From Spirochaetia bacterium (lineage in GTDB: Bacteria; Spirochaetota; Spirochaetia; CAKZLE01), in NCBI GenBank assembly GCA_963677595.1, contig OY782041.1, positions 2,592,001-2,656,000 on the forward strand: a stretch of DNA of 64,000 nucleotides, written 5' to 3'. The stretch's first letter is position 1. Every line of letters begins with the position of its first letter. This document shows positions 1 to 64,000 of the stretch, one piece after another. The notes below the pieces were generated by a model. The model saw only the letters and a program-made list of their open reading frames with translations, did not search any database and was not told the DNA's origin. Made by a program: the position numbers and the translations under genes.

Positions 1-234
1 TACGGGTACACGGCGATCATCATCGCCTGGATGGCCCAGCTCAACCCGATAGCCTGTATCCTCGTAGCCGTCCTTATGGCAGGGCTCCTCGTCGGCGGGG
101 ACCAGCTCCAGATGATGGTTGGACTCCCCTCGGCCATGGGGCTCGTCATCCAGGGACTCCTGCTCTTCCCGCTGCTGGCAGGCAGCGTCTTCTCGGAGTA
201 CCGATTGAGAATCCTGCCGAAGGAGGAGGCTTGA
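1..234 (+). CDS. ABC transporter permease (nucleoside/sugar type), 5'-partial
   Basis: Frame open from base 1 (YGYTAIIIAWMAQLNP...); hydrophobic; directly upstream of a second permease. Confidence 0.85.
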   Translation, partial: YGYTAIIIAWMAQLNPIACILVAVLMAGLLVGGDQLQMMVGLPSAMGLVIQGLLLFPLLAGSVFSEYRLRILPKEEA

Positions 235-235
235 T

Positions 236-1189
236 ATGCAGCTGATCACCACACTACTCGCAGTGACCTTGAGCGCTGGTACCTCACTGCTCTATGCCAC
301 CATCGGCGAGGTCTATACCGAACGTGCCGGGATCCTCAACCTCGGGGTCGAGGGCATGATGATGATGGGGGCCCTCTCGGCCTTTGCCGTCTCCTTTCAT
401 ACCGGAAGCCTCCTGCTCGCGATGCTCATCGCGATGCTCGTCGGCGGTACGCTGGCACTGCTCCATGCCTTCCTCTCGATATCGATGCGGGCGAACCAGG
501 TCGTGAGCGGCCTGAGCATCACGCTCTTCGGTACCGGGCTGGCCAGTTATCTCGGGCAGCGGTTGGGACCTGAATCGAACGGATTCAACCTCGCAGGGAT
601 GACAGCAGCGTCATTCAAGGATATACACCTGCCGGTACTCGGGGAGATCCCGATACTCGCGGCCTTCTTCAACCAGGATATCCTGACCTACCTGCTCTAC
701 CTGATCGTTCCGTTCGCCTGGTTCTTCCTCTACCGGACCCGCGAGGGCCTGTCCCTGCGATCGATAGGGGAGAATCCCCGGACCTCCTCGGCCATGGGGC
801 TCAACGTGGCAGGGCTGCGGTATGTCTATACCGTGATCGGGGGGATGCTCGTCGGCCTCGGTGGGGCCCACCTCACCCTGGCCTATACCCCGGGGTGGAC
901 GGAGAACATCACGGGAGGTCGTGGATGGATCGTCATCGCGCTGGTCATCTTCGCAGGCTGGAACCCCGCACGGGCAGTTTTCGGGGCAGTCCTCTTCGGC
1001 GGGATCAACGCCATCCAGTTCCGCCTCCAGGCAGCTGGGACCGTGATCCCTGCCTCCTTCCTGAACATGGCGCCGTACATCATGACGATCATCGTCCTGG
1101 TGATCATGACAGTCGCGGGAAAGAAACGCAAAGGGAAGTTCTCCTCCCCGTCAGCACTGGGGACAGCGTTCTCCATCGAGGATAAGTAG
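236..1189 (+). CDS. ABC transporter permease (BPD_transp_2, nucleoside-type)
   Basis: GEVYTERAGILNLGVEG, LRSIGENP, GRGWIVIALV motifs. Confidence 0.92.
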   Translation: MQLITTLLAVTLSAGTSLLYATIGEVYTERAGILNLGVEGMMMMGALSAFAVSFHTGSLLLAMLIAMLVGGTLALLHAFLSISMRANQVVSGLSITLFGTGLASYLGQRLGPESNGFNLAGMTAASFKDIHLPVLGEIPILAAFFNQDILTYLLYLIVPFAWFFLYRTREGLSLRSIGENPRTSSAMGLNVAGLRYVYTVIGGMLVGLGGAHLTLAYTPGWTENITGGRGWIVIALVIFAGWNPARAVFGAVLFGGINAIQFRLQAAGTVIPASFLNMAPYIMTIIVLVIMTVAGKKRKGKFSSPSALGTAFSIEDK

Positions 1190-1306
1190 ATCCCCGGGTT
1201 CAGCATGGGGTGCCCTCCTCATGCTGAACCAGAATCGCTCATTGACTCAATGTAATGTTTAAAAAAATTGACAAAAAGACTTTTAACGTTTAACATAATA
1301 GACATT

Positions 1307-1621
1307 ATGAAGAAGAAGATTACCCTGCTACCGAAAACAGAACGAATCCTCCAGCAACTGGGTGAGAATATCAGGCTTGCCAGATTGAGGAGGAAGATCT
1401 CTGTTGAGCTGCTGTCTGAACGTGCAGGTATCAGTAGGGCCACTCTCTGGTCGATCGAGAAGGGAAGTCCTTCAGTCAGCATGGGGGCTTATATCCAGGT
1501 CCTGGCAGTTTTGGGTCTCTCCTCAGATATGCTGAAAGTCGCTGAGGATGATGAGCTGGGAAGGAGACTGCAGGATGCAGGACTGAAGACCAGGATCAGG
1601 GCTCCAAAGAGAGGATCCTGA
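1307..1621 (+). CDS. XRE-family HTH protein, HipB-like antitoxin
   Basis: LGENIRLARLRR...AGISRATLWSIEKG HTH; lies just upstream of a hipA-like remnant. Confidence 0.85.
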   Translation: MKKKITLLPKTERILQQLGENIRLARLRRKISVELLSERAGISRATLWSIEKGSPSVSMGAYIQVLAVLGLSSDMLKVAEDDELGRRLQDAGLKTRIRAPKRGS

Positions 1622-1661
1622 TCATGGCTGAGAAAGTAGTATGACTGTAGTTGAGAAGTCA

Positions 1662-1850
1662 TAGATGCTATCCTATTCTTGACGGAGAATGGGAACCGGT
1701 GATCGTGTAATGATCTATTGTGATGGATGCTGGACTTTCAGACATACCTCAATGAGAAAGATACACTGACCGGTCATCGAAGACTACTTGGAGACTTCCC
1801 GGGGAATTCTCCCCGGGAATGATCTCAATAATAAAAATGAAGGGCATCTA
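1662..1850 (+). ncRNA. Predicted bridge RNA of IS110 element 1
   Basis: Closing stem tagatgc/gcatcta; internal hairpins; segments matching target (1712-1719, 1753-1761) and donor junction (1783-1789, 1830-1835); homologous to 23297-23500 with compensatory changes. Confidence 0.8.
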
Positions 1851-1909
1851 CGCACTTCCTGTCATAAAGCTTCCCAACTATCCGTTAATTTTATTTTGAG
1901 GAGGCTGCC

Positions 1910-3079
1910 ATGATAGACAGACCTTTACGATTGACGGCAACCAGGATCATCGGCTTGGATCTTTCCAAGAAGACTCTGGTTGGGTGTATGCTACTAGCAG
2001 AAGAAGGGTTCATGAAGAATCACTTCTTCAACGAGAAGATGAATGCTCAAGGACGTCAGCGACTCGCTGAACGGTTCAAAGCAGGAGATGCGATCTTCAT
2101 GGAGGGAGGGACCTCTTCCTTCAACCTCGCACGGTATCTGCTGAAGCACACCGAAGCAGACGTGTATGTACTCAACCCCATGAAACTGCATATCATCTTC
2201 GAGTCGATCTGCAAGTCAGATCGGCAAGATGCTGCAAAATTGGCTAAGTATGCACGGGATGCCCACCCGGAGAACTGGGTACTGGTTCCTATCCCGACTG
2301 AACAGGAATCTGCTGAGCGCTCAGTAGTCAAGCTTCACATCGCCTATTCACAGTATCGTACGAAGGTCATCAACAAGCTTCATGCGGTATTCACGGGAAT
2401 GGGGTTCCCTGACCTGAAGAAATCGGATCTGAAGGATCCTCGCAAGCGACGGGACTGGGTGGAGACCCTGCTCACCGAGGAGATAGCTCTATTCAGTGCA
2501 GGGCTCCTGCTCGAAGAGCTTGAATCATTGGAGTCGCAGATGGAACGTATTCATGAGAAGCTCAAGGAGATCATTCTCGCTCACCCACGAGAAGCTCTTT
2601 CCTGGCTCTCGATTCCTGGTATCGGAGACATCACGGCTGTAACGCTCATTGCCTTCCTCGGTAATGGGGACCGATTCTCTTCTGCTAACCAACTGAGGAA
2701 CTATATCGGTCTCATCCCGAAGAAGGATCAATCCGGGACGGTCGATAAGCATCTTGGGGTCTCTCGTCACGGGTGTATGCCGATCAGGAGGCACATCATG
2801 CAGGGAGCTTGGGGGATCAAGAGCTTTAGGAGAGATTGTTCTCTTACTCGGTACTGGCAGCGTCTTGAAAGCCGACGGAAGCTTGGTCAGAAAGCATCAG
2901 TTGCCATTGCTAATAAGATGCTCTCTATCGGATTCGCTCTGCTGAAGAACGGTGATATCTACCGGATGCCTGACGGGGAACAGTATCTGTTGAAGAAACT
3001 GCAATACTATAAACTTGAAGCTCTCATCGGAACCCGATCCTGCAAGATTAATTCCGATAAGAGCTCAATAACCAGCTAA
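1910..3079 (+). CDS. IS110-family transposase/recombinase
   Basis: IIGLDLSKK, FMEGG, KSDRQDA (DEDD); SIPGIG; catalytic Ser loop DQSG; RBS GAGGAGG. Confidence 0.95.
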   Translation: MIDRPLRLTATRIIGLDLSKKTLVGCMLLAEEGFMKNHFFNEKMNAQGRQRLAERFKAGDAIFMEGGTSSFNLARYLLKHTEADVYVLNPMKLHIIFESICKSDRQDAAKLAKYARDAHPENWVLVPIPTEQESAERSVVKLHIAYSQYRTKVINKLHAVFTGMGFPDLKKSDLKDPRKRRDWVETLLTEEIALFSAGLLLEELESLESQMERIHEKLKEIILAHPREALSWLSIPGIGDITAVTLIAFLGNGDRFSSANQLRNYIGLIPKKDQSGTVDKHLGVSRHGCMPIRRHIMQGAWGIKSFRRDCSLTRYWQRLESRRKLGQKASVAIANKMLSIGFALLKNGDIYRMPDGEQYLLKKLQYYKLEALIGTRSCKINSDKSSITS

Positions 3080-3599
3080 AGCCAATCTAACGGTTTTAGC
3101 CTATCACTAACCACCTCCCCACGCAAGTCCTTATTTTTAAGGTCTCGGAGAATTGTGTCTATTTGAATTGCCAAAACTTTCTTGTTTATACCTCTTGACA
3201 TCTACAGACAAATAAAGAGATCTATGTCTATGCAGATTGGGAAGGGATTTCAGGTCCTGAACTCATAGGGACTCTTACCGTCGACAGGACCAGGGGGAAG
3301 GACTTCTACGGTTTCTCATATGCCGATACCTGGCTGAAAAGCGAACATCAGGCGATCCTGTCTCGTTCTGGAAAAGCACAGAATCCCCGAAATGGAACAA
3401 TCCCTGTATGCATCAGCTTTCAAGGTTGAATTGACCTCATAGCTCTGTTTCTGGGATTAGGGATGATATAAAAAAACGGGATGGTGCACATCGTGTCGTT
3501 CAGGTAGTTGTTGATCCCCACGATCTTCTCAACACGCGGGGTAAGATATCCCTGTTCAAGGGCAGTCCCTGCCTCCGTGAAGAGGGGGGGGAGCGGCAG

Positions 3600-3945
3600 G
3601 TGAAGCTCGAGGTCGGGTATGGACTGGAAGGGTACCTGACAGACGGATACGTCAGCGCCGATCCTTGATACTTCTGTCATCCCGGCCTTCAAGCAGAGGA
3701 GTGACTGGGGAGACGGTATGGTAGACGGAACCATTGCTATCGGTGCCACACTGGCTGATAAGAGGGATTTGTCATTCGATATCAGTAACAGTTCTTCCTA
3801 TTCGATCACGAACGAGGAGGGGAGTATCGTTGATATCATCGGAACGATCTGCACCCTCATCTTCGTGTTTTTCATGATATTCGGCAGGAGACGGCGTCTC
3901 CCGAGGATTCTAGCAATTTCAGGAGTATGGATTAATGAAAAATAA
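3600..3945 (+). pseudogene. TPM-domain (YgcG-like) membrane protein remnant, frameshifted
   Basis: VKLEVGYGLEGYLTD signature at 3600, continuing in other frames (ILDTSVIPAFK; DGMVDGTIAI...TM helix-GRRRR); 5' limit uncertain. Confidence 0.65.
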
Positions 3946-3976
3946 TACACTGGAGTATCATTATTCTGGGTTTTCC

Positions 3977-5335
3977 CTATTCGATCAATGGCAGTAGATA
4001 TCCCTTCAGGGCCTCCATCGAGTAGTACTTCGCTCCTATGGAATAGTTCCTTTCTACCGCTTTCATTCGGGAATTCCTGTCCGTGAGATAGGTGATCGCC
4101 TCATCTGCAGCCTTTCCGATGACAGCCTGTTCGACTGAGATCAGGCCTGTGGACTCATCCTTGGTATGCTCATGGCCCAATGAGATGTAATCGAAATCTC
4201 TCTGTTTGATATCAGAGAGGAATATCGGGTATTCATAGACTGCCATCGGTACCTTTGCGAAGAGCCCTTCGAGGAACTGATTTCCCCATCCTTCCCAGTA
4301 GGAAGGGTAGGTGATCAGGTCCGCATGGACGTAGGAGTCCCAGAGACTATAGACCTTCTTTCCTTCAATCTCTGCTCTCTCATGACCGATATGGTCACTG
4401 ATGAAAAGAAGCCTGACACCGTTCTGCTGTGCATGGCTCTCTAAGCGTCTCACATAGGTGCCGGTCGCATCATCACTGGAGTATCCTGTAAGTACCAGGA
4501 CGATCTCACTGGATTCAGTGAATATGTTACCGTTCCATAGAGTCTTTCCCAGTAATGCATCCCGTCTGTCATGGATTCCCCTGATCAGGTCTATTGCGAG
4601 CTCTATGCCCTTTCTTTCAACGATCCTCGTTGCCTGGAGGATGAGGATATCGTCATCTTTGAGTCCGATGGTCTTCCTGAAGTCACGGTTGTAATCATCT
4701 GCGACCCATGGGTCCATCCTGAAATCGAAGACATTGGGAATGATCGTTGCCTCAAGTCCCCGCCTGGTGAGCATCTGCCTCTGCCCATAGCTGTTGATCA
4801 CGACATGCCTGTACGCTTCATTCAAAGGAGGGAGATAGTTCTCCATCAGGTCTTTCGCGGTCTCAGAGGTGATCTTCGCACCGCCGAGCCGCTCCCAGTA
4901 GAAATCATGGTGCTGGGCGAGGACCGGGAGCTGGTACTTCTCCACGATCCGTTGAAGGGCTATCGCTACAGCAGGATTCATGGCTACCGACCAGACATTC
5001 TGCGGGATGACGAAATCGATCCGGTTCTCCTGGATGAACTCATCCAGGACTGTCTGGGCTTTACGTACCTCTGCATAGAGTGTCTCCCGGTATTCCTCCT
5101 CGCTCTCAAAACCGACCGGTTCTGCGAATGAGTAATGGTAGAGCCGCTTCGCGATATCACTGGTGTGGTGGAGGGCAGGGTGGATGAGCTTCGCATCATC
5201 ACCGACCTCCGCACCGAGGAGGATGACCTCATGACCTGCCTCCTCCAAGACTTTCTTCCATTTGTTCATCTCCAGGGAGACGCCGTCTGTTCCCATGATC
5301 TTGTAATGGATCATCCCGATCCGGTAGTGTTTCAT
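3977..5335 (-). CDS. GT4-type glycosyltransferase, mannosylglucosylglycerate synthase-like
   Basis: N-term GTDGVSLEMNKW, HHDFYWER, YPSYWEGWGNQFLE motifs. Confidence 0.85.
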   Translation of the reverse strand: MKHYRIGMIHYKIMGTDGVSLEMNKWKKVLEEAGHEVILLGAEVGDDAKLIHPALHHTSDIAKRLYHYSFAEPVGFESEEEYRETLYAEVRKAQTVLDEFIQENRIDFVIPQNVWSVAMNPAVAIALQRIVEKYQLPVLAQHHDFYWERLGGAKITSETAKDLMENYLPPLNEAYRHVVINSYGQRQMLTRRGLEATIIPNVFDFRMDPWVADDYNRDFRKTIGLKDDDILILQATRIVERKGIELAIDLIRGIHDRRDALLGKTLWNGNIFTESSEIVLVLTGYSSDDATGTYVRRLESHAQQNGVRLLFISDHIGHERAEIEGKKVYSLWDSYVHADLITYPSYWEGWGNQFLEGLFAKVPMAVYEYPIFLSDIKQRDFDYISLGHEHTKDESTGLISVEQAVIGKAADEAITYLTDRNSRMKAVERNYSIGAKYYSMEALKGYLLPLIE

Positions 5336-5336
5336 C

Positions 5337-7064
5337 TTACGCTCTCACACCCTCGATCCACAGGACCTCATAGGGTTCTATTGAATCCCTCAATGCACTT
5401 CTGGTCAGTGGTTTTATCACGGCCCCGGGGAGGATCTCAGCGAAGAGCGCCTGGATATCAGGGGAAGGGCAGTTCTTATCGGCAACATTGGTGATACACA
5501 GTACTGCCTTGACTCTGTCCTTGCAGACCCTGGCATTGATGAAGAGTGAGGATTCCTCACTCCCAATGATCTGCTGGTCAGCATGCGGGGAGAAAGAACA
5601 GTGGTGATTCCTGATTCTCAGCAGTTCACTGAAACTCTTGAGGACCTGATGCTGCTGACTGGTCGGATCATCGAGTATTTCCTCGATCGCATCCAGAGAG
5701 AGTTTCTCCCGGTTGATGCTTCTCGGCATACCGGTCAGTTTCGGTCCTTCGGTCCAGTTCCCGGATCCGATGATGCTGTGGAAGTAGATACCCGGGACTC
5801 CCCGCAGGGAGAGCATGATTGATTGGGAGGCGATGAACCTCCTTACTTCATGATCAGTACTTCCTGCGATCGAGAGGGCATCGAAATAGTTCATGTTCAT
5901 CTCATACGGGCTCTTCGAACCGTCCGAGTTGTTCTTGTAGGAGACATAGCCACCCTGTTCGATGATCCTCTCTGCCATCTGTGTGACATCCTCTTCCGGG
6001 AGGATGCCCCGTGCCGGCATGAGACCGACCCCATCATGGGAGGCGAGGAAATTAAAATAGGTGGTATCTTCTGACGGAAATTCCAGATCCTTAGCCCAGC
6101 CTGACAGATAGGAGGCATCCCCGACCATGAACGCATGGAGGGTGAGCGGCGGGAGCGGGAAGTTATAGACGAGGGCAGCCTCATCATGACCGTTCCCGAA
6201 ATAGGAGATGTTCTCCTTATGGGGGACGTTGGTCTCGGTGATGATGCGTACATCCGTACCGGAAGCGTCGATGAGTCTCCTCATGAGCTTGATGATGCGA
6301 TGAGTCTTTGGATGATGAATACAGCTCGTGCCGATCTCTTTCCAGATATAGGCGATCGCATCGAGCCTGATGAGATCAGCTCCATGCCTGATATAGTCGA
6401 GGAGGATATCGATGACTTCCAGCAGGACCGCAGGATTACTGTAGTTCAGGTCTATCTGATCATCACTGAAGGTCGTCCATACGTGCCGCTTCCCATTCGC
6501 TGTATCCACTTCGGTCAGCAGGGGCAGAGCCCTGGGGCGGAACACCCCGGATAAGTCGCTTGTCTCATCAGCTTCGATGAAGAACTCATCGAAGGGTCTC
6601 CTGCCCTGTTTGTACTCATCGAACCAGGTGCTCATGCTCGAGACATGGTTCGCTACCAGGTCGAACATCAGGCGGTGCTTACTCCCAAGCCTGCTGATAT
6701 CATCCCAGCTGCCGAGTCTCTCATCCACCTGACGGTAGTCGATGACGGAGAAACCGTCATCAGAAGAGTAGGGGTAGAAGGGCAGGATATGAACGGAGTT
6801 CACCACGTCCTTGATATGGGTATGGAGGAACTCATACAGTCCCTGGAGGGGGGGGCTCCCGTCATCCGGCCTGATGATATCCCCATAGGTGATGAGGATG
6901 GAATCCTTCTCACATAACTGATGTGGGGTAATCTGCCGTTGTGCAGCAGCCTGCCGCAGATCTTCAAGCCGCTGCAGGACTGCAGGAAGGGTTTGACCCG
7001 CAATGTTGCTCCCATAGATGAACTCAAGGTCTTCAAAGACAGCTTCTGAAATCGTATTACCCAT
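5337..7064 (-). CDS. GH13_18 sugar phosphorylase, probably glucosylglycerate phosphorylase (YcjM-like)
   Basis: LITYGD, HILPFYPYSSDDGF, RLDAIAY, ETNVP, SHDG; YEMN rather than the YQ(V/I)N of sucrose phosphorylases. Confidence 0.88.
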   Translation of the reverse strand: MGNTISEAVFEDLEFIYGSNIAGQTLPAVLQRLEDLRQAAAQRQITPHQLCEKDSILITYGDIIRPDDGSPPLQGLYEFLHTHIKDVVNSVHILPFYPYSSDDGFSVIDYRQVDERLGSWDDISRLGSKHRLMFDLVANHVSSMSTWFDEYKQGRRPFDEFFIEADETSDLSGVFRPRALPLLTEVDTANGKRHVWTTFSDDQIDLNYSNPAVLLEVIDILLDYIRHGADLIRLDAIAYIWKEIGTSCIHHPKTHRIIKLMRRLIDASGTDVRIITETNVPHKENISYFGNGHDEAALVYNFPLPPLTLHAFMVGDASYLSGWAKDLEFPSEDTTYFNFLASHDGVGLMPARGILPEEDVTQMAERIIEQGGYVSYKNNSDGSKSPYEMNMNYFDALSIAGSTDHEVRRFIASQSIMLSLRGVPGIYFHSIIGSGNWTEGPKLTGMPRSINREKLSLDAIEEILDDPTSQQHQVLKSFSELLRIRNHHCSFSPHADQQIIGSEESSLFINARVCKDRVKAVLCITNVADKNCPSPDIQALFAEILPGAVIKPLTRSALRDSIEPYEVLWIEGVRA

Positions 7065-7081
7065 GGTGATTCCTTATCGTA

Positions 7082-8047
7082 TTATTCTTTGACTCCACCT
7101 GAAGTCATGTTGCCTGCAAGATATTTCTGTACGAGCATGAAGAGGATGACGACCGGGATCGCTGTCAGCATGGAAGCTGCCATGATCCTGTCCCAGATCG
7201 CGTTCTTCGATACGAACAGGGCCTTCAGTGCGATCGGCAGGGTGAAGATATCCTTGAAGGACTTCAGGAATACCGATGCGAAGAGATACTCGTTCCATGC
7301 GATCATGAAGGAGTATACGAATACCGTCGCAAGTGCCCCGAGTGATAACGGGATGATGATCTTGATGATCGTCTGGAACCGGGTATAGCCTTCGACGAAC
7401 GCAGCTTCCTCGATGGAGAACGGGATACTCCTGAAGGTGTTGCCCAGCATGTAGAGCGAAACCGGCAGGGTCTGTACCATATAGATGACCATCAGGGAGA
7501 AGACTGTTCCCCCTTCGGTCCTGGCAAGGCCGAGGGCCACGGAAATCTTGTAGAGCGGTATCAGCAGCAGGATCCCTCCGACCATATAGACGAAGAGGAC
7601 TCCACGCTGGATCAGTTTCTGTCCGCGGTATTTCATACGGCTAATCGAATAGGCCCCGAAGATGGCTATGATCAGGGAGATGAAGGCTGCCGTGGTCGAG
7701 AAGGCCAGGGAGTTCCTGAAATACTTCGGGAAGGGGAAGATGTCTCCAGAATCCTTGTATTTGGCGATGATAGACTCTCGCTGGTCTTTCGTGAGGTCCG
7801 GGGTCTCATCGAGGAGGATCTTCACCGATTCCGGGAGATTCTTCTCATCCTGTCCGATGTTCAGCAGTTCCTTGTAGGCTTCCGTGTTGACCTGTGCGGG
7901 GATGAGGGACGGGTTCCCCCAGTCCCAGGAATGCTTCAATGAAGTCGAGAGCATCTGGAGAAAGGGGAAGAGGCTGAAGGAAACGATGAACAGTACCAGC
8001 AGGGTGAACCCGATATTCTTTACTACATTCTTATGTGTCACTACCAT
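7082..8047 (-). CDS. Carbohydrate ABC permease (YcjP-like)
   Basis: EEAAFVEG loop, IAWNEYLFA. Confidence 0.92.
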   Translation of the reverse strand: MVVTHKNVVKNIGFTLLVLFIVSFSLFPFLQMLSTSLKHSWDWGNPSLIPAQVNTEAYKELLNIGQDEKNLPESVKILLDETPDLTKDQRESIIAKYKDSGDIFPFPKYFRNSLAFSTTAAFISLIIAIFGAYSISRMKYRGQKLIQRGVLFVYMVGGILLLIPLYKISVALGLARTEGGTVFSLMVIYMVQTLPVSLYMLGNTFRSIPFSIEEAAFVEGYTRFQTIIKIIIPLSLGALATVFVYSFMIAWNEYLFASVFLKSFKDIFTLPIALKALFVSKNAIWDRIMAASMLTAIPVVILFMLVQKYLAGNMTSGGVKE

Positions 8048-8913
8048 TTGAGTACCTTCTTTACATAGAACAGTATCAGGCCGATGAGCAGCCCGAACTG
8101 AATGACGACGAGTGCAGAACCCTGTCCCAGGTCCATGTTCCCGGTGAATGCCTTGAAGTAGGTGTAGATCGAGAGGACCTTGACATTGTCAGTCAGCAGG
8201 TAGACATCCTCGAACTTGTTGAAGTTCCAGATGAACCTGAGCAGTACGATAGAACCCATGACGAAATAGAGTTCCGGCAGGGTGATGGAGAAGAACTTCC
8301 TGACAGGGCCGCAGCCGTCGATCTCTGCAGCTTCATAGAGGTTCTTATCAATTGTCTGGAGTCTTGAAAGCAGCATGAGATAGGTGAACGGGAAACTCTT
8401 CCAGATACTGAATATGATCGCTACCCAGAGTGCATAATCAGGGGATCCGATGAGGTTGAACCGCTGAGTATAGATTCCGAACTTGTCGACCATCAGGTGC
8501 ATGAAGATACCGTTAACTGGATCGAAGAAGAACTGCCAGGCGAAGACGACCGAGATGACCGGTGCGACATAGGGCAGCAGGAGAATCGATCTGACGAGCC
8601 ACCTGAGTGGGAACTTCTTGTTCATCGTGAGTGCTACGATGAGACCGAAGATCGTGGTCCCAAAGGTTGAGAAGATCACGTACATGAACGTGGTATAGAC
8701 CGACTTCCAGAAGGTTGGGTCGGTGATGACTGAAGAGTAGTTCTCTCCGCCGATATAGGTGCTCTCGCCGGTCATCGTCACATCGAAGAAGCTCAGATAT
8801 ATGTTGTACCCGACCGGGTAGAGGATTAAGAGCAGTATGATGGAGAGCGCAGGCAGGACCAGCTTCACTCCAAGACGTGCATCTTTCTGTTCCAATGTTA
8901 ATTGCTTTTGCAT
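8041..8913 (-). CDS. Carbohydrate ABC permease (YcjO-like)
   Basis: LYEAAEIDG motif, TM helices. Confidence 0.92.
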   Translation of the reverse strand: MQKQLTLEQKDARLGVKLVLPALSIILLLILYPVGYNIYLSFFDVTMTGESTYIGGENYSSVITDPTFWKSVYTTFMYVIFSTFGTTIFGLIVALTMNKKFPLRWLVRSILLLPYVAPVISVVFAWQFFFDPVNGIFMHLMVDKFGIYTQRFNLIGSPDYALWVAIIFSIWKSFPFTYLMLLSRLQTIDKNLYEAAEIDGCGPVRKFFSITLPELYFVMGSIVLLRFIWNFNKFEDVYLLTDNVKVLSIYTYFKAFTGNMDLGQGSALVVIQFGLLIGLILFYVKKVLKW

Positions 8914-9036
8914 AACATCTCCTGATCACAGATATTGTGAAGTACATGGTGTTTGTGATAATGTCTAGAAACTTGAAGGTCGAGCCTGCGGTCTGCAACA
9001 ATCGACAGGCTCTTCCAGCTTGAAATGCGGTTTATG

Positions 9037-9063
9037 GGAGGGCTTCGTACAGAAGCCCTCTCC
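9037..9063. terminator. Stem-loop between SBP and permease genes (attenuator or mRNA stabiliser)
   Basis: ggagggcttc-gtaca-gaagccctct inverted repeat. Confidence 0.55.
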
Positions 9064-9083
9064 TAAACCCTTTTTTGTCTTGA

Positions 9084-10472
9084 CTATTCGAGGACAGCCT
9101 TCATCTCTTTCTCAGCCCAATCCATGGCAGCATCAATGTCCATGCCTTCCTGGGTGATCTTGTAGATCATCTGAGGAATGATCTGCTGTGTGGTGATGAC
9201 GGTCGCGTCGTTCATCTTCTTACCGTCGACGATGCTGAATGATGCGATATCATTCATACCTTCAGCGATCTCAGCCATCTTCTCAGGACCGTAGTGCTTG
9301 AAGATTCCATTAGGATCGTTCTGGAAACGTGCATTCTCTGCGATTCCCTTGATGACAGGGTTCATTCCGCCAGGTGCCATGTGCAGGAAGGTGATGTATG
9401 CGTTCTGGGTATAGAGGTATCTCAGGAAGTCTGAAGCAGCCTGTGTCTTTGCAGCATCCGGCTGGTTGATCAGCCCCATGGTTACGACGACACCATAACC
9501 TGCAGTCTCGGTGTTGGTGATCAGAGGAGACATCTTGGTATGGTCTACGAGTTCTGGATCGAAATCGTCACCTGCGAGGTCCGCGAAGTTCTCTGAGGTG
9601 AGGGAACCTGCAGCGACTTCTGCCAGTGAGAGGTCATCCATGATATAGGTTGAGTAGAAGAACATTGCCATCTTGCCTTGGAGATAGTAGTCTCGGGCTC
9701 TCCAGGTCTGTGGTCCTGGAGGATTGTATTTAGCGAGTTCGGTATAGATCTCGACTGCTTCTTTCATCTCAGGTGAGTTGAAGATCAGTTCTCCATCACT
9801 GTTGAACAGCTGTGCGCCGTTTGACATAGCGAACGGGGTGAAGCACTGTTCAGCGAAGTTCTCAGGTTTGGTTCCTACGAGAATACCATACTGGTTGTCT
9901 TCCGGTTTGTAGAAGTACTTTGCAGCCTTGAGGATGTTATCCCAGGTGTTCGGAGCTTCCAGACCTGCTTCCTCGAACCAGTCTGACCGGTACCAGATTC
10001 CCTGTACCCAACCATGGTATGGCAACGCATAGGGTTCACCGTTCTCGCTTTCTACGAGCTTCATAGCTCCTTCGTAGAAAGAGTCTACACCGATCTTGTC
10101 GATCAGTGCCTGGTTTGCATCTACGTTCATCAGTCCGTCAACACCGAATGCCACAGCGTTCTCTGCTCCGATCTCGATGAGAGCGGGGAGAGTCCCTGCT
10201 GATGATGCAGTCTGGAGCTGGGTAGCCATATCATTCTCATCTACCGGGATGAGTTTGATCTTGACATCTGGATTGAGTGCTTCGTAGGTGTCGATCAGTA
10301 CCTGGATGGTAGCCTGACGGTCTGACTGAGTCTCTGTTGACCAGAATTCGAATTCCACAGGACCTGATGGGGTCGCTTCGACGGCTTCTCCTTCACCTTG
10401 AGCGAAGATAGCAGCAGGTGCTAAGAGCAGGGCGATGAGAGCTACTGTCATGATTCTTGACAGCTTTTTCAT
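9084..10472 (-). CDS. Carbohydrate ABC substrate-binding protein (YcjN-like)
   Basis: Signal peptide; SBP_bac_1-like; PPGPQTWRARDYYLQGKMAMFFYSTY. Confidence 0.92.
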   Translation of the reverse strand: MKKLSRIMTVALIALLLAPAAIFAQGEGEAVEATPSGPVEFEFWSTETQSDRQATIQVLIDTYEALNPDVKIKLIPVDENDMATQLQTASSAGTLPALIEIGAENAVAFGVDGLMNVDANQALIDKIGVDSFYEGAMKLVESENGEPYALPYHGWVQGIWYRSDWFEEAGLEAPNTWDNILKAAKYFYKPEDNQYGILVGTKPENFAEQCFTPFAMSNGAQLFNSDGELIFNSPEMKEAVEIYTELAKYNPPGPQTWRARDYYLQGKMAMFFYSTYIMDDLSLAEVAAGSLTSENFADLAGDDFDPELVDHTKMSPLITNTETAGYGVVVTMGLINQPDAAKTQAASDFLRYLYTQNAYITFLHMAPGGMNPVIKGIAENARFQNDPNGIFKHYGPEKMAEIAEGMNDIASFSIVDGKKMNDATVITTQQIIPQMIYKITQEGMDIDAAMDWAEKEMKAVLE

Positions 10473-10611
10473 GGTAAACCTCCTTACGGTTCTCTATCGG
10501 GATAGTTCCAAAGATGCGTGATGCGGATGATGTCTGAAAAGTCCTGTTCTCTCTCCCGATCCATAATTCATACAGGGCTTAGGATTTCCCTGCATATCTT
10601 CTATTTCAAGA

Positions 10612-11604
10612 TCACCTCAATGATGACCTGATAACCAGTTTTGGTGTGATACTGATCTCGTCGTTCTGTATATCCTCGATCTTCCCGGATAATCTTTTCA
10701 GCAGATAATCGACAGCCATCTCACTCTTCTTTATGACGAACTGTTTCATCGTCGTGATGCCCAGTGTCTCGGCTATGGAGAGATCATCGAATCCCATGAT
10801 CCCCATGTCCTGCGGGACCCGCATGTCGAACTCTCTCAGGTACCGGTAGCCTCCCGCGGCCATATCATCACAACCGTAGAAGATCGCATCAGGCGGGACC
10901 TCGAGGGACATCAGTTCCTTGGTCGCCTCATAACCGCCGTCTGCGGACAGCGGGGCAGTACGGTAGTATTGCTTCAGTAATGGACGTCCAGCCTGCTCGA
11001 GAGCAGAGGAGAACCCCATGTATCGATCGCTGATATGCTCATCATCTGGAACCCAGCCTACGAAGGCTATGCGTTCATAGCCCCGGGAAAGCATATACTT
11101 TGCAGCATCCTGACAACCGACGAAGTTGTTGGTGCTGATCGATTTCTCGTTCTCGCATCTGGCCTGCATGAGGACCAGGGGGATTCCCAGGTTCTTGAAG
11201 AACTCAGACCCCTCTTCATTGAGGATCGCGGCACTGATGATGAGTCCATCCACTTTAGATAGATAATCCAGGTGCTGAGAGAAGTAGTGGTGGACATTCT
11301 GCCGTTTCCCGAGATTGAAGAGCAGCAACTGATATGGGCTTCCTGCCAGCTGTCTCTCGATAGCTCCCATGAGGGTGCAGGTAAAGAGAGACTGCGCATC
11401 AGAGAAGGTGAGACCGATGATCTGTTTCTGTTTGCCATATGGCTTTTTCAGAGTGAAATCACTAGTCTCCAGGTATTTCATGATAGCTTTCCGGGTCTCC
11501 TCGTTCACGAGTTCCGGATGGTTCATCACTCGAGATACCGTACTCGGACTGTACCCTGTGAGTTCAGATAACTCCTTAACTGTAAGTTTCTCTTTGCTGC
11601 CCAT
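10612..11604 (-). CDS. LacI-family transcriptional regulator
   Basis: TVKELSELTGYSPSTVSRVMN HTH; RVPQDMGIMGFDD. Confidence 0.93.
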   Translation of the reverse strand: MGSKEKLTVKELSELTGYSPSTVSRVMNHPELVNEETRKAIMKYLETSDFTLKKPYGKQKQIIGLTFSDAQSLFTCTLMGAIERQLAGSPYQLLLFNLGKRQNVHHYFSQHLDYLSKVDGLIISAAILNEEGSEFFKNLGIPLVLMQARCENEKSISTNNFVGCQDAAKYMLSRGYERIAFVGWVPDDEHISDRYMGFSSALEQAGRPLLKQYYRTAPLSADGGYEATKELMSLEVPPDAIFYGCDDMAAGGYRYLREFDMRVPQDMGIMGFDDLSIAETLGITTMKQFVIKKSEMAVDYLLKRLSGKIEDIQNDEISITPKLVIRSSLR

Positions 11605-11681
11605 GATCTGACCTTATCATCGCTGAAATGAGAAGTCAATGAAAATTGCACAAAAAGTATAAAAACTTTCATTGAAATATA

Positions 11682-11693
11682 TGAAATATTTCA
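11682..11693. promoter_or_regulatory. Candidate LacI operator
   Basis: Palindrome tgaaatatttca in the AT-rich region upstream of the LacI gene. Confidence 0.4.
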
Positions 11694-11768
11694 GTAGGTG
11701 GTACAGATTCTTTCTTCTTGAATTTCAAGAGGGTTTTTTCTAATTATCTATGAATAAATAAGTAATGA

Positions 11769-12941
11769 TCATAACAGGCAGGATTCTATGAGATTTTCCA
11801 TATATTCCACGGTCTCATCCCTGTTTTCATGAGATTTCATAGTGGTCTCCCAGGAGGTACGGTAGGTCTCATAAGAATCGATCATGCCTTGAGCTTCAGC
11901 CTGCAGGGGGCTGACCAATCGTTCTGCTTCATCGTCACTGCAGAGATCGGGGAACTCCGTTCTGAGGGCATCTACGCAGTATCGATACAGGGACTCTCTA
12001 TCATGGAGGAAGGGGCCGGGATAGGGGGAGAGATCGAGCTCCGGGTATCGGGACTGTTTCTCCAGAGCATAGAGGAACCTGCTGAAATCCGAGAGCATCT
12101 TCTGCATCTGTGCTTCACGGGTAATCCCTGAATGCTTCGGCGGCAGATGAACGATCGGTATATCACGGTGGAAGAACCAGGAGAATCCATGATTGAGCGC
12201 ATTGATCACATAATCGAAATCCTCTCCCCTTGCGATATATTCATCATGACAGATCGAGGCCATCAATCTCCTGCTGAATACCATGTTCCCACCAAAGGCC
12301 ACATGGGAAGCATGTGGCTGTACCGAATCCTGCATCGCCTCATCTACCGCAAGGTTGATCAGATGGGCTTTCTTCAGGAACGGGTTGCTCATAGTCTCAT
12401 CACCTTCTGTCGGGAGCAAGTATCCCCCTTCGGGATTCAGATAGACCCCGGACATCCCGTGGATCTCAGGCTGGTCTCTCATCGTCTGAACGATCGTATC
12501 AAGATAGCTGCTATCCCCTATGACCTCATCATCATCGATGGCGACCACATATTCTGCCCCGCAGAGATAGGGGACTGCCAACTGGACGTTCCTGATACTG
12601 CCGTAACTCTTCAGACATAACGATGGGATTTCCAGTGATTCCTGTAGTGCATCTACATCCTTCCCCGTGACTAGACAGATGGGTTTCTTCTCTGTATAGG
12701 GTCCCAGGATTTTTCTGACTGCCTGTTCGGCAGCTTCCTGTAGGTGGCTGTGTGTCACGGCCAGGATAATCAGCAGTGTGAAGTCCTGCGGGAGACTGCA
12801 GAGACTATTGACGGTCCTCTCGAGGGTCTGTGGTCCATCTATCGGGGTCGGATGGTCGAATGCCCCGGTGTCAGCCGGATGCTCTTCAGTACCGTTCTCT
12901 CCCCAATATGTCGGTACGGTGATCCATAGTGGTCGTCTCAT
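11769..12941 (-). CDS. GT-A fold (family 2-like) glycosyltransferase
   Basis: YGSIRN, IDDDE (DxD), FGGNMV, RGEDFDY. Confidence 0.8.
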   Translation of the reverse strand: MRRPLWITVPTYWGENGTEEHPADTGAFDHPTPIDGPQTLERTVNSLCSLPQDFTLLIILAVTHSHLQEAAEQAVRKILGPYTEKKPICLVTGKDVDALQESLEIPSLCLKSYGSIRNVQLAVPYLCGAEYVVAIDDDEVIGDSSYLDTIVQTMRDQPEIHGMSGVYLNPEGGYLLPTEGDETMSNPFLKKAHLINLAVDEAMQDSVQPHASHVAFGGNMVFSRRLMASICHDEYIARGEDFDYVINALNHGFSWFFHRDIPIVHLPPKHSGITREAQMQKMLSDFSRFLYALEKQSRYPELDLSPYPGPFLHDRESLYRYCVDALRTEFPDLCSDDEAERLVSPLQAEAQGMIDSYETYRTSWETTMKSHENRDETVEYMENLIESCLL

Positions 12942-13014
12942 GGCAGTCCCCCTGCGAATCTGGCATTTCTGTCCAGTCTACTGTCCTTGTGGACAGAAAG
13001 CAATGAGTGTATGA

Positions 13015-13242
13015 ATGTTTCAAGCAGATGCAAATAATTATTTGTACTGGCTTGACCAACTGTCACTGCTGAAGACGCTTAGTGATCTCAAAGGCGGGAC
13101 GCAGAAGATCAGTAAGAAACGGCTTCGCAAGATGTTCGGCTGGAACTTCAATGATTCCCTGTCTGAAGCCCTGACCCTGATGGATCCCTACACCTTTGCC
13201 AGAGCCGTGGAGATCACCCCAAGGAAACCTCGGAAACGGTAA
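13015..13242 (+). CDS. Small basic hypothetical protein or gene remnant
   Basis: 75-aa ORF followed by a hairpin at ~13261-13292; no family recognised. Confidence 0.3.
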   Translation: MFQADANNYLYWLDQLSLLKTLSDLKGGTQKISKKRLRKMFGWNFNDSLSEALTLMDPYTFARAVEITPRKPRKR

Positions 13243-13489
13243 CACATACCGTCAATACGAAGCAGCCCCCATTCCTGGCATGTGGGACTGCTTGGCATGC
13301 CCCAATACATTCCAATCTATTCAATAGTGCCTACCGATGAGTTTGTCCCGGCCCTGTGTGTGACCTTGAATTCTGCATCATGACTTGGCAACTTAGGCAA
13401 CATGCATGTTGATGCGTAAGTCCTCCTAACCCAACCTTTTTGATCAGATTTCCTTGAGATATCGCATCAAAGGTATATACTGGTTATAA

Positions 13490-15817
<2,328 letters not shown>

Positions 15818-15847
15818 TGGCAAAGGGGAGAATCATCGACTATTAAT

Positions 15848-15879
15848 AGGAAGGGAGCTGTGTTGACAGCTCCCTTCCT
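15848..15879. terminator. Bidirectional terminator-like hairpin between katG and leuD
   Basis: aggaagggagctgt...acagctcccttcct. Confidence 0.75.
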
Positions 15880-15911
15880 GCTAAGATATCACATGTAACT
15901 ATAAGGATATG

Positions 15912-16448
15912 TTAGTAATTGGAATCAGCGAACTCTACCCAGCCCCCTGCCTCGACCAGGGTCTTGTCGAACTCGGAGAGGCTGAAGGGTACGGTAACGC
16001 TCTCCTTCCCTGATGTGAAGGTGAACTCCATGGCATCAAGGTCAGTGGTCACCGAGGCAGTGCTGCCGGCGAAGGTGCTGAAGAGCATGTCGATCTGCTC
16101 CTTGGGCAGTTCCACGGCCATCATCCCGCAGTTGTACATGTTCTGCCGGTAGATCCGTGAGAACCCTTCCGCGATCACCAGGTAGATCCCGTTGACCTCG
16201 AGGGCCCAGGGGGCATGCTCACGTGAGGAGCCGCAGCCGAAGTTGTTCCGGGTCACGACGACCCCGATCCCCTTAAGACTCTCGGCGGGGTCGAACCCCT
16301 CGAGTTTCAGGTCCTCGAGCAGGTAGGGCTTCAACGCCTCCTTTGAGATCTCGGTAAGGTATTTTGCCGGGATGATCTCATCGGTGTTGATGTCGTCCCG
16401 GTCGAGGAAGAGGATGTTCCCCTTGAATTTATCGCTTTTACTACTCAT
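15912..16448 (-). CDS. leuD: 3-isopropylmalate dehydratase small subunit
   Basis: DDINTDEIIPAKYL, NFGCGSSREHAPWAL. Confidence 0.92.
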   Translation of the reverse strand: MSSKSDKFKGNILFLDRDDINTDEIIPAKYLTEISKEALKPYLLEDLKLEGFDPAESLKGIGVVVTRNNFGCGSSREHAPWALEVNGIYLVIAEGFSRIYRQNMYNCGMMAVELPKEQIDMLFSTFAGSTASVTTDLDAMEFTFTSGKESVTVPFSLSEFDKTLVEAGGWVEFADSNY

Positions 16449-17739
16449 CTGATCCTCCTGTGAATGCCGGGGAGACCGACAGTGTTCCAGCAACTGCCGT
16501 TGCGGCAGCAGAGGCCGGGCTCATGAGGTGGACCATACCGCCTTTCCCCATCCGTCCGTTGAAGTTCCTGTTGGTGGTGGAGGCACAGACCTCATTGTTT
16601 GCAAGTACCCCGTTGCTCATCCCAAGGCAGGCACCGCAGGTCGGGTTCGTCACGCAGAACCCTGCATCCATGAAGATGTCGATGAGGCCCTCCTTGAGTG
16701 CCTGCTTGTAGATGTCGGGGGTGGCAGGGGAGAGGATACCCCGGACACCCGGAGCAACCTTCTTGCCCTTCAGTACCGCAGCAGCCTCCCGGAGGTCGCT
16801 GATCCGGCCGTTGGTGCAGCTCCCGATATAGACCTGGTCCACGGGAGTGGATTCGAACTCGGTTATCGGCTTCACGTGGTCCGGCTTGTACCCGAAGGTT
16901 GCTACCGGTGCGAGGTCTGAAACGTCGATCGTGATGACATCTGCATAGACGGCATCCTCATCGGCGACCCACTTGCTGTATTCGGCGAGTGCTGCTTCCT
17001 TGGAATCGAACTCATCGGAGATGAAGTCCCAGAGGTACTCGACTGTGGTCATGTCAGGGTAGCAGATACCGGTGGTACCGCCTGCCTCGATGGCCATGTT
17101 CGACAGCGTCATCCTCGACTCCATGGAGAAGCCGTCGATGACCGGTCCGGTGAACTCGATGACCTTGTTCGTCGCGCCGTTCACCCCGATCTTCCCGATG
17201 ATCGCGAGGATCACATCCTTCGCGAACACTCCCGGCTGCAGGGTCCCGGTGATCTCGACCTTCAGGGTCTCAGGCGTCCTGAAGCTGCAGACCCCCTTGA
17301 GGATACCGACCTCGAGGTCGGTGGTCCCGACGCCTGCTGCGAATGCGCAGAAGGCCCCATGCGTACAGGTGTGGGAGTCCCCCATGATGACGGTGAATCC
17401 CGGTCGCACGAATCCCTTCTCCGGGAAGATCGCATGGCAGACGCCATTCTCCCCGATATCGAAGAAATCCTTGATCCCCTGGCGTTTTGCCCAGTCGCGC
17501 ATGATCTTTCCCTGTTCAGCGGTCTTTGAGTCCTTCGCCGGTGTGACGTGGTCGATTACGGCCTTGATCTTGTCCGGATCGAAGACACGGTCCTTTCCCC
17601 GTGTCACGAGATCATTGATCGCTATCGGTGTGGTGATCTCGTGGCAGAATACTCTATCCAGCGAGAGGATGCTGATATCTGCACCCTGATTGTCGACCAG
17701 ATGAGCTTCAAAGATCTTCTCTGCTACTGTCTTTCCCAT
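16441..17739 (-). CDS. leuC: 3-isopropylmalate dehydratase large subunit
   Basis: GDSHTCTHGA, IGSCTNGR, CGACLG, STTNRNFNGRMG. Confidence 0.93.
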   Translation of the reverse strand: MGKTVAEKIFEAHLVDNQGADISILSLDRVFCHEITTPIAINDLVTRGKDRVFDPDKIKAVIDHVTPAKDSKTAEQGKIMRDWAKRQGIKDFFDIGENGVCHAIFPEKGFVRPGFTVIMGDSHTCTHGAFCAFAAGVGTTDLEVGILKGVCSFRTPETLKVEITGTLQPGVFAKDVILAIIGKIGVNGATNKVIEFTGPVIDGFSMESRMTLSNMAIEAGGTTGICYPDMTTVEYLWDFISDEFDSKEAALAEYSKWVADEDAVYADVITIDVSDLAPVATFGYKPDHVKPITEFESTPVDQVYIGSCTNGRISDLREAAAVLKGKKVAPGVRGILSPATPDIYKQALKEGLIDIFMDAGFCVTNPTCGACLGMSNGVLANNEVCASTTNRNFNGRMGKGGMVHLMSPASAAATAVAGTLSVSPAFTGGSDE

Positions 17740-17778
17740 ATGTTCTCCTATCTATTACGGGCCATATCAGCCCGTGAT

Positions 17779-18369
17779 CTAGCTTTCGCTGCGGAAGACC
17801 CTCGGCGGCGATACGATCCAGATCGCTTTGAGGCTGGTCTTCCCGCTATTCTTCAGGGTATGCGGGATGTGGGAGGAGAAGGAGACGCTGTCATCGATCC
17901 CCAACTCATACCGCTTGTTCCCATACACCAGCTCGGCGCTCCCCTCGAGGATGATCCCCATCTCCCGTCCCGGGTGGCCGAACTCCTCGCTCCCGCGTTC
18001 CCCGCCGACCTCGATCGTCAACTCCAGTGCCTCGAAGGCGAAATCCTCCGTCGAATCGATCGGGGGGGAGAGCTGTTCATAGCTGACCTGCTGCAGCCTC
18101 AGGTGGTTCCGGTCCTCCTTATGGACGATCTTCACCTTCCTCGGTTTCTGCAGGTCCCGAAACAGGTACTCCAGGTCTATGTCAAGTTCATCGGTGATGG
18201 CGAGCAGCGTGTCGAGCGAGGGTGAGACCCGGTTGTTCTCGATCTGCGAGAGCAGGCTCGTGCTCACCCCAAGCGATTCTGAGAGTGTCCGCAGCGTGAT
18301 CTTCTGCCGTTCACGTATCTTTTTGATCTTCTCCCCGAACCGGTATGCCTCTTTCTTCTCTGCCATCAT
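17779..18369 (-). CDS. XRE HTH + cupin transcriptional regulator
   Basis: FGEKIKKIRE...LLSQIENNRVSPSLDTL; HPGRE...PH cupin. Confidence 0.92.
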   Translation of the reverse strand: MMAEKKEAYRFGEKIKKIRERQKITLRTLSESLGVSTSLLSQIENNRVSPSLDTLLAITDELDIDLEYLFRDLQKPRKVKIVHKEDRNHLRLQQVSYEQLSPPIDSTEDFAFEALELTIEVGGERGSEEFGHPGREMGIILEGSAELVYGNKRYELGIDDSVSFSSHIPHTLKNSGKTSLKAIWIVSPPRVFRSES

Positions 18370-18531
18370 CTCCGCCTGGTTGTTTAAAAATACTAAATAT
18401 GTATAAGTATTTATAAAACCAGATGGCTGGTTTGTCAAGGTGAAAGAAAGCGATTCATGGAATTGCATGATATATGGTACTATGGAGACTAAAGCAGTGG
18501 TACACTGAAGATTAACGACAGGGGGACAACG

Positions 18532-18882
18532 ATGTTCATATCGCACAGGGACGAGATAGAGAAGCAGGTCCAGGCAGGGGATGCCCTCAAGGGGGTGACC
18601 AAGCAGATCCTCATCGGGCCGCATGAGGGATGGGATGACTACGTCATGAGGATGTTCACCCTCGAGTCAGGCGGCTATGCACCGATGCATGCACATGACT
18701 GGCCCCACATCGTGTATGCGGTCGAGGGGGAGGGGGTCCTCCATTTCGAAGGTGAGGAGCATCCGCTGCCCAGCGGGGCTACCGCCTATGTCGACAGCAA
18801 TGCCACCCACCAGATCAGGAATGCGGGGGACGGGAAGTTCGTCTTCATCTGCATCGTGCCGAGGAGGGGGGACCCCGTCTGA
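18532..18882 (+). CDS. Cupin domain protein
   Basis: HAHDWPH...GEG...HQIRN. Confidence 0.9.
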   Translation: MFISHRDEIEKQVQAGDALKGVTKQILIGPHEGWDDYVMRMFTLESGGYAPMHAHDWPHIVYAVEGEGVLHFEGEEHPLPSGATAYVDSNATHQIRNAGDGKFVFICIVPRRGDPV

Positions 18883-18892
18883 GCATAAAGAA

Positions 18893-18931
18893 GCCGTCGC
18901 TGCGGGAAAACAATGACCTTGCAGCGACGGC
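18893..18931. terminator. Hairpin between convergent cupin and trxA genes
   Basis: gccgtcgctgc...gcagcgacggc. Confidence 0.65.
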
Positions 18932-18968
18932 CGATACTACATGCGATTCGGAGTGTCCTTATTCAGTA

Positions 18969-19319
18969 TTACGGCAGCAGGATATCGTTGATAGCCTGTT
19001 CGAAGCTCTGTTTCGGCAGGGCTCCCATGGCAGCCTGGGGCTGTCCTTCCTTCGGGACGAAGAGTATTGTGGGGATACTCCTGATCTCGAACATCCCGGC
19101 CAGCTGCTGCTGTTCCTCGGTATTCACCTTGAAGATGTCGATCTTGCCCTCATAGTCCTTTGCCAGTTCTTCGAGGACCGGTGCCACCATCTTACAGGGA
19201 CCGCACCAGTCTGCGTAGAAGTCGATGATGCAGGGTTTGTCACCTGCGAACTTCCATTCTTTGCTCTCTTCCCAATTGAAGACCTTTTCCTTGAATGTAT
19301 CCAGAGTTAAATGTTCCAT
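18969..19319 (-). CDS. trxA: Thioredoxin
   Basis: DFYADWCGPCK, SIPT. Confidence 0.97.
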   Translation of the reverse strand: MEHLTLDTFKEKVFNWEESKEWKFAGDKPCIIDFYADWCGPCKMVAPVLEELAKDYEGKIDIFKVNTEEQQQLAGMFEIRSIPTILFVPKEGQPQAAMGALPKQSFEQAINDILLP

Positions 19320-19491
19320 ACGTTTTCTCCCGTTCTTATGCTTTGTATTAATTCATTATTAAAATACTAATAAATAGCAAAAAGTCAAATCAATTTTGAC
19401 ATATACCAGAAATCGGGTTTTTCCTCCTCATATTTATATGATACCATACCTACACTCAACATGAGCACTGTTTTTTTCTGAAGGAGATTCG

Positions 19492-20259
19492 GTGATGATA
19501 CGAAGGACTGTCCTGGTCGTCTTGTTGGCTTGTTTGGTGATCTTCCCGCTCAGCGGGGCTCCTGCCGAGAGTGGGAACGCTGCGGCGGCCGGTGTGAATG
19601 GCTACCTCGTCATCCCCAGTGCGGTTCCTGCCTGGGCAGAGAACGATGGGACGGTGACGATCGGTTACTCGGCGAATCTCTCCGGTAACGGGTTCAGCCA
19701 TATACCCTACCTCCAGGTAGGCGTGAACGGGCAGCTCGAGTTCGCCCTGAGTGCCGATCTCGGTACTGGCGCTGCGATCCTCTTCAACGGGAAGCTGCGG
19801 GTGGATAGGGCTACCGGCAGGTCCCTTGCCTTCGGGGTCAACGGGCAGCTCCTGCAGATCACTCCGTCGTTGGACTGGGCAGCCCAGCTCTACGGGGCCT
19901 ACACCTTCTCCGGCAACATCCTGAACCGGTCTGCTTCGGCGACCCTCATGCTGGGGTATACCCTGCGGCCGAGTATCAGTTCCAACATCGATTATGGGAT
20001 GGGGCTGGAGTTCCCGTTCCTCGAGGATGTCTTCAACGGGAAGGTAGACTTCGTCCTCGACTTCGGGAACATCTCCTACAGTGCAGCCCCGAGCATCACG
20101 GATGCCGGGAACCGGGGCATGGTGAACCTCGGCCTCAGGCTGCGCCCGATAACGCTCACGGACGGGATCTATTTCAGCGCCGACCTGCGTACCCTCGATA
20201 TCATGGATGCGGCAGACCGGGGACTGAGCCTCGGGGTCGGTTTCTCCTTCGAACCCTGA
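19492..20259 (+). CDS. Secreted hypothetical protein, possible outer-membrane beta-barrel
   Basis: Signal peptide; alternating amphipathic strands; ends LGVGFSFEP. Confidence 0.7.
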   Translation: MMIRRTVLVVLLACLVIFPLSGAPAESGNAAAAGVNGYLVIPSAVPAWAENDGTVTIGYSANLSGNGFSHIPYLQVGVNGQLEFALSADLGTGAAILFNGKLRVDRATGRSLAFGVNGQLLQITPSLDWAAQLYGAYTFSGNILNRSASATLMLGYTLRPSISSNIDYGMGLEFPFLEDVFNGKVDFVLDFGNISYSAAPSITDAGNRGMVNLGLRLRPITLTDGIYFSADLRTLDIMDAADRGLSLGVGFSFEP

Positions 20260-20359
20260 TCACCTGAATCTATATTCATGTAATACAATGCACGCATATT
20301 GACAGACACCCCCATCTGCAGGTACTGTGCTGGTGTCAACACAGCAGAGAGGTGAGAAG

Positions 20360-22135
20360 ATGGGGAAACTGAATTCATGGCGAATACTGACGAATCATGC
20401 ACGGGTGCTCCTCTACCTGCTGCATAACCCCACTGCCCGGGTTCGGACTATTGCAGGCAAGCTCGGGATCACGGAACGTGCCGTCCACAAGCTCATCTCG
20501 GAACTCGAGGAGGAGCACTACCTGTCCAGGAGCCGGGACGGGAGAAGGAACATCTATGAGCTCGACCTCTCTGCGCCAGTGACGATCAATGAGGATGACA
20601 AGCTTACCGTCCGTGAGCTGCTTGAACGGCTCTCGCTGGAGCGGATCGAGCGGCCTGCAGTCTTCCTCGACCGGGACGGCACCCTCATCGAGGACCGGGG
20701 GTACATCTCCTCACCCGACGATATCGTGCTCTTCGATGATACCATCGATGCCCTGCACAGTCTTGCCGGTACCTACGAGCTCTTCGTGGTGACCAACCAG
20801 TCCGGGATCGCCAAAGGGTTGATCAGCCGGGAGGATGCGGACCGGGTGAATGCCGCCCTGGATGCTATCCTGCGGAAAGCGGGGATCACGATCAGGAAGT
20901 GGTATGTCTGCCCGCACAACAGGGAGGACGGCTGTGACTGCATGAAGCCAAGACCTCGGTTCCTCCTGGAGGCCTCCAATGAGTTCAGGGTCGACCTTGC
21001 GAGGTCGTTCACCATCGGGGACCACCCCCATGATGTCCTGACCGGGAGCGAATACGGCTGTACCGGGCTCTACCTGCTCACCGGTCACGGTGAGAAACAT
21101 GCTGCAGAACTCCCGCATGACAAACTGCTCTTCCACAGCCTCTCCGATGCCGTCTCCTGGATCGGGACGCATGGGGATGCGAGAGGATCCCTGGAAGAAG
21201 AGATCGCCCGGGGCGTGAAGGCTATCAGGGAGGGAGGGCTCACCGCCTTCCCGACTGAGACCGTCTACGGCCTCGGGGCTGATGCCATGAACGAGGATGC
21301 GGTCAGGAAGATCTTCATCGCGAAGCAGCGTCCCTTCGAGGACCCGCTGATCTCCCATGTCTCGAGCCGCGATATGGTGCTTCCTATGGTCGGGGAACTT
21401 CCCCCGAAGGCCGTGAAGCTCATGGATGCCTTCTGGCCGGGACCGTTGACCCTCGTCTTCAGGAAGTCCGGACTCGTACCCGATGCCGTCACGGCAGGGA
21501 ACCCGACGGTCGCGATCAGGATGCCGAGCCATCCCGTGGCTCTCGAGCTGATCAGGAGGGCCGGGACACCGATCGCGGCTCCGAGCGCGAACTCCTTCGG
21601 GAAGACATCCCCCACTACCGCACAGCACGTGATCGATCAGCTCGAAGGTCGGTTCGATGCGATCATCGACGGCGGAGCCTGCAGGGTAGGGGTGGAGTCG
21701 ACCGTCCTCTCGATCGTGGATGAGGAACTTCCGGTCCTCCTGAGGCCGGGCGGGGTGACCATCGAGGAGATCGAGGCCGTGATCGGACCGATCACCATGG
21801 CTCTGCCGAAGCAGGAGCTCGTCTTCGACAGCCCCGGGATGTTCCCCTCCCACTATGCCCCGAAGACTCCGATGATCATGGTCGATGACCCGTCGCTCTA
21901 TGCCCATGAGTCCCATATAGCGGTGATGCTCTTCAGGCCGTCAGAGGTCGAGTATGCTGGTGAGGTCTTCACCCTGAGCAGTTCAGGTAATGCAGCCGCA
22001 GCTGCTGCGAGGCTCTATGAGACCATGCGGAGGATCGACCGGCTCGGCCTGCGGCTGATCGTCGCCGAGAAGCTCCCCGAGACCGGTATGGGGGTCGCGG
22101 TGAATGACAGGATGAGCAGGGCAGCCGCCGATTAG
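20360..22135 (+). CDS. Fusion of wHTH, GmhB-like HAD phosphatase and Sua5 (TsaC2) threonylcarbamoyl-AMP synthase
   Basis: HTH (TNHARVL...GITERAVHKLISEL); FLDRDG, CPH..C.C.KP; FPTETVYGLGA, APSAN, PG..HYAP. Confidence 0.88.
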   Translation: MGKLNSWRILTNHARVLLYLLHNPTARVRTIAGKLGITERAVHKLISELEEEHYLSRSRDGRRNIYELDLSAPVTINEDDKLTVRELLERLSLERIERPAVFLDRDGTLIEDRGYISSPDDIVLFDDTIDALHSLAGTYELFVVTNQSGIAKGLISREDADRVNAALDAILRKAGITIRKWYVCPHNREDGCDCMKPRPRFLLEASNEFRVDLARSFTIGDHPHDVLTGSEYGCTGLYLLTGHGEKHAAELPHDKLLFHSLSDAVSWIGTHGDARGSLEEEIARGVKAIREGGLTAFPTETVYGLGADAMNEDAVRKIFIAKQRPFEDPLISHVSSRDMVLPMVGELPPKAVKLMDAFWPGPLTLVFRKSGLVPDAVTAGNPTVAIRMPSHPVALELIRRAGTPIAAPSANSFGKTSPTTAQHVIDQLEGRFDAIIDGGACRVGVESTVLSIVDEELPVLLRPGGVTIEEIEAVIGPITMALPKQELVFDSPGMFPSHYAPKTPMIMVDDPSLYAHESHIAVMLFRPSEVEYAGEVFTLSSSGNAAAAAARLYETMRRIDRLGLRLIVAEKLPETGMGVAVNDRMSRAAAD

Positions 22136-22154
22136 GCGATACCAGCCGGCATAG

Positions 22155-23153
22155 TCACTGCCGGGTCAGGGTATCGTCCTTGATGATGATCGATGCCTGT
22201 GAGAGGACCTCCTCAGGGATCGTGATCCCGAGCTTCTCCGCAGTATCAAGGTTCACCAGCAGCTGGATGTCCTCCGGTTCGGTCATGAAGCCGACCGGTA
22301 TGGAGGCAGGGTCTGCTCCCTCCAGGAGTTCTGCAGCCATACGTGCCGTGGCTCTTCCGAGTTTGTAGTAGTCGAATCCCCAGGCGAGCATGATATCCAA
22401 ACCCTCTGCCGAGGTAGTATCGGCACTCATGATCGGGATGCCTGCGTTCAGGGCAACATCAGCGAGGGCGGGAAGGGCCGAGACGACGGTGTTGTCATTG
22501 GAGACGTAGAACCCGTCCACCCTGCCCGCGATCGCCTGGGCTGCCTGCTTCACCTCCGAGCTGTTGGTAACCGAGGAGGGGACGTACTCGATCCCGAGCT
22601 TGTCACAGACCTCTTCGGCCATCCCTGCCAGCAGGACCGCGTTCGCCTCCCCGCTGGTATAGACGACACCGAGACGCCTGATCCCCGCAACCTCTTTCAG
22701 GAGGCTGATCTGTGCCGCTACCGGGGTCAGGTCCGATACTCCGCACACATTCCCGATACCATGGTCATAGGTCTCCACCAGCCCCGCCGCGATCGGCTCG
22801 GTCACTGCCGAGAAGAGTACGGGGCTGTCAGTGATTGTGTTGGCCAGCGCCTGGGACGTCGGGGTGGCGATCCCGATAGCGAGGTCCACCCGGTCCGCCT
22901 TGAACTTCCCGGCGATGGAGTTCGCTGTTGCGATATCCCCGTTGGCCTGCTGCAGGTCGAAGGTGATGTCATCGTAGCCTGCGTCCCGCAGCCCGTCGAT
23001 GATTCCCTGCTCGATCGCGTCCAGCGCGGGGTGGGTAATGATCTTCGAGATCCCCACGGTGACCTTCCCGTCGTCCTTCCTGCAGCCGGTCAGCCCGGTG
23101 AGGCCTAGAAGTATGATGATGATCGCCGCAGCGATCGCAGATGACTTCTTCAT
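22155..23153 (-). CDS. ABC substrate-binding lipoprotein (DUF534/TrpX-like)
   Basis: Lipobox LTGC; HPALDA, IATP, SNDNTV. Confidence 0.9.
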   Translation of the reverse strand: MKKSSAIAAAIIIILLGLTGLTGCRKDDGKVTVGISKIITHPALDAIEQGIIDGLRDAGYDDITFDLQQANGDIATANSIAGKFKADRVDLAIGIATPTSQALANTITDSPVLFSAVTEPIAAGLVETYDHGIGNVCGVSDLTPVAAQISLLKEVAGIRRLGVVYTSGEANAVLLAGMAEEVCDKLGIEYVPSSVTNSSEVKQAAQAIAGRVDGFYVSNDNTVVSALPALADVALNAGIPIMSADTTSAEGLDIMLAWGFDYYKLGRATARMAAELLEGADPASIPVGFMTEPEDIQLLVNLDTAEKLGITIPEEVLSQASIIIKDDTLTRQ

Positions 23154-23296
23154 GTCTTGTCCTTCCTATAATGTTTCTATCGATAGAAACAATTTGCAGG
23201 ATTACTATATATGTTTCTACGAATAGAATCAATAGGGTCTGAAGAATTATAATGTCCACATAAGAGATTGATGCTTTCAGTCTCTTATTCTGGAAG

Positions 23297-23500
23297 GTTC
23301 GATGTTATTCTGGACTTGACGGAGTCCGGAAGCCGGTGGTCATGCGACTACGTTTGTGAAACACGTCTGTTGACGGTGATTTCTTTGAAGAAAATACACA
23401 GACGCCGGCCATCGAAGTATAAGGTGGGACTGATGGAGGATGGTGAGCATCCGGTCATATCCTCCATCTGAGCCCGATAATAAAAATGAAAACAACGAAC
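23297..23500 (+). ncRNA. Predicted bridge RNA of IS110 element 2
   Basis: Closing stem gttcgatgtt/aacaacgaac; same scaffold motifs as 1662-1850; target match tgaagaaaa 23386-23394; donor matches 23418-23422 and 23479-23484. Confidence 0.8.
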
Positions 23501-23554
23501 TGCTAAAAAGCCTTCCGGATATCTTCCGCCAATCTATTTTTAGGAGGTGGCAAG

Positions 23555-24706
23555 ATGAATGGAAACTTGCCAGAAGGTTCTCGGATCATAGGGCTCGACC
23601 TATCCAAGAAATCGTTCACAGGATGTATCCTCTCCGGTACGGGTTACGTGAAGAAGCAGTACTTTTCGGGGAAGATGACGCAGGAAGACCAGGGGTGGAA
23701 ACTCATACGTGACTACATCCATGACGGAGACCTGGTACTCATGGAGGCAGGCACCTCATCGTTCACGTTAGCCCGGTACCTGCAGCGACGTTCGAAAGCG
23801 AGTAAGGTGATCGTCTTGAATCCCGGTACGCTGCGCATCATCTGGATGAGCCATCAGAAGAATGACAAAGCAGATTCGGCAAAGATTGCCTGTGTCGCCA
23901 GGGACATGCCTGAGGAGGCCTGGCCGGTAGTTCCTATACCTACCGATCAGGAGCAGGCAGAACGATCATGTATCACCCTGTATGTGTTCTTTAAACGGGA
24001 AGAGACGCAGTTGATCAACCGTCTGTATGCGCTGTATAACTCACTGGGCTATCCGGAGATCTCCCCAGCGATCCTCAAGGAGCAGCCGGAGGGACGGCAT
24101 GCGTTAGCCCGGAAGTTGTTGTCTGACTGCCCGACAGCCTTGGATGGGGCAGTCCTGCTGAATGAGCAGCTTGAGTTGACGCAGCATCATATTGAGGTGA
24201 TGATCGATAAACTGCGGAGCATCTGTCTGGCCCATCCGAAGCAGGCGCTCTCCTGGTTCTCGATACCGGGTATCGGCCTCATTAATGCAGCTACGTTACT
24301 AGCCTACATCGGAGATGGTTCACGATTCACCAAATCGTGCCAGCTGCTCAACTATGCAGGCCTCATCCCCAAGCAGGATCAAAGTGGTACAGTCGATAAG
24401 CATCTTGGGATCACCCATCGGGGCAATGCCTACATCCGCAGGAACATCGTCCAGGGAGCCTGGAGAGTCTCGAATATGAAGCCGGTTTGCCAGATTACCA
24501 AGTTCGCATATCATAAGAAAATGGCAGGAAAGAAGAAGCAGATAGTCGCTATAGCAGTCGCGAACAAGATGCTTCGAACGGGGTTGGCTATGCTGCATTC
24601 AGGAGAACTCTATTACCCCACGATCGAGGAGGGATACGCCAAGCTCGAAGCAAAGCTTCGATCGTACAAAGTACAGGCCCTTATGAATTCCATAGCAGAA
24701 AGGTAA
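23555..24706 (+). CDS. IS110-family transposase/recombinase
   Basis: IIGLDLSKK, LMEAG, KNDKADS, SIPGIG, DQSG; clear paralogue of 1910-3079. Confidence 0.95.
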   Translation: MNGNLPEGSRIIGLDLSKKSFTGCILSGTGYVKKQYFSGKMTQEDQGWKLIRDYIHDGDLVLMEAGTSSFTLARYLQRRSKASKVIVLNPGTLRIIWMSHQKNDKADSAKIACVARDMPEEAWPVVPIPTDQEQAERSCITLYVFFKREETQLINRLYALYNSLGYPEISPAILKEQPEGRHALARKLLSDCPTALDGAVLLNEQLELTQHHIEVMIDKLRSICLAHPKQALSWFSIPGIGLINAATLLAYIGDGSRFTKSCQLLNYAGLIPKQDQSGTVDKHLGITHRGNAYIRRNIVQGAWRVSNMKPVCQITKFAYHKKMAGKKKQIVAIAVANKMLRTGLAMLHSGELYYPTIEEGYAKLEAKLRSYKVQALMNSIAER

Positions 24707-24713
24707 TTTCATA

Positions 24714-25947
24714 GGCTCTTTTCGTAAGTTTTAGTTATGGGCTATCGGCTGCAAGATCTTAGGAAATTCAAGATTTCTGACCTGCTTTGTCGTAGCCGTT
24801 TCCTTCCCCGGTACCATCAGAGATTTAAGAATGTCCACTTTTTCTGATAACCGTTTCGGTTTGTTCACTAACTTCCAAGCTTCCCACATAATATACAACT
24901 CAGCATTCTTCGTGGCAAAACTCGATCGGCTATGAGCTTTCTCTGCAATAATCGAGTGTAACGCATTCACCATCTGCAGATTGAACTGGCCATATCGCGA
25001 TTCCGTCTTTGAATCAAGCGCAACATGGGATAGTCCAGAATCCTGGGCAAACTTTATTCCGCCCTTGCTCTTATCGGTTACCAGAATCGCCTGAGTATTC
25101 AGCCGAGTGTCAAACGCATACCCCAAGCCCTCACTGCTGACCGTACCTCTCCCGATGGGTTTGCCAATCACATTGCGATCTTCATCTATCGCTGTAGCGA
25201 TGCAGACCTTATCCCTGCTCAACCCGCGTTTTTTGTCCTGGGAGCCACGCTGGTGAGGATGATCTCGGAATCCATACTTCTTATAGTCGGGGATCATGTC
25301 CGTATAGTCCTGTTCGATCCCTAAGTTTGCTACACTCTTCTTATTGCCCTTAAAGCTTGCTGGAAGATAGAATTCGTCTTCTTGGATGATCCCGGTTAGG
25401 ATTTTCCCCTCGACCGAATTCCCCACATGATTGAACAGCTTCATCCGCCATGCATGTGCTGTAGCTAGGGATATGTGGCACTTTTCAGACAAGATGGTTA
25501 ACGTATCATTACACAGCATGCCCTCGATGAAGGTATCCCAGGCTTGGTTTGAGGTTGCGCTGCCTTGCGATACCCGCCCTGTAGATACCCCAAAATATGA
25601 TCGGCACTCATTGCATCGATATCTTGGTTTCCCATATGCAGAACCGTTCTTCACCACATGAGTCGACCCACAGGTCGGACAACATATTGGTGTCGAACCT
25701 GCCTCCGGCTGCTTCCTGCCAGCTTCCAATGGAGAAACAGATTCAGTATTGTCAGGGGAAAGGCCATTTTCCTCTATCAAGGTATTCACGATTGTGATGA
25801 TGGCTTTTTTCTCTTCAACATCCTTCAGAGCATCCAGCATCTGCTGATAGATTTCCAATGCAATTTGTTCGTTACTTCCCATAGCTATAGTATAGCAGAT
25901 TTAAGGCCTGCTGTATACAAAAATCACTTTATCTTACGAAAAGAGCC
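24714..25947 (-). mobile_element. IS1595-family element (ISPna2-like)
   Basis: 15-bp perfect TIR ggctcttttcgtaag; 8-bp TSD atttcata (24706-24713 and 25948-25955). Confidence 0.93.
24731..25882 (-). CDS. IS1595-family transposase
   Basis: Zn ribbon CPTC..C..C, HTH, QEDEFY / LVTDK / VNALHS (DDN-type triad). Confidence 0.92.
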   Translation of the reverse strand: MGSNEQIALEIYQQMLDALKDVEEKKAIITIVNTLIEENGLSPDNTESVSPLEAGRKQPEAGSTPICCPTCGSTHVVKNGSAYGKPRYRCNECRSYFGVSTGRVSQGSATSNQAWDTFIEGMLCNDTLTILSEKCHISLATAHAWRMKLFNHVGNSVEGKILTGIIQEDEFYLPASFKGNKKSVANLGIEQDYTDMIPDYKKYGFRDHPHQRGSQDKKRGLSRDKVCIATAIDEDRNVIGKPIGRGTVSSEGLGYAFDTRLNTQAILVTDKSKGGIKFAQDSGLSHVALDSKTESRYGQFNLQMVNALHSIIAEKAHSRSSFATKNAELYIMWEAWKLVNKPKRLSEKVDILKSLMVPGKETATTKQVRNLEFPKILQPIAHN

Positions 25948-26178
25948 ATTTCATAAGAGCCCCATAATTCAAAGTACCTCAGCGTTTCGCCTGTGTCTAT
26001 TCATAGGCTAGTATCATTATATGCAGATGTCAAGATTTAGATATGTTTAAAGTTTACTCTTGACTTATGTGGACAAATAAAAACATGAGAAAATATCTCG
26101 TCAGGGAATGGCAGGCGGTCCCAACCTACTGGACAACCGTGTCGTGGCGATTATGCTTACCTCAAGGGAGGATACCGC

Positions 26179-26817
26179 ATGCTCAAGGAACACCAGTTGA
26201 AGACGATACGATCATATGAGAAGACAGCCGGCCGCTTTCGTGATACCGTGGCTCTCCTCGATAACTACCATGAGACCTATGACTACCTGCTCTCCCTCCT
26301 GCATGCCGGTGACTCGGTGCTCGACCTTGCCTGCGGCCCGGGAAATATCAGCGGGTATCTTGCGGACCGGATGGGACTCAGGATCACCGGATTCGACCTG
26401 TCTGAGCATATGCTTTCGCTGGCTCGTGCACGGGTCCCAACTGGTGAGTTCCGGGTACAGTCGATCATAGACTTCTCCCTTACAGTCCCAGTCGACCTCG
26501 TGGTCAACGGGTTCGGCCTCCCGTACCTGGATGATGGACAGGTCGACTCTTCACTTGCGGCCTCCTGCAGTGTGCTCAAGGATGGGGGGTATCTCTATCT
26601 CAGCTTCATGAACGGCATGGGTGAGGGGTTCGAGATCACCTCCTTTGGCGGGGCTGAGGAATTCTATGTGCACTATCATGACCGGGAACAGGTCAGGGGA
26701 AAGCTTGCTGCCGCAGGGTGTACCCTGATCAGGGAATGGACCCTTCCGTACACCGAGCCTGATGGCTCGGTCACTGATGACCTCATCCTCCTGCTGCAGA
26801 AATGCATACAAATTTGA
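26179..26817 (+). CDS. Class I SAM-dependent methyltransferase
   Basis: VLDLACGPG, GFDLS, LKDGGYLYLS. Confidence 0.9.
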   Translation: MLKEHQLKTIRSYEKTAGRFRDTVALLDNYHETYDYLLSLLHAGDSVLDLACGPGNISGYLADRMGLRITGFDLSEHMLSLARARVPTGEFRVQSIIDFSLTVPVDLVVNGFGLPYLDDGQVDSSLAASCSVLKDGGYLYLSFMNGMGEGFEITSFGGAEEFYVHYHDREQVRGKLAAAGCTLIREWTLPYTEPDGSVTDDLILLLQKCIQI

Positions 26818-26855
26818 CTTGACTTCTTTCTTGTGAAAGCATACCCTTTTAATAT

Positions 26856-26874
26856 AGTAATACAAAGTATTACT
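26856..26874. promoter_or_regulatory. Candidate operator upstream of the RHH-znu operon
   Basis: Palindrome agtaatac-aaa-gtattact just before the RBS. Confidence 0.6.
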
Positions 26875-26892
26875 TATGATCGGAGGTACGCT

Positions 26893-27174
26893 ATGAAGAA
26901 GGAGAGTGTCATCACATTCAAGGCTGACCAGAAGCTGTCTGAGCTGCTGCAGGATATACCGAACCGGTCAGATTTCATCCGGAAAGCTGTCCTCGAGGCC
27001 CTAAACTCGACTTGCCCGCTCTGTAACGGGACCGGTATCCTTACCCCGTCCCAGCGGAAGCACTGGGATGAGTTCTCCGAGCATCACCATGTTGCTAAGT
27101 GCAGCGAGGGATGCGGGGAGCGGATCCTCTTCTGCGATTACCAGGAACCCGGAGAACATGGAGGTGAACTATGA
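26893..27174 (+). CDS. CopG/RHH regulator with Cys/His-rich C-terminus
   Basis: VITFKAD...NRSDFIRKAV; CPLC, HHH, CSEGC, C; RBS GGAGG. Confidence 0.8.
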   Translation: MKKESVITFKADQKLSELLQDIPNRSDFIRKAVLEALNSTCPLCNGTGILTPSQRKHWDEFSEHHHVAKCSEGCGERILFCDYQEPGEHGGEL

Positions 27175-28106
27175 AACGACTACTGCTAATTGTGAGCCTG
27201 TTTTTCTCCGTCCTCTCGCTCTTCGCGGGCGGGACCGCTGAGTCATCCGGGGATGATTCCCGGCAGGATGTGTTCGTATCGATCCTTCCCCAGACCTATC
27301 TCGTAGAGAAGATAGGGGGGGAGCGGGTATCGGTCGAGGTCATGGTACCTCCCGGGAAGAATCCCGCGACCTATGAGCCGACTCCTCGACAGGTGAGTGC
27401 CCTCGGAGCTGCTGATGTATTCTTCACGATCGGTGTCGCGTTCGAGGATGCGTTCCTCCCGGTCATCGAGTCGAACCTACCTGGCCTCCCGGTCATCGCA
27501 GGCGATGGTGGGATCACCAAACGTACCATTGAGGACCATGACCATGGGGATGAGGAGGAAGGTCATGATCATGAAGAAGAGGGCCCTGACCAGGAGGAAG
27601 AGGAAGGACATGAGGCTCCAGACCCCCATATATGGATGGACCCGCTGCTGATGAAGCAGCAGGCACAGACGATCAGGGACGCCCTGATCGAGCTGGACCC
27701 AGAGGGTGAGAGTATCTACACCACAGGCTATGCAGCCGCTGCTGAGGAGCTGGACTCCCTCCATGGGCACCTTACGGAGGTCCTGGCTCCCCATCGTGGG
27801 GAATCCCTCTTCGTCTACCATCCGGCCTTCGGGTACTTCGCCGACCGGTACGGGCTTACACAGGTCTCGATCGAGACCGGCGGGAAGGAGCCGACACCTG
27901 CACAGCTGGAAGCGATCATAGAGCATGCGCTCGAGGAACACATACAGATCATATTCGTACAGCCGGAGTTTCCCGTGAAGAGTGCCCAGGCTGTCGCGAA
28001 GGCAATAGGCGGCACCGTGATCCCGGTGACACCGCTTCGTTCCGATTACATCGAGGGCATGGAGGAGCTTGCGCAGGCCATCCTCGAAGGAGGGGCACAT
28101 GAATGA
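27171..28106 (+). CDS. znuA: Zn/Mn ABC substrate-binding protein
   Basis: YEPTP, His/Glu-rich loop, DPHIW, HPAFGYF. Confidence 0.92.
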   Translation: MKRLLLIVSLFFSVLSLFAGGTAESSGDDSRQDVFVSILPQTYLVEKIGGERVSVEVMVPPGKNPATYEPTPRQVSALGAADVFFTIGVAFEDAFLPVIESNLPGLPVIAGDGGITKRTIEDHDHGDEEEGHDHEEEGPDQEEEEGHEAPDPHIWMDPLLMKQQAQTIRDALIELDPEGESIYTTGYAAAAEELDSLHGHLTEVLAPHRGESLFVYHPAFGYFADRYGLTQVSIETGGKEPTPAQLEAIIEHALEEHIQIIFVQPEFPVKSAQAVAKAIGGTVIPVTPLRSDYIEGMEELAQAILEGGAHE

Positions 28107-28854
28107 CCAGACAGTGATCACCGCTGAGCATCTCACCTTCTCCTACGGCAGCAGCCCGATCTTCTCGGACCTGAGCTTCGAGGTCCACGCCCATGAGATG
28201 GTGACGGTCGTGGGGCCGAACGGCGGGGGGAAGACCACGCTGCTGCAGCTGCTGCTCGGGTTCATCGAGCCCGAGAGCGGGAGCATCAGGATCATGGGAC
28301 ACTCTCCCCATGAGGCAGGGGCGCACATCGGTTATGTGCCGCAGTACGCGAAGTATGATGAGAAGTTCCCCATCACCGTGATGGAGGTCGTGCTGATCGG
28401 GAGGATCCGGAACTTCTTCGGCTACTACTCGGCAGAGGACCGGAGGATGGCTCTCGAGGCCATGGAACGGGTCGGGGTGGCGAACCTCGCCAAGGAGGCG
28501 TTCTCTGCGCTCTCCGGCGGGCAGCGGCAGCGGGTACTCATCGCGAGGGCGCTGGTCAGCAACCCGGAGATCCTCCTGCTCGATGAGCCGACGGCCAACA
28601 TCGATGCCTTCATGAGTGAGAAGTTCATCTCGCTCGTCGAGGAGCTCGCGAAGGAGAAGACCGTCCTCTTCGTCACCCATGATACCGGTTTCGTCTCCGA
28701 TTTCACCGACCGGGTATTCTGTATCAACCGGGGGCTTCATGAGCACCCCGTCGATGACATCTCAGGGACTCAGATCCTCCAGGCTTACGGGCACCCGGTC
28801 AGGAGTGTCCGCCATGATATTAAACTCAATGAAGGGGGGGTAGGATCATGTTAG
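28099..28854 (+). CDS. znuC: Metal ABC ATP-binding protein
   Basis: GPNGGGKT, YVPQ, LSGGQRQR, LLDEPT. Confidence 0.92.
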   Translation: MNDQTVITAEHLTFSYGSSPIFSDLSFEVHAHEMVTVVGPNGGGKTTLLQLLLGFIEPESGSIRIMGHSPHEAGAHIGYVPQYAKYDEKFPITVMEVVLIGRIRNFFGYYSAEDRRMALEAMERVGVANLAKEAFSALSGGQRQRVLIARALVSNPEILLLDEPTANIDAFMSEKFISLVEELAKEKTVLFVTHDTGFVSDFTDRVFCINRGLHEHPVDDISGTQILQAYGHPVRSVRHDIKLNEGGVGSC

Positions 28855-29708
28855 AGTTCTTTTCTGCCGTAGCAAACCCCATGGTGCCGTTCATACGGTA
28901 CGCACTCATCGCAGGCCTGCTCTCCTCCATAGCGTTCGGGATGGTAGGCTCATTCGTCGTCGTGAGGCGGATCACCTATATAGCGGGGGCGATCAGCCAT
29001 GCTGCATTGGCAGGGCTCGGAGCCTCGGTCTATTTGAGTACCGTCTACTCGATCACCTGGCTGACTCCGCTGGCGGGGGCCATGGCTGCGGCAGTCCTCT
29101 CCGCCTGGTCCATCGGCTGGGTCTCACTCTATGCCTCGGAACGGGAGGACACGGTGATCGGGACGATCTGGGCGGTAGGCATGGCGATCGGGCTGATCTT
29201 CATCGCGAAGACCCCTGGGTACATCGACCCGATGAGCTACCTCTTCGGGAACATCCTGCTGATCGGGAAGGGGGACCTCCTGCTGATCACGGTGCTCAAT
29301 ATCGTGGTGGTCGGGGTGATCATCCTCTTCTACCCGCAGCTGAAGGCCCTGAGCTTCGACGAGCCCTTCGCAAGGACGAGACGGGTCCCGACCGGCTTCT
29401 TCACGATGCTGCTGCTGACGGTGATCGCCTTCACCGTCGTACTGATGGTCTCCACGGTGGGGATCGTCATGGTGATCGCCATGCTCACCATCCCGGCCGC
29501 GACCGGCGGGCTGCTGGTGAAGCGGCTGTTTCCCATGATGGTGTTGGCAGGCCTCTTCTGCGCCGTCTCGAATACGTTAGGTCTCGGGATCAGCTACACC
29601 CTGGATCTCCCCACCGGTGCGACGAGCATCCTGGTAAGCGGTGTGATCTACCTTGCGGTCCTGCTCTCTAAGAAGGTACGAAGACGCATCCGGCCTCAGA
29701 CAGACTGA
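28848..29708 (+). CDS. znuB: Metal ABC permease
   Basis: GAISHAALAG, YLFGNIL. Confidence 0.92.
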   Translation: MLEFFSAVANPMVPFIRYALIAGLLSSIAFGMVGSFVVVRRITYIAGAISHAALAGLGASVYLSTVYSITWLTPLAGAMAAAVLSAWSIGWVSLYASEREDTVIGTIWAVGMAIGLIFIAKTPGYIDPMSYLFGNILLIGKGDLLLITVLNIVVVGVIILFYPQLKALSFDEPFARTRRVPTGFFTMLLLTVIAFTVVLMVSTVGIVMVIAMLTIPAATGGLLVKRLFPMMVLAGLFCAVSNTLGLGISYTLDLPTGATSILVSGVIYLAVLLSKKVRRRIRPQTD

Positions 29709-31357
29709 TCCGGCAGCAGCCCGGCCTCCTGGAGCTCGAGGAGCTTCTCCTCCTCCAGGCTGTCAGTCTCCCCGGCAATGAACCGTGCGGTCTCCCGGTC
29801 CGCGTAGTAGAGTGCAGGTTCCCCCTCGAGGAGGTAGGAGACGATGATCGTCTCCTCTTCTCCCACCATCCCCGCGATATCTTCAAGGCTCAGGATCCCC
29901 TGCTCACATAACTCGATGACGGCGAGCGGGTCGTACCGATAGGTCGTCACGGTGACTGCCTGTCCATCCGCACCCCGGGCATCCCCCTCATGGAAGTAGG
30001 TGACCAGGTCCACTGCGAGATCAGTCAGTTGCGGTATCCCTGCAGCCTGGTAGACGTCAGTGATGGCCCTCCCCTGGTAGGAGAACGGCTCTTCCCCTTC
30101 ATATGGTGGGGGGGCAGCCTGGAAGAAGGCTGAGGGGGTGAGCCCTGAGGCAGAGAGGATGATGTCGAACCAGGTGACGGCCCTCCCCTCATTGTAGAGA
30201 CGGACGACCTTCTCGGTGAAGGCAGCAGCTGCTGCCATATCATCGGCGGAGAAGGTCGGCGTGGAGCAGACGAGGTACTCCTTTTCTTCGTCGTAGGTGA
30301 TCAGGTACTCCTCAGCACGGTCGTAGAGTTCGGTCCCCGGCAGGATCGCGAGCGGAAAGATGTCGAGGTGGTTCGGCACCATGCCCATGGCATAGTCGAA
30401 GCTCTCATAGAAGCCCTCGAGGGTATCGCCCGGAAGGCCGTAGATCAGGTCGAAGCCGTAGGGGACCTCCCGCTCATGCAGGAGGTAGATATGGTCGCTA
30501 AACTGCTGCGCATCGAACCTGCGGTTGATCAGGGAGAGTACGTCCGGGTGGATGCTCTGCAGGCCGATCTGCAGGGCGCAGTCCAGCCCGGAGAGCAGGT
30601 CGCCGAGCTCTTCGTCGATGAACTCGGCCCGTATCTCCATCATGTAGTGGATCCACGGGGCTTTCTCGATCAGCATCTGCAGCAGCCCCTTGGCAGTCGG
30701 CAGGTGATAGTTGAAGGTCGGGTCGAGGATGAAGATCTCCCTGACCCCCTTCTTGACGAAGAGTTCGAGCTCATTGGAGATCCGCATCTTGGAGAATCTC
30801 CTCAGCGAGGTCTCCCCCCGTGACTCGAAGCAGAAGGCGCACCGGAATGGGCAGCCCCGTGAGAGTTCCCAGAGGACTCCTGTGTGATCGGCAAGGTCGA
30901 TCGTGCCGTCAAGGTAGGGTGAGGGGAGGGTGGCGAGGTCCGGATGCCCCGGAACGTCTCCTCGTGCGGGGTCGAGCAGCTTTGCTGTCTTGAGCTCCCC
31001 CTCTCCCACGATGACGGAGTCAATACACGCAAGGGCCTCATAGAACCCCGGTCTGGCGGTCGGCTCGGGACCCCCGACGATGACCCTGCACCCCGGGAGG
31101 GCTTCCTTGAGCAGTGCTGCTGTCTGGAGCGAGAGTTCCCGGTTCCAGAGGTAGATCGAGAACCCGACGAGATCGGGCCCGAAGGAGATGATCCTCCCCA
31201 GGATCTCGTCTGCGTGCTCATGCAGATAGGCATTCATGACAAGGATCTCATAGCTTTCGTTCAGCTGCTGCTTCAGGGCTGCTGCCACCGATGCGGCGCC
31301 GAGCGGGACTGCCCGCGGGGACTCTTCTATATGGATTGATACGAACAGGATTCTCAT
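29696..31357 (-). CDS. B12-binding radical SAM protein
   Basis: N-term cobalamin-binding-like domain (FSIYLWN, VGGPE, VGEGE); SRGCPFRCAFC. Confidence 0.9.
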   Translation of the reverse strand: MRILFVSIHIEESPRAVPLGAASVAAALKQQLNESYEILVMNAYLHEHADEILGRIISFGPDLVGFSIYLWNRELSLQTAALLKEALPGCRVIVGGPEPTARPGFYEALACIDSVIVGEGELKTAKLLDPARGDVPGHPDLATLPSPYLDGTIDLADHTGVLWELSRGCPFRCAFCFESRGETSLRRFSKMRISNELELFVKKGVREIFILDPTFNYHLPTAKGLLQMLIEKAPWIHYMMEIRAEFIDEELGDLLSGLDCALQIGLQSIHPDVLSLINRRFDAQQFSDHIYLLHEREVPYGFDLIYGLPGDTLEGFYESFDYAMGMVPNHLDIFPLAILPGTELYDRAEEYLITYDEEKEYLVCSTPTFSADDMAAAAAFTEKVVRLYNEGRAVTWFDIILSASGLTPSAFFQAAPPPYEGEEPFSYQGRAITDVYQAAGIPQLTDLAVDLVTYFHEGDARGADGQAVTVTTYRYDPLAVIELCEQGILSLEDIAGMVGEEETIIVSYLLEGEPALYYADRETARFIAGETDSLEEEKLLELQEAGLLPDQSV

Positions 31358-31616
31358 AGCCATACCATACGGGAAAGAGGCGGAAATGTTTAGTCCCACA
31401 TTCCTCACTTTCATGACGCACACATAGCAGGATTTTCCATTTCAGGAAAGGATTGAGACTACGAAGGGCTATTCATCCTTACCGATCCTCCACACGGCAT
31501 AAAAATCGGCAAATCCGCCTGGTTGCTACCCCGTCTGAACAGACATGCTGATGATCAGGACAGTAACCAGCCTTCTCATAGGTTCTGAGGATCAGACGCA
31601 GGTACACCTACGAAGT

Positions 31617-33320
31617 TCATGCATGCAGAGAGGTCAGGACACACCTCACCCCCTTGTCGTAGAATACGCGTTCATCAAGACCCAATGCAGACAGGAAGGC
31701 CAACTGACGGGAAGAGAGCGGATTTACCAGCACCGCTTCTGCTCCCATCTCTGCCGCCATGATACCGCCAAACACGGTACTCATCATGAATGAAGTCGGC
31801 TTTGCCGTCGGTTTGTTGTCCCAGCCTGGTACCGTAGTACCTTCCTTCTGGAGATACCGCCGCATCTGCCGCTCCATCAACCGCCAGACCATCAGGGCGA
31901 TCACGAGAATCATCCCCAATGCATCTATGCGGGAAGGGGTTTTCAGAAACAGGTCATTGACTACCAGGGGATCCTTGAGGAATGAAAAATCACTCTCGAT
32001 CCCATACTGGCCTTTGTACGTACGCAGTACCGATGCGGCATCAAGCGATGCAACAGCAACATTGGTAAGCAGCACAAAACATCCTGCCTGCTCTCTGAGC
32101 ACCTGCAGCTTGTCCGACTTTTCGGTGATCTCCCAGTTCAACTCATACCGCAGATCTACAGGCGGCGGACCCTCCTTCGGGGGACGTCCACGACGCCGAA
32201 CCGCCACTTCTTGGATCGTAACCGTTAACGAGTGCAGCGGGGAAGAGACCGCAGCGAGGTTGGCAGCAGCAACCTGCGCATCTTCGCTGCAGTAATACTG
32301 TCGCTGAACTTTCTTCAATTTCCCGTTCAGCTCCTTCAACGATTGCTCAATCGCTTTGTCAATCTTCTTCTGCCTTCGCTTATCATGGGAACTCGAATGT
32401 ATCACGACCCCGCGATAGGGCTTTTCATACAACGTTACCGTCGTCTCGCACCCCTTATAGATCGCAGGAGGCCGGTTCTTCCCTGTTGGTGTTTCAGCCA
32501 TCATGCCTATGGGACTCCAGCGACCCGCTCCGATCGCTTCCCTTATTGCCTGGTCACATGCGCCGTAGGTTGCCGGAAGACGGCTGATGAATGGCATCGA
32601 CCCTAAAGCCTCCAGATTCTCCTGCGTCACCATGGCCGAGTCTGCAACATAGATACAGGCCCCATCTCCCAACCCATGTCGGGAGAGCAGTGTACTGATC
32701 CGTGTGAGCATCGCATTGTTAGACGTCTTGTCTGAGGAGTTCCCATTGAGGGTACTGCTGAAGATTGGGACCCCATGATCCACGCACAGTAACTCCGTCA
32801 TGAACTGCTTGAGATCCGGTCGGTGATCCTTGGAGTGCCCCAGGACGATCGAAGGCCCCGGGGTCTTTTCCTGCTCACTCCCCCGGTATTCCCCCCAGAC
32901 ACTCGTACTGGTAGTATCGTAACTGAGGGCATGCATATCCAGATCGAAGACCTGTGCTGCCCGAATCCCCAGTTCGGTCACAATCTTCGATGGGCCGGCA
33001 TCGAAGATCGCATCCAGGGACCGAGCTATGTTCGTGTCATTGAACAGATGCGGATCTACCTCCTGTCCCAGCAATAGGCTGCGGTTCTGCTGCTCGATGA
33101 ACTGCTCGATCCGATACAGCGGCGACCGTCCATGCAGGACATCGAGCACCATCGTCTGTACCACGAGCCCCGGAGATAGCTGCATACGGGTCTCCACCGC
33201 CGCATCCACGATGTCTCTCAACCCGAGCATGCGGCAGTAGGCCGCCGCAATGGGCAGGTAGGAATGGGTATAGATTCTGGTATGCTGAAACAGGGTTGAA
33301 AGGGGCGGAGTACTGGCCAT
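31617..33320 (-). CDS. IS1634-family DDE transposase
   Basis: YDTTS, GHSKDHRPDLKQ, VADSA, IESDFSFLK. Confidence 0.93.
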   Translation of the reverse strand: MASTPPLSTLFQHTRIYTHSYLPIAAAYCRMLGLRDIVDAAVETRMQLSPGLVVQTMVLDVLHGRSPLYRIEQFIEQQNRSLLLGQEVDPHLFNDTNIARSLDAIFDAGPSKIVTELGIRAAQVFDLDMHALSYDTTSTSVWGEYRGSEQEKTPGPSIVLGHSKDHRPDLKQFMTELLCVDHGVPIFSSTLNGNSSDKTSNNAMLTRISTLLSRHGLGDGACIYVADSAMVTQENLEALGSMPFISRLPATYGACDQAIREAIGAGRWSPIGMMAETPTGKNRPPAIYKGCETTVTLYEKPYRGVVIHSSSHDKRRQKKIDKAIEQSLKELNGKLKKVQRQYYCSEDAQVAAANLAAVSSPLHSLTVTIQEVAVRRRGRPPKEGPPPVDLRYELNWEITEKSDKLQVLREQAGCFVLLTNVAVASLDAASVLRTYKGQYGIESDFSFLKDPLVVNDLFLKTPSRIDALGMILVIALMVWRLMERQMRRYLQKEGTTVPGWDNKPTAKPTSFMMSTVFGGIMAAEMGAEAVLVNPLSSRQLAFLSALGLDERVFYDKGVRCVLTSLHA

Positions 33321-33351
33321 CGGTATCCTCCTGTAGCGGTCGTGGAAACAG

Positions 33352-33410
33352 GACTTGACTGATCACTGAACCTACTGTATTATACAGTAGGACAAGAGAG
33401 GAGTCAAGTC
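33352..33410. promoter_or_regulatory. Overlapping divergent sigma70-type promoters with central palindrome
   Basis: Plus: TTGACT 33355-17bp-TATTAT 33378; minus: TTGACT 33407-17bp-TATAAT 33384; palindrome cctactgtat-t-atacagtagg. Confidence 0.7.
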
Positions 33411-33773
33411 ATGACCACCGAGACGGCACAGAAGCGCCTTCAGGTACTTCGCCGCAAACAGCAGGAACTCGCCAAGGAACTGAGCACGATCGAATTTATC
33501 TGGTCAGGATCCATCTCCAAACGGTTTCTTACCTGCGGGAACCCCTCGTGCAAGTGTCATACAGACACTGAGGCCAAGCATGGACCGTATTACTATTGGA
33601 CGACCAAAAAGGGCGGGAAGACCGTAGCCAGGAAGCTCACAGAGCAGCAGGCTGAGGTCCTCCAACCATGGATTGAGAACAGGAGAACCCTGGAGAAGAC
33701 GATGAATGCCATGAAGAAGCTCTCTCAGGATGCGTATGAAGCCATTTTGGTCCTCTTGGACGATGAAGGGTAG
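33411..33773 (+). CDS. DUF6788-family IS accessory protein
   Basis: GSI...CGNPSCKC...HGPYYYW...GKT signature; inside the IS TIRs. Confidence 0.85.
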   Translation: MTTETAQKRLQVLRRKQQELAKELSTIEFIWSGSISKRFLTCGNPSCKCHTDTEAKHGPYYYWTTKKGGKTVARKLTEQQAEVLQPWIENRRTLEKTMNAMKKLSQDAYEAILVLLDDEG

Positions 33774-33954
33774 CGCTTTTTAAACCGATTTTAGCCCGAA
33801 ATTAAATACCCGTTTTTTGCTGAGAAATAGTGAGGAATGTGGGTTTAGTGGGCGTTTCGTGAAACAAACAAGAATTGACAGATGACCCGTTGCATATTAC
33901 AATGCGTTATCGATAACGCAAAAACCATATGTATGATGATAAAGGGGTATTACG

Positions 33955-35553
33955 ATGCAGGAAGGCACAGGGATCGCTCACATGATCACGGACGGGGAGG
34001 CAGTCCTCGGTATAGAACTCGGCTCAACGAGGATCAAGGCGGTCCTGATAGCCCCGGACTCCACGCCGATCGCTTCAGGTGGGTACGGTTGGGAGAACTC
34101 CCTGGAGGACGGTATCTGGACCTACAGCCTGGACCTCGTCTGGGAGGGGCTGCAAGCCTCGTTCCGGAAGCTGGTCGAGGATGTGAAGGGGCAGTACGGC
34201 GTCGAGCTCAAGAAGCTCAAGGCCTTCGGCATCAGCGGGATGATGCACGGGTTCATGGTTTTCGATGCCGACGGGAAGCTCCTCACCCCCTTCAGGACCT
34301 GGAGGAACAACATCACAGGGCAGGCCTCAGCCGAGCTTGCTGAGCTCTTCAGCTACCCGATCCCCCAGCGGTGGAGCATCGCCCACCTCTACCAGTCGAT
34401 CCTCGGTGACGAGGCGTACATCGGCCAGATCGATTACATGACGACCCTTGCAGGCTACATCCACTGGAAGTTGACCGGCAAACGCGTGATCGGCGTCGGC
34501 GAGGCATCTGGGATGTTCCCCATCGATATCGCGACGGGGAGCTTCAATACGACGATGATCGAGACCTTCGATGCCCAGGTAGCAGGGAAACAGTACGGCT
34601 GGAAGCTCGGGGAGATCCTCCCGGAGGTCCTCTCCGCAGGGGCAGCTGCCGGGACACTGACTGAAGCAGGTGCTGCCCTGCTCGATCCCACCGGGACCCT
34701 GGAAGCCGGCATCCCGATGTGTCCTCCAGAGGGAGACGCGGGAACGGGGATGGTGGCAACCAACAGTGTCGCCCAGCGGACCGGTAACGTCTCCGCAGGG
34801 ACTTCCGTCTTCGCCATGCTCGTCCTCGAGAAGGAGCTCTCGAAGGTCCACCACGAGATCGATCTCGTGACGACCCCGGACGGTTCCCTCGTTGCCATGG
34901 CCCATTCGAACAACTGCACCTCGGAATACGACCAGTGGGTATCACTGTTCGGCGAGGTGATCAAGGCGACCGGGGGAGAGATCTCCATCGGGAAGCTCTA
35001 TGACGACCTCCTCTACCTCGCCCTGACCGGTGATGCCGACTGCGGCGGGCTGCTTGCCTACGGGTATATCTCCGGAGAGCACATGACCGGCTTCAGCGAG
35101 GGGCGGCCGCTCTTCGCACGGGAGTCGAACAGCTCGTTCACCCTGGCGAACTTCATGCGGGCCCAGCTCTTCACCTCCTTATGTGCCCTGCGTACCGGCC
35201 TCGACATCCTCACCGAGGAGGAGAAGGTCTCGGTGGAGAAGATCACCGGCCACGGCGGGTTTTTCAAGACGGCAGCGGTAGGGCAGCGGATCATGGCAGC
35301 GGCCACCAACACCCCGATCTCCGTACTGGAGACGGCAGGTGAGGGCGGTGCCTGGGGGATAGCCCTCCTGGCAGCCTATATGGCTGACCCCCAGGGGAAG
35401 AGCCTCCCTGAATACCTCGAGGGTGTGTTCGGGACCGAGGCGGCAGCCCCGGTAGCACCGGTGGCGGCAGATGTCGAGGGGTTCAACCAGTTCTTCGCAC
35501 GTTATCACAAGGGCCTGCCCATCGAACAGGCCGCCGTGGACAACCTCGCTTAA
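33955..35553 (+). CDS. FGGY-family carbohydrate kinase (ribulokinase/xylulokinase-like)
   Basis: [35 protein letters not shown]. Confidence 0.9.
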
Positions 35554-36437
35554 TCGAGGTCTGTAACACGCTCCCAGTCCGGGGCTGAGGGGATCTTCCC
35601 CTCAGCTTCCAGGAACCCTGCCAGTTCCTGCAGTTCTGCCAGATGCAGCTCAATCGGTTCGAAGGAGAACGTGTGGTGCGCAAGGCTCGAACGCAGGACT
35701 GACGGATCCAGAGCAGTCACTTCAGAGAGCCTCTGCAGTGATGCTTCATCAACGCCCCCAACCAGCTTCCCTGAAGACTCTCTCAGTGACTCGATGTATT
35801 TCGCGATCCTCTCCGGGGACTGGCTTACCGCAGTCCTTGATGCTGCGAGGACCAGTGGGAAGGAGCGTCCCTCAGACGAGAGCGGGTATGCCCTAACCCC
35901 GTCGATCCTCGACAATGCGATGCTCGGGGTGGGTTCGCTTGCCGCGAGCCCGTCGATCTCCCCTGAGGCCAGTGCTGCTGTCTGCAGGTCGGGGGAGAGG
36001 TCGATCAGCTTCGGTTCGTAGTCGAGCCAGGCAAGCAGGGCTGCATGTGTGCTGGTCCCGAACTTCACCCCGATCGTCTGGGGGCGGTCCGTGGCTGATA
36101 CCAGCTGGTGCCTCTCTGCCCCGGCTCCATGGACCCCGAGCAGGACGACCGTCTCAGGATAGCGGGAGGCCAGGGAGACGGCCACTGCATCCCCCATCGT
36201 GGCAAGGTCGGCATTCCCGCTGATCAGGGCCTCAGCGGTCAATGAACCCGAAGAGAGCCTGGTGAAGGAGAATGCAGGGTCCCCTGTAAGCTCCTCTGCG
36301 GACAGGATGGCAGCGGCATCGCCTACCCGGTCCTGGTAGGCGATCCTGAGCGGCCGGGACTCCTTCGAGCCCCCGGCAGAGAGTGCTGCAGCGGGTATGA
36401 TCATCAATGAGCAGAACAGTACCAGGAATCTCTTCAT
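35550..36437 (-). CDS. ABC substrate-binding protein (SsuA/TauA-like)
   Basis: Signal peptide; MGDA, GTSTH, SEPTPS. Confidence 0.8.
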
Positions 36438-37204
36438 GAGAGCCCTCCTTGAGGTTGTGTCTTCTTCGGGGGACAGCATAATCCCATCTTCCCCCGTATA
36501 TGCTGGACCATCGTCATGAACGGTATCGAGTCGAGAGCCGGCTTCTCACCGGAGAGGTCCCACTCCTTAATGATCCTCCCTGGCCTGACAGACATGAGGA
36601 TGACCCTCGTCCCGAGCAGCAGCGCCTCCTGGATCGAGTGGGTGATGAACAGGATGGTCTTCCGCTCCCGCTCCCAGATGCCGATGAGTTCGCGGTTGAG
36701 CCGCAGGCGGGTCTGCTCGTCGAGGCTTGAGAAGGGTTCATCCATGAGCAGCAGGTCAGAATCCATGACGAGGGCACGGGCTATCGCCGCCTTCTGCTGC
36801 ATCCCCCCGCTCAGTTCGTGGGGCATGGCGTGGTCGAAGCCCCGGAGCCCGACCGTCTCGAGAGCTGCAGTGATCCGCTGCTGTCCTGTCTCCCGGTCGA
36901 CCCCTTCAAGGGCGAGCCGGATGTTCTCCTCGACATTCAGCCAGGGCATGAGTGCAGGTCGCTGGAAGACGACGGCACGTTCCCTGCCGGGAGCCGTGAC
37001 CGGTTCTCCCTGAAAGAGCACCTCTCCATCATCCGGCTTGAGGAAGCCTGCTGCCATATTGAGCAGGGTCGTCTTCCCGCAGCCTGAAGGCCCGAGCAGG
37101 GTGATGAACTCTCCCGGTCTCACGGTGAGATCGAGTTTCTTCAACGCATGGACTGTTGTACTGGTCCCCTGGAAGTTGTGCTCTATGTTCCTGAATTCCA
37201 GCAT
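36434..37204 (-). CDS. ABC ATP-binding protein (NitT/TauT family)
   Basis: GPSGCGKT, LSGGMQQK, MDEPFSSLD; start set at MLEFRN. Confidence 0.92.
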   Translation of the reverse strand: MLEFRNIEHNFQGTSTTVHALKKLDLTVRPGEFITLLGPSGCGKTTLLNMAAGFLKPDDGEVLFQGEPVTAPGRERAVVFQRPALMPWLNVEENIRLALEGVDRETGQQRITAALETVGLRGFDHAMPHELSGGMQQKAAIARALVMDSDLLLMDEPFSSLDEQTRLRLNRELIGIWERERKTILFITHSIQEALLLGTRVILMSVRPGRIIKEWDLSGEKPALDSIPFMTMVQHIRGKMGLCCPPKKTQPQGGLS

Positions 37205-37986
37205 CACAGCACCCCCTGCCGCCTGCGCACCCGGGCATCCCAGGGGGCGAAGATGAGCTTCTCGATCGCAAGGCCGATGAGGATGATGACGAGCAGGGCC
37301 CCGAAGGCTGTCTCGTAGTCGAGTGACCAGCGGGCACTGAAGAGGGAGTAGCCCAGGCCGAGGGAGCTGCCGACGACCATCTCTGCAGAGATCAGGACCC
37401 GGAACCCGTTCGCCGCCCCGGTCCGCAGCCCGCTCACCAGGGAGATCGCCGTGCCCGGTAGGATGATCTTCGAGAAGACCCGCCTCCGGGAGAGCTCCAT
37501 CGTCTCTGCGGCGAGCAGGAGGTGGGGATCGAGCTGGTGAATACCAGCCTGGGTGTTGATGATGATCGGTGAGAGGGCGGTCGCGGTGATCATGAAGATC
37601 GTCGATGTCGTGCCCAGCCCGAAGAGGATCAGGGTGATCGGGATCCAGGCAAGACCGGGGATCAGCTGCAGGCTGGTCACAGCAGGCGTCAGCAGGGAGG
37701 ATACCCCGGGCTTGAGCCCCATGACCAGCCCGACGGGTACCCCGATGAGGAGGGCGATCAGGAAGCCTGAGAGCCACCTGACCAGACTGATCCCGGCATG
37801 CAGGAAGATGGACTGCTGCATCGGGGCGGGGGTGAGCACGGCCAGGATCGCCTGCCAGGGGTAGGGGAAGGGTTTCCCGTAGATTTCCTGCTCGACTGCT
37901 GCGAGGAGGATCCAGACCGCGAGGAGCAGCCCGATTCCCAAGATGGTGTTACTGCCTTTCTGTTGGTTCGTTCCGTTGATACGCAT
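37204..37986 (-). CDS. ABC permease (NitT/TauT family)
   Basis: IPGLAWIP, ISAEMV, GLGY. Confidence 0.9.
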   Translation of the reverse strand: MRINGTNQQKGSNTILGIGLLLAVWILLAAVEQEIYGKPFPYPWQAILAVLTPAPMQQSIFLHAGISLVRWLSGFLIALLIGVPVGLVMGLKPGVSSLLTPAVTSLQLIPGLAWIPITLILFGLGTTSTIFMITATALSPIIINTQAGIHQLDPHLLLAAETMELSRRRVFSKIILPGTAISLVSGLRTGAANGFRVLISAEMVVGSSLGLGYSLFSARWSLDYETAFGALLVIILIGLAIEKLIFAPWDARVRRRQGVL

Positions 37987-38211
37987 CCTCCCACTATACA
38001 GGGTTCTCTCTGCATGTCAAACACTGATTCCGGCATATGACGGAATTGGATAAGATACTGAAAGAAACAGTAATATCGTCCAACAGGTTCTGGTGGGGCA
38101 TGTCCCGGCCCGATTGCAGGATCGGGCTAATATTAGCAGGATTGAATCATTGAACATTCGGTTCAGGGACCTCACAATATACGTATACATAGTATGTATA
38201 AGGAGGAATCA

Positions 38212-39510
38212 ATGAAAAAGTTGGTATGTGCCTTGGCAGTACTCGTACTGTTTGCAGCTGTTCCCCTCTTCGCAGGAGGCGGTCAGGAGGCGGAAGAGGG
38301 TCCGATCACCCTGACGTTCTGGACCCATGAGGATCCCAACAGGACAGAGATAGAGGACCGCTATATCAAGGAGTTCGAGGCGACCCACCCGAACATCAGG
38401 ATCGAGCGAGTCACACAGTCATCGACCAAGATCCAGGAGCTTGTCCTTACCGCATTCGCGGCTAACCAGGGTCCTGACATCTTCAATATGTCGATCGAGG
38501 ACGAGTATGCCTACATCGCGAACGGTCGAGTCGCCCCGGTCGACCCGATCGCTGCCGGCTACGGCAGCATGAACTCACTGGTGGGCTCCTACCTCGAGGG
38601 CTCCCTTGACCCGGTGACCCTGGACGGCAAGGTCTACGGGCTGCCACTCGAACTGACGAACTGGTCGCTCTTCATCAACAAGAACGTCTTCAGGGATGCC
38701 GGTCTTGACCCGGAGAAGGACTACCCGAAGACCTGGGAGGAGATGGTCGAAGTATCAGAGAAGCTCGTCATCCGAGACGGTGATATCATCACCAGGAGAG
38801 GGTTCGACTTCCGCTATCCCTACTACCTCGTGTCCATGGTGCCGATGGTCGAGCAGCTCGGCGGGCAGCTGATCAGCGATGACGGCAAGAAGGCCATCGT
38901 TGGTGATGCTGCATGGTTGAAGTTCCTCGAGTACATGCAGATGTGGGGACCGAACGGGAACAATCTCGGTTCTCCCACCTACAAGAATGCCAGGAAGCTC
39001 TTCAACATGAACAACAACGATATCGCGATGGCGATGACCGGTCTCTACCAGGAAGGCAGGATCAGGGCAGATAACCAGGAATTCTACGACAGCGGTGAGT
39101 GGATGGTCGTCCCGTATCCCGTCTTCGAGGATGCCGTCAATGACACAGCAGGCTGCTACTACGGCCACTACTACATGGTCAACTCCCAGAAGAGCGCAGC
39201 CAACCAGCAGGCTGCCTGGGAATTCATCGGCTACATGCTCAGTCACGGGGAGGAGTACCTGAAGAAGGTCAACATCATCCAGCCGACGAAAGAACTGCTT
39301 GCATCGGATACCTACAAGAACATGCCGTTCTCCGATGTCTTCAGTGCAGACATGGAACGCGGCCATATCGTCTACTTCGGTGCCGAGAGTGCCAAGCTCC
39401 AGGAACTCATCAAGGGTGCCGTGGAGTCAGTCATGCTCTCCGGCGTCGCACCTGAGAAAGCCCTGGAGACACTCCGGGCAGAGGCTCAGGAACTGCTTGA
39501 CGACATGTAG
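38212..39510 (+). CDS. Carbohydrate ABC substrate-binding protein
   Basis: RBS AGGAGG; signal peptide LFAGGGQE; GPDIF, YGLP, PKTWEE. Confidence 0.92.
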   Translation: MKKLVCALAVLVLFAAVPLFAGGGQEAEEGPITLTFWTHEDPNRTEIEDRYIKEFEATHPNIRIERVTQSSTKIQELVLTAFAANQGPDIFNMSIEDEYAYIANGRVAPVDPIAAGYGSMNSLVGSYLEGSLDPVTLDGKVYGLPLELTNWSLFINKNVFRDAGLDPEKDYPKTWEEMVEVSEKLVIRDGDIITRRGFDFRYPYYLVSMVPMVEQLGGQLISDDGKKAIVGDAAWLKFLEYMQMWGPNGNNLGSPTYKNARKLFNMNNNDIAMAMTGLYQEGRIRADNQEFYDSGEWMVVPYPVFEDAVNDTAGCYYGHYYMVNSQKSAANQQAAWEFIGYMLSHGEEYLKKVNIIQPTKELLASDTYKNMPFSDVFSADMERGHIVYFGAESAKLQELIKGAVESVMLSGVAPEKALETLRAEAQELLDDM

Positions 39511-39533
39511 TCATCTCGCTTGAGTCAGATCAG

Positions 39534-39578
39534 ATGCCTGTACCTGCATGCCCCGGGGCATACAGGTATGGGCTTTTT
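39534..39578 (+). terminator. Hairpin plus T-run after the SBP gene
   Basis: gcctgtacctgcatgccc-c-ggggcatacaggtatgggc followed by ttttt. Confidence 0.6.
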
Positions 39579-39607
39579 ATCCTACGTACGACACGCAAAG
39601 GGAAATC

Positions 39608-40519
39608 ATGAAGCGGAAAACCAAGACACGAAGCATAGAGAAGCAGCTCTCCCACTGGGGAATCACGTTCGTCATCCCCTCGATCGTCTTCTTCTCCCTC
39701 TTTAATTTCTACCCGATCATCAATGCGCTGTATACCAGCCTCTTCAAGAAGAATGTCCTCTCGCTTGCCAAGCCGGAGTTCGTGGGGCTGAAGAACTATA
39801 TCTACCTCTTCACCTCCGGGAACTTCTGGAACTCCATACGGGCTACGGCAGTCTTCACAGTGGGCACGTTCATCCCGCTGCTGGTCGCGAGCCTCATCTT
39901 CGCCGTCTTCATCATGTCGGTGAAGAAGGGGAACAAGTTCTACCAGATGGCCTTCTATTCCCCGGCAGTACTCTCATCCGTCGTCTCCGCGGCCATCTGG
40001 CTGCTGATCTTCGACCCTCGGGGGCTGGCGAACCAGTGGGTGAACGCACTGCTCGGCCTGCAGGGGGTCAACCATAACTGGCTGGCTGATGCGTTCATGG
40101 TGCAGCTCTCGACGATGATCGTCTATTTCTGGAAATACATCGGGTATTTCATCATCATCTTCATCGCAGGGCTCGCCTCGATCCCGAAGAGCCTCTACGA
40201 GGCTGCCAGGATCGACGGCTCATCACCCTGGCAGGAGTTCTGGAGGATCACCCTCCCGCTGCTCAAGCCGACGGTCGTGCTGGTCTCCATCATGTCGATG
40301 CTCCAGTGCCTGAAGACCTTCGGGACCCAATACCTGTTCACCCAGTCGGGGGCCCCGCAGGACCCGATCAACGTCATCACGATGAATATCTACAACACGG
40401 GGATCCGGGACCACCGGATCGGGAGGGCGAGTGCCATGAGCATCATCCTCTTCGTCATCATGCTCATCTTCACCTGGGTCCAGTTCAAGACCTCCAGGGC
40501 AGATGAAGTCGAGTACTAG
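39608..40519 (+). CDS. Carbohydrate ABC permease
   Basis: LYEAARIDG, ITLPLLKP. Confidence 0.92.
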   Translation: MKRKTKTRSIEKQLSHWGITFVIPSIVFFSLFNFYPIINALYTSLFKKNVLSLAKPEFVGLKNYIYLFTSGNFWNSIRATAVFTVGTFIPLLVASLIFAVFIMSVKKGNKFYQMAFYSPAVLSSVVSAAIWLLIFDPRGLANQWVNALLGLQGVNHNWLADAFMVQLSTMIVYFWKYIGYFIIIFIAGLASIPKSLYEAARIDGSSPWQEFWRITLPLLKPTVVLVSIMSMLQCLKTFGTQYLFTQSGAPQDPINVITMNIYNTGIRDHRIGRASAMSIILFVIMLIFTWVQFKTSRADEVEY

Positions 40520-40530
40520 GGGGTGAAGCT

Positions 40531-41394
40531 GTGAGACGTACCAAAACCCATGCACTGCATCCTATCACCTGGCAGAAGCTCCTGATCTGGGCCTTCCTCG
40601 TGATCATGACCATCTTCACCCTGACCCCCATCCTCTATATGTTCACTGCGTCGGCTATGCCGGCACGGGACATCATGAAGATGCCCTACCGGTGGGTACC
40701 CCGGGGGTTCGAGTATGAGAACTTCGCCAAGGCCATAGCCGGCAATGACGGGTCCTTCATCTTCCTGCGGAACATCCTCAACTCCCTCGTCGTAGCTCTG
40801 ACCTGTGCCGTGACGACTGTCCTGCTCTCGGCGATCACGGGATACGGACTGGCCAAGTTCAGGTTCAAGGGCAGGAACCTGCTCTTCATGCTGATCATGG
40901 CGACCATGATGATCCCCTTCGAGGCGATCATGATCCCCCTCTATATGGTGGTCACCAAGCTCGGGATCCAGAACTCCTATACGGGGCTGATCCTCCCGTT
41001 CCTCGTAAACGCCTTCGGGATCTTCATGATGAGGCAGTACCTGATCACCTTCCCCTCGGAGTTCCTCGATGCCGCACGGGTCGACGGGATGTCAGAACCG
41101 GGGATCTTCGCGAAGATCGTCTTTCCGAACTGCAAGCCCGCGATCGCCACGCTCGCGATCCTTGCCTTCAGGGCCCAGTGGGACAACCTGCTCTGGCCGC
41201 TTTTAGTGGCACAGAGCGAGAAGATGAAGACGGTCCCCCTCTATATCGTGAAGTTCACCACGGAGATGAATACCGATGAGGGAGCTATGATGGCTGTCGC
41301 CGCCATTGCGAGTATTCCCATGTTCGTGCTATTCTTCAGCCTGTCAAGCTACTTCATCAGCGGGACAGCAGTATACTCATCAAGAAAGGGTTAA
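40531..41394 (+). CDS. Carbohydrate ABC permease
   Basis: FLDAARVDG, WDNLLWPL; GTG start. Confidence 0.92.
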   Translation: MRRTKTHALHPITWQKLLIWAFLVIMTIFTLTPILYMFTASAMPARDIMKMPYRWVPRGFEYENFAKAIAGNDGSFIFLRNILNSLVVALTCAVTTVLLSAITGYGLAKFRFKGRNLLFMLIMATMMIPFEAIMIPLYMVVTKLGIQNSYTGLILPFLVNAFGIFMMRQYLITFPSEFLDAARVDGMSEPGIFAKIVFPNCKPAIATLAILAFRAQWDNLLWPLLVAQSEKMKTVPLYIVKFTTEMNTDEGAMMAVAAIASIPMFVLFFSLSSYFISGTAVYSSRKG

Positions 41395-41396
41395 CC

Positions 41397-41978
41397 ATGG
41401 CAAGACGACTCTGTATCTTCGATCTCGGGAACGTCGTACTCGACGAAGTGGATGTCACACCTGAGATCCTGAAGCGGATACCCGGTGCCTCGTCCCAGTT
41501 CCTCTCCCGCTATGGGCAGCATATGGAGGAACTGATGACCGGGGCCATGGGGCCAGACACGTTCTGGTCTCTCGTCAGCAAAGATTCCCAGGTCCCTATC
41601 GAATCGGACCTGCTCGCGGACTGCTTCAACCCGGTCCCGAACCGGGCAGTGATCGAGATCATCGATGAACTGCGTGAGACAGGCGTCCGCGTCGTCTGCG
41701 GGACCAACACCTATGAGAGCCATTATGAGCTGCTGCGGGAGAGTGAGCCGTTATCGCATTTCGATGAGAAGTACGCATCACACATCATGGCCTGTGCCAA
41801 GCCGGATCCTGCGTTCTATCTACAGATCATCGATGCTGAGGGGTTCTCACCGTCGGAGGCCTTCTTCACTGACGACCTGGAAGAGAATGTCGTGGCTGCC
41901 GCACGGTTGGGGATCTGTTCCCACAGGTTCACCGATGCCGTGAGTCTCAAAGAGAGCCTGAGGCGATTCCTCAGCTGA
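41397..41978 (+). CDS. HAD-family phosphatase (YihX-like)
   Basis: FDLGNV, TNT, KP, FTDD. Confidence 0.88.
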   Translation: MARRLCIFDLGNVVLDEVDVTPEILKRIPGASSQFLSRYGQHMEELMTGAMGPDTFWSLVSKDSQVPIESDLLADCFNPVPNRAVIEIIDELRETGVRVVCGTNTYESHYELLRESEPLSHFDEKYASHIMACAKPDPAFYLQIIDAEGFSPSEAFFTDDLEENVVAAARLGICSHRFTDAVSLKESLRRFLS

Positions 41979-42696
41979 CGGGGGTGTTCCCTGACCGATA
42001 GTCCCTCGGGGTGACCCCGGTATAGCGCTTGAAGAGCCTGCTGAAATAGCTGCCTGAGAGGAACCCGCACCGCCTGTAGATCTCGGAGACCTGGAGCGTG
42101 GTCTCCCTCAACAGCTTCATCGCCTCCCGTATCCTCCGGTTCTGGAGGTACTCCAAGACCGTATAGCCTGAGAACTCCTTGAACTGGTGGCTGAGATGGC
42201 TCTCTGAGAGCTGCAGGTGGGAAGCGACCTGGTAGATCGAGATATCTTCGTGGTAGTGCCCGTCGATATAGTCCATAGCTTGGCGTACGGTATGCTGCTG
42301 GACTGACGGTTCCTGTGGTGCGGGACCCGCCTGCTCATCAAGCTTCCTGCAGAGTTTCCTGACTGCGGCAAGCAGGTCCTCATGGTCTGCCGGCTTCATG
42401 AGGTAGTCATATACACCGAGCCTGATCGCCTGCTGGGCAAGCTCGAATTCCCCGTAGCCCGTGAGGATGATGGCGCTCCTCGGAGCTGCTCTCTCGATCA
42501 TCTGCAACCCGCTCTGTCCCGGCAGCCTGATGTCGGAAAGGACGACATCAGGATGGAGGGCGCGGATCAGGGATTCCCCGGAGATCCCGTCCGAAGCATC
42601 CCCGATGACCCTGCAGTCGATCGATTCCCAGTCGACTGCGATGAGCAGCTCCTGCCTGATGAGATCCTCATCTTCTATGATTACCACGGTATGCAT
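41971..42696 (-). CDS. Response regulator with AraC HTH (YesN-like)
   Basis: IEDE, SDIRLP, YLMKP; YFSRLFKRYTGVTP. Confidence 0.93.
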   Translation of the reverse strand: MHTVVIIEDEDLIRQELLIAVDWESIDCRVIGDASDGISGESLIRALHPDVVLSDIRLPGQSGLQMIERAAPRSAIILTGYGEFELAQQAIRLGVYDYLMKPADHEDLLAAVRKLCRKLDEQAGPAPQEPSVQQHTVRQAMDYIDGHYHEDISIYQVASHLQLSESHLSHQFKEFSGYTVLEYLQNRRIREAMKLLRETTLQVSEIYRRCGFLSGSYFSRLFKRYTGVTPRDYRSGNTPVS

Positions 42697-42698
42697 CG

Positions 42699-44396
42699 TT
42701 ATTCCCTGTAGGGGATCAGGATCCGGACCACGGTCCCGACCTGCTCCCTGCTTGTAATTGTTATGTCAGCCTCTCCCTGATAGAAGAGTTCAAGGCGTCT
42801 TCTCACATTCATGATCCCGATATGGTCCCCGTTCAGACCTGCCAGGGATGCTGTCTCGAAGCCTATGCCGTCATCGATGATGGAGACGGCTGCATAGCCC
42901 CTGAAGCGGTAGACATACACCCGGATGGACCAGGTCCCGAGTTTTGGTTCGAGTCCGTGGGTCACTGCATTCTCCACGAATGGCTGGATGATGAGTTTCG
43001 GGGTGATGAACCCCGAGAGTGCAGGATCCGCCGTGATCCGGAAGTGAAGCCGCTCGGGGAACCTGACCTGGACGATCGTCAGGTAGCTCCCAACCAGTTC
43101 CAGGCTCCTGGACAGGGGGAGGGTGTCAGAGCTGCTGCTGATGGAGCTGCGCAGGAGCTTCCCCAGGGCTGAGGAGATCTGAAGGATCTGCTTCTCCCCA
43201 TGAAGTGAGGCCAGGGATCGTATGGTGTTGAGGGTATTGTAGAGGAAGTGGGGATCTATCTGGGCCTGAAGGGCCTTCCTCTCAGCTTCCCGCAGCTGCT
43301 GTTCCTCTTCCTTCGTCAGGTCGATCAGCTCCCGTATCTGGGAGACCATGGCATTGAACCCCTCGGTGAGGGTCCTGATCTCCTCACTCTTCGCCGGGAT
43401 CGTGACTGAGGTATCGAGTTCCCCCTGTTCGACCTGCTTCATGGCCCTCACCAGTGAGCTGATGGGTCTCGTGATATGGTTCGAGGAGATATAGGCAAGC
43501 AGCAGGGCTGCAATGATGCTGATCCCTATGATCACCATGCTCAGCAGCGATATCCTGTCGAGGACATCGGTATAGGCCGAGATCTCGATCGTCCCCGCCA
43601 CTGCCAGGTTCGTACCGGGAATCCGGGCCTGGGCGATGATATGGTCAGGGGAGATCCTTACGGATTCAAAGGAGGAGGGCGAAGCTTCCTCGATCAGGGC
43701 GGGGAAGAGGCTGTAGTCTCCGTGCAGGTCTGTCTGCAGGAGGGAGGACGCGGAGAGGGTCTCCATATCGATGAGGATGATGTCGCTGAAGATCGGTTCC
43801 TCACAGAGATCTGAGAGGGTTGAGGAGAAGATATCGATGATGGCATACCCGATGGTACGGTCGGAAGCGTTCCGTACAGCCCGGACCATATTGAGCATGA
43901 TGATGTCATTCCTGTTGTTGGCGTACCGCTCGTTCAGCAGCAGCACTGGTTCTGAGTCAAGCCTGTCAAGCACTGCCGCGATACTCTCGTCATTGCTGTG
44001 GTAGCGGATATCGTAGATGGAGGGGAACTCATGGGTGGAGAACTGCCTTCTCCCGTCGATGCTGACCAGGTGGGCTGACGCATCATAGATCGTGCCCCTC
44101 ATCGTCAGGTAGAGCTGCTGATAGAGCTCCCTGGAGGTATAGGTCCCGGAGTTGGTCAGGACATCATGGATGACCTCATTGCCCGCGATCTCGTAACTAC
44201 GGTGTCGGTAGTCCTCCAGACAGGTGCCGAATCTGGAGATGATCCCGGAAAGCGCAGCATCAGCCTGGGAGGAGAGGTGTTCGTTCACCGTCCGTGAGAC
44301 CGAGGTGTAGTAGAAGAGTGTGAGGAAGAGCACGGGCAGCAGCGCAATGAGGAGGAAATAGGCCATGAGTCTTCGTGTGAGTGATCTTCGGGACAT
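42699..44396 (-). CDS. Sensor histidine kinase (YesM-like)
   Basis: HAMP; LQAQIDPHFLYNTL; QPFVENAVTHG; DDGIG. Confidence 0.93.
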   Translation of the reverse strand: MSRRSLTRRLMAYFLLIALLPVLFLTLFYYTSVSRTVNEHLSSQADAALSGIISRFGTCLEDYRHRSYEIAGNEVIHDVLTNSGTYTSRELYQQLYLTMRGTIYDASAHLVSIDGRRQFSTHEFPSIYDIRYHSNDESIAAVLDRLDSEPVLLLNERYANNRNDIIMLNMVRAVRNASDRTIGYAIIDIFSSTLSDLCEEPIFSDIILIDMETLSASSLLQTDLHGDYSLFPALIEEASPSSFESVRISPDHIIAQARIPGTNLAVAGTIEISAYTDVLDRISLLSMVIIGISIIAALLLAYISSNHITRPISSLVRAMKQVEQGELDTSVTIPAKSEEIRTLTEGFNAMVSQIRELIDLTKEEEQQLREAERKALQAQIDPHFLYNTLNTIRSLASLHGEKQILQISSALGKLLRSSISSSSDTLPLSRSLELVGSYLTIVQVRFPERLHFRITADPALSGFITPKLIIQPFVENAVTHGLEPKLGTWSIRVYVYRFRGYAAVSIIDDGIGFETASLAGLNGDHIGIMNVRRRLELFYQGEADITITSREQVGTVVRILIPYRE

Positions 44397-44512
44397 AGCT
44401 TGTATAGTACCATAGGAGAGAGGAGTTTTGTACAGGAATCTTTACATAGTATTCAGGACGATCACCATGAGACCCCGATGGGGAGAGACGGGGTCTCTAG
44501 TACTGCGGGAGC

Positions 44513-45262
44513 TTATCGCAGGTCAGCTCCGTTGATCTGCTTGACGATCAAGGGGTTTGTGAGGGCCATTCCGATATCGAGGCCGACATAGACATAGACT
44601 CCGCTTGAGAACAGCGAGGCATCAGACAGGGGAAGATCTATGACGCCTAACGAAGTCTCTCCCAGATAAACAGATGCCTGCCAATTGCTCCCCGAATGGG
44701 AGACTTTCAGGATGAGGTCCTTGCCGTCATAGTTCGTCTCTCCTCCAGAAACCCAGACCTGCGGTGGTGTGTTCCAGTTCGGTCCACCCAGGTCTCCCGG
44801 TGTCATCTCCATGGCATAAATCCCGGCTGGTTTCAGTTCGAACATGACCCCGTCAGCAAATGCCGGGTCTACACCGGTACCGCCTTCGCTCTCAGAAAAG
44901 AAGACAGAAAGCCTTTCTCCATCATCAAGCGTGTTCTCATACGCATCCCAGTTGATCGTCACCGAAAGGGAAATGTCGTTGTCAAGTTCATAGGGCTCCG
45001 GGGATCTTGCTGAGTTCATGAAACCCACTGAATTCCCAGTCAGGCTGATTGAATCATAGGAGCCTGTATCAGTGATGACCATGGGGGAGTTATTGGGCTG
45101 GACCATCTCCTTGAAGAATGCATCCTCACTGCTTGGGGTGGAATCCTCGGGGGTATTGTCATCAGGCGGATCGAATCCGAAGAACGGACAACTGATAAAG
45201 AATAATGATGCGGCACATACAAGCAGGACAGCATACGAAACGGAACACTTACTTCTTTTCAT
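44513..45262 (-). CDS. Hypothetical lipoprotein
   Basis: MKRSK...LFFISC spirochaete-style lipobox; RBS AGAGGAG. Confidence 0.65.
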   Translation of the reverse strand: MKRSKCSVSYAVLLVCAASLFFISCPFFGFDPPDDNTPEDSTPSSEDAFFKEMVQPNNSPMVITDTGSYDSISLTGNSVGFMNSARSPEPYELDNDISLSVTINWDAYENTLDDGERLSVFFSESEGGTGVDPAFADGVMFELKPAGIYAMEMTPGDLGGPNWNTPPQVWVSGGETNYDGKDLILKVSHSGSNWQASVYLGETSLGVIDLPLSDASLFSSGVYVYVGLDIGMALTNPLIVKQINGADLR

Positions 45263-45591
45263 CGTACTTGTCTCCTCTATGCTTATACACCATGATATTC
45301 CCCGGGAGACGGTAACACAAGATTTCAGGGTGGAATAAAATGATATACGCCAAGCACAGACCATATGTGCACTGCTTGGTTTGGTGGTTGGCGAGAAGGA
45401 AACGTATTCTACCCCATAGCTGAACGGAAAGGATTCCATCGTTACATCCTTTCCAAATATGATTAATTTACTATATTTTTACAGTAGGAGGATAATCCGG
45501 TATTGCGTAACCTAGCATGATTCTGCATGATGATGTGAATCATAGAAAGTACATATCTATCTCAGATCGCTATGAAATTGGATAATGCTAT

Positions 45592-46053
45592 ATGAATGTG
45601 AAATATATATTTACGGGCTTTCACGAGCAGAAGCGCATACAGGTTCCCAGGGCGATCATATCGAGCCTGCTGGCTGCTCTGGTTGATTACGGTGTGATGG
45701 TCGTCCTAGTCGAGGTGTTCGAGGTCGCCCCGCTCACAGCTGGTACTGCCGGTATGATCGCTGGCCTGGTCAGCATCTACTTTGCCGGAAGGTTCTGGAT
45801 CTATCCACAGGTAACAGGGGCAAAGGCCGCAGGGATCGAGATCCTCTGGTTCATCCTTCTCTCCCTCATCGGAGCCGGGATCCATACGGTAGTCCTGGCC
45901 TTCGGTCTCGATACCTTACACATACACTATCTTATCGCAAAGTCTCTCGCCGCGACCCTCATGTTTTGCTGGAACTTCTTCAGCCGCAGGGCTGCGAATC
46001 GAATGATCAGGAACAGGCAGAAGCTTCAGGAGGTGCAGGATGCAGAACACTGA
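45592..46053 (+). CDS. GtrA-family membrane protein
   Basis: Four TM helices; ALVDY...AK...WNF. Confidence 0.85.
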   Translation: MNVKYIFTGFHEQKRIQVPRAIISSLLAALVDYGVMVVLVEVFEVAPLTAGTAGMIAGLVSIYFAGRFWIYPQVTGAKAAGIEILWFILLSLIGAGIHTVVLAFGLDTLHIHYLIAKSLAATLMFCWNFFSRRAANRMIRNRQKLQEVQDAEH

Positions 46054-47122
46054 GATCATCTTCCCACGGAACAGACTCAGAAGGAAGTTCAGCCGAGTAC
46101 TGCTTCGTACCCTGCTGCCGCTGGTCTTCCGGGTACGGATCACCGGGCTTGAGAACCTCAAGAACTGCGGGCCAGCCCTCCTGGCAGGCAATCACAGCGG
46201 ATTCCTCGAGATTCTCCTCATGATCGCCTACGGGCCGAAGTATATCGAGTTCATCGGCTCCGGGGATGTCCCGATGGACCCGAGCTATCGCCGACTTACC
46301 GAGTTCTACAGCTTCATCCCCGTGAATCGGGGGAATGTCGACCGGGCAGCCTTCAGGAACTCAGTCGATGTTCTCAAGCAGGGCGGCTACCTCGGGATCT
46401 TCCCTGAGGGAGGGATCTGGGAGGCGGAACAGGGTACCGCCCAGAAGGGTGTTTCTTGGATCGCCATGCAGGCCCAGGTCCCGGTCATCCCGGTGGGTGT
46501 CGGGGGACTCCAGCATGTCGGGGAGAGCCTCAAGCGATTCAAGAGGCCGCTGCTGACCGTAGGTGTCGGGGAACCGATACCGCCTGTCAGGAGCGACATC
46601 CGGACCGGGCGGAAAGAGGCGATGCAGATCCATGCAGAGAGTGTCATGAACGCGATCATGGAAGCGATCCCTGATGATCTCCGGGCCGTCATGAAGCGGC
46701 CGGTCTATGAATGCTTCAGTCTTGAGCTGAAGACCACTGATGGTACCGACCTGAGTGACGGGATACCTCATGGGGACGCCCTTGCACACCTGATGTTCAA
46801 GCCGGTCCTGATCCGGACCTTCAGGGTGAACCTCGGGCTTGATGTCCATGCTCTGGAACAGCTCGAGAAGAGACCGTCGGGGAGAGAGTTCGCGACAGCA
46901 GCTGATGCAGTCCTCTCCTACCTGAAGGTGAATCCCCATTTCTTCATCTACCGGTTCGGTGCGGAGACAGGCAACAGGATCAGGGATGCCTTTACTGGCC
47001 TTTCCGCACTGGGGCATGCCCATGCTGATGAACCCCTTGATCTGAGCCTGACGAGGATCTGGATGCCTGCAGACCGCAGCGGGGAACGGACCGTTACCAT
47101 CCCTTCAGCTTCAGATAGTTGA
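46040..47122 (+). CDS. Lysophospholipid acyltransferase (PlsC-like) with C-terminal extension
   Basis: NHSG, IFPEG, VPVIPVGV. Confidence 0.85.
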   Translation: MQNTEIIFPRNRLRRKFSRVLLRTLLPLVFRVRITGLENLKNCGPALLAGNHSGFLEILLMIAYGPKYIEFIGSGDVPMDPSYRRLTEFYSFIPVNRGNVDRAAFRNSVDVLKQGGYLGIFPEGGIWEAEQGTAQKGVSWIAMQAQVPVIPVGVGGLQHVGESLKRFKRPLLTVGVGEPIPPVRSDIRTGRKEAMQIHAESVMNAIMEAIPDDLRAVMKRPVYECFSLELKTTDGTDLSDGIPHGDALAHLMFKPVLIRTFRVNLGLDVHALEQLEKRPSGREFATAADAVLSYLKVNPHFFIYRFGAETGNRIRDAFTGLSALGHAHADEPLDLSLTRIWMPADRSGERTVTIPSASDS

Positions 47123-47210
47123 AAGATGCATCACTCCGGTTAGGTCGGGTGAACCCTCTTCCCTCCAGCATACCTCATAGCGTCTCATGGTTGCAGCAGC
47201 CTGCTTCCCC

Positions 47211-47936
47211 TCATGATAAGAGCCCCTGGTAATACTGCTCCGTCCGGTCCTGCGCCAGTTTGTTCAACAGGAGCAGCAGACGGAGGATACCCGCCATGGC
47301 AGCGAGTATGAGAACCGAGGCTGCAGCTACCATGAGCCAGCTACCCATGACATCGGGATGGAGGAATCCGTAGATATAAGTGCCTGTAAGCAGTGAGTGA
47401 CCTAGGTGGAAGACGAAGTAGAGCAGGGGGTAGGCAAGCACGGCGAGTGCTCTCCTGAACGGTATGTCTCTCATATCATGCAGGGCCAGGTAGTCGATGA
47501 GGATCAGCAGCGGGATGGTGTAGTGGGCTATCCCCGATATATGAAGACTGTAGAAGTGGATGAGCGGGGAGATCTTCCCGGCTATCAGCAGTGAGTAGAG
47601 GGTGCTCGTGAAGTACTCATCGAGCAGCAGGGAGAAGACGATGCCGGTGACCTGCATGTAGAGCGTCACGGCAAGAGGTATGAGCTTCTTACCGCGGATG
47701 CACCCGGCAGAGGAGAAGACCCAGTAGAGACCGCAGAGAATATTGCTCTGGACGGTGAAGTAGAAGATCGCCGGGATCTCCGTGCTCCAGGTGAAGATGA
47801 TCCTGGCAGCGACATTGATGAGGGTGAGAATTCCCAGCACCAGCCGGATGATGGTCTTCACCCGCTGACTGATGAAACGCTCTCGCAGGACAACTCCTTC
47901 CATACTACAGGCCTCCGTATGAATCTTGCTCACCAT
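47211..47936 (-). CDS. Pr6Pr-family membrane protein
   Basis: YFTVQSN, H..IP...D, YPLLY, YIYGFL. Confidence 0.8.
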   Translation of the reverse strand: MVSKIHTEACSMEGVVLRERFISQRVKTIIRLVLGILTLINVAARIIFTWSTEIPAIFYFTVQSNILCGLYWVFSSAGCIRGKKLIPLAVTLYMQVTGIVFSLLLDEYFTSTLYSLLIAGKISPLIHFYSLHISGIAHYTIPLLILIDYLALHDMRDIPFRRALAVLAYPLLYFVFHLGHSLLTGTYIYGFLHPDVMGSWLMVAAASVLILAAMAGILRLLLLLNKLAQDRTEQYYQGLLS

Positions 47937-48028
47937 TAGAGTGTATCAAAGAAGGCGAAGGTGTGGAAGGCCCGTCCCCGGTCATGTGGTCTCTTGACTA
48001 TTGTCACCAAGTAGCCAATGATGCAGCT

Positions 48029-49561
48029 ATGGGATACCGAGAGTACGATGTGCGGCTCCCGTCCGATTACACCGACGGGGAGCTGAAGGCAGCCCTGCAG
48101 AAGAAGAGCAGGCTGAAGGATTTCACCTATGCGATCACGCGGAAGAGCCTCGATGCACGGAAGAAGCACGATATCTGCTGGCAGGTGCGTGCGGCTGTCT
48201 TCAGTCCTGCATACCCCGACCAGCAGGAAGCATTCCCGGTCCTTGAGATCCCCAGGCTCACGACTGATCAGTCGGCTCTGGTCGTCGGCAGCGGTCCGGC
48301 AGGCTTCTTCGCAGCCCTGACCCTCCAGAAGGCAGGGTTCGATGTCACCCTCATCGAACGGGGCTGTGATGTCGAAGAACGGTCTGCAGGCATCTCCGAT
48401 TTCGAGGCAGGCGGGAGTTTCCACCCCGATGCGAACTACGCCTTCGGGGAGGGCGGGGCCGGCACCTTCAGCGACGGGAAGCTCACCAGCAGGTCCAAAC
48501 ATATCAAGCCGGAGCGGCAGTTCATCCTCGAGACCTATATCTCAGCAGGGGCTCCGGAGGAGATCCGCTACCTTGCCCATCCCCACCTCGGGACGGACAA
48601 CCTGAAGGTCATCGTCAGGAACCTGCGGGAACAGTTCACAGTCCTCGGCGGCACCATCCTCTTCAAGACGATGCTCGACGATATCACGGTACGGGACGGA
48701 GGGGTCACATTAGTCTCAACCTCAGCCGGCGTGATGGAGCCCGACCATCTCATCATCGCCCCAGGCCACTCCTCCTATGAGACCTACCGAATGCTTATAC
48801 GCAGAGGGGTCCCGTTCAGGAACAAGAACTTCGCCATCGGCTCACGGGTGGAGCATCCGCAGGAGCTGATCAACCTTGCCCAGTGGGGAGTTCCCTCGAT
48901 CAGGGGAGTCAAGGCCGCTGAGTACCGGCTCACCTCACAGGCAGATGAGCATCATCCAGTCTATACCTTCTGCATGTGCCCGGGCGGTACGGTCGTACCC
49001 GCGACCGCCTATGCCGGGCAGAACATCGTCAACGGGATGAGCCGCTACCGAAGGAACGGCAGGTTCGCCAATGCAGCCTGCGTGGCAGGACTGCAGATCG
49101 AAGAACTCCTCGGGCGGGAAGTCTCCCCGCTCGAAGCCCTTGACTGGCTAGAGCAGCTGGAGGCTTCAGCCTTCGAGGCGACAGGGTACCGTGCCCCCGC
49201 AGTATCGATCAGGGACTTCCTCTCGGGCAACCCTATCGGCAACCTGCCGGACAGCAGCTATCCCCTCGGGCTGCAGGAGTATCCCCTCTGGGAACTGCTT
49301 CCCGGGACCATCGTCCAGGCTATGAGGACCGGGCTGAAGGACTTTTCCAGGAAACTCAAGGGCTATGACCGGGGGTTGATCCTCGGGCTCGAGACCAAGA
49401 CCAGCGGACCGGTCCAGGTACTAAGGGAGCAGGACGGGCGGGTTTCCGGGTTCTCCAACCTCTACCTCATCGGGGAGGGCAGCGGGTATGCCGGCGGGAT
49501 CATCTCGAGTGCGGCGGATGGGGTCAAGGCTGTTATGGCTATAGCGTACGGTCAGCAGTAG
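48029..49561 (+). CDS. FAD-dependent oxidoreductase (uncharacterised family)
   Basis: VVGSGPAG, FGEGGAGTFSDGKL, FCMCPGG, GEGSGYAGGI. Confidence 0.9.
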   Translation: MGYREYDVRLPSDYTDGELKAALQKKSRLKDFTYAITRKSLDARKKHDICWQVRAAVFSPAYPDQQEAFPVLEIPRLTTDQSALVVGSGPAGFFAALTLQKAGFDVTLIERGCDVEERSAGISDFEAGGSFHPDANYAFGEGGAGTFSDGKLTSRSKHIKPERQFILETYISAGAPEEIRYLAHPHLGTDNLKVIVRNLREQFTVLGGTILFKTMLDDITVRDGGVTLVSTSAGVMEPDHLIIAPGHSSYETYRMLIRRGVPFRNKNFAIGSRVEHPQELINLAQWGVPSIRGVKAAEYRLTSQADEHHPVYTFCMCPGGTVVPATAYAGQNIVNGMSRYRRNGRFANAACVAGLQIEELLGREVSPLEALDWLEQLEASAFEATGYRAPAVSIRDFLSGNPIGNLPDSSYPLGLQEYPLWELLPGTIVQAMRTGLKDFSRKLKGYDRGLILGLETKTSGPVQVLREQDGRVSGFSNLYLIGEGSGYAGGIISSAADGVKAVMAIAYGQQ

Positions 49562-50349
49562 AGATCTTTTCGCCTGATCCCCAGGAGGGAGATGAGGAGG
49601 AAGCATACGATCAGGCAGGCAGTCATGATGATGCCGTACAGCCCGATCGGGTCACCCCGCATGATCGAGACTGAAGAGAAGAACTCGAACGGAGTCACGT
49701 ACGTGAGGAAACTGAGGGATTCATCCAGGTTGATCAGGAACGTGAGGACATAGAGGGCCATGGTGATCCCCGCACCGATCATCCCTGTCCTCTTGTGGTT
49801 CGTCGATAGGGTGGAGATGAGGAATCCGCCGGAGAGGAAGAGCAGCTGTACGGTGAACATGGAGAGGAAGAAGACCGGCAGGCGGGTGAAGAACGCGGGA
49901 TCCGGATCGAACCTCATGAACGTCAGCAGCGATGCGGCATAGAGGACAGATGAGAAGAGAACACAATCGATGATGGCTGCATACAGCTTCATCCGGGTGA
50001 TACGGGACCTTGAGACCGGCATGGTGAAGAGGATCTCAGAGGTCCTCTTTCGAAGTTCTTTCGAGATGATGTTCGTCCCTGCCAGTACCGCATAGATAGC
50101 CCCAAGCATCATGAGGTACTCTCCCATATAGCTGAAATAGCCTCCCGCTGTGTTGAAACTGATCAGGTCGAACGAAAGAGCCTTGTACATGGATTCAGGG
50201 AACATCTTCATGAGGGATCCCATGTCGAATGCCATGTTCTGGAGGCTCACGAGCTCAGTACTCGCCCCGCTGACAAGCAGGATGATCCCGGCACACCAGA
50301 TCACCAGTCCTTTCAGGCTTCTGCGCAGTTCGTGCAAGATGATATTCAT
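49552..50349 (-). CDS. ABC-2 type permease
   Basis: EILFTMPVSR, TPF. Confidence 0.88.
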   Translation of the reverse strand: MNIILHELRRSLKGLVIWCAGIILLVSGASTELVSLQNMAFDMGSLMKMFPESMYKALSFDLISFNTAGGYFSYMGEYLMMLGAIYAVLAGTNIISKELRKRTSEILFTMPVSRSRITRMKLYAAIIDCVLFSSVLYAASLLTFMRFDPDPAFFTRLPVFFLSMFTVQLLFLSGGFLISTLSTNHKRTGMIGAGITMALYVLTFLINLDESLSFLTYVTPFEFFSSVSIMRGDPIGLYGIIMTACLIVCFLLISLLGIRRKDLYC

Positions 50350-50361
50350 TCTGCCCTCCCT

Positions 50362-51156
50362 TTAGACCGATGACGTGATATCACGCTGTCCGTACAGCAG
50401 GTAACTGCTCAGAATACAGGCACCTGTAACGGCCAGACTGATGATGAGGCCATACGATTTCATGCTCCCGTGTTCCGCGATATAGGTGAATTCCACATAA
50501 CCGAACGGCACGAAGTAGCGGAGGACCGTGTCGTCCATGATGATGTTGAAGGTATTCAGGACATAACAGCCCAGCGTGATCCCCAATGAGATCGGAAGAG
50601 GTGAATCCAGCTGCCTCAATAGCATGGAGATCACCAGTCCGATAGAGAAGAAGAGTACTCCCATGAGTAACACACCACCGATCATCAACCAGTAGGATGG
50701 GACGTCAAAGGTCTTCCCCTCTGTGAATATCCTGATGAACAGGAGGTCGGTCCCTGCGATGACCAGGGAGAAGAGGATGATCAGGAACAGGTCCGCTAGG
50801 ATCTTCATCGTGAGGACCCGGGTCCTGGTCACTGGTTTCGTCAACAGGTGATCGGCAGTCCCGTCTGCCTCCTCGGGAAGGACTGCCCTGAGCCCGAGGT
50901 TTGTCGCAAAGATGGCGCAGAAGAGCGTCAGGTACGGACCGAGCATGGCAAGATACCCCAGGACCGTTGTGAAATCGGTATCCATGCCGAGAGCCTGAAG
51001 ATATGCCTTCGGAAAATCCGAGATTACCTGTACCAGTGCATCACTGCTGAGCGCATCGAACATGGAGAAATAGACACCTGAGAACAGCACGATCGCTGCG
51101 AGCCAGATCAGCAGAGAGCCGATCCTCTGTCTCAGTTCGAGTAGGAATATCTGCAT
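50362..51156 (-). CDS. ABC-2 type permease
   Basis: EEADGTADHLLTKPVTR. Confidence 0.88.
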   Translation of the reverse strand: MQIFLLELRQRIGSLLIWLAAIVLFSGVYFSMFDALSSDALVQVISDFPKAYLQALGMDTDFTTVLGYLAMLGPYLTLFCAIFATNLGLRAVLPEEADGTADHLLTKPVTRTRVLTMKILADLFLIILFSLVIAGTDLLFIRIFTEGKTFDVPSYWLMIGGVLLMGVLFFSIGLVISMLLRQLDSPLPISLGITLGCYVLNTFNIIMDDTVLRYFVPFGYVEFTYIAEHGSMKSYGLIISLAVTGACILSSYLLYGQRDITSSV

Positions 51157-51161
51157 ATGGG

Positions 51162-52040
51162 CTACCGGTAATAGTTCATGAAGATCTCTTCCAGTGAAGG
51201 TTCGGAGATCTTCAGGTCGATGATGCGGTGCCCGTTCAGCACGTTGAGTACCTCGTTTATATCGCCGGAGTGGAGGAACGAGAGCGTATTCCCATCAGCG
51301 ATGAGTTCCTCCACTCCATCGATCCTCAGGTCCTGCCCCTTCAGGGTGTCGCAGACGACAGAGTACTTGCGGTATGATTCACGGTTGATCGATGCGATGT
51401 CATCGATACGGATGATCCCTCCCTCCTTGATGAAGGCGATCCGGTCGCAGAGTCGCTGCACCTCACCCAGGATATGGGAGGAGAAGAGGACGGTCACACC
51501 CCGTGCCTGCTCCTCCCTGATGATCTCGAAGAAGGTCTGCTGCATGAGTGGGTCCAACCCTGAGGTCGGTTCGTCGAGGATGATGAGCCTCGGGGAATGG
51601 AGCAGGCCTAGGACGATCCCTACCTTCTTGCGGTTCCCGTAGGAGAGGGAGTCAAGTCTCCTGGAGGTGTCTACTTCGAGCCTCGAGCAGAGATCGCTGA
51701 TCCTCTTCGAGCAGTCCTTGTCATAGAAGCTCGCGGCATAGGAGAGCATCTGTGATACCTTCATCCGGTCATAGAAGAAGACCTCTCCCGGCAGGTAGCC
51801 GACTTCCCTCCGGATCTCAGGGCCGGAAGCGATGCAGTCCTTCCCGAAGATGGAGGCCCTGCCGCCCGAGGGGAAGATCAGGCCGACCAACAGCCTGATC
51901 GTCGTCGTCTTACCAGCCCCGTTCGGTCCGATGAACCCGAAGATCTCCCCCTCCTTCACGGAGAAGGAGACATCTTCGATCCCGCGGGCCTTCCCGTAGT
52001 ACTTGGTCAGGTTCGCTATCTCGATGATATTCTTATCCAT
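51162..52040 (-). CDS. ABC exporter ATP-binding protein
   Basis: GPNGAGKT, LDEPTSGLDP, SSH. Confidence 0.93.
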   Translation of the reverse strand: MDKNIIEIANLTKYYGKARGIEDVSFSVKEGEIFGFIGPNGAGKTTTIRLLVGLIFPSGGRASIFGKDCIASGPEIRREVGYLPGEVFFYDRMKVSQMLSYAASFYDKDCSKRISDLCSRLEVDTSRRLDSLSYGNRKKVGIVLGLLHSPRLIILDEPTSGLDPLMQQTFFEIIREEQARGVTVLFSSHILGEVQRLCDRIAFIKEGGIIRIDDIASINRESYRKYSVVCDTLKGQDLRIDGVEELIADGNTLSFLHSGDINEVLNVLNGHRIIDLKISEPSLEEIFMNYYR

Positions 52041-52100
52041 TCCTGCATACTCCCTGCCCTCAGTGTAGGGGATGGGAAGGCCTGTGTAAATGAAAAGTTC

Positions 52101-52150
52101 AAGACCTTCGGTCAAGACCACCGGTCAAACCTTCGGTCAGACCACCGGGA
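52101..52150. repeat. Four tandem 12-13 bp self-complementary units
   Basis: aagaccttcggtc aagaccaccggtc aaaccttcggtc agaccaccggga. Confidence 0.75.
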
Positions 52151-52168
52151 CGATGGGACCTCCTGCAC

Positions 52169-52723
52169 TCACAGGCTGCCTGTGCGGTAGTCAAGATGAA
52201 GACTCATGAGGTTGATGATCTCCTGCTTGTCGTCCCTGCAGTCATGTTCGAGCCACCTGGTCAGCAGGGCAATATACCCTCCCGCATAGAAACTCAGCAT
52301 ATACCCTTTCTGGAGGTCATCCCGGTAGGCAGCATGGATGATATCCTGGTTGACCCGGTTGATCCCCTCAGCCATGAAATCCATCAGGAGCCACTGCAGG
52401 TCAGCCTCGAAGATGGCTTTGTAGGCTTCCTTCTCCCGCTCGATCATGCTTAGGTACTCGTACCCTATATGGGTCTGGTCGGTGATGCCCTCTTCCTGGA
52501 TCTGCCTGAAGAATCCCTGCTGCTGGCCAACCAGATACTGGTGGATCACATCCTTCATGTTGGAGAAGTTCCGGTAGAAGGCCATCCGTGAGATGCCGGC
52601 CTTGGTGCAGAGCTCGCTCACCGTGATCTCATTGAACGATTTGCGCTGCATCAGGATGAGCAGCGCCTCTTCGGTACTCTCCATGGTCAGCCGCTTCTGG
52701 TTCAGGTTATACCTGTTTGGCAT
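52169..52723 (-). CDS. TetR/AcrR-family regulator
   Basis: ITVSELCTKAGISRMAFYRNF. Confidence 0.92.
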   Translation of the reverse strand: MPNRYNLNQKRLTMESTEEALLILMQRKSFNEITVSELCTKAGISRMAFYRNFSNMKDVIHQYLVGQQQGFFRQIQEEGITDQTHIGYEYLSMIEREKEAYKAIFEADLQWLLMDFMAEGINRVNQDIIHAAYRDDLQKGYMLSFYAGGYIALLTRWLEHDCRDDKQEIINLMSLHLDYRTGSL

Positions 52724-52846
52724 TACACTTCCCCCCATACTGTAACAACTGCATCGTTTTCCTTTGAAATGACTAACTGCAGGTTGTATCATGAATTGTA
52801 AGATGTTTCAGGTGTAACGTCAACACGATGCACCAAAGGAGCGCCC

Positions 52847-53713
52847 ATGAACGATTCCCAAGGAAGAACAGTAGTGGTCACAGGAGCCGGCTCGGGCCTC
52901 GGGCAGGCAACAGCCGTCATGCTCGCAGGTGATGGCTGGCGTGTCTTCGGCACGATCATCCCAAGCCAGGATCTTGGCATACTGAAGAAGCACGGTATAA
53001 CCCCGATGGTCGTCGATCTCGCAGACACAGAATCGGTGGGAGCGGCCTATAAGGAGGTCGAGCAGGCAGTCGGCGAGGCGGGGCTCTCAGCCCTGGTGAA
53101 CGTCGCAGGCCTTGCCGAGATAGCCGGCGGGATCATAGAAGGGGTCCCGGAAGACCGGGTACGAGCCCTCTTCGAGGTGAACCTCTTCGGTACCCTGCGA
53201 ATGATCAGGACCTTCCTGCCCCTGCTGCGGCAATACGGGCCGGCGAGGATCGTTAACGTCGCAAGCAGCGGGGTACGGGTACCTACCTCATTCTCCGGTA
53301 TCTATGCCATCTCCAAATACGCAGTGGAGGGGATCACGAACGCCCTCAGGTATGAACTGCCGATCTTCGGGATTCAGGTCACCTCGATCGAGCCGGGCGC
53401 CATGGATACGCCGATGACCGCGAATAGCGAGGAGAACATGCGCAAGACCTGGGAGCGGATGCCCGACGAGGTGAGGGAGCTCTATTATGAGAAGCTGAAG
53501 GTCCCCCTCGGCTATATGAACAACATGCTCAAGAACAAGAACAGCCCTGATGACGTTGCGAAGGTCATCAGGAAGGCCCTGTATGCAAAGAGGATGAAGA
53601 TACGCTACATGGGCGGGAAGGATGTGCAGATCATGCCGTTCCTGCAGCGGTTCCTCGGGGAGAATCTCTTCGAGCGGATGATGCTGAAGGTTCAGAAGAT
53701 GCCGAAAGGGTAG
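52847..53713 (+). CDS. SDR oxidoreductase (retinol/17beta-HSD-like)
   Basis: TGAGSGLG, VNVAG, YAISK, IEPG. Confidence 0.9.
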   Translation: MNDSQGRTVVVTGAGSGLGQATAVMLAGDGWRVFGTIIPSQDLGILKKHGITPMVVDLADTESVGAAYKEVEQAVGEAGLSALVNVAGLAEIAGGIIEGVPEDRVRALFEVNLFGTLRMIRTFLPLLRQYGPARIVNVASSGVRVPTSFSGIYAISKYAVEGITNALRYELPIFGIQVTSIEPGAMDTPMTANSEENMRKTWERMPDEVRELYYEKLKVPLGYMNNMLKNKNSPDDVAKVIRKALYAKRMKIRYMGGKDVQIMPFLQRFLGENLFERMMLKVQKMPKG

Positions 53714-53732
53714 CATAGAGGGGGAGGGAGCT

Positions 53733-56360
53733 ATGGTAACAGGACAGGATGCGATAGATTTCATGACCGGTGTGTTCAGCCCGGAAGAAGCCCTGAAGCT
53801 GAAGAAACGGGTGGTGGTGACCTATATCGTGGAAGGCGACGGCGGGGGGACCTGGCAGCTCACGGTAGCTGACGGGACCTTCGAGTTCTCAGACGGCGAC
53901 GGGATCAGTCCCGTGACGGCGACGGTCGTCTACAAGGATGCAGAGAGCTGTTATAAGCTCGTCACCGGCGAGATGAGCGGGGTGAAGGGGTATGCAACTG
54001 GCGCGATCAAGTTCGAGGGGCCGGCGAATATCCTGGTGAGCCTTGGGAAGGTCTTCAACCCCAAGAAGAAGGCAGCAAAAGAAGGGGAAGCTCCCCCGCT
54101 CAAGGAGGGGCCGGTGACCGGGCAGGACTCCATCGACTTCATGACTGCCGTCTTCGACCGGGAAGAGGCCCTCAAGCTCAAGAAGAAGTCAGTCCTTACC
54201 TACCGGGTTCCCGGGGAGACCGGCGGCTCCTGGCAGCTGACAGTCGATAACGGCAACTTCGAGTTCACCACGGGAGAGACGATCCCCGGGGTGAATGCCA
54301 CCGTGGAGTACCGTGACGTGGAGAGCTTCTACAAGCTCGTGACTGGGCAGCTCAGCGGGGTGAAGGGGTATGCCACCGGGGCCATCAAGTTCGAGGGGCC
54401 TGCCAACCTGCTCGTCAGCCTCGGTAAGGTCTTCCCCCCTGAGAAGAAGAAGCATGAGAAGAAGGAGCGCCGCCACCGGAAGCGGGGCGGGGGGCTCGGC
54501 GGCTATATGGGCAAGGTCCTTCGTGTCGACCTCGAGCGTGAAGTGATCACTGAGGAGAAGATCGACGAGGCGATCCTGAAGCAGTATGTGGGCGGCACGG
54601 GCCTCGGCGTCAGGATGCTGTACGACGAGGTGCCTGAACATGTGAACTGGGATGACCCTGCCAACCGCCTGATCTACATCACCGGCCCGTTCACCGGCAC
54701 CAACGCCCCGGGTTCCAGCGTCTATACGGTAGCGACCAGGGGAGCGCTGACCAATATGTTCGTCGCCTCCCATGCCAACGGGTTCTTCGGCATGCGCCTG
54801 AAACAGGCAGGAGTGGACGGCATCATCTTCCAGGGGGTGGCAAAACGCTGGGTCTACCTCTATATCAACGATGGGAAGGCGGAGCTGCGGGATGCTGCAC
54901 ACCTGATCGGGAAGGATACCTGGGAGACCGAGGACGCCCTCATCGAGGAGGTCGGCGAGCCAAAGGCAGGGGTCTCCTGCATCGGCCCGGCCGGGGAGCA
55001 TGGCGTACGCTATGCAGGCATCTGCTCGGACAAAGGCCATATCTGCTCGACCAACGGGGTCGGGACGGTGATGGGCCAGAAGCGGGTGAAGGCTGTGGTC
55101 GCCTTCGGCAAGCAGAAGGTCCCCCTCCATGATGAGGAGCTCTTCAAGGAGCTCGTCAAGGAGTGGTGGGATGAGGCGTTCGAGACCATGTGGGGATTCA
55201 TGATCCCCTCCCTGGGAACGAACGGGCAGTACCGCTCCTGTTATGAGGGGAGTTTCGTGCCGATCAAGAACCTCACGACCAACATCTTCCCTGACCATGA
55301 GAAGTTCGCAGGGGATGCCATGCGGGACTACTACAAGGGGAAACCACGTCCCTGTGCGGCCTGCCGGTTCGCCCATATCCATTCGATCGAACTGAAGTCA
55401 GGCCCGGGGAAGGGGATGGTCGTCGAGGAGGCGGAGTTCGAGGGGACGAATGCCTTTGCCGGCCAGATCTTCAACGGGGATGTCGATGCCTCGCAATGGC
55501 TGAACCACATAAACGACGTGCTCGGGATGGATGTCAAGGAACAGGCCTTCAACATCGGGCTGGCGATGGAATGCTACGAGAAGGGGCTGCTGACCAAGGA
55601 GGACTGCAATGGCCTCGACCTGAGCTGGGGGAACGTGGACGCGATCGAACAGCTCCTCTACAAGATCGCCAACCGGGAAGAGGGCATCGGGGACCTGCTT
55701 GCTGACGGGGTGTACCGTTCCGCACAGAAGATCGGCGGGGAGGCACCGGAATACGCGGTGTATACCCATAAGGGGAACGCCCCGCACGTCCATGACGGTC
55801 GAGGCATGTGGAGTATCGCCTTCTCGATGGCTGTCTCTGACATGGGATCGATCCCTGCCGGCGATATGGGGGATGTCGGTGACCTGCTGGACACGATCGG
55901 GGCCGATGCCCTTGACCCGGAGCAGGCCTTCTCAGGCGACCTGATCGCCAAGGGACAGGCGATCACCGGCAGGAGGGGGCATTTCATCGACTGCCTCGGG
56001 ATCTGCATGTTCGTCGCCGGCGTCCAGTTCACGACCATCGCCACCATGCTCAACACGATCACCGGCTGGAACTACAGCTGGAAGGACTGCGTGACGATCG
56101 GGGAACGGGTCATGAATATGATGCGTGCCTATAATGTGAGGTGCGGGCATACGAGGGAACACAACACCCTCTCGCCCCGCCTGCTCCAGGCACCGATCAA
56201 CGGTGCGGCGGAAGGCATCTCGATCGAGCCCGATTTCGACCGGATGATCGATATCTACTATGACATGATGGGCTGGGATTCGGACGGCAGGCCGTTACCA
56301 AAGACCATGAAGAGGCTGGGACTCAAGAAAGAGAGCAGGGAACTGGCTGCCATGCATTGA
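53733..56360 (+). CDS. Aldehyde:ferredoxin oxidoreductase family protein with two N-terminal SCP2 domains
   Basis: Two ~105-aa SCP2-like repeats, then GYMGKVLRVDL, IGPAGE, G.VMG.K..KA, CAAC, DCLGICMF. Confidence 0.9.
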   Translation: MVTGQDAIDFMTGVFSPEEALKLKKRVVVTYIVEGDGGGTWQLTVADGTFEFSDGDGISPVTATVVYKDAESCYKLVTGEMSGVKGYATGAIKFEGPANILVSLGKVFNPKKKAAKEGEAPPLKEGPVTGQDSIDFMTAVFDREEALKLKKKSVLTYRVPGETGGSWQLTVDNGNFEFTTGETIPGVNATVEYRDVESFYKLVTGQLSGVKGYATGAIKFEGPANLLVSLGKVFPPEKKKHEKKERRHRKRGGGLGGYMGKVLRVDLEREVITEEKIDEAILKQYVGGTGLGVRMLYDEVPEHVNWDDPANRLIYITGPFTGTNAPGSSVYTVATRGALTNMFVASHANGFFGMRLKQAGVDGIIFQGVAKRWVYLYINDGKAELRDAAHLIGKDTWETEDALIEEVGEPKAGVSCIGPAGEHGVRYAGICSDKGHICSTNGVGTVMGQKRVKAVVAFGKQKVPLHDEELFKELVKEWWDEAFETMWGFMIPSLGTNGQYRSCYEGSFVPIKNLTTNIFPDHEKFAGDAMRDYYKGKPRPCAACRFAHIHSIELKSGPGKGMVVEEAEFEGTNAFAGQIFNGDVDASQWLNHINDVLGMDVKEQAFNIGLAMECYEKGLLTKEDCNGLDLSWGNVDAIEQLLYKIANREEGIGDLLADGVYRSAQKIGGEAPEYAVYTHKGNAPHVHDGRGMWSIAFSMAVSDMGSIPAGDMGDVGDLLDTIGADALDPEQAFSGDLIAKGQAITGRRGHFIDCLGICMFVAGVQFTTIATMLNTITGWNYSWKDCVTIGERVMNMMRAYNVRCGHTREHNTLSPRLLQAPINGAAEGISIEPDFDRMIDIYYDMMGWDSDGRPLPKTMKRLGLKKESRELAAMH

Positions 56361-56373
56361 AAGGGAGGATAAT

Positions 56374-56670
56374 GTGGCAGAGATCGAACTCTATCCCCCG
56401 TTGTCTTACGGGTTCACGGAGAAGCGGGCAGGCACCTGGACGGTGGGAGTCCCGGTCCGGGAAGGGGAGAGTGTGGCTAGCCTCTTTACCCGCCTGTATG
56501 CGGAGGAGCCCGGGAAGTGGGGGAAGCTCTTCGACCTGAAGACCGGGAGGATGAAGCAGCCGATCCAGACATCCTTGAACGGGAAACCACTCTCACCTTC
56601 GGCATTGGAGAGTACCTTCGTCACAGACACGGACCGGATCGTGTGCAAATTCCTGATCGGCGGGGGATAG
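56374..56670 (+). CDS. MoaD/ThiS-family sulfur carrier
   Basis: 98 aa ending IGGG; follows the AOR gene. Confidence 0.85.
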   Translation: MAEIELYPPLSYGFTEKRAGTWTVGVPVREGESVASLFTRLYAEEPGKWGKLFDLKTGRMKQPIQTSLNGKPLSPSALESTFVTDTDRIVCKFLIGGG

Positions 56671-57834
56671 GTGGAGCGAGACAGACAGCTTTCGGGACAA
56701 GATAGTGCATCCACCTTGAGAAAACTCTATATCGAGGTGACGAACCAGTGCAATCTCGCATGCCGGACCTGTGTCAGGAATACCTGGCACCAGGAGACCG
56801 GGAGGATGAGCGAGGAGCTGTTCTCCAAGACCCTCGAGGGACTGGGGGCCTTCGCCAATAAGCCGACGATCTTCTTCGGAGGGTTCGGGGAACCGTTGAG
56901 CCACCCTGACATCGTGACGATGGTCAGGCGGGCCAAGGCGTATGCTCCCCGGGTGGAACTCATCACCAACGGGACGCTGCTTACCCCTGAGCTCTCACGG
57001 GAGCTGATCTTCGCGGGCTTGGACCTGCTCTGGGTCTCGATCGACGGGGCATCACCGGAGAGCTATGCCGATATTCGTCTGGGGGCGGAGCTGCCTGGCG
57101 TGATCAGGAACGTCACCGCATTCCATGAGATCCTCCAGAACCAGTTCGGGTCCAACAACTGCGGGGCCGTCCCGCTGTTCCGGACCGGGATCGGGGTGGT
57201 CTTCGTGGCGATGAGGAGGAATATCGCGGACCTCCCGGCAGTCCTGGAGATCGCACAGGGATTCGGGGCAAGCGATGTACTCATCACGAACTTCCTCCCC
57301 TACAGCCGGGAGCTGCGGGAGGAGATCCTCTATGGGATGACCATATCCAGGGCCCCGAAGCCAGCCCTGTTCCCCCATGTGCGGCTGCCGCTGATGGACC
57401 TGACCGATGCTACCACAGACCCGCTGCTCTCAGCCCTGCACTACGGCAGGTCGATCAGGGCAGGTGCCCATGAGCTCAACGACGAGAAGAACCACTGCCG
57501 GTTCATCGCCGACGGGGTGGGGGCAGTCAGTTGGAATGGGAACTTCAGCCCCTGCCTCCCGCTGATGTATGACCATGAGACCTTCTATGGTGAGAGGAAG
57601 AGAGTATCGAAGCGGTGGGCAGTGGGGAATATCAAGGACAGTAGTCTCAAGCAGCTATGGGAGCTTCCAGAGCATCTGGCCTTCCGCAGGAGGGTCCATG
57701 ACTTCGATTTCGCCCCCTGTACCTATTGCGGGGGCTGTGACCTAGCCGATGACAATGAACAGGACTGCCAGGGAAACGAGTTCCCCACCTGCGGGGGATG
57801 CCTCTGGGCCCAGGGGGTGATACAGTGCCCGTGA
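56671..57834 (+). CDS. Radical SAM/SPASM protein, tungsten-oxidoreductase maturase-like
   Basis: CNLACRTC, GGFGEP, C-terminal Cys cluster CGGCLWA..IQCP. Confidence 0.88.
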   Translation: MERDRQLSGQDSASTLRKLYIEVTNQCNLACRTCVRNTWHQETGRMSEELFSKTLEGLGAFANKPTIFFGGFGEPLSHPDIVTMVRRAKAYAPRVELITNGTLLTPELSRELIFAGLDLLWVSIDGASPESYADIRLGAELPGVIRNVTAFHEILQNQFGSNNCGAVPLFRTGIGVVFVAMRRNIADLPAVLEIAQGFGASDVLITNFLPYSRELREEILYGMTISRAPKPALFPHVRLPLMDLTDATTDPLLSALHYGRSIRAGAHELNDEKNHCRFIADGVGAVSWNGNFSPCLPLMYDHETFYGERKRVSKRWAVGNIKDSSLKQLWELPEHLAFRRRVHDFDFAPCTYCGGCDLADDNEQDCQGNEFPTCGGCLWAQGVIQCP

Positions 57835-57848
57835 TACCATCGGGTGCT

Positions 57849-59093
57849 TCACATGTCCTGATTCGCATGAGGAAGGGTTAGCCAGCTCCTGAGGCTGAAC
57901 ACCCCGATCCCGTCCTGGCTGGTCCCGTCAAGGGACTCATCCTCAGTCACCATATACCGCCTGTACCCATCTCGCGGGATGAGCAGGTTCCCGAATTCAG
58001 TATCGATCTTCTTCTGTGTCGGGAACCTGTCACATACCTGGACGTAGATCGTATCCCCGGCTCTCTCTGCAACGAAATCAATCTCCCTGTCTTTGGCCAT
58101 CCTCCCTGTGCGTACGGAATACCCCATCTGGAGAAGGGACAGGTAGACTGCCTGTTCAAGGATCTTGGACCGGTCGGCAGCCCTCATCCCACCACAGAGA
58201 TGGTTCCTGATACCCGTATCCTCGAAGTAGTATTTTGACGCTGTATCCAGATGCTGTTTGCCGGAAAGGTCAAAGAAGGGTGAACGATGTATGAGATACG
58301 AGCGTTCCAATGTCTCCAGGAATGAGATGACGGTGGGGACCGAGATCGTTAGCTTCTGGTTCTTCAGGTAACGTGATATGGAGGCTGCAGACACAGGGGA
58401 GCCAACCGTATCTGCAAGGAAGCGGATGAGGTATCGGAAGAGCTCCTTGCTCGATCCCTTATGTGCCCCGATGACATCATTGAACAGGATGGTCTCCTCT
58501 ACGGTCCTGAAGTAATCTTCCTGGAGTACCGCATCATCGGATATAGTATGCAGGTACGGGAGTCCCCCGATCCTCAGGAACAGGCCCAGGGATGCGTCCG
58601 AATCATCAAGTTTGTGGAACCTGAGGAATTCCTGATACGAGAGCCCGTGGATCTCTATCTGTGTATACCTGCCGGAGAGCAGGGTTGCCAGCTCCCCGCT
58701 CAACAGGTGACTGTTGCTGCCGGTGATATAGATATCGTAACCGCCCTGTTCGAACAGGGCTGATAGGGTCTCCTCAAAATCCGGGACTTCCCAGATCTCA
58801 TCCAGCATGACTACTTTTATCTCATCAGTATCCTTGAACTGAGCGATGATATACTCATACAGTTCCCTGCTCGTCCTGATGGGTATGTGGAACCGGTCCC
58901 GGGGGATATTGATCGAAGCAATGGCAGCCCTCGGGGACTGTTGGTGAATAGTATCCGCTATCTGGAAGAGCATATAACTCTTCCCCACTCGACGCTGTCC
59001 CGTCAGGACCTTGATCAGGGGAGATCCGATGTGCTTAAGGATGCGGTTCATATAGAGAGGTCTGGGGATATAGGAGGGATGGTTCCTGTTCAT
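57849..59093 (-). CDS. AAA_14 ATPase with DUF4143 domain
   Basis: GQRRVGKS, LDEI, ITGS, GGLP, KYYFEDTGIRN, EIDFVAE...YVQV. Confidence 0.9.
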   Translation of the reverse strand: MNRNHPSYIPRPLYMNRILKHIGSPLIKVLTGQRRVGKSYMLFQIADTIHQQSPRAAIASINIPRDRFHIPIRTSRELYEYIIAQFKDTDEIKVVMLDEIWEVPDFEETLSALFEQGGYDIYITGSNSHLLSGELATLLSGRYTQIEIHGLSYQEFLRFHKLDDSDASLGLFLRIGGLPYLHTISDDAVLQEDYFRTVEETILFNDVIGAHKGSSKELFRYLIRFLADTVGSPVSAASISRYLKNQKLTISVPTVISFLETLERSYLIHRSPFFDLSGKQHLDTASKYYFEDTGIRNHLCGGMRAADRSKILEQAVYLSLLQMGYSVRTGRMAKDREIDFVAERAGDTIYVQVCDRFPTQKKIDTEFGNLLIPRDGYRRYMVTEDESLDGTSQDGIGVFSLRSWLTLPHANQDM

Positions 59094-59124
59094 GGTAAAA
59101 GTATAGTATACTCCGCTCATGGTG

Positions 59125-59218
59125 TAAAGTGTACTTTATGAAGATATGAAAATATGCAGTAATATAAAGTGTACTTTACGAAAGTGCCATAAATACCATC
59201 TCCATAAAGTACACTTAA
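59125..59218. repeat. Three 14-bp palindromes at exactly 40-bp period
   Basis: TAAAGTgtACTTTA at 59125 and 59165; TAAAGTacACTTAA at 59205. Confidence 0.85.
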
Positions 59219-59243
59219 CAATAACCCTGCAAGATGATTCTTG

Positions 59244-59285
59244 TTGACTATTATAATACACATGTTATAATACACGTGTATTATA
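59244..59285 (+). promoter_or_regulatory. Promoter and candidate TetR operator of the GH3 operon
   Basis: TTGACT 59244-16bp-TATAAT 59266; perfect 20-bp palindrome tataatacacgtgtattata at 59266-59285. Confidence 0.7.
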
Positions 59286-59305
59286 CACTGAAGGAGATAC
59301 AGATC

Positions 59306-61627
59306 ATGAAAGCATATACGAATATAGTAGAACTGGTAGGGCAGATGACCCTGGAGGAGAAGGCCGGGATGTGCTCGGGCGAGGACTTCTGGTTCACTAA
59401 GGCGGTGGAGCGGCTGGGCATCCCCTCGATCATGATGACTGATGGTCCCCACGGGCTGAGGAAACAGGCAGGGGAGGATGCCGTCGGGCTGATGGAGAGC
59501 GTCCCGGCGACCTGTTTCCCCTCAGGTGTGGGGCTGGCCTCCACCTGGGATACGGCTCTGCTCCACAAGGTGGGGACTGCCCTCGGTAAGGAGAGTAAGG
59601 CCGAAGGGGTGGGAATCATCCTCGGCCCTGCGGTGAACATGAAGCGATCCCCCCTGTGCGGGAGGAACTTCGAGTATTTCTCGGAAGACCCCTATCTTGC
59701 GGGGGAACTTGCCAAGGCCCATATATCGGGGGTGCAGGCCCAGGGGGTAGGGACCTCCATCAAGCACTTCGCTGTGAACAGCCAGGAGAAGCGGCGGATG
59801 ACCGTCAGCGCGGAAGTCGACGAACGGACTCTGAGGGAGATCTACCTCCCGGCATTCGAGACAGCCGTGAAGGAGTGCCAGCCCTGGACCGTGATGAACG
59901 CCTACAACCGGCTCAACGGTACCTACTGCTCAGAGCACAAAGAGCTCCTTACCGGTATCCTGAAAGAGGAGTGGGGCCATGAGGGGATCGTGATCACCGA
60001 CTGGGGTGCCAACAACGACCGGGTCGCCGGCATCAAGGCAGGGCAGAACCTGGAGATGCCCGGCAACGGCGGTATCTGCGACCGACACATCGTGGAGGCG
60101 GTGAAGAGCGGGGAGCTCGATGAGGCAGTCCTCGATGAGAGCGTCTCACGGGTCCTGCGGGTGGTCTTCAATGCGGCAGAACTGCTGCAAAGTCAGGCGC
60201 AGCCTGCAGACCTGCAGGCCCACCATGAGCTTGCGCGTAACGTCGCTGCAGAGAGCATGGTCCTGCTCAGGAACGAGCGGGGACTGCTGCCCTTCAGCAC
60301 AGAGGGTACCACTGCCGTGATCGGGGCCTTCGCGAAGCATCCGAGGTTCCAGGGGGGTGGTTCCTCCCATATCAACCCGGCCTACCTCGATACCGTCCTC
60401 CAGTCCATGGAGGACCGGTTCGGGGAAGTCCCGTATGCTGAAGGCTATGATCTCCATACCGGGGAAACCACTCCGGAACTGCTCGAGGAGGCAGTGAAGG
60501 CAGCAGGTTCCGCTGAGAAGGTGATCCTCTGCATCGGCCTCCCTGACATCTATGAGTCCGAGGGGTTCGACCGGGAACATATGCAGCTTCCGCAGGGCCA
60601 TACCGACCTGCTGAAGACGATCCTGGCAGTCCAGCCTGACACCGCGGTGGTCTTGAGCAACGGCTCCCCGGTCGAGATGCCCTGGATCGATTCCGCAGAT
60701 GCCGTGATCGAAGGCTACCTTGCAGGCCAGGGAGGCGGACAGGCCCTTGTCGATATCATCTTCGGGGAGGTGAACCCCTCCGGGAAGCTGGCTGAGAGCT
60801 TCCCGCTCAGGCTGGCAGATACCCCGTCCTACATCAACTTCCCTGGTGACATGAAGCGGGTAGCCTACCGTGAGGGCATCTTCATCGGCTACCGGTTCTA
60901 CGAGAAGCGGTCAGAGGAGGTCCTCTTCCCCTTCGGCCACGGGCTCTCCTACACGGACTTCTCCTATGGGGAGATCTCCTGTCCTGATAACTGGACAGCA
61001 GGGAGCGGTCTACTGGAAGTCTCGATTCCCATAACCAACACAGGTGCCCGCAGCGGGGCCGAGGTCGTGCAGCTCTATGTGAAGGACCGTGAAGCGAGTG
61101 TCCTCCGGCCGGTCAAGGAGCTCAAGGGCTTTGGGAAGGTATCACTTGAGCCGGGCGAGCAAAAGATCGTCTCCTTCAGCCTTGATGAGCGATCCTTCGC
61201 CTTCTGGGATGTCGACATCCATGACTGGAGAGTAGAGGCAGGCGAGTTCATGATCTATATCGGCTCATCCTCCGCAGACATCAGGCAGAGTGCCGTGATC
61301 ACCGTCGAACCTGCTGTACCCTTTCAGCCGGTATTCGATGAGAACACCATGATCATGGAGTTGGATTCACATCCCGCCGGCAGGAAGTTCGCTCAAAAGT
61401 TCCGGGACCTGTTCATCGGGCAGTTCGGCATCACCGAGGAGAGCAGTGCTGAACAGACAGCGATGGTATATGCCATGGCAGAGGAACTGCCGCTGCGCAA
61501 TGCGGTGAGGATGACTAGCGGGGCAGTGTCGGAATCTGAGCTTGCCCTCCTGCTCGATATCGTGAACAATAGGGAACCGGCAGGACGGATCGATGAGATC
61601 CTGCAGGCAGGAGTGAATAGGATATGA
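59306..61627 (+). CDS. GH3 beta-glucosidase
   Basis: TDGPHGLRK, GRNFEYFSEDP, KHFAVN, ITDWG, ESEGFDR, Fn3-like domain. Confidence 0.95.
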   Translation: MKAYTNIVELVGQMTLEEKAGMCSGEDFWFTKAVERLGIPSIMMTDGPHGLRKQAGEDAVGLMESVPATCFPSGVGLASTWDTALLHKVGTALGKESKAEGVGIILGPAVNMKRSPLCGRNFEYFSEDPYLAGELAKAHISGVQAQGVGTSIKHFAVNSQEKRRMTVSAEVDERTLREIYLPAFETAVKECQPWTVMNAYNRLNGTYCSEHKELLTGILKEEWGHEGIVITDWGANNDRVAGIKAGQNLEMPGNGGICDRHIVEAVKSGELDEAVLDESVSRVLRVVFNAAELLQSQAQPADLQAHHELARNVAAESMVLLRNERGLLPFSTEGTTAVIGAFAKHPRFQGGGSSHINPAYLDTVLQSMEDRFGEVPYAEGYDLHTGETTPELLEEAVKAAGSAEKVILCIGLPDIYESEGFDREHMQLPQGHTDLLKTILAVQPDTAVVLSNGSPVEMPWIDSADAVIEGYLAGQGGGQALVDIIFGEVNPSGKLAESFPLRLADTPSYINFPGDMKRVAYREGIFIGYRFYEKRSEEVLFPFGHGLSYTDFSYGEISCPDNWTAGSGLLEVSIPITNTGARSGAEVVQLYVKDREASVLRPVKELKGFGKVSLEPGEQKIVSFSLDERSFAFWDVDIHDWRVEAGEFMIYIGSSSADIRQSAVITVEPAVPFQPVFDENTMIMELDSHPAGRKFAQKFRDLFIGQFGITEESSAEQTAMVYAMAEELPLRNAVRMTSGAVSESELALLLDIVNNREPAGRIDEILQAGVNRI

Positions 61628-62280
61628 GTAGCGATACCGCATCGAGCAGGATGATCTACCAGGTGGATGAGACACGTGACCGCATCCTCGATGCGGCACA
61701 GAGCCTGTTCATAGAGAGAGGCCTCTTCGACGTGACGATGAAGGACCTCGCAAGTGAGATCGGGATCAGCAGGGCCTCGCTCTACCGGTACTACCGGGAC
61801 AAGCTCGACCTTGCGCTCGATGTGATGTCGAAAATGCTCACCGGGCTGCCTGCCGGGGAGGCGGCAGCACATGCAAAGAAGACTGGGAAGACTGGACTCG
61901 ACAAGGCCTTCATCTTCCTCGAGCACTACTGGCTCAACCCCGGTTATATCGCGAACTATCGCTACCTGGCCGAGTTCGATACCTACTTCTCAGGGGCGAG
62001 AGCCCCACAAGCCTTCAGGCAAAGACTCGCTGGGGCCCTGGACCAGTGTTATCCCGGCATGCTGGAGGAATACCTGCAAGAGGGAATAGGAGACGGCTCT
62101 ATCAGGAGTGACATCGAGCTCGACATCACCGCGGAGATGCTCCAGAATGCCCTGCGGGCACTGCACCACCGGGTCCTGCTGCGGGGGGAGCTGCTCATCG
62201 AAGTGCATGAGGAGAATCTTCAGGCCCTGCCTAAGCTGCTGCTATCCCACCTGAAGGAGAGCCTTGCAGCACGTGCATGA
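61624..62280 (+). CDS. TetR/AcrR-family regulator
   Basis: VTMKDLASEIGISRASLYRYY. Confidence 0.92.
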   Translation: MSSDTASSRMIYQVDETRDRILDAAQSLFIERGLFDVTMKDLASEIGISRASLYRYYRDKLDLALDVMSKMLTGLPAGEAAAHAKKTGKTGLDKAFIFLEHYWLNPGYIANYRYLAEFDTYFSGARAPQAFRQRLAGALDQCYPGMLEEYLQEGIGDGSIRSDIELDITAEMLQNALRALHHRVLLRGELLIEVHEENLQALPKLLLSHLKESLAARA

Positions 62281-62358
62281 TCGAACCCGGGGTGATCCCC
62301 TTGGGGGGGCGCGGAGTAGAGCCCAATGTCTGCGGTATGCATGAATAACAGAATTGGA

Positions 62359-63264
62359 CTATTGAAGTGCCTGTTCGAGCAGGTGCAGCTGCTGGCTGAA
62401 CTTTTGTGGATTGGATCGTTGCATGATCCTCAGGTTCTGCTGTTTCCATTGTATTGCAGGCAGTCTGGGGAAATTGGGAATAGAATCAGTGAATGATGTT
62501 TCAGTCAATGCGAAGAAATCGAGGAGACCTTGTTTCTGCGTATCTGTGAAGGATTCCTTGATAGTCGCTATGAGCGTCTCCAAGGTATTCGAGGAATCCG
62601 ACAAGGAGAAGTCTGCATCTGTCATCCCCAGGAACTCCTGGTTGAATATCGTATCAAGAACCTTGAAGTTTGGCTGAAGCAGTTCCTGAGGGGGGCGATT
62701 ATGGCAGCAAAGGTAACAGATGAACCCTGTAAGGATCTCAGGTGTTATGCCTTCGTCTTGAAGTAATAGTGAGATATCGAACAAATCCCTTGGGTGCTGA
62801 CGATCAAGAGCAGCACATATCTTGCCTCCATAAAGGTCAGGTGTGGATGCTATAGTTGCAGAAATAAACCCTAATTCAGAGACTCTCCTGCTGACGGGCT
62901 TTCTTTCAGGTGCATATACGAAGCCTCTCAGGGTATAATTCGGTTCCACCTTGATGGCTGCATGTGAATCCGAGCATATGATCTTCCACAGGTTGCCTTT
63001 CCCTTTTTGCACAACCACTTTGATGGATCTGTTGCGTAGGTCTGAGGCGATTGAAGCCAAAGCTGAATTCAAGTTCAGCATGGCCGTATCCCGGGGTTCG
63101 AAGCCAATGTACGTGAGATCGATATCAACTGAGAGGCGGGGCATATCCCGTAGGAACAGGTTTATTGCCGACCCCCCTTTCAAGGCGAAACAGTGCTGCC
63201 GTTCGATCACCGGTAAGACCTTCAGGATCAGTCTAACCTGGGCAAGGTATAGATCATTGAACAA
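62359..63264 (-). CDS. AbiEii/AbiGii nucleotidyltransferase toxin (type IV TA)
   Basis: LKGGSAINL...PRLSVDIDL, GGKICAALDRQHPRDLFD. Confidence 0.92.
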   Translation of the reverse strand: MFNDLYLAQVRLILKVLPVIERQHCFALKGGSAINLFLRDMPRLSVDIDLTYIGFEPRDTAMLNLNSALASIASDLRNRSIKVVVQKGKGNLWKIICSDSHAAIKVEPNYTLRGFVYAPERKPVSRRVSELGFISATIASTPDLYGGKICAALDRQHPRDLFDISLLLQDEGITPEILTGFICYLCCHNRPPQELLQPNFKVLDTIFNQEFLGMTDADFSLSDSSNTLETLIATIKESFTDTQKQGLLDFFALTETSFTDSIPNFPRLPAIQWKQQNLRIMQRSNPQKFSQQLHLLEQALQ

Positions 63265-64000
63265 TTCCGTATGCTCCTAAACTGATTTGGTATTTTGGGT
63301 TGTATATCCCTCCTGGTTCAATGACTCTCTTCCCTCGTCCAAGGTAGAGGTCTTCCTGGTTGATCTTTTCAAGCCAGTCATGGCCAATAAGGTCACTGAA
63401 AAAGAGGAATAGACGTTTAGTCTTCACCGAATCCGTATGCTTCAGCAGTTTCTGGAGAAGATCAGGTTGCAGACTAACCAACATCTCAAGTAGATTGAAA
63501 GCAATATCCAGACTTCCCTTGGCTGGGCAGAGACTGAAGTATTCTATGATTGCCCGTTCCGGGGTCGATATCCTGAAAGAGTAATCCAGATAGTGAAAAT
63601 CCACCAGGCCGTCATCTGTTGTGATAACTGAATGATAGGCAGTAAATGCCGAGCCGAGTATATCAGGGGTAAACCAGGATGCCAGCTTGACAGGCTGTTC
63701 AAGAAACAGTTGTTCTGCTCTTGATTGTGGGTCCATGGTGACGTAATGCTGGTATCCATGCAGTCGTAAGGCTGACTCCCCACCGATATGTATATCTGAA
63801 TTGTTCATGGTCTGGAGAGAGAATAGTGCCCCCTGCAGACTTGGTTTACCGTCAAAGGGAACATAGACACCCTTGCCGATCCTCCGTAGCCATCCGCTCT
63901 TCACATAGTACTGCTGTAAGTCGATAGATATCCCAAGGTCTCTCATATAGGAGGAGAACAGTACCGTTCCTGAATGAGTTGAATGTAAAAGGAAGATTAG
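63254..64000 (-). CDS. AbiEi-family antitoxin, 5'-partial
   Basis: Frame open to the window end; SGWLRRIGKGVY, STPERAIIE, SVKTKRLFL; overlaps the toxin start. Confidence 0.9.
   Translation of the reverse strand, partial: LIFLLHSTHSGTVLFSSYMRDLGISIDLQQYYVKSGWLRRIGKGVYVPFDGKPSLQGALFSLQTMNNSDIHIGGESALRLHGYQHYVTMDPQSRAEQLFLEQPVKLASWFTPDILGSAFTAYHSVITTDDGLVDFHYLDYSFRISTPERAIIEYFSLCPAKGSLDIAFNLLEMLVSLQPDLLQKLLKHTDSVKTKRLFLFFSDLIGHDWLEKINQEDLYLGRGKRVIEPGGIYNPKYQISLGAYGIVQ

Follow-up and report, generated by a model that had tools for sequence, protein, structure and literature searches.

The bridge/seek-RNA mechanism of the IS110 family has been in print since 2024. In IS621 and ISCro4, as described in PMC11208160 and PMC11208158 (PDB 8wt6 and 9t56), a recombinase with DEDD (RuvC-like) and Tnp domains is accompanied by an RNA that is encoded upstream of the transposase gene, in a long left end, and consists of two modules; the internal loop of each has one guide strand that pairs with the bottom strand on the left side of a 2-nt core and a second that pairs with the top strand on its right side; a -35 element points outward from the right end, a -10 lies in the left end, and the target guides are programmable. 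The two elements that we analysed in a 64,000-nucleotide stretch of a Spirochaetia bacterium genome (the whole stretch is called the window here) share this plan, and their guides would likewise be programmable. Judging from the same accounts, they differ from IS621 in placing the right-half guides first (IS621 starts with the left guides, residues 50-58 and 123-130), and from both IS621 and ISCro4 in their core (AA vs. CT), their subterminal repeats (6-13 bp vs. 2-3 bp), a left guide of only 5 + 2 letters, and transposases of 383-389 aa vs. 328-341 aa that are weakly similar, at E ~1e-13 (the PDB relatives are ISCro4, 5e-14, and IS621, 1.3e-13).

The IS1111 seekRNA elements (ISEc11, ISPa11, ISKpn4 and ISPst6), as presented in PMC11187229, resemble the two elements in having the top-strand complement 5' of the bottom-strand match, in their subterminal inverted repeats (7-17 bp there), and in natural reprogramming between relatives, which has already been described. 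In contrast, their transposase gene is followed rather than preceded by the RNA gene (a non-coding region upstream is mentioned in the same paper for a few IS1111 relatives, e.g., ISMtsp17), their transposases measure 330-350 aa, and that of ISEc11 aligns over the C-terminal third only (29%). CazIS110-1 of Caloranaerobacter azorensis, likened here by description only, is a multi-copy IS110 element with a bridge RNA, for which a preprint (10.1101/2025.10.25.684509) describes excision to a circle, the target site reportedly not being rejoined. The best E-value among plasmid records belongs to ISLin1 of Leptospira interrogans (ISfinder; locus L101; 27% identity, 1e-35), whose upstream non-coding region has a GACGGAG hairpin and GCCGGTGG and is weakly matched by our RNA model R1 (28.8 bits, E 2e-6); by protein as by RNA, ISLin1 is a very distant relation, and the likeness is one of upstream scaffold motifs. 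The archaeal ISHvo9, ISHvo10 and ISH18, beside which ISLin1 stands in a source-data table of Siddiquee 2024 (PMC11187229), are among the best plasmid-record matches as well.

Two IS110-family elements and their predicted RNAs

Both elements belong to the IS110 family, and it is highly likely that the two-loop RNA of their left ends is a bridge (seek) RNA, here predicted, that guides the DEDD/serine recombinase. The transposases (389 aa, 1910..3079, and 383 aa, 23555..24706; coordinates refer to the forward strand unless stated otherwise) both carry the Pfam domains DEDD_Tnp_IS110 and Transposase_20 and score 198 and 181.6 bits with NCBIfam NF033542 ("IS110 family RNA-guided transposase"), above its cut-off of 140. 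The suggestion in the initial annotation of a possibly uncharacterised clade was not borne out: clade members are named IS110 family transposase at NCBI, R1 reaches the ISLin1 upstream region, and the clade, by these sequence comparisons, is not unclassified. An Rfam search returned no matching family for the left-end RNA.

Element 1 is an insertion sequence of 1581 bp (1636..3216), a length on which its end motifs and the bases skipped by an empty-site contig (below) agree, and has five copies in the genome. It is preceded by the left target half GGCTGAGAAA (1627..1635, from the flanks of the five copies and the empty-site contig), which includes the left copy of the AA core (1634-1635), and begins with a -10-like hexamer, TAGTAT (1637..1642). 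Its right end (3195..3216) consists of an outward -35, TTGACA (3195-3200), the subterminal repeat CTACAG (3202-3207; partner CTGTAG at 1645-1650), and the terminus AAATAAA, which holds the second core copy (3215-3216); the right target half GAGATCTAT follows (3217..3225, placed by copy flanks, right-guide match and empty site). Element 2, also an IS110-family insertion sequence and bounded by sequence and end motifs, is single-copy and spans 2835 bp (23247..26081), or ~1592 bp without an IS1595-family element nested behind its transposase gene. It lies between the left target half TGAAG plus AA core (23240..23246) and the right target half AACATGAGA (26082..26090), with a -10 hexamer TATAAT (23248..23253) and the subterminal inverted repeat TGTCCACATAAG (23253..23264; partner 26064-26075) at the left and -35 TTGACT, subterminal repeat and terminus AAATAAA at the right (26060..26081). 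The nested IS1595 (24714..25948, reverse strand; ORF 24731-25882), a single copy in the genome, is bounded by terminal inverted repeats of 15 bp, is flanked by the 8-bp target duplication ATTTCATA (24706-24713 and 25949-25956), and has an NF033547 score of 82.6 bits (cut-off 75).

The left ends of the two elements fold at z = -6.0 and -6.4 and share, as first noticed from the letters, a cttgacggag hairpin with compensatory arms and a conserved GACGGAG loop (1672..1693 and 23308..23331; helices 1-2, 99-100% paired), ccggtg and ataataaaaatgaa. In element 1, the target-binding module (1696..1779; helix 3) comprises an outer stem, two guide strands and an inner hairpin. The 5' guide strand is TGATCTATT (1711..1719) in element 1, with the GATCTATT previously noted as complementary to the right half of target 1 indeed at 1712, and ACTACGTTT (23347..23355) in element 2; the 3' strands are TGAGAAAGA (1753..1761; TGAGA for the left target, AA for the core, then GA) and TGAAGAAAA (23386..23394; TGAAG + AA + AA). 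A linker, CATCGAAG (catcgaag at 1775..1782 and from 23410; exact in 59 of the 79 loci for which the upstream region was available), joins the target module to the donor module, whose 5' strand is ACTAC (+TT) in element 1 (1783..1789), reverse-complementary to the left-end start GTAGT (+AA core), and TATAA in element 2 (23418, within 23410..23422), reverse-complementary to the left-end start TTATA. A hairpin follows in element 1 (1790..1828; helix 4), and the donor 3' strand, AATAAAAA in both elements (1830..1837 and 23479..23486, each beginning with AATAAA), has the same sense as the right-end terminus AAATAAA. All motifs named in the initial annotation lie where it had put them.

The covariance model of homologous left ends that had been proposed as a check supports this structure. 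Across 40 homologues, 96.3% of the cells in the consensus structure are paired, vs. 28.8-47.1% with partners slid, and compensatory changes occur in 15 of 26 pairs vs. 3-7 when slid (0/500 shuffles reach the observed value); R1 recovers 18 of 19 held-out loci. The guide columns differ within groups at 0.51 in the 5' strand and 0.30 in the 3' strand, vs. 0.07-0.11 for the adjacent scaffold.

Copies, empty site and present mobility

A contig of the public run X1 joins position 1632 to 3214, skipping exactly 1581 bases with four ambiguous letters (AAAG), and displays the empty site GGCTGAGAAAGAGATC, the very sequence that had been reconstructed for target 1. Its depth is 21.4, compared to 25 and 28 for the contigs of the occupied junctions; part of the sampled population lacks the window copy of element 1. 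A never-occupied allele is more likely than precise excision as the origin of this site, given the copy-out result described in the CazIS110-1 preprint (10.1101/2025.10.25.684509).

Alternatively, both elements might be inactive relics, with guide-flank matches that record past insertions and no present movement. Element 2 is indeed single-copy, is burdened with the nested IS1595 and has a poor right-guide fit, a truncated relic of an element-1-like left end is present in the genome, the run contigs examined contained no joint of right end to left end (circle junction), and the sequencing runs listed include no RNA run. However, the five element 1 copies all have open reading frames at 97-100% identity, the window copy is missing from part of the population, and contigs carry flanking DNA not seen beside any of the five assembled copies, while element 2 retains an intact transposase frame, RNA scaffold and both ends. 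Hence, we regard this alternative as unlikely.

Donor loop and element ends

In the second loop, the first five letters of the element recur as their reverse complement in the 5' strand, and the 3' strand repeats the terminus AAATAAA. The pairs of donor-loop strand and left-end start are ACUAC/GTAGT, UAUAA/TTATA, CAUAA/TTATG and UCUAU/ATAGA; in groups g1, g2 and g4 the 5-mer after CATCGAAG tracks the left-end start, and inside g2 a donor-loop U/C covaries with a left-end A/G. At locus L040, the RNA and the right end carry the same changed letter (ATATAAA). Since only about four lineages differ in their donor ends, this covariation amounts to few independent events, and the end motifs of the four groups were set by eye before counting.

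These observations bear on a second alternative, under which the first loop is the sole guide, the protein reads the ends through the subterminal inverted repeats, and the likeness of the second loop to the ends is a by-product. The repeats are long and exact (6-13 bp), as in IS1111 elements, a short seekRNA is reported in PMC11187229 to suffice for ISEc11 transposition, the donor ends differ in so few lineages, and in g2 and g4 the donor-loop letters opposite the AA core (GG and CG) are not complementary to it. We nonetheless regard this alternative as very unlikely: the 5-mer tracks the left-end start in three groups, down to the U/C change in g2, and the right-end change of L040 is mirrored in the RNA; further, the donor-module stem has been kept, with compensatory changes in 9 of 9 pairs, and circle formation and integration of CazIS110-1 required full-length RNA according to its preprint (10.1101/2025.10.25.684509).

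Under the bridge-RNA reading, which we favor, the element would leave as a circle. Left-end positions 2-7 fit TANNNT in 53 of 54 loci, and TTGACA or TTGACT lies 22 nt from the right end in 58 loci; the two motifs would then come to lie 17 bp apart and may form a promoter for RNA and transposase. The RNA would bridge circle junction and target during strand exchange at AA, a core that is present on both sides of the inserted element.

Target guides and flanking DNA

Both target-loop strands are hypervariable; the 3' strand (five letters + AA) equals the top strand left of the insertion point, and the 5' strand (~9 letters), read as its reverse complement, matches the top strand right of it. The left guide of element 1 matches the empty site in 9 of 9 letters and that of element 2 its left flank plus core in 7 of 7. 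Family-wide, both strands covary with the flanks, as expected if the guide segments track each element's own DNA: the left guide matches 4.79 of 8 letters (48 unique events) vs. 3.39 (sd 0.14) in shuffles, and the right guide 6.33 of 9 (43 unique events) vs. 4.67 (sd 0.16), with 4.35 vs. 3.07 and 6.32 vs. 5.10, respectively, for shuffling within groups (0/5000 in all four tests), although these tests cover about 50 loci that are related, and the shuffles thus overstate independence. Opposite-sense controls are low (2.17/8 and 3.26/9). At positions -1 to -5 from the core the left guide matches in 94, 98, 100, 90 and 54% of the 48 events, vs. 79, 63, 64, 40 and 35% for non-cognate pairs, and 46 of the 48 left flanks end in AA, with AA as the guide core letters in all 48 events. 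Right-guide runs of at least six letters occur in 20 of 43 events but in 2.4% of 1784 non-cognate pairs; the pairing register is not fixed on this side (the best shift is 0 or 1 in 16 events each and 2 in 11). The right guide of element 1 matches its own flank in 7 of 9 letters, and other copies with an identical guide reach 6-8 of 9, while that of element 2 is, as had been noted, weaker (5/9, run of 4). The last two letters of the 9-mer (GA and AA) fit both window targets but do not track the right flank family-wide; for the most part they agree with the letter that opens the element's own left end (50 of 53 loci).

The third alternative, that the left end is a cis-acting leader (translation control or promoter region) whose likeness to the flanks reflects a protein preference for A-rich sites, could draw on the -10-like hexamer there and on the high background of A-rich targets (63-79% at the three core-adjacent positions in non-cognate pairs), but is hardly credible since 58 of 86 non-A left-guide letters agree with their own flank vs. 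755 of 3936 (19%) for other flanks, GC-rich right guides match GC-rich flanks (e.g., L037, L044, L084 and L086), and protein preference cannot account for a changed guide that fits a changed flank at L005.

L005 is a variant copy of element 1 outside the window, with a 97% identical transposase. Of its 14 left-end differences, nine affect the 18 guide letters (P = 4e-9), and GAGAAAA, the new left guide, agrees with the flank of this copy; the right guide, also changed, fits weakly (6/9, run of 3). The two window elements had been proposed as a natural reprogramming pair. Their guides do differ, as that proposal held, but the transposases are 45% identical and of different sub-lineages, and L005, as read from its sequence, is the sharper case of natural reprogramming.

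In conclusion, the initial reading as an IS110 bridge/seek-RNA system is supported: NF033542 is passed, the scaffold covaries, the guides fit the flanks, and the donor loop fits the ends of each lineage. The mechanism is not new, and it is well supported that the elements are a further member of the IS110 bridge/seek-RNA systems, in which altered first-loop strands would yield a retargeted element.

Two IS110 elements, their ends and an empty site

The two insertion sequences of the window lie on the + strand, separated by ~20 kb of ordinary chromosomal genes: element 1 at 1636-3216 (1581 bp, the extent being set by its end motifs) and element 2 at 23247-26081 (2835 bp), the left end of which opens with TTATAATG. 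Their transposases (ORFs 1910-3079, 389 aa, and 23555-24706, 383 aa) share 45% identity, and both combine the DEDD RuvC-like domain with the Tnp recombinase domain of IS110-family bridge/seek-RNA elements (Pfam DEDD_Tnp_IS110 and Transposase_20, the former scoring 28.5 in element 2, slightly below its cut-off of 29). Both also exceed the cut-off of 140 bits for NCBIfam NF033542, "IS110 family RNA-guided transposase" (198 and 181.6 bits), and the only solved structures that they match are those of ISCro4 (E 5e-14) and IS621 (E 1.3e-13). Element 2 is itself interrupted, directly behind its transposase stop codon, by an IS1595-family element on the - strand (24714-25948; ORF 24731-25882) that scores 82.6 bits against NF033547 (cut-off 75). 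Its terminal inverted repeats measure 15 bp, and the duplicated sequence, ATTTCATA, 8 bp; because this element occurs only once in the genome, element 2 carries it as cargo.

The genome holds element 1 five times (proteins 97-100% identical, every frame open) and element 2 once. A word-index protein search at E <= 1e-30 gave 128 proteins, the named relatives among them being IS110 family transposases of Sphaerochaeta, Pleomorphochaeta or Spirochaetales MAGs, and we gathered four loci from species-representative genomes and 80 from metagenome contigs. The family is sparse in the phylum, present in 2 of 401 sampled genomes at E <= 1e-60, with close relatives in 2 of the 6 genomes of the taxonomic family (own genome counted in both cases).

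Comparison of the five copies places the left flank of element 1 at ...GAGAAA, followed by GTAGTATG, and its right end at ...ACAAATAAA, with variable DNA beyond; the left end (274 nt, 1636-1909) is thus longer than the right (137 nt, 3080-3216). The flanks of both elements share no more than 66-69% identity with same-genus or same-family genomes, which is too distant for base-level reconstruction of an empty site. A contig of the public sequencing run X1, probably from the sample of the genome's origin, joins 1632 to 3214, that is, it skips exactly 1581 bases with four letters (AAAG) ambiguous. The sequence across this joint, GGCTGAGAAAGAGATC, equals the target that the initial annotation had reconstructed for element 1, here seen directly. 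The depth of this contig (21.4) stands beside 25 and 28 for the occupied-junction contigs and 36-42 for the flanks, and hence the insertion is missing from part of the sampled population. It is possible that the empty allele arose by excision; however, for CazIS110-1 the target is reported not to be rejoined on excision (preprint 10.1101/2025.10.25.684509), and therefore an allele that was never occupied appears the more likely explanation. Element 1 is probably active. Separately, the loose ends of run X1 include one left and one right flank of element 1 that are absent from all five assembled copies, and one contig departs from the element behind 1696, which points to additional insertion sites, or to rearrangements, within the population sampled.

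An AA dinucleotide forms the core in 46 of 48 left flanks and at all right ends, and both junctions of the 1581-bp insertion share it with no other duplication, only the AAAG overlap being ambiguous. Two other readings, AA followed by AGTAGT and the AAAG overlap implied by the initial annotation, were dropped: the G lies outside the core because the other four copies show T, A or T after AAATAAA, and the left end is taken to start at GTAGT because of the donor-loop sequence ACUACUU and a 17-bp promoter spacing. Subterminal inverted repeats of 6-13 bp (exact) lie 6-8 nt from the ends (9 nt in element 1), with 12 exact pairs in element 2 and only 6 in element 1 (7/8 by eye). The two elements also share their orientation and their final 10 letters (GACAAATAAA); as pure speculation, the donor loop of element 1 might treat its own left end (1636) and the right end of element 2 (26081) as the limits of a 24.4-kb composite segment.

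The predicted RNA gene and its two loops

Every motif that the initial annotation had listed for the left ends is found at its place. Both left ends fold far above shuffled sequences (z = -6.0 for element 1 and -6.4 for element 2), and in 59 of the 79 loci with upstream DNA the linker CATCGAAG is found ~135 nt ahead of the start codon, reaching relatives of ~40% protein identity. In a structure alignment of 40 non-identical left ends, the consensus comprises a 5' hairpin whose loop is GACGGAG, plus two stems, an outer one that closes the first module and another that closes the second. Standard pairs occupy 96.3% of the cells, as opposed to 28.8-47.1% when the partners are slid, and changes on both sides occur in 15 of 26 pairs vs. 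3-7 when slid; the observed values were reached by 0 of 500 shuffles on four of five measures and by 6 of 500 on the fifth. A covariance model built from these homologous left ends (R1), which had been proposed as a check, recovered 18 of 19 loci held out of its alignment at 35-164 bits, the single miss (L034) having only 128 nt of upstream sequence. Applied to the own genome, R1 found the six elements and one relic, and the RNA gene lies upstream of the transposase gene in every matched locus. The long non-coding end holds a structured non-coding RNA gene conserved by compensatory change. Rfam returned no family at gathering score across the whole window; with the threshold relaxed to E <= 1, a Plastid-rpl20 match, which is irrelevant, was all that the left ends yielded. 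Within sub-lineages, no part of the RNA outside the hairpin loops varies more than the guide columns, whose mismatch rates are 0.51 (5' strand) and 0.30 (3' strand) vs. 0.07-0.11 in the adjoining scaffold, while the donor-loop strands are conserved (0.08-0.09).

The first internal loop, the target loop (strands 1711-1719 and 1753-1761 in element 1), corresponds to the DNA on either side of the insertion. For its 3' strand we compared the letters ahead of the conserved TACAC-type stem with the flank ahead of each lineage's left-end start (four left-end motifs, set by eye), with 53 loci giving 48 unique guide-flank events. This strand spells out the top strand on the left side of the insertion: matches at -1 to -5 from the AA core occur in 94, 98, 100, 90 and 54% of the events against a non-cognate background of 79, 63, 64, 40 and 35%, and positions beyond -5 are at background level, so that the left guide comprises five letters plus AA. 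Over eight positions the mean was 4.79 matches vs. 3.39 (sd 0.14) after shuffling, and within the four sub-lineages 4.35 vs. 3.07 of 5, neither being reached in 5000 shuffles. Of the guide letters other than A, 58 of 86 agree with their own flank, vs. 755 of 3936 for the flanks of loci with other guides, and the opposite-sense control gave 2.17 of 8. The left guides of the window, TGAGA+AA (1753-1759) and TGAAG+AA (23386-23392), are each perfect to their own flank. The letter after the core equals the first left-end letter in 50 of 53 loci, recalling, on few independent states, the handshake guides of IS621.

For the 5' strand, the reverse complement of the nine letters before a GTGA-type anchor was compared with AA plus the right flank, shifts of 0-2 being allowed (47 loci, 43 unique events). 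The mean of 6.33 of 9 matches vs. 4.67 (sd 0.16), the mean longest run of 5.02 vs. 3.04 and, with shuffling confined to groups, 6.32 vs. 5.10 matches were not reached in any of 5000 shuffles; runs of at least 6 were found in 20 of 43 events vs. 2.4% of 1784 non-cognate pairs. Individual scores vary, with 7/9 for element 1 and 6, 8 and 8 for sister copies with the same guide, and only 5/9 (run of 4) for element 2. Covariation of guide and target across homologues, one of the checks named in the initial annotation, is therefore present on both sides of the insertion and also within groups.

A fixed register of the right guide is ruled out, the best shift being 0, 1 and 2 in 16, 16 and 11 events, respectively (for instance, relative to the AA core, 0 in L084, L065 and L033, and 2 in L037, L044, L048, L082, L083 and L086). 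The A-run at the core of most targets may allow the register to slip, although the shift of 2 in L086, L044 and L082 is not attributable to such a run.

The second loop, the donor loop (1783-1789 and 1830-1837 in element 1), matches the element's own ends, on few independent lineages. In three of four sub-lineages the element's first five letters recur, reverse-complemented, right after CATCGAAG (RNA/left end ACUAC/GTAGT, UAUAA/TTATA and UCUAU/ATAGA, and within one group also CAUAA with TTATG); in the fourth, ATAC is matched by GUAU, which overlaps the last G of the linker. The 3' strand, AAUAAA(AA), repeats the right-end terminus, and in one locus (L040) a changed letter (ATATAAA) is present in RNA and right end alike. 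The letters opposite the AA core are UU in most of the group of element 1 and GG or CG, which do not pair, in two other groups.

The ends carry a further signature. In 58 loci the distance of TTGACA or TTGACT from the right end is precisely 22 nt, and left-end positions 2-7 fit TANNNT in 53 of 54 (TAGTAT in element 1, TATAAT in element 2), which would leave a spacer of 17 bp, the sigma-70 optimum, if the ends abut via a single AA. Once integrated, the elements have ATCCTG (element 1) and AGAATC (element 2) at the corresponding -35 positions. Judging from this -35/-10 geometry, the junction of a circular intermediate could form a promoter. No circle joint was found among the contigs of run X1, and contigs cannot show its absence.

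Taken together, the scaffold, the guide-flank covariation and the donor-loop match bear out the initial observation and support its interpretation of both elements as real bridge-RNA-guided IS110 elements. In the mechanism that we infer from sequence, the RNA would be made from the left end and bind the recombinase, a circle would form and recombination would follow the guides.

Guide change within one genome and target context

The fifth copy of element 1 (L005), located outside the window at G000:C1:143899-148065 and encoding a 97% identical transposase, has 14 left-end differences from the window copy, of which 9 fall inside the 18 guide letters (P = 4e-9). The changes GATCTA to ACGTTT and TGAG to GAGA rewrite both strands of the target loop. 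The new left guide, GAGAA+AA, matches the copy's own flank (...CGAGAAAA); the right guide does not (6/9, run of 3). The same left-guide variant is found in a run of a different study. The new 5' strand has TACGTTT in common with the 5' strand of element 2. A relic of an element-1-like left end, also outside the window (G000:C1:253806-253984; L102 ~490-665; R1 88.8 bits), carries a third guide set; its linker has decayed to CATTGTAG, and it is cut off within the donor hairpin with no transposase gene after it.

A search of the own genome gave no perfect copy of the guide-predicted 13-letter target, and six unoccupied sites within one mismatch of it vs. three for a reversed control; three of the six equal the target of the window copy across the 13 letters. 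A few features of the target context are also worth recording. The window copy of element 1 has an HTH gene (1268-1621) on one side and, on the other, a downstream ORF starting at 3224. An ATG stands 3-9 nt right of the insertion point in this copy (3217-3226), in element 2 (26082-26087) and in two further copies of element 1, L001 and L005, with a left target half that is purine-rich, like a weak ribosome-binding site. In many relatives (L015, L039, L041, L048, L049 and others) a GC-rich inverted repeat lies in the right flank directly past the A-run, so that, read from the opposite strand, the target resembles an intrinsic terminator with its T-run and hairpin.

Relation to known IS110 systems

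Mechanism and anatomy, as read from sequence, follow the IS621 bridge RNA (Durrant 2024, PMC11208160; Hiraizumi 2024, PMC11208158) and the seekRNA (Siddiquee 2024, PMC11187229), and it is the wiring that differs. As in IS621-like elements (IS110 in the narrow sense), the RNA gene lies upstream and the left end is longer than the right. In IS621, however, the bottom-strand (left) guide stands 5' of the top-strand (right) guide, whereas here the order is reversed, the 5' strand complementing the top strand at the right, and the exact subterminal repeats of 6-13 bp contrast with none or 2-3 bp in IS621-like elements. A top-strand complement 5' of the bottom-strand match is the IS1111 order: the seekRNA paper gives the top-strand complement first for IS1111-family seekRNAs and an IS621-like order for ISEc21. 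The subterminal repeats likewise fit those of IS1111 (7-17 bp), element 1 itself having only its six exact pairs. IS1111 elements, in contrast, have their long non-coding region downstream of the transposase gene and transposases of 330-350 aa (here 383-389 aa), and ISEc11 aligns to the transposase at residues 233-351 only. An upstream position of the non-coding region is noted in the same paper for a small number of IS1111 relatives.

The nearest named elements by protein are ISLin1 and haloarchaeal IS, at <33% identity, and a source-data table of PMC11187229 lists ISLin1 beside ISHvo9, ISHvo10 and ISH18. The upstream region of ISLin1 shares the GACGGAG hairpin and matches R1 weakly (28.8 bits, E 2e-6). 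In the ISLin1 locus on a Leptospira interrogans plasmid (L101), ~100 nt with TTGACA and post-transposase sequence (330-437, 1740-1838) are repeated directly upstream of the left end, which may represent an abutted right-end/left-end arrangement; tandem copies of a ~44-nt unit lie downstream.

We found no account, in the literature consulted, of how the guides are ordered where an RNA gene upstream of the transposase gene occurs together with long subterminal repeats; large mining studies of bridge-RNA loci, such as a 2026 preprint (10.64898/2026.10.21.760802), may cover this clade. The elements make up a new family within a known kind, and their wiring, though noteworthy, is probably not unique. 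A more ambitious joint reading, to which we give less than even weight, would make them a deep-branching IS110 lineage of anaerobic Spirochaetota-type genomes and digester or rumen-type metagenomes, distant kin of ISLin1 and the haloarchaeal IS, with a third wiring (RNA gene upstream as in IS621, guide order and subterminal repeats as in IS1111) and hence a complex polarity opposite to that of IS621. Such a lineage would mark a step in the movement of the RNA gene between element ends, would be transposing now in the sampled population, would retarget by few-letter guide changes within one genome and would tolerate a register that slides across A-runs around the AA core.

The known mechanism is unchanged by these findings. 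They provide a natural, well-documented case of bridge-RNA logic beyond the IS621 clade, with ~50 insertion events in four sub-lineages, one target confirmed by an observed empty site, and an element, otherwise 97% identical, that a change of guide has retargeted within one genome. Tool builders gain a family of compact orthologues (~1.58 kb) whose core is AA, whose left guide is short and whose right guide spans at most 9 nt. In evolutionary terms, where the RNA gene lies and in which order its guides stand emerge as separable traits, which bears on the divergence of the IS110 and IS1111 groups.
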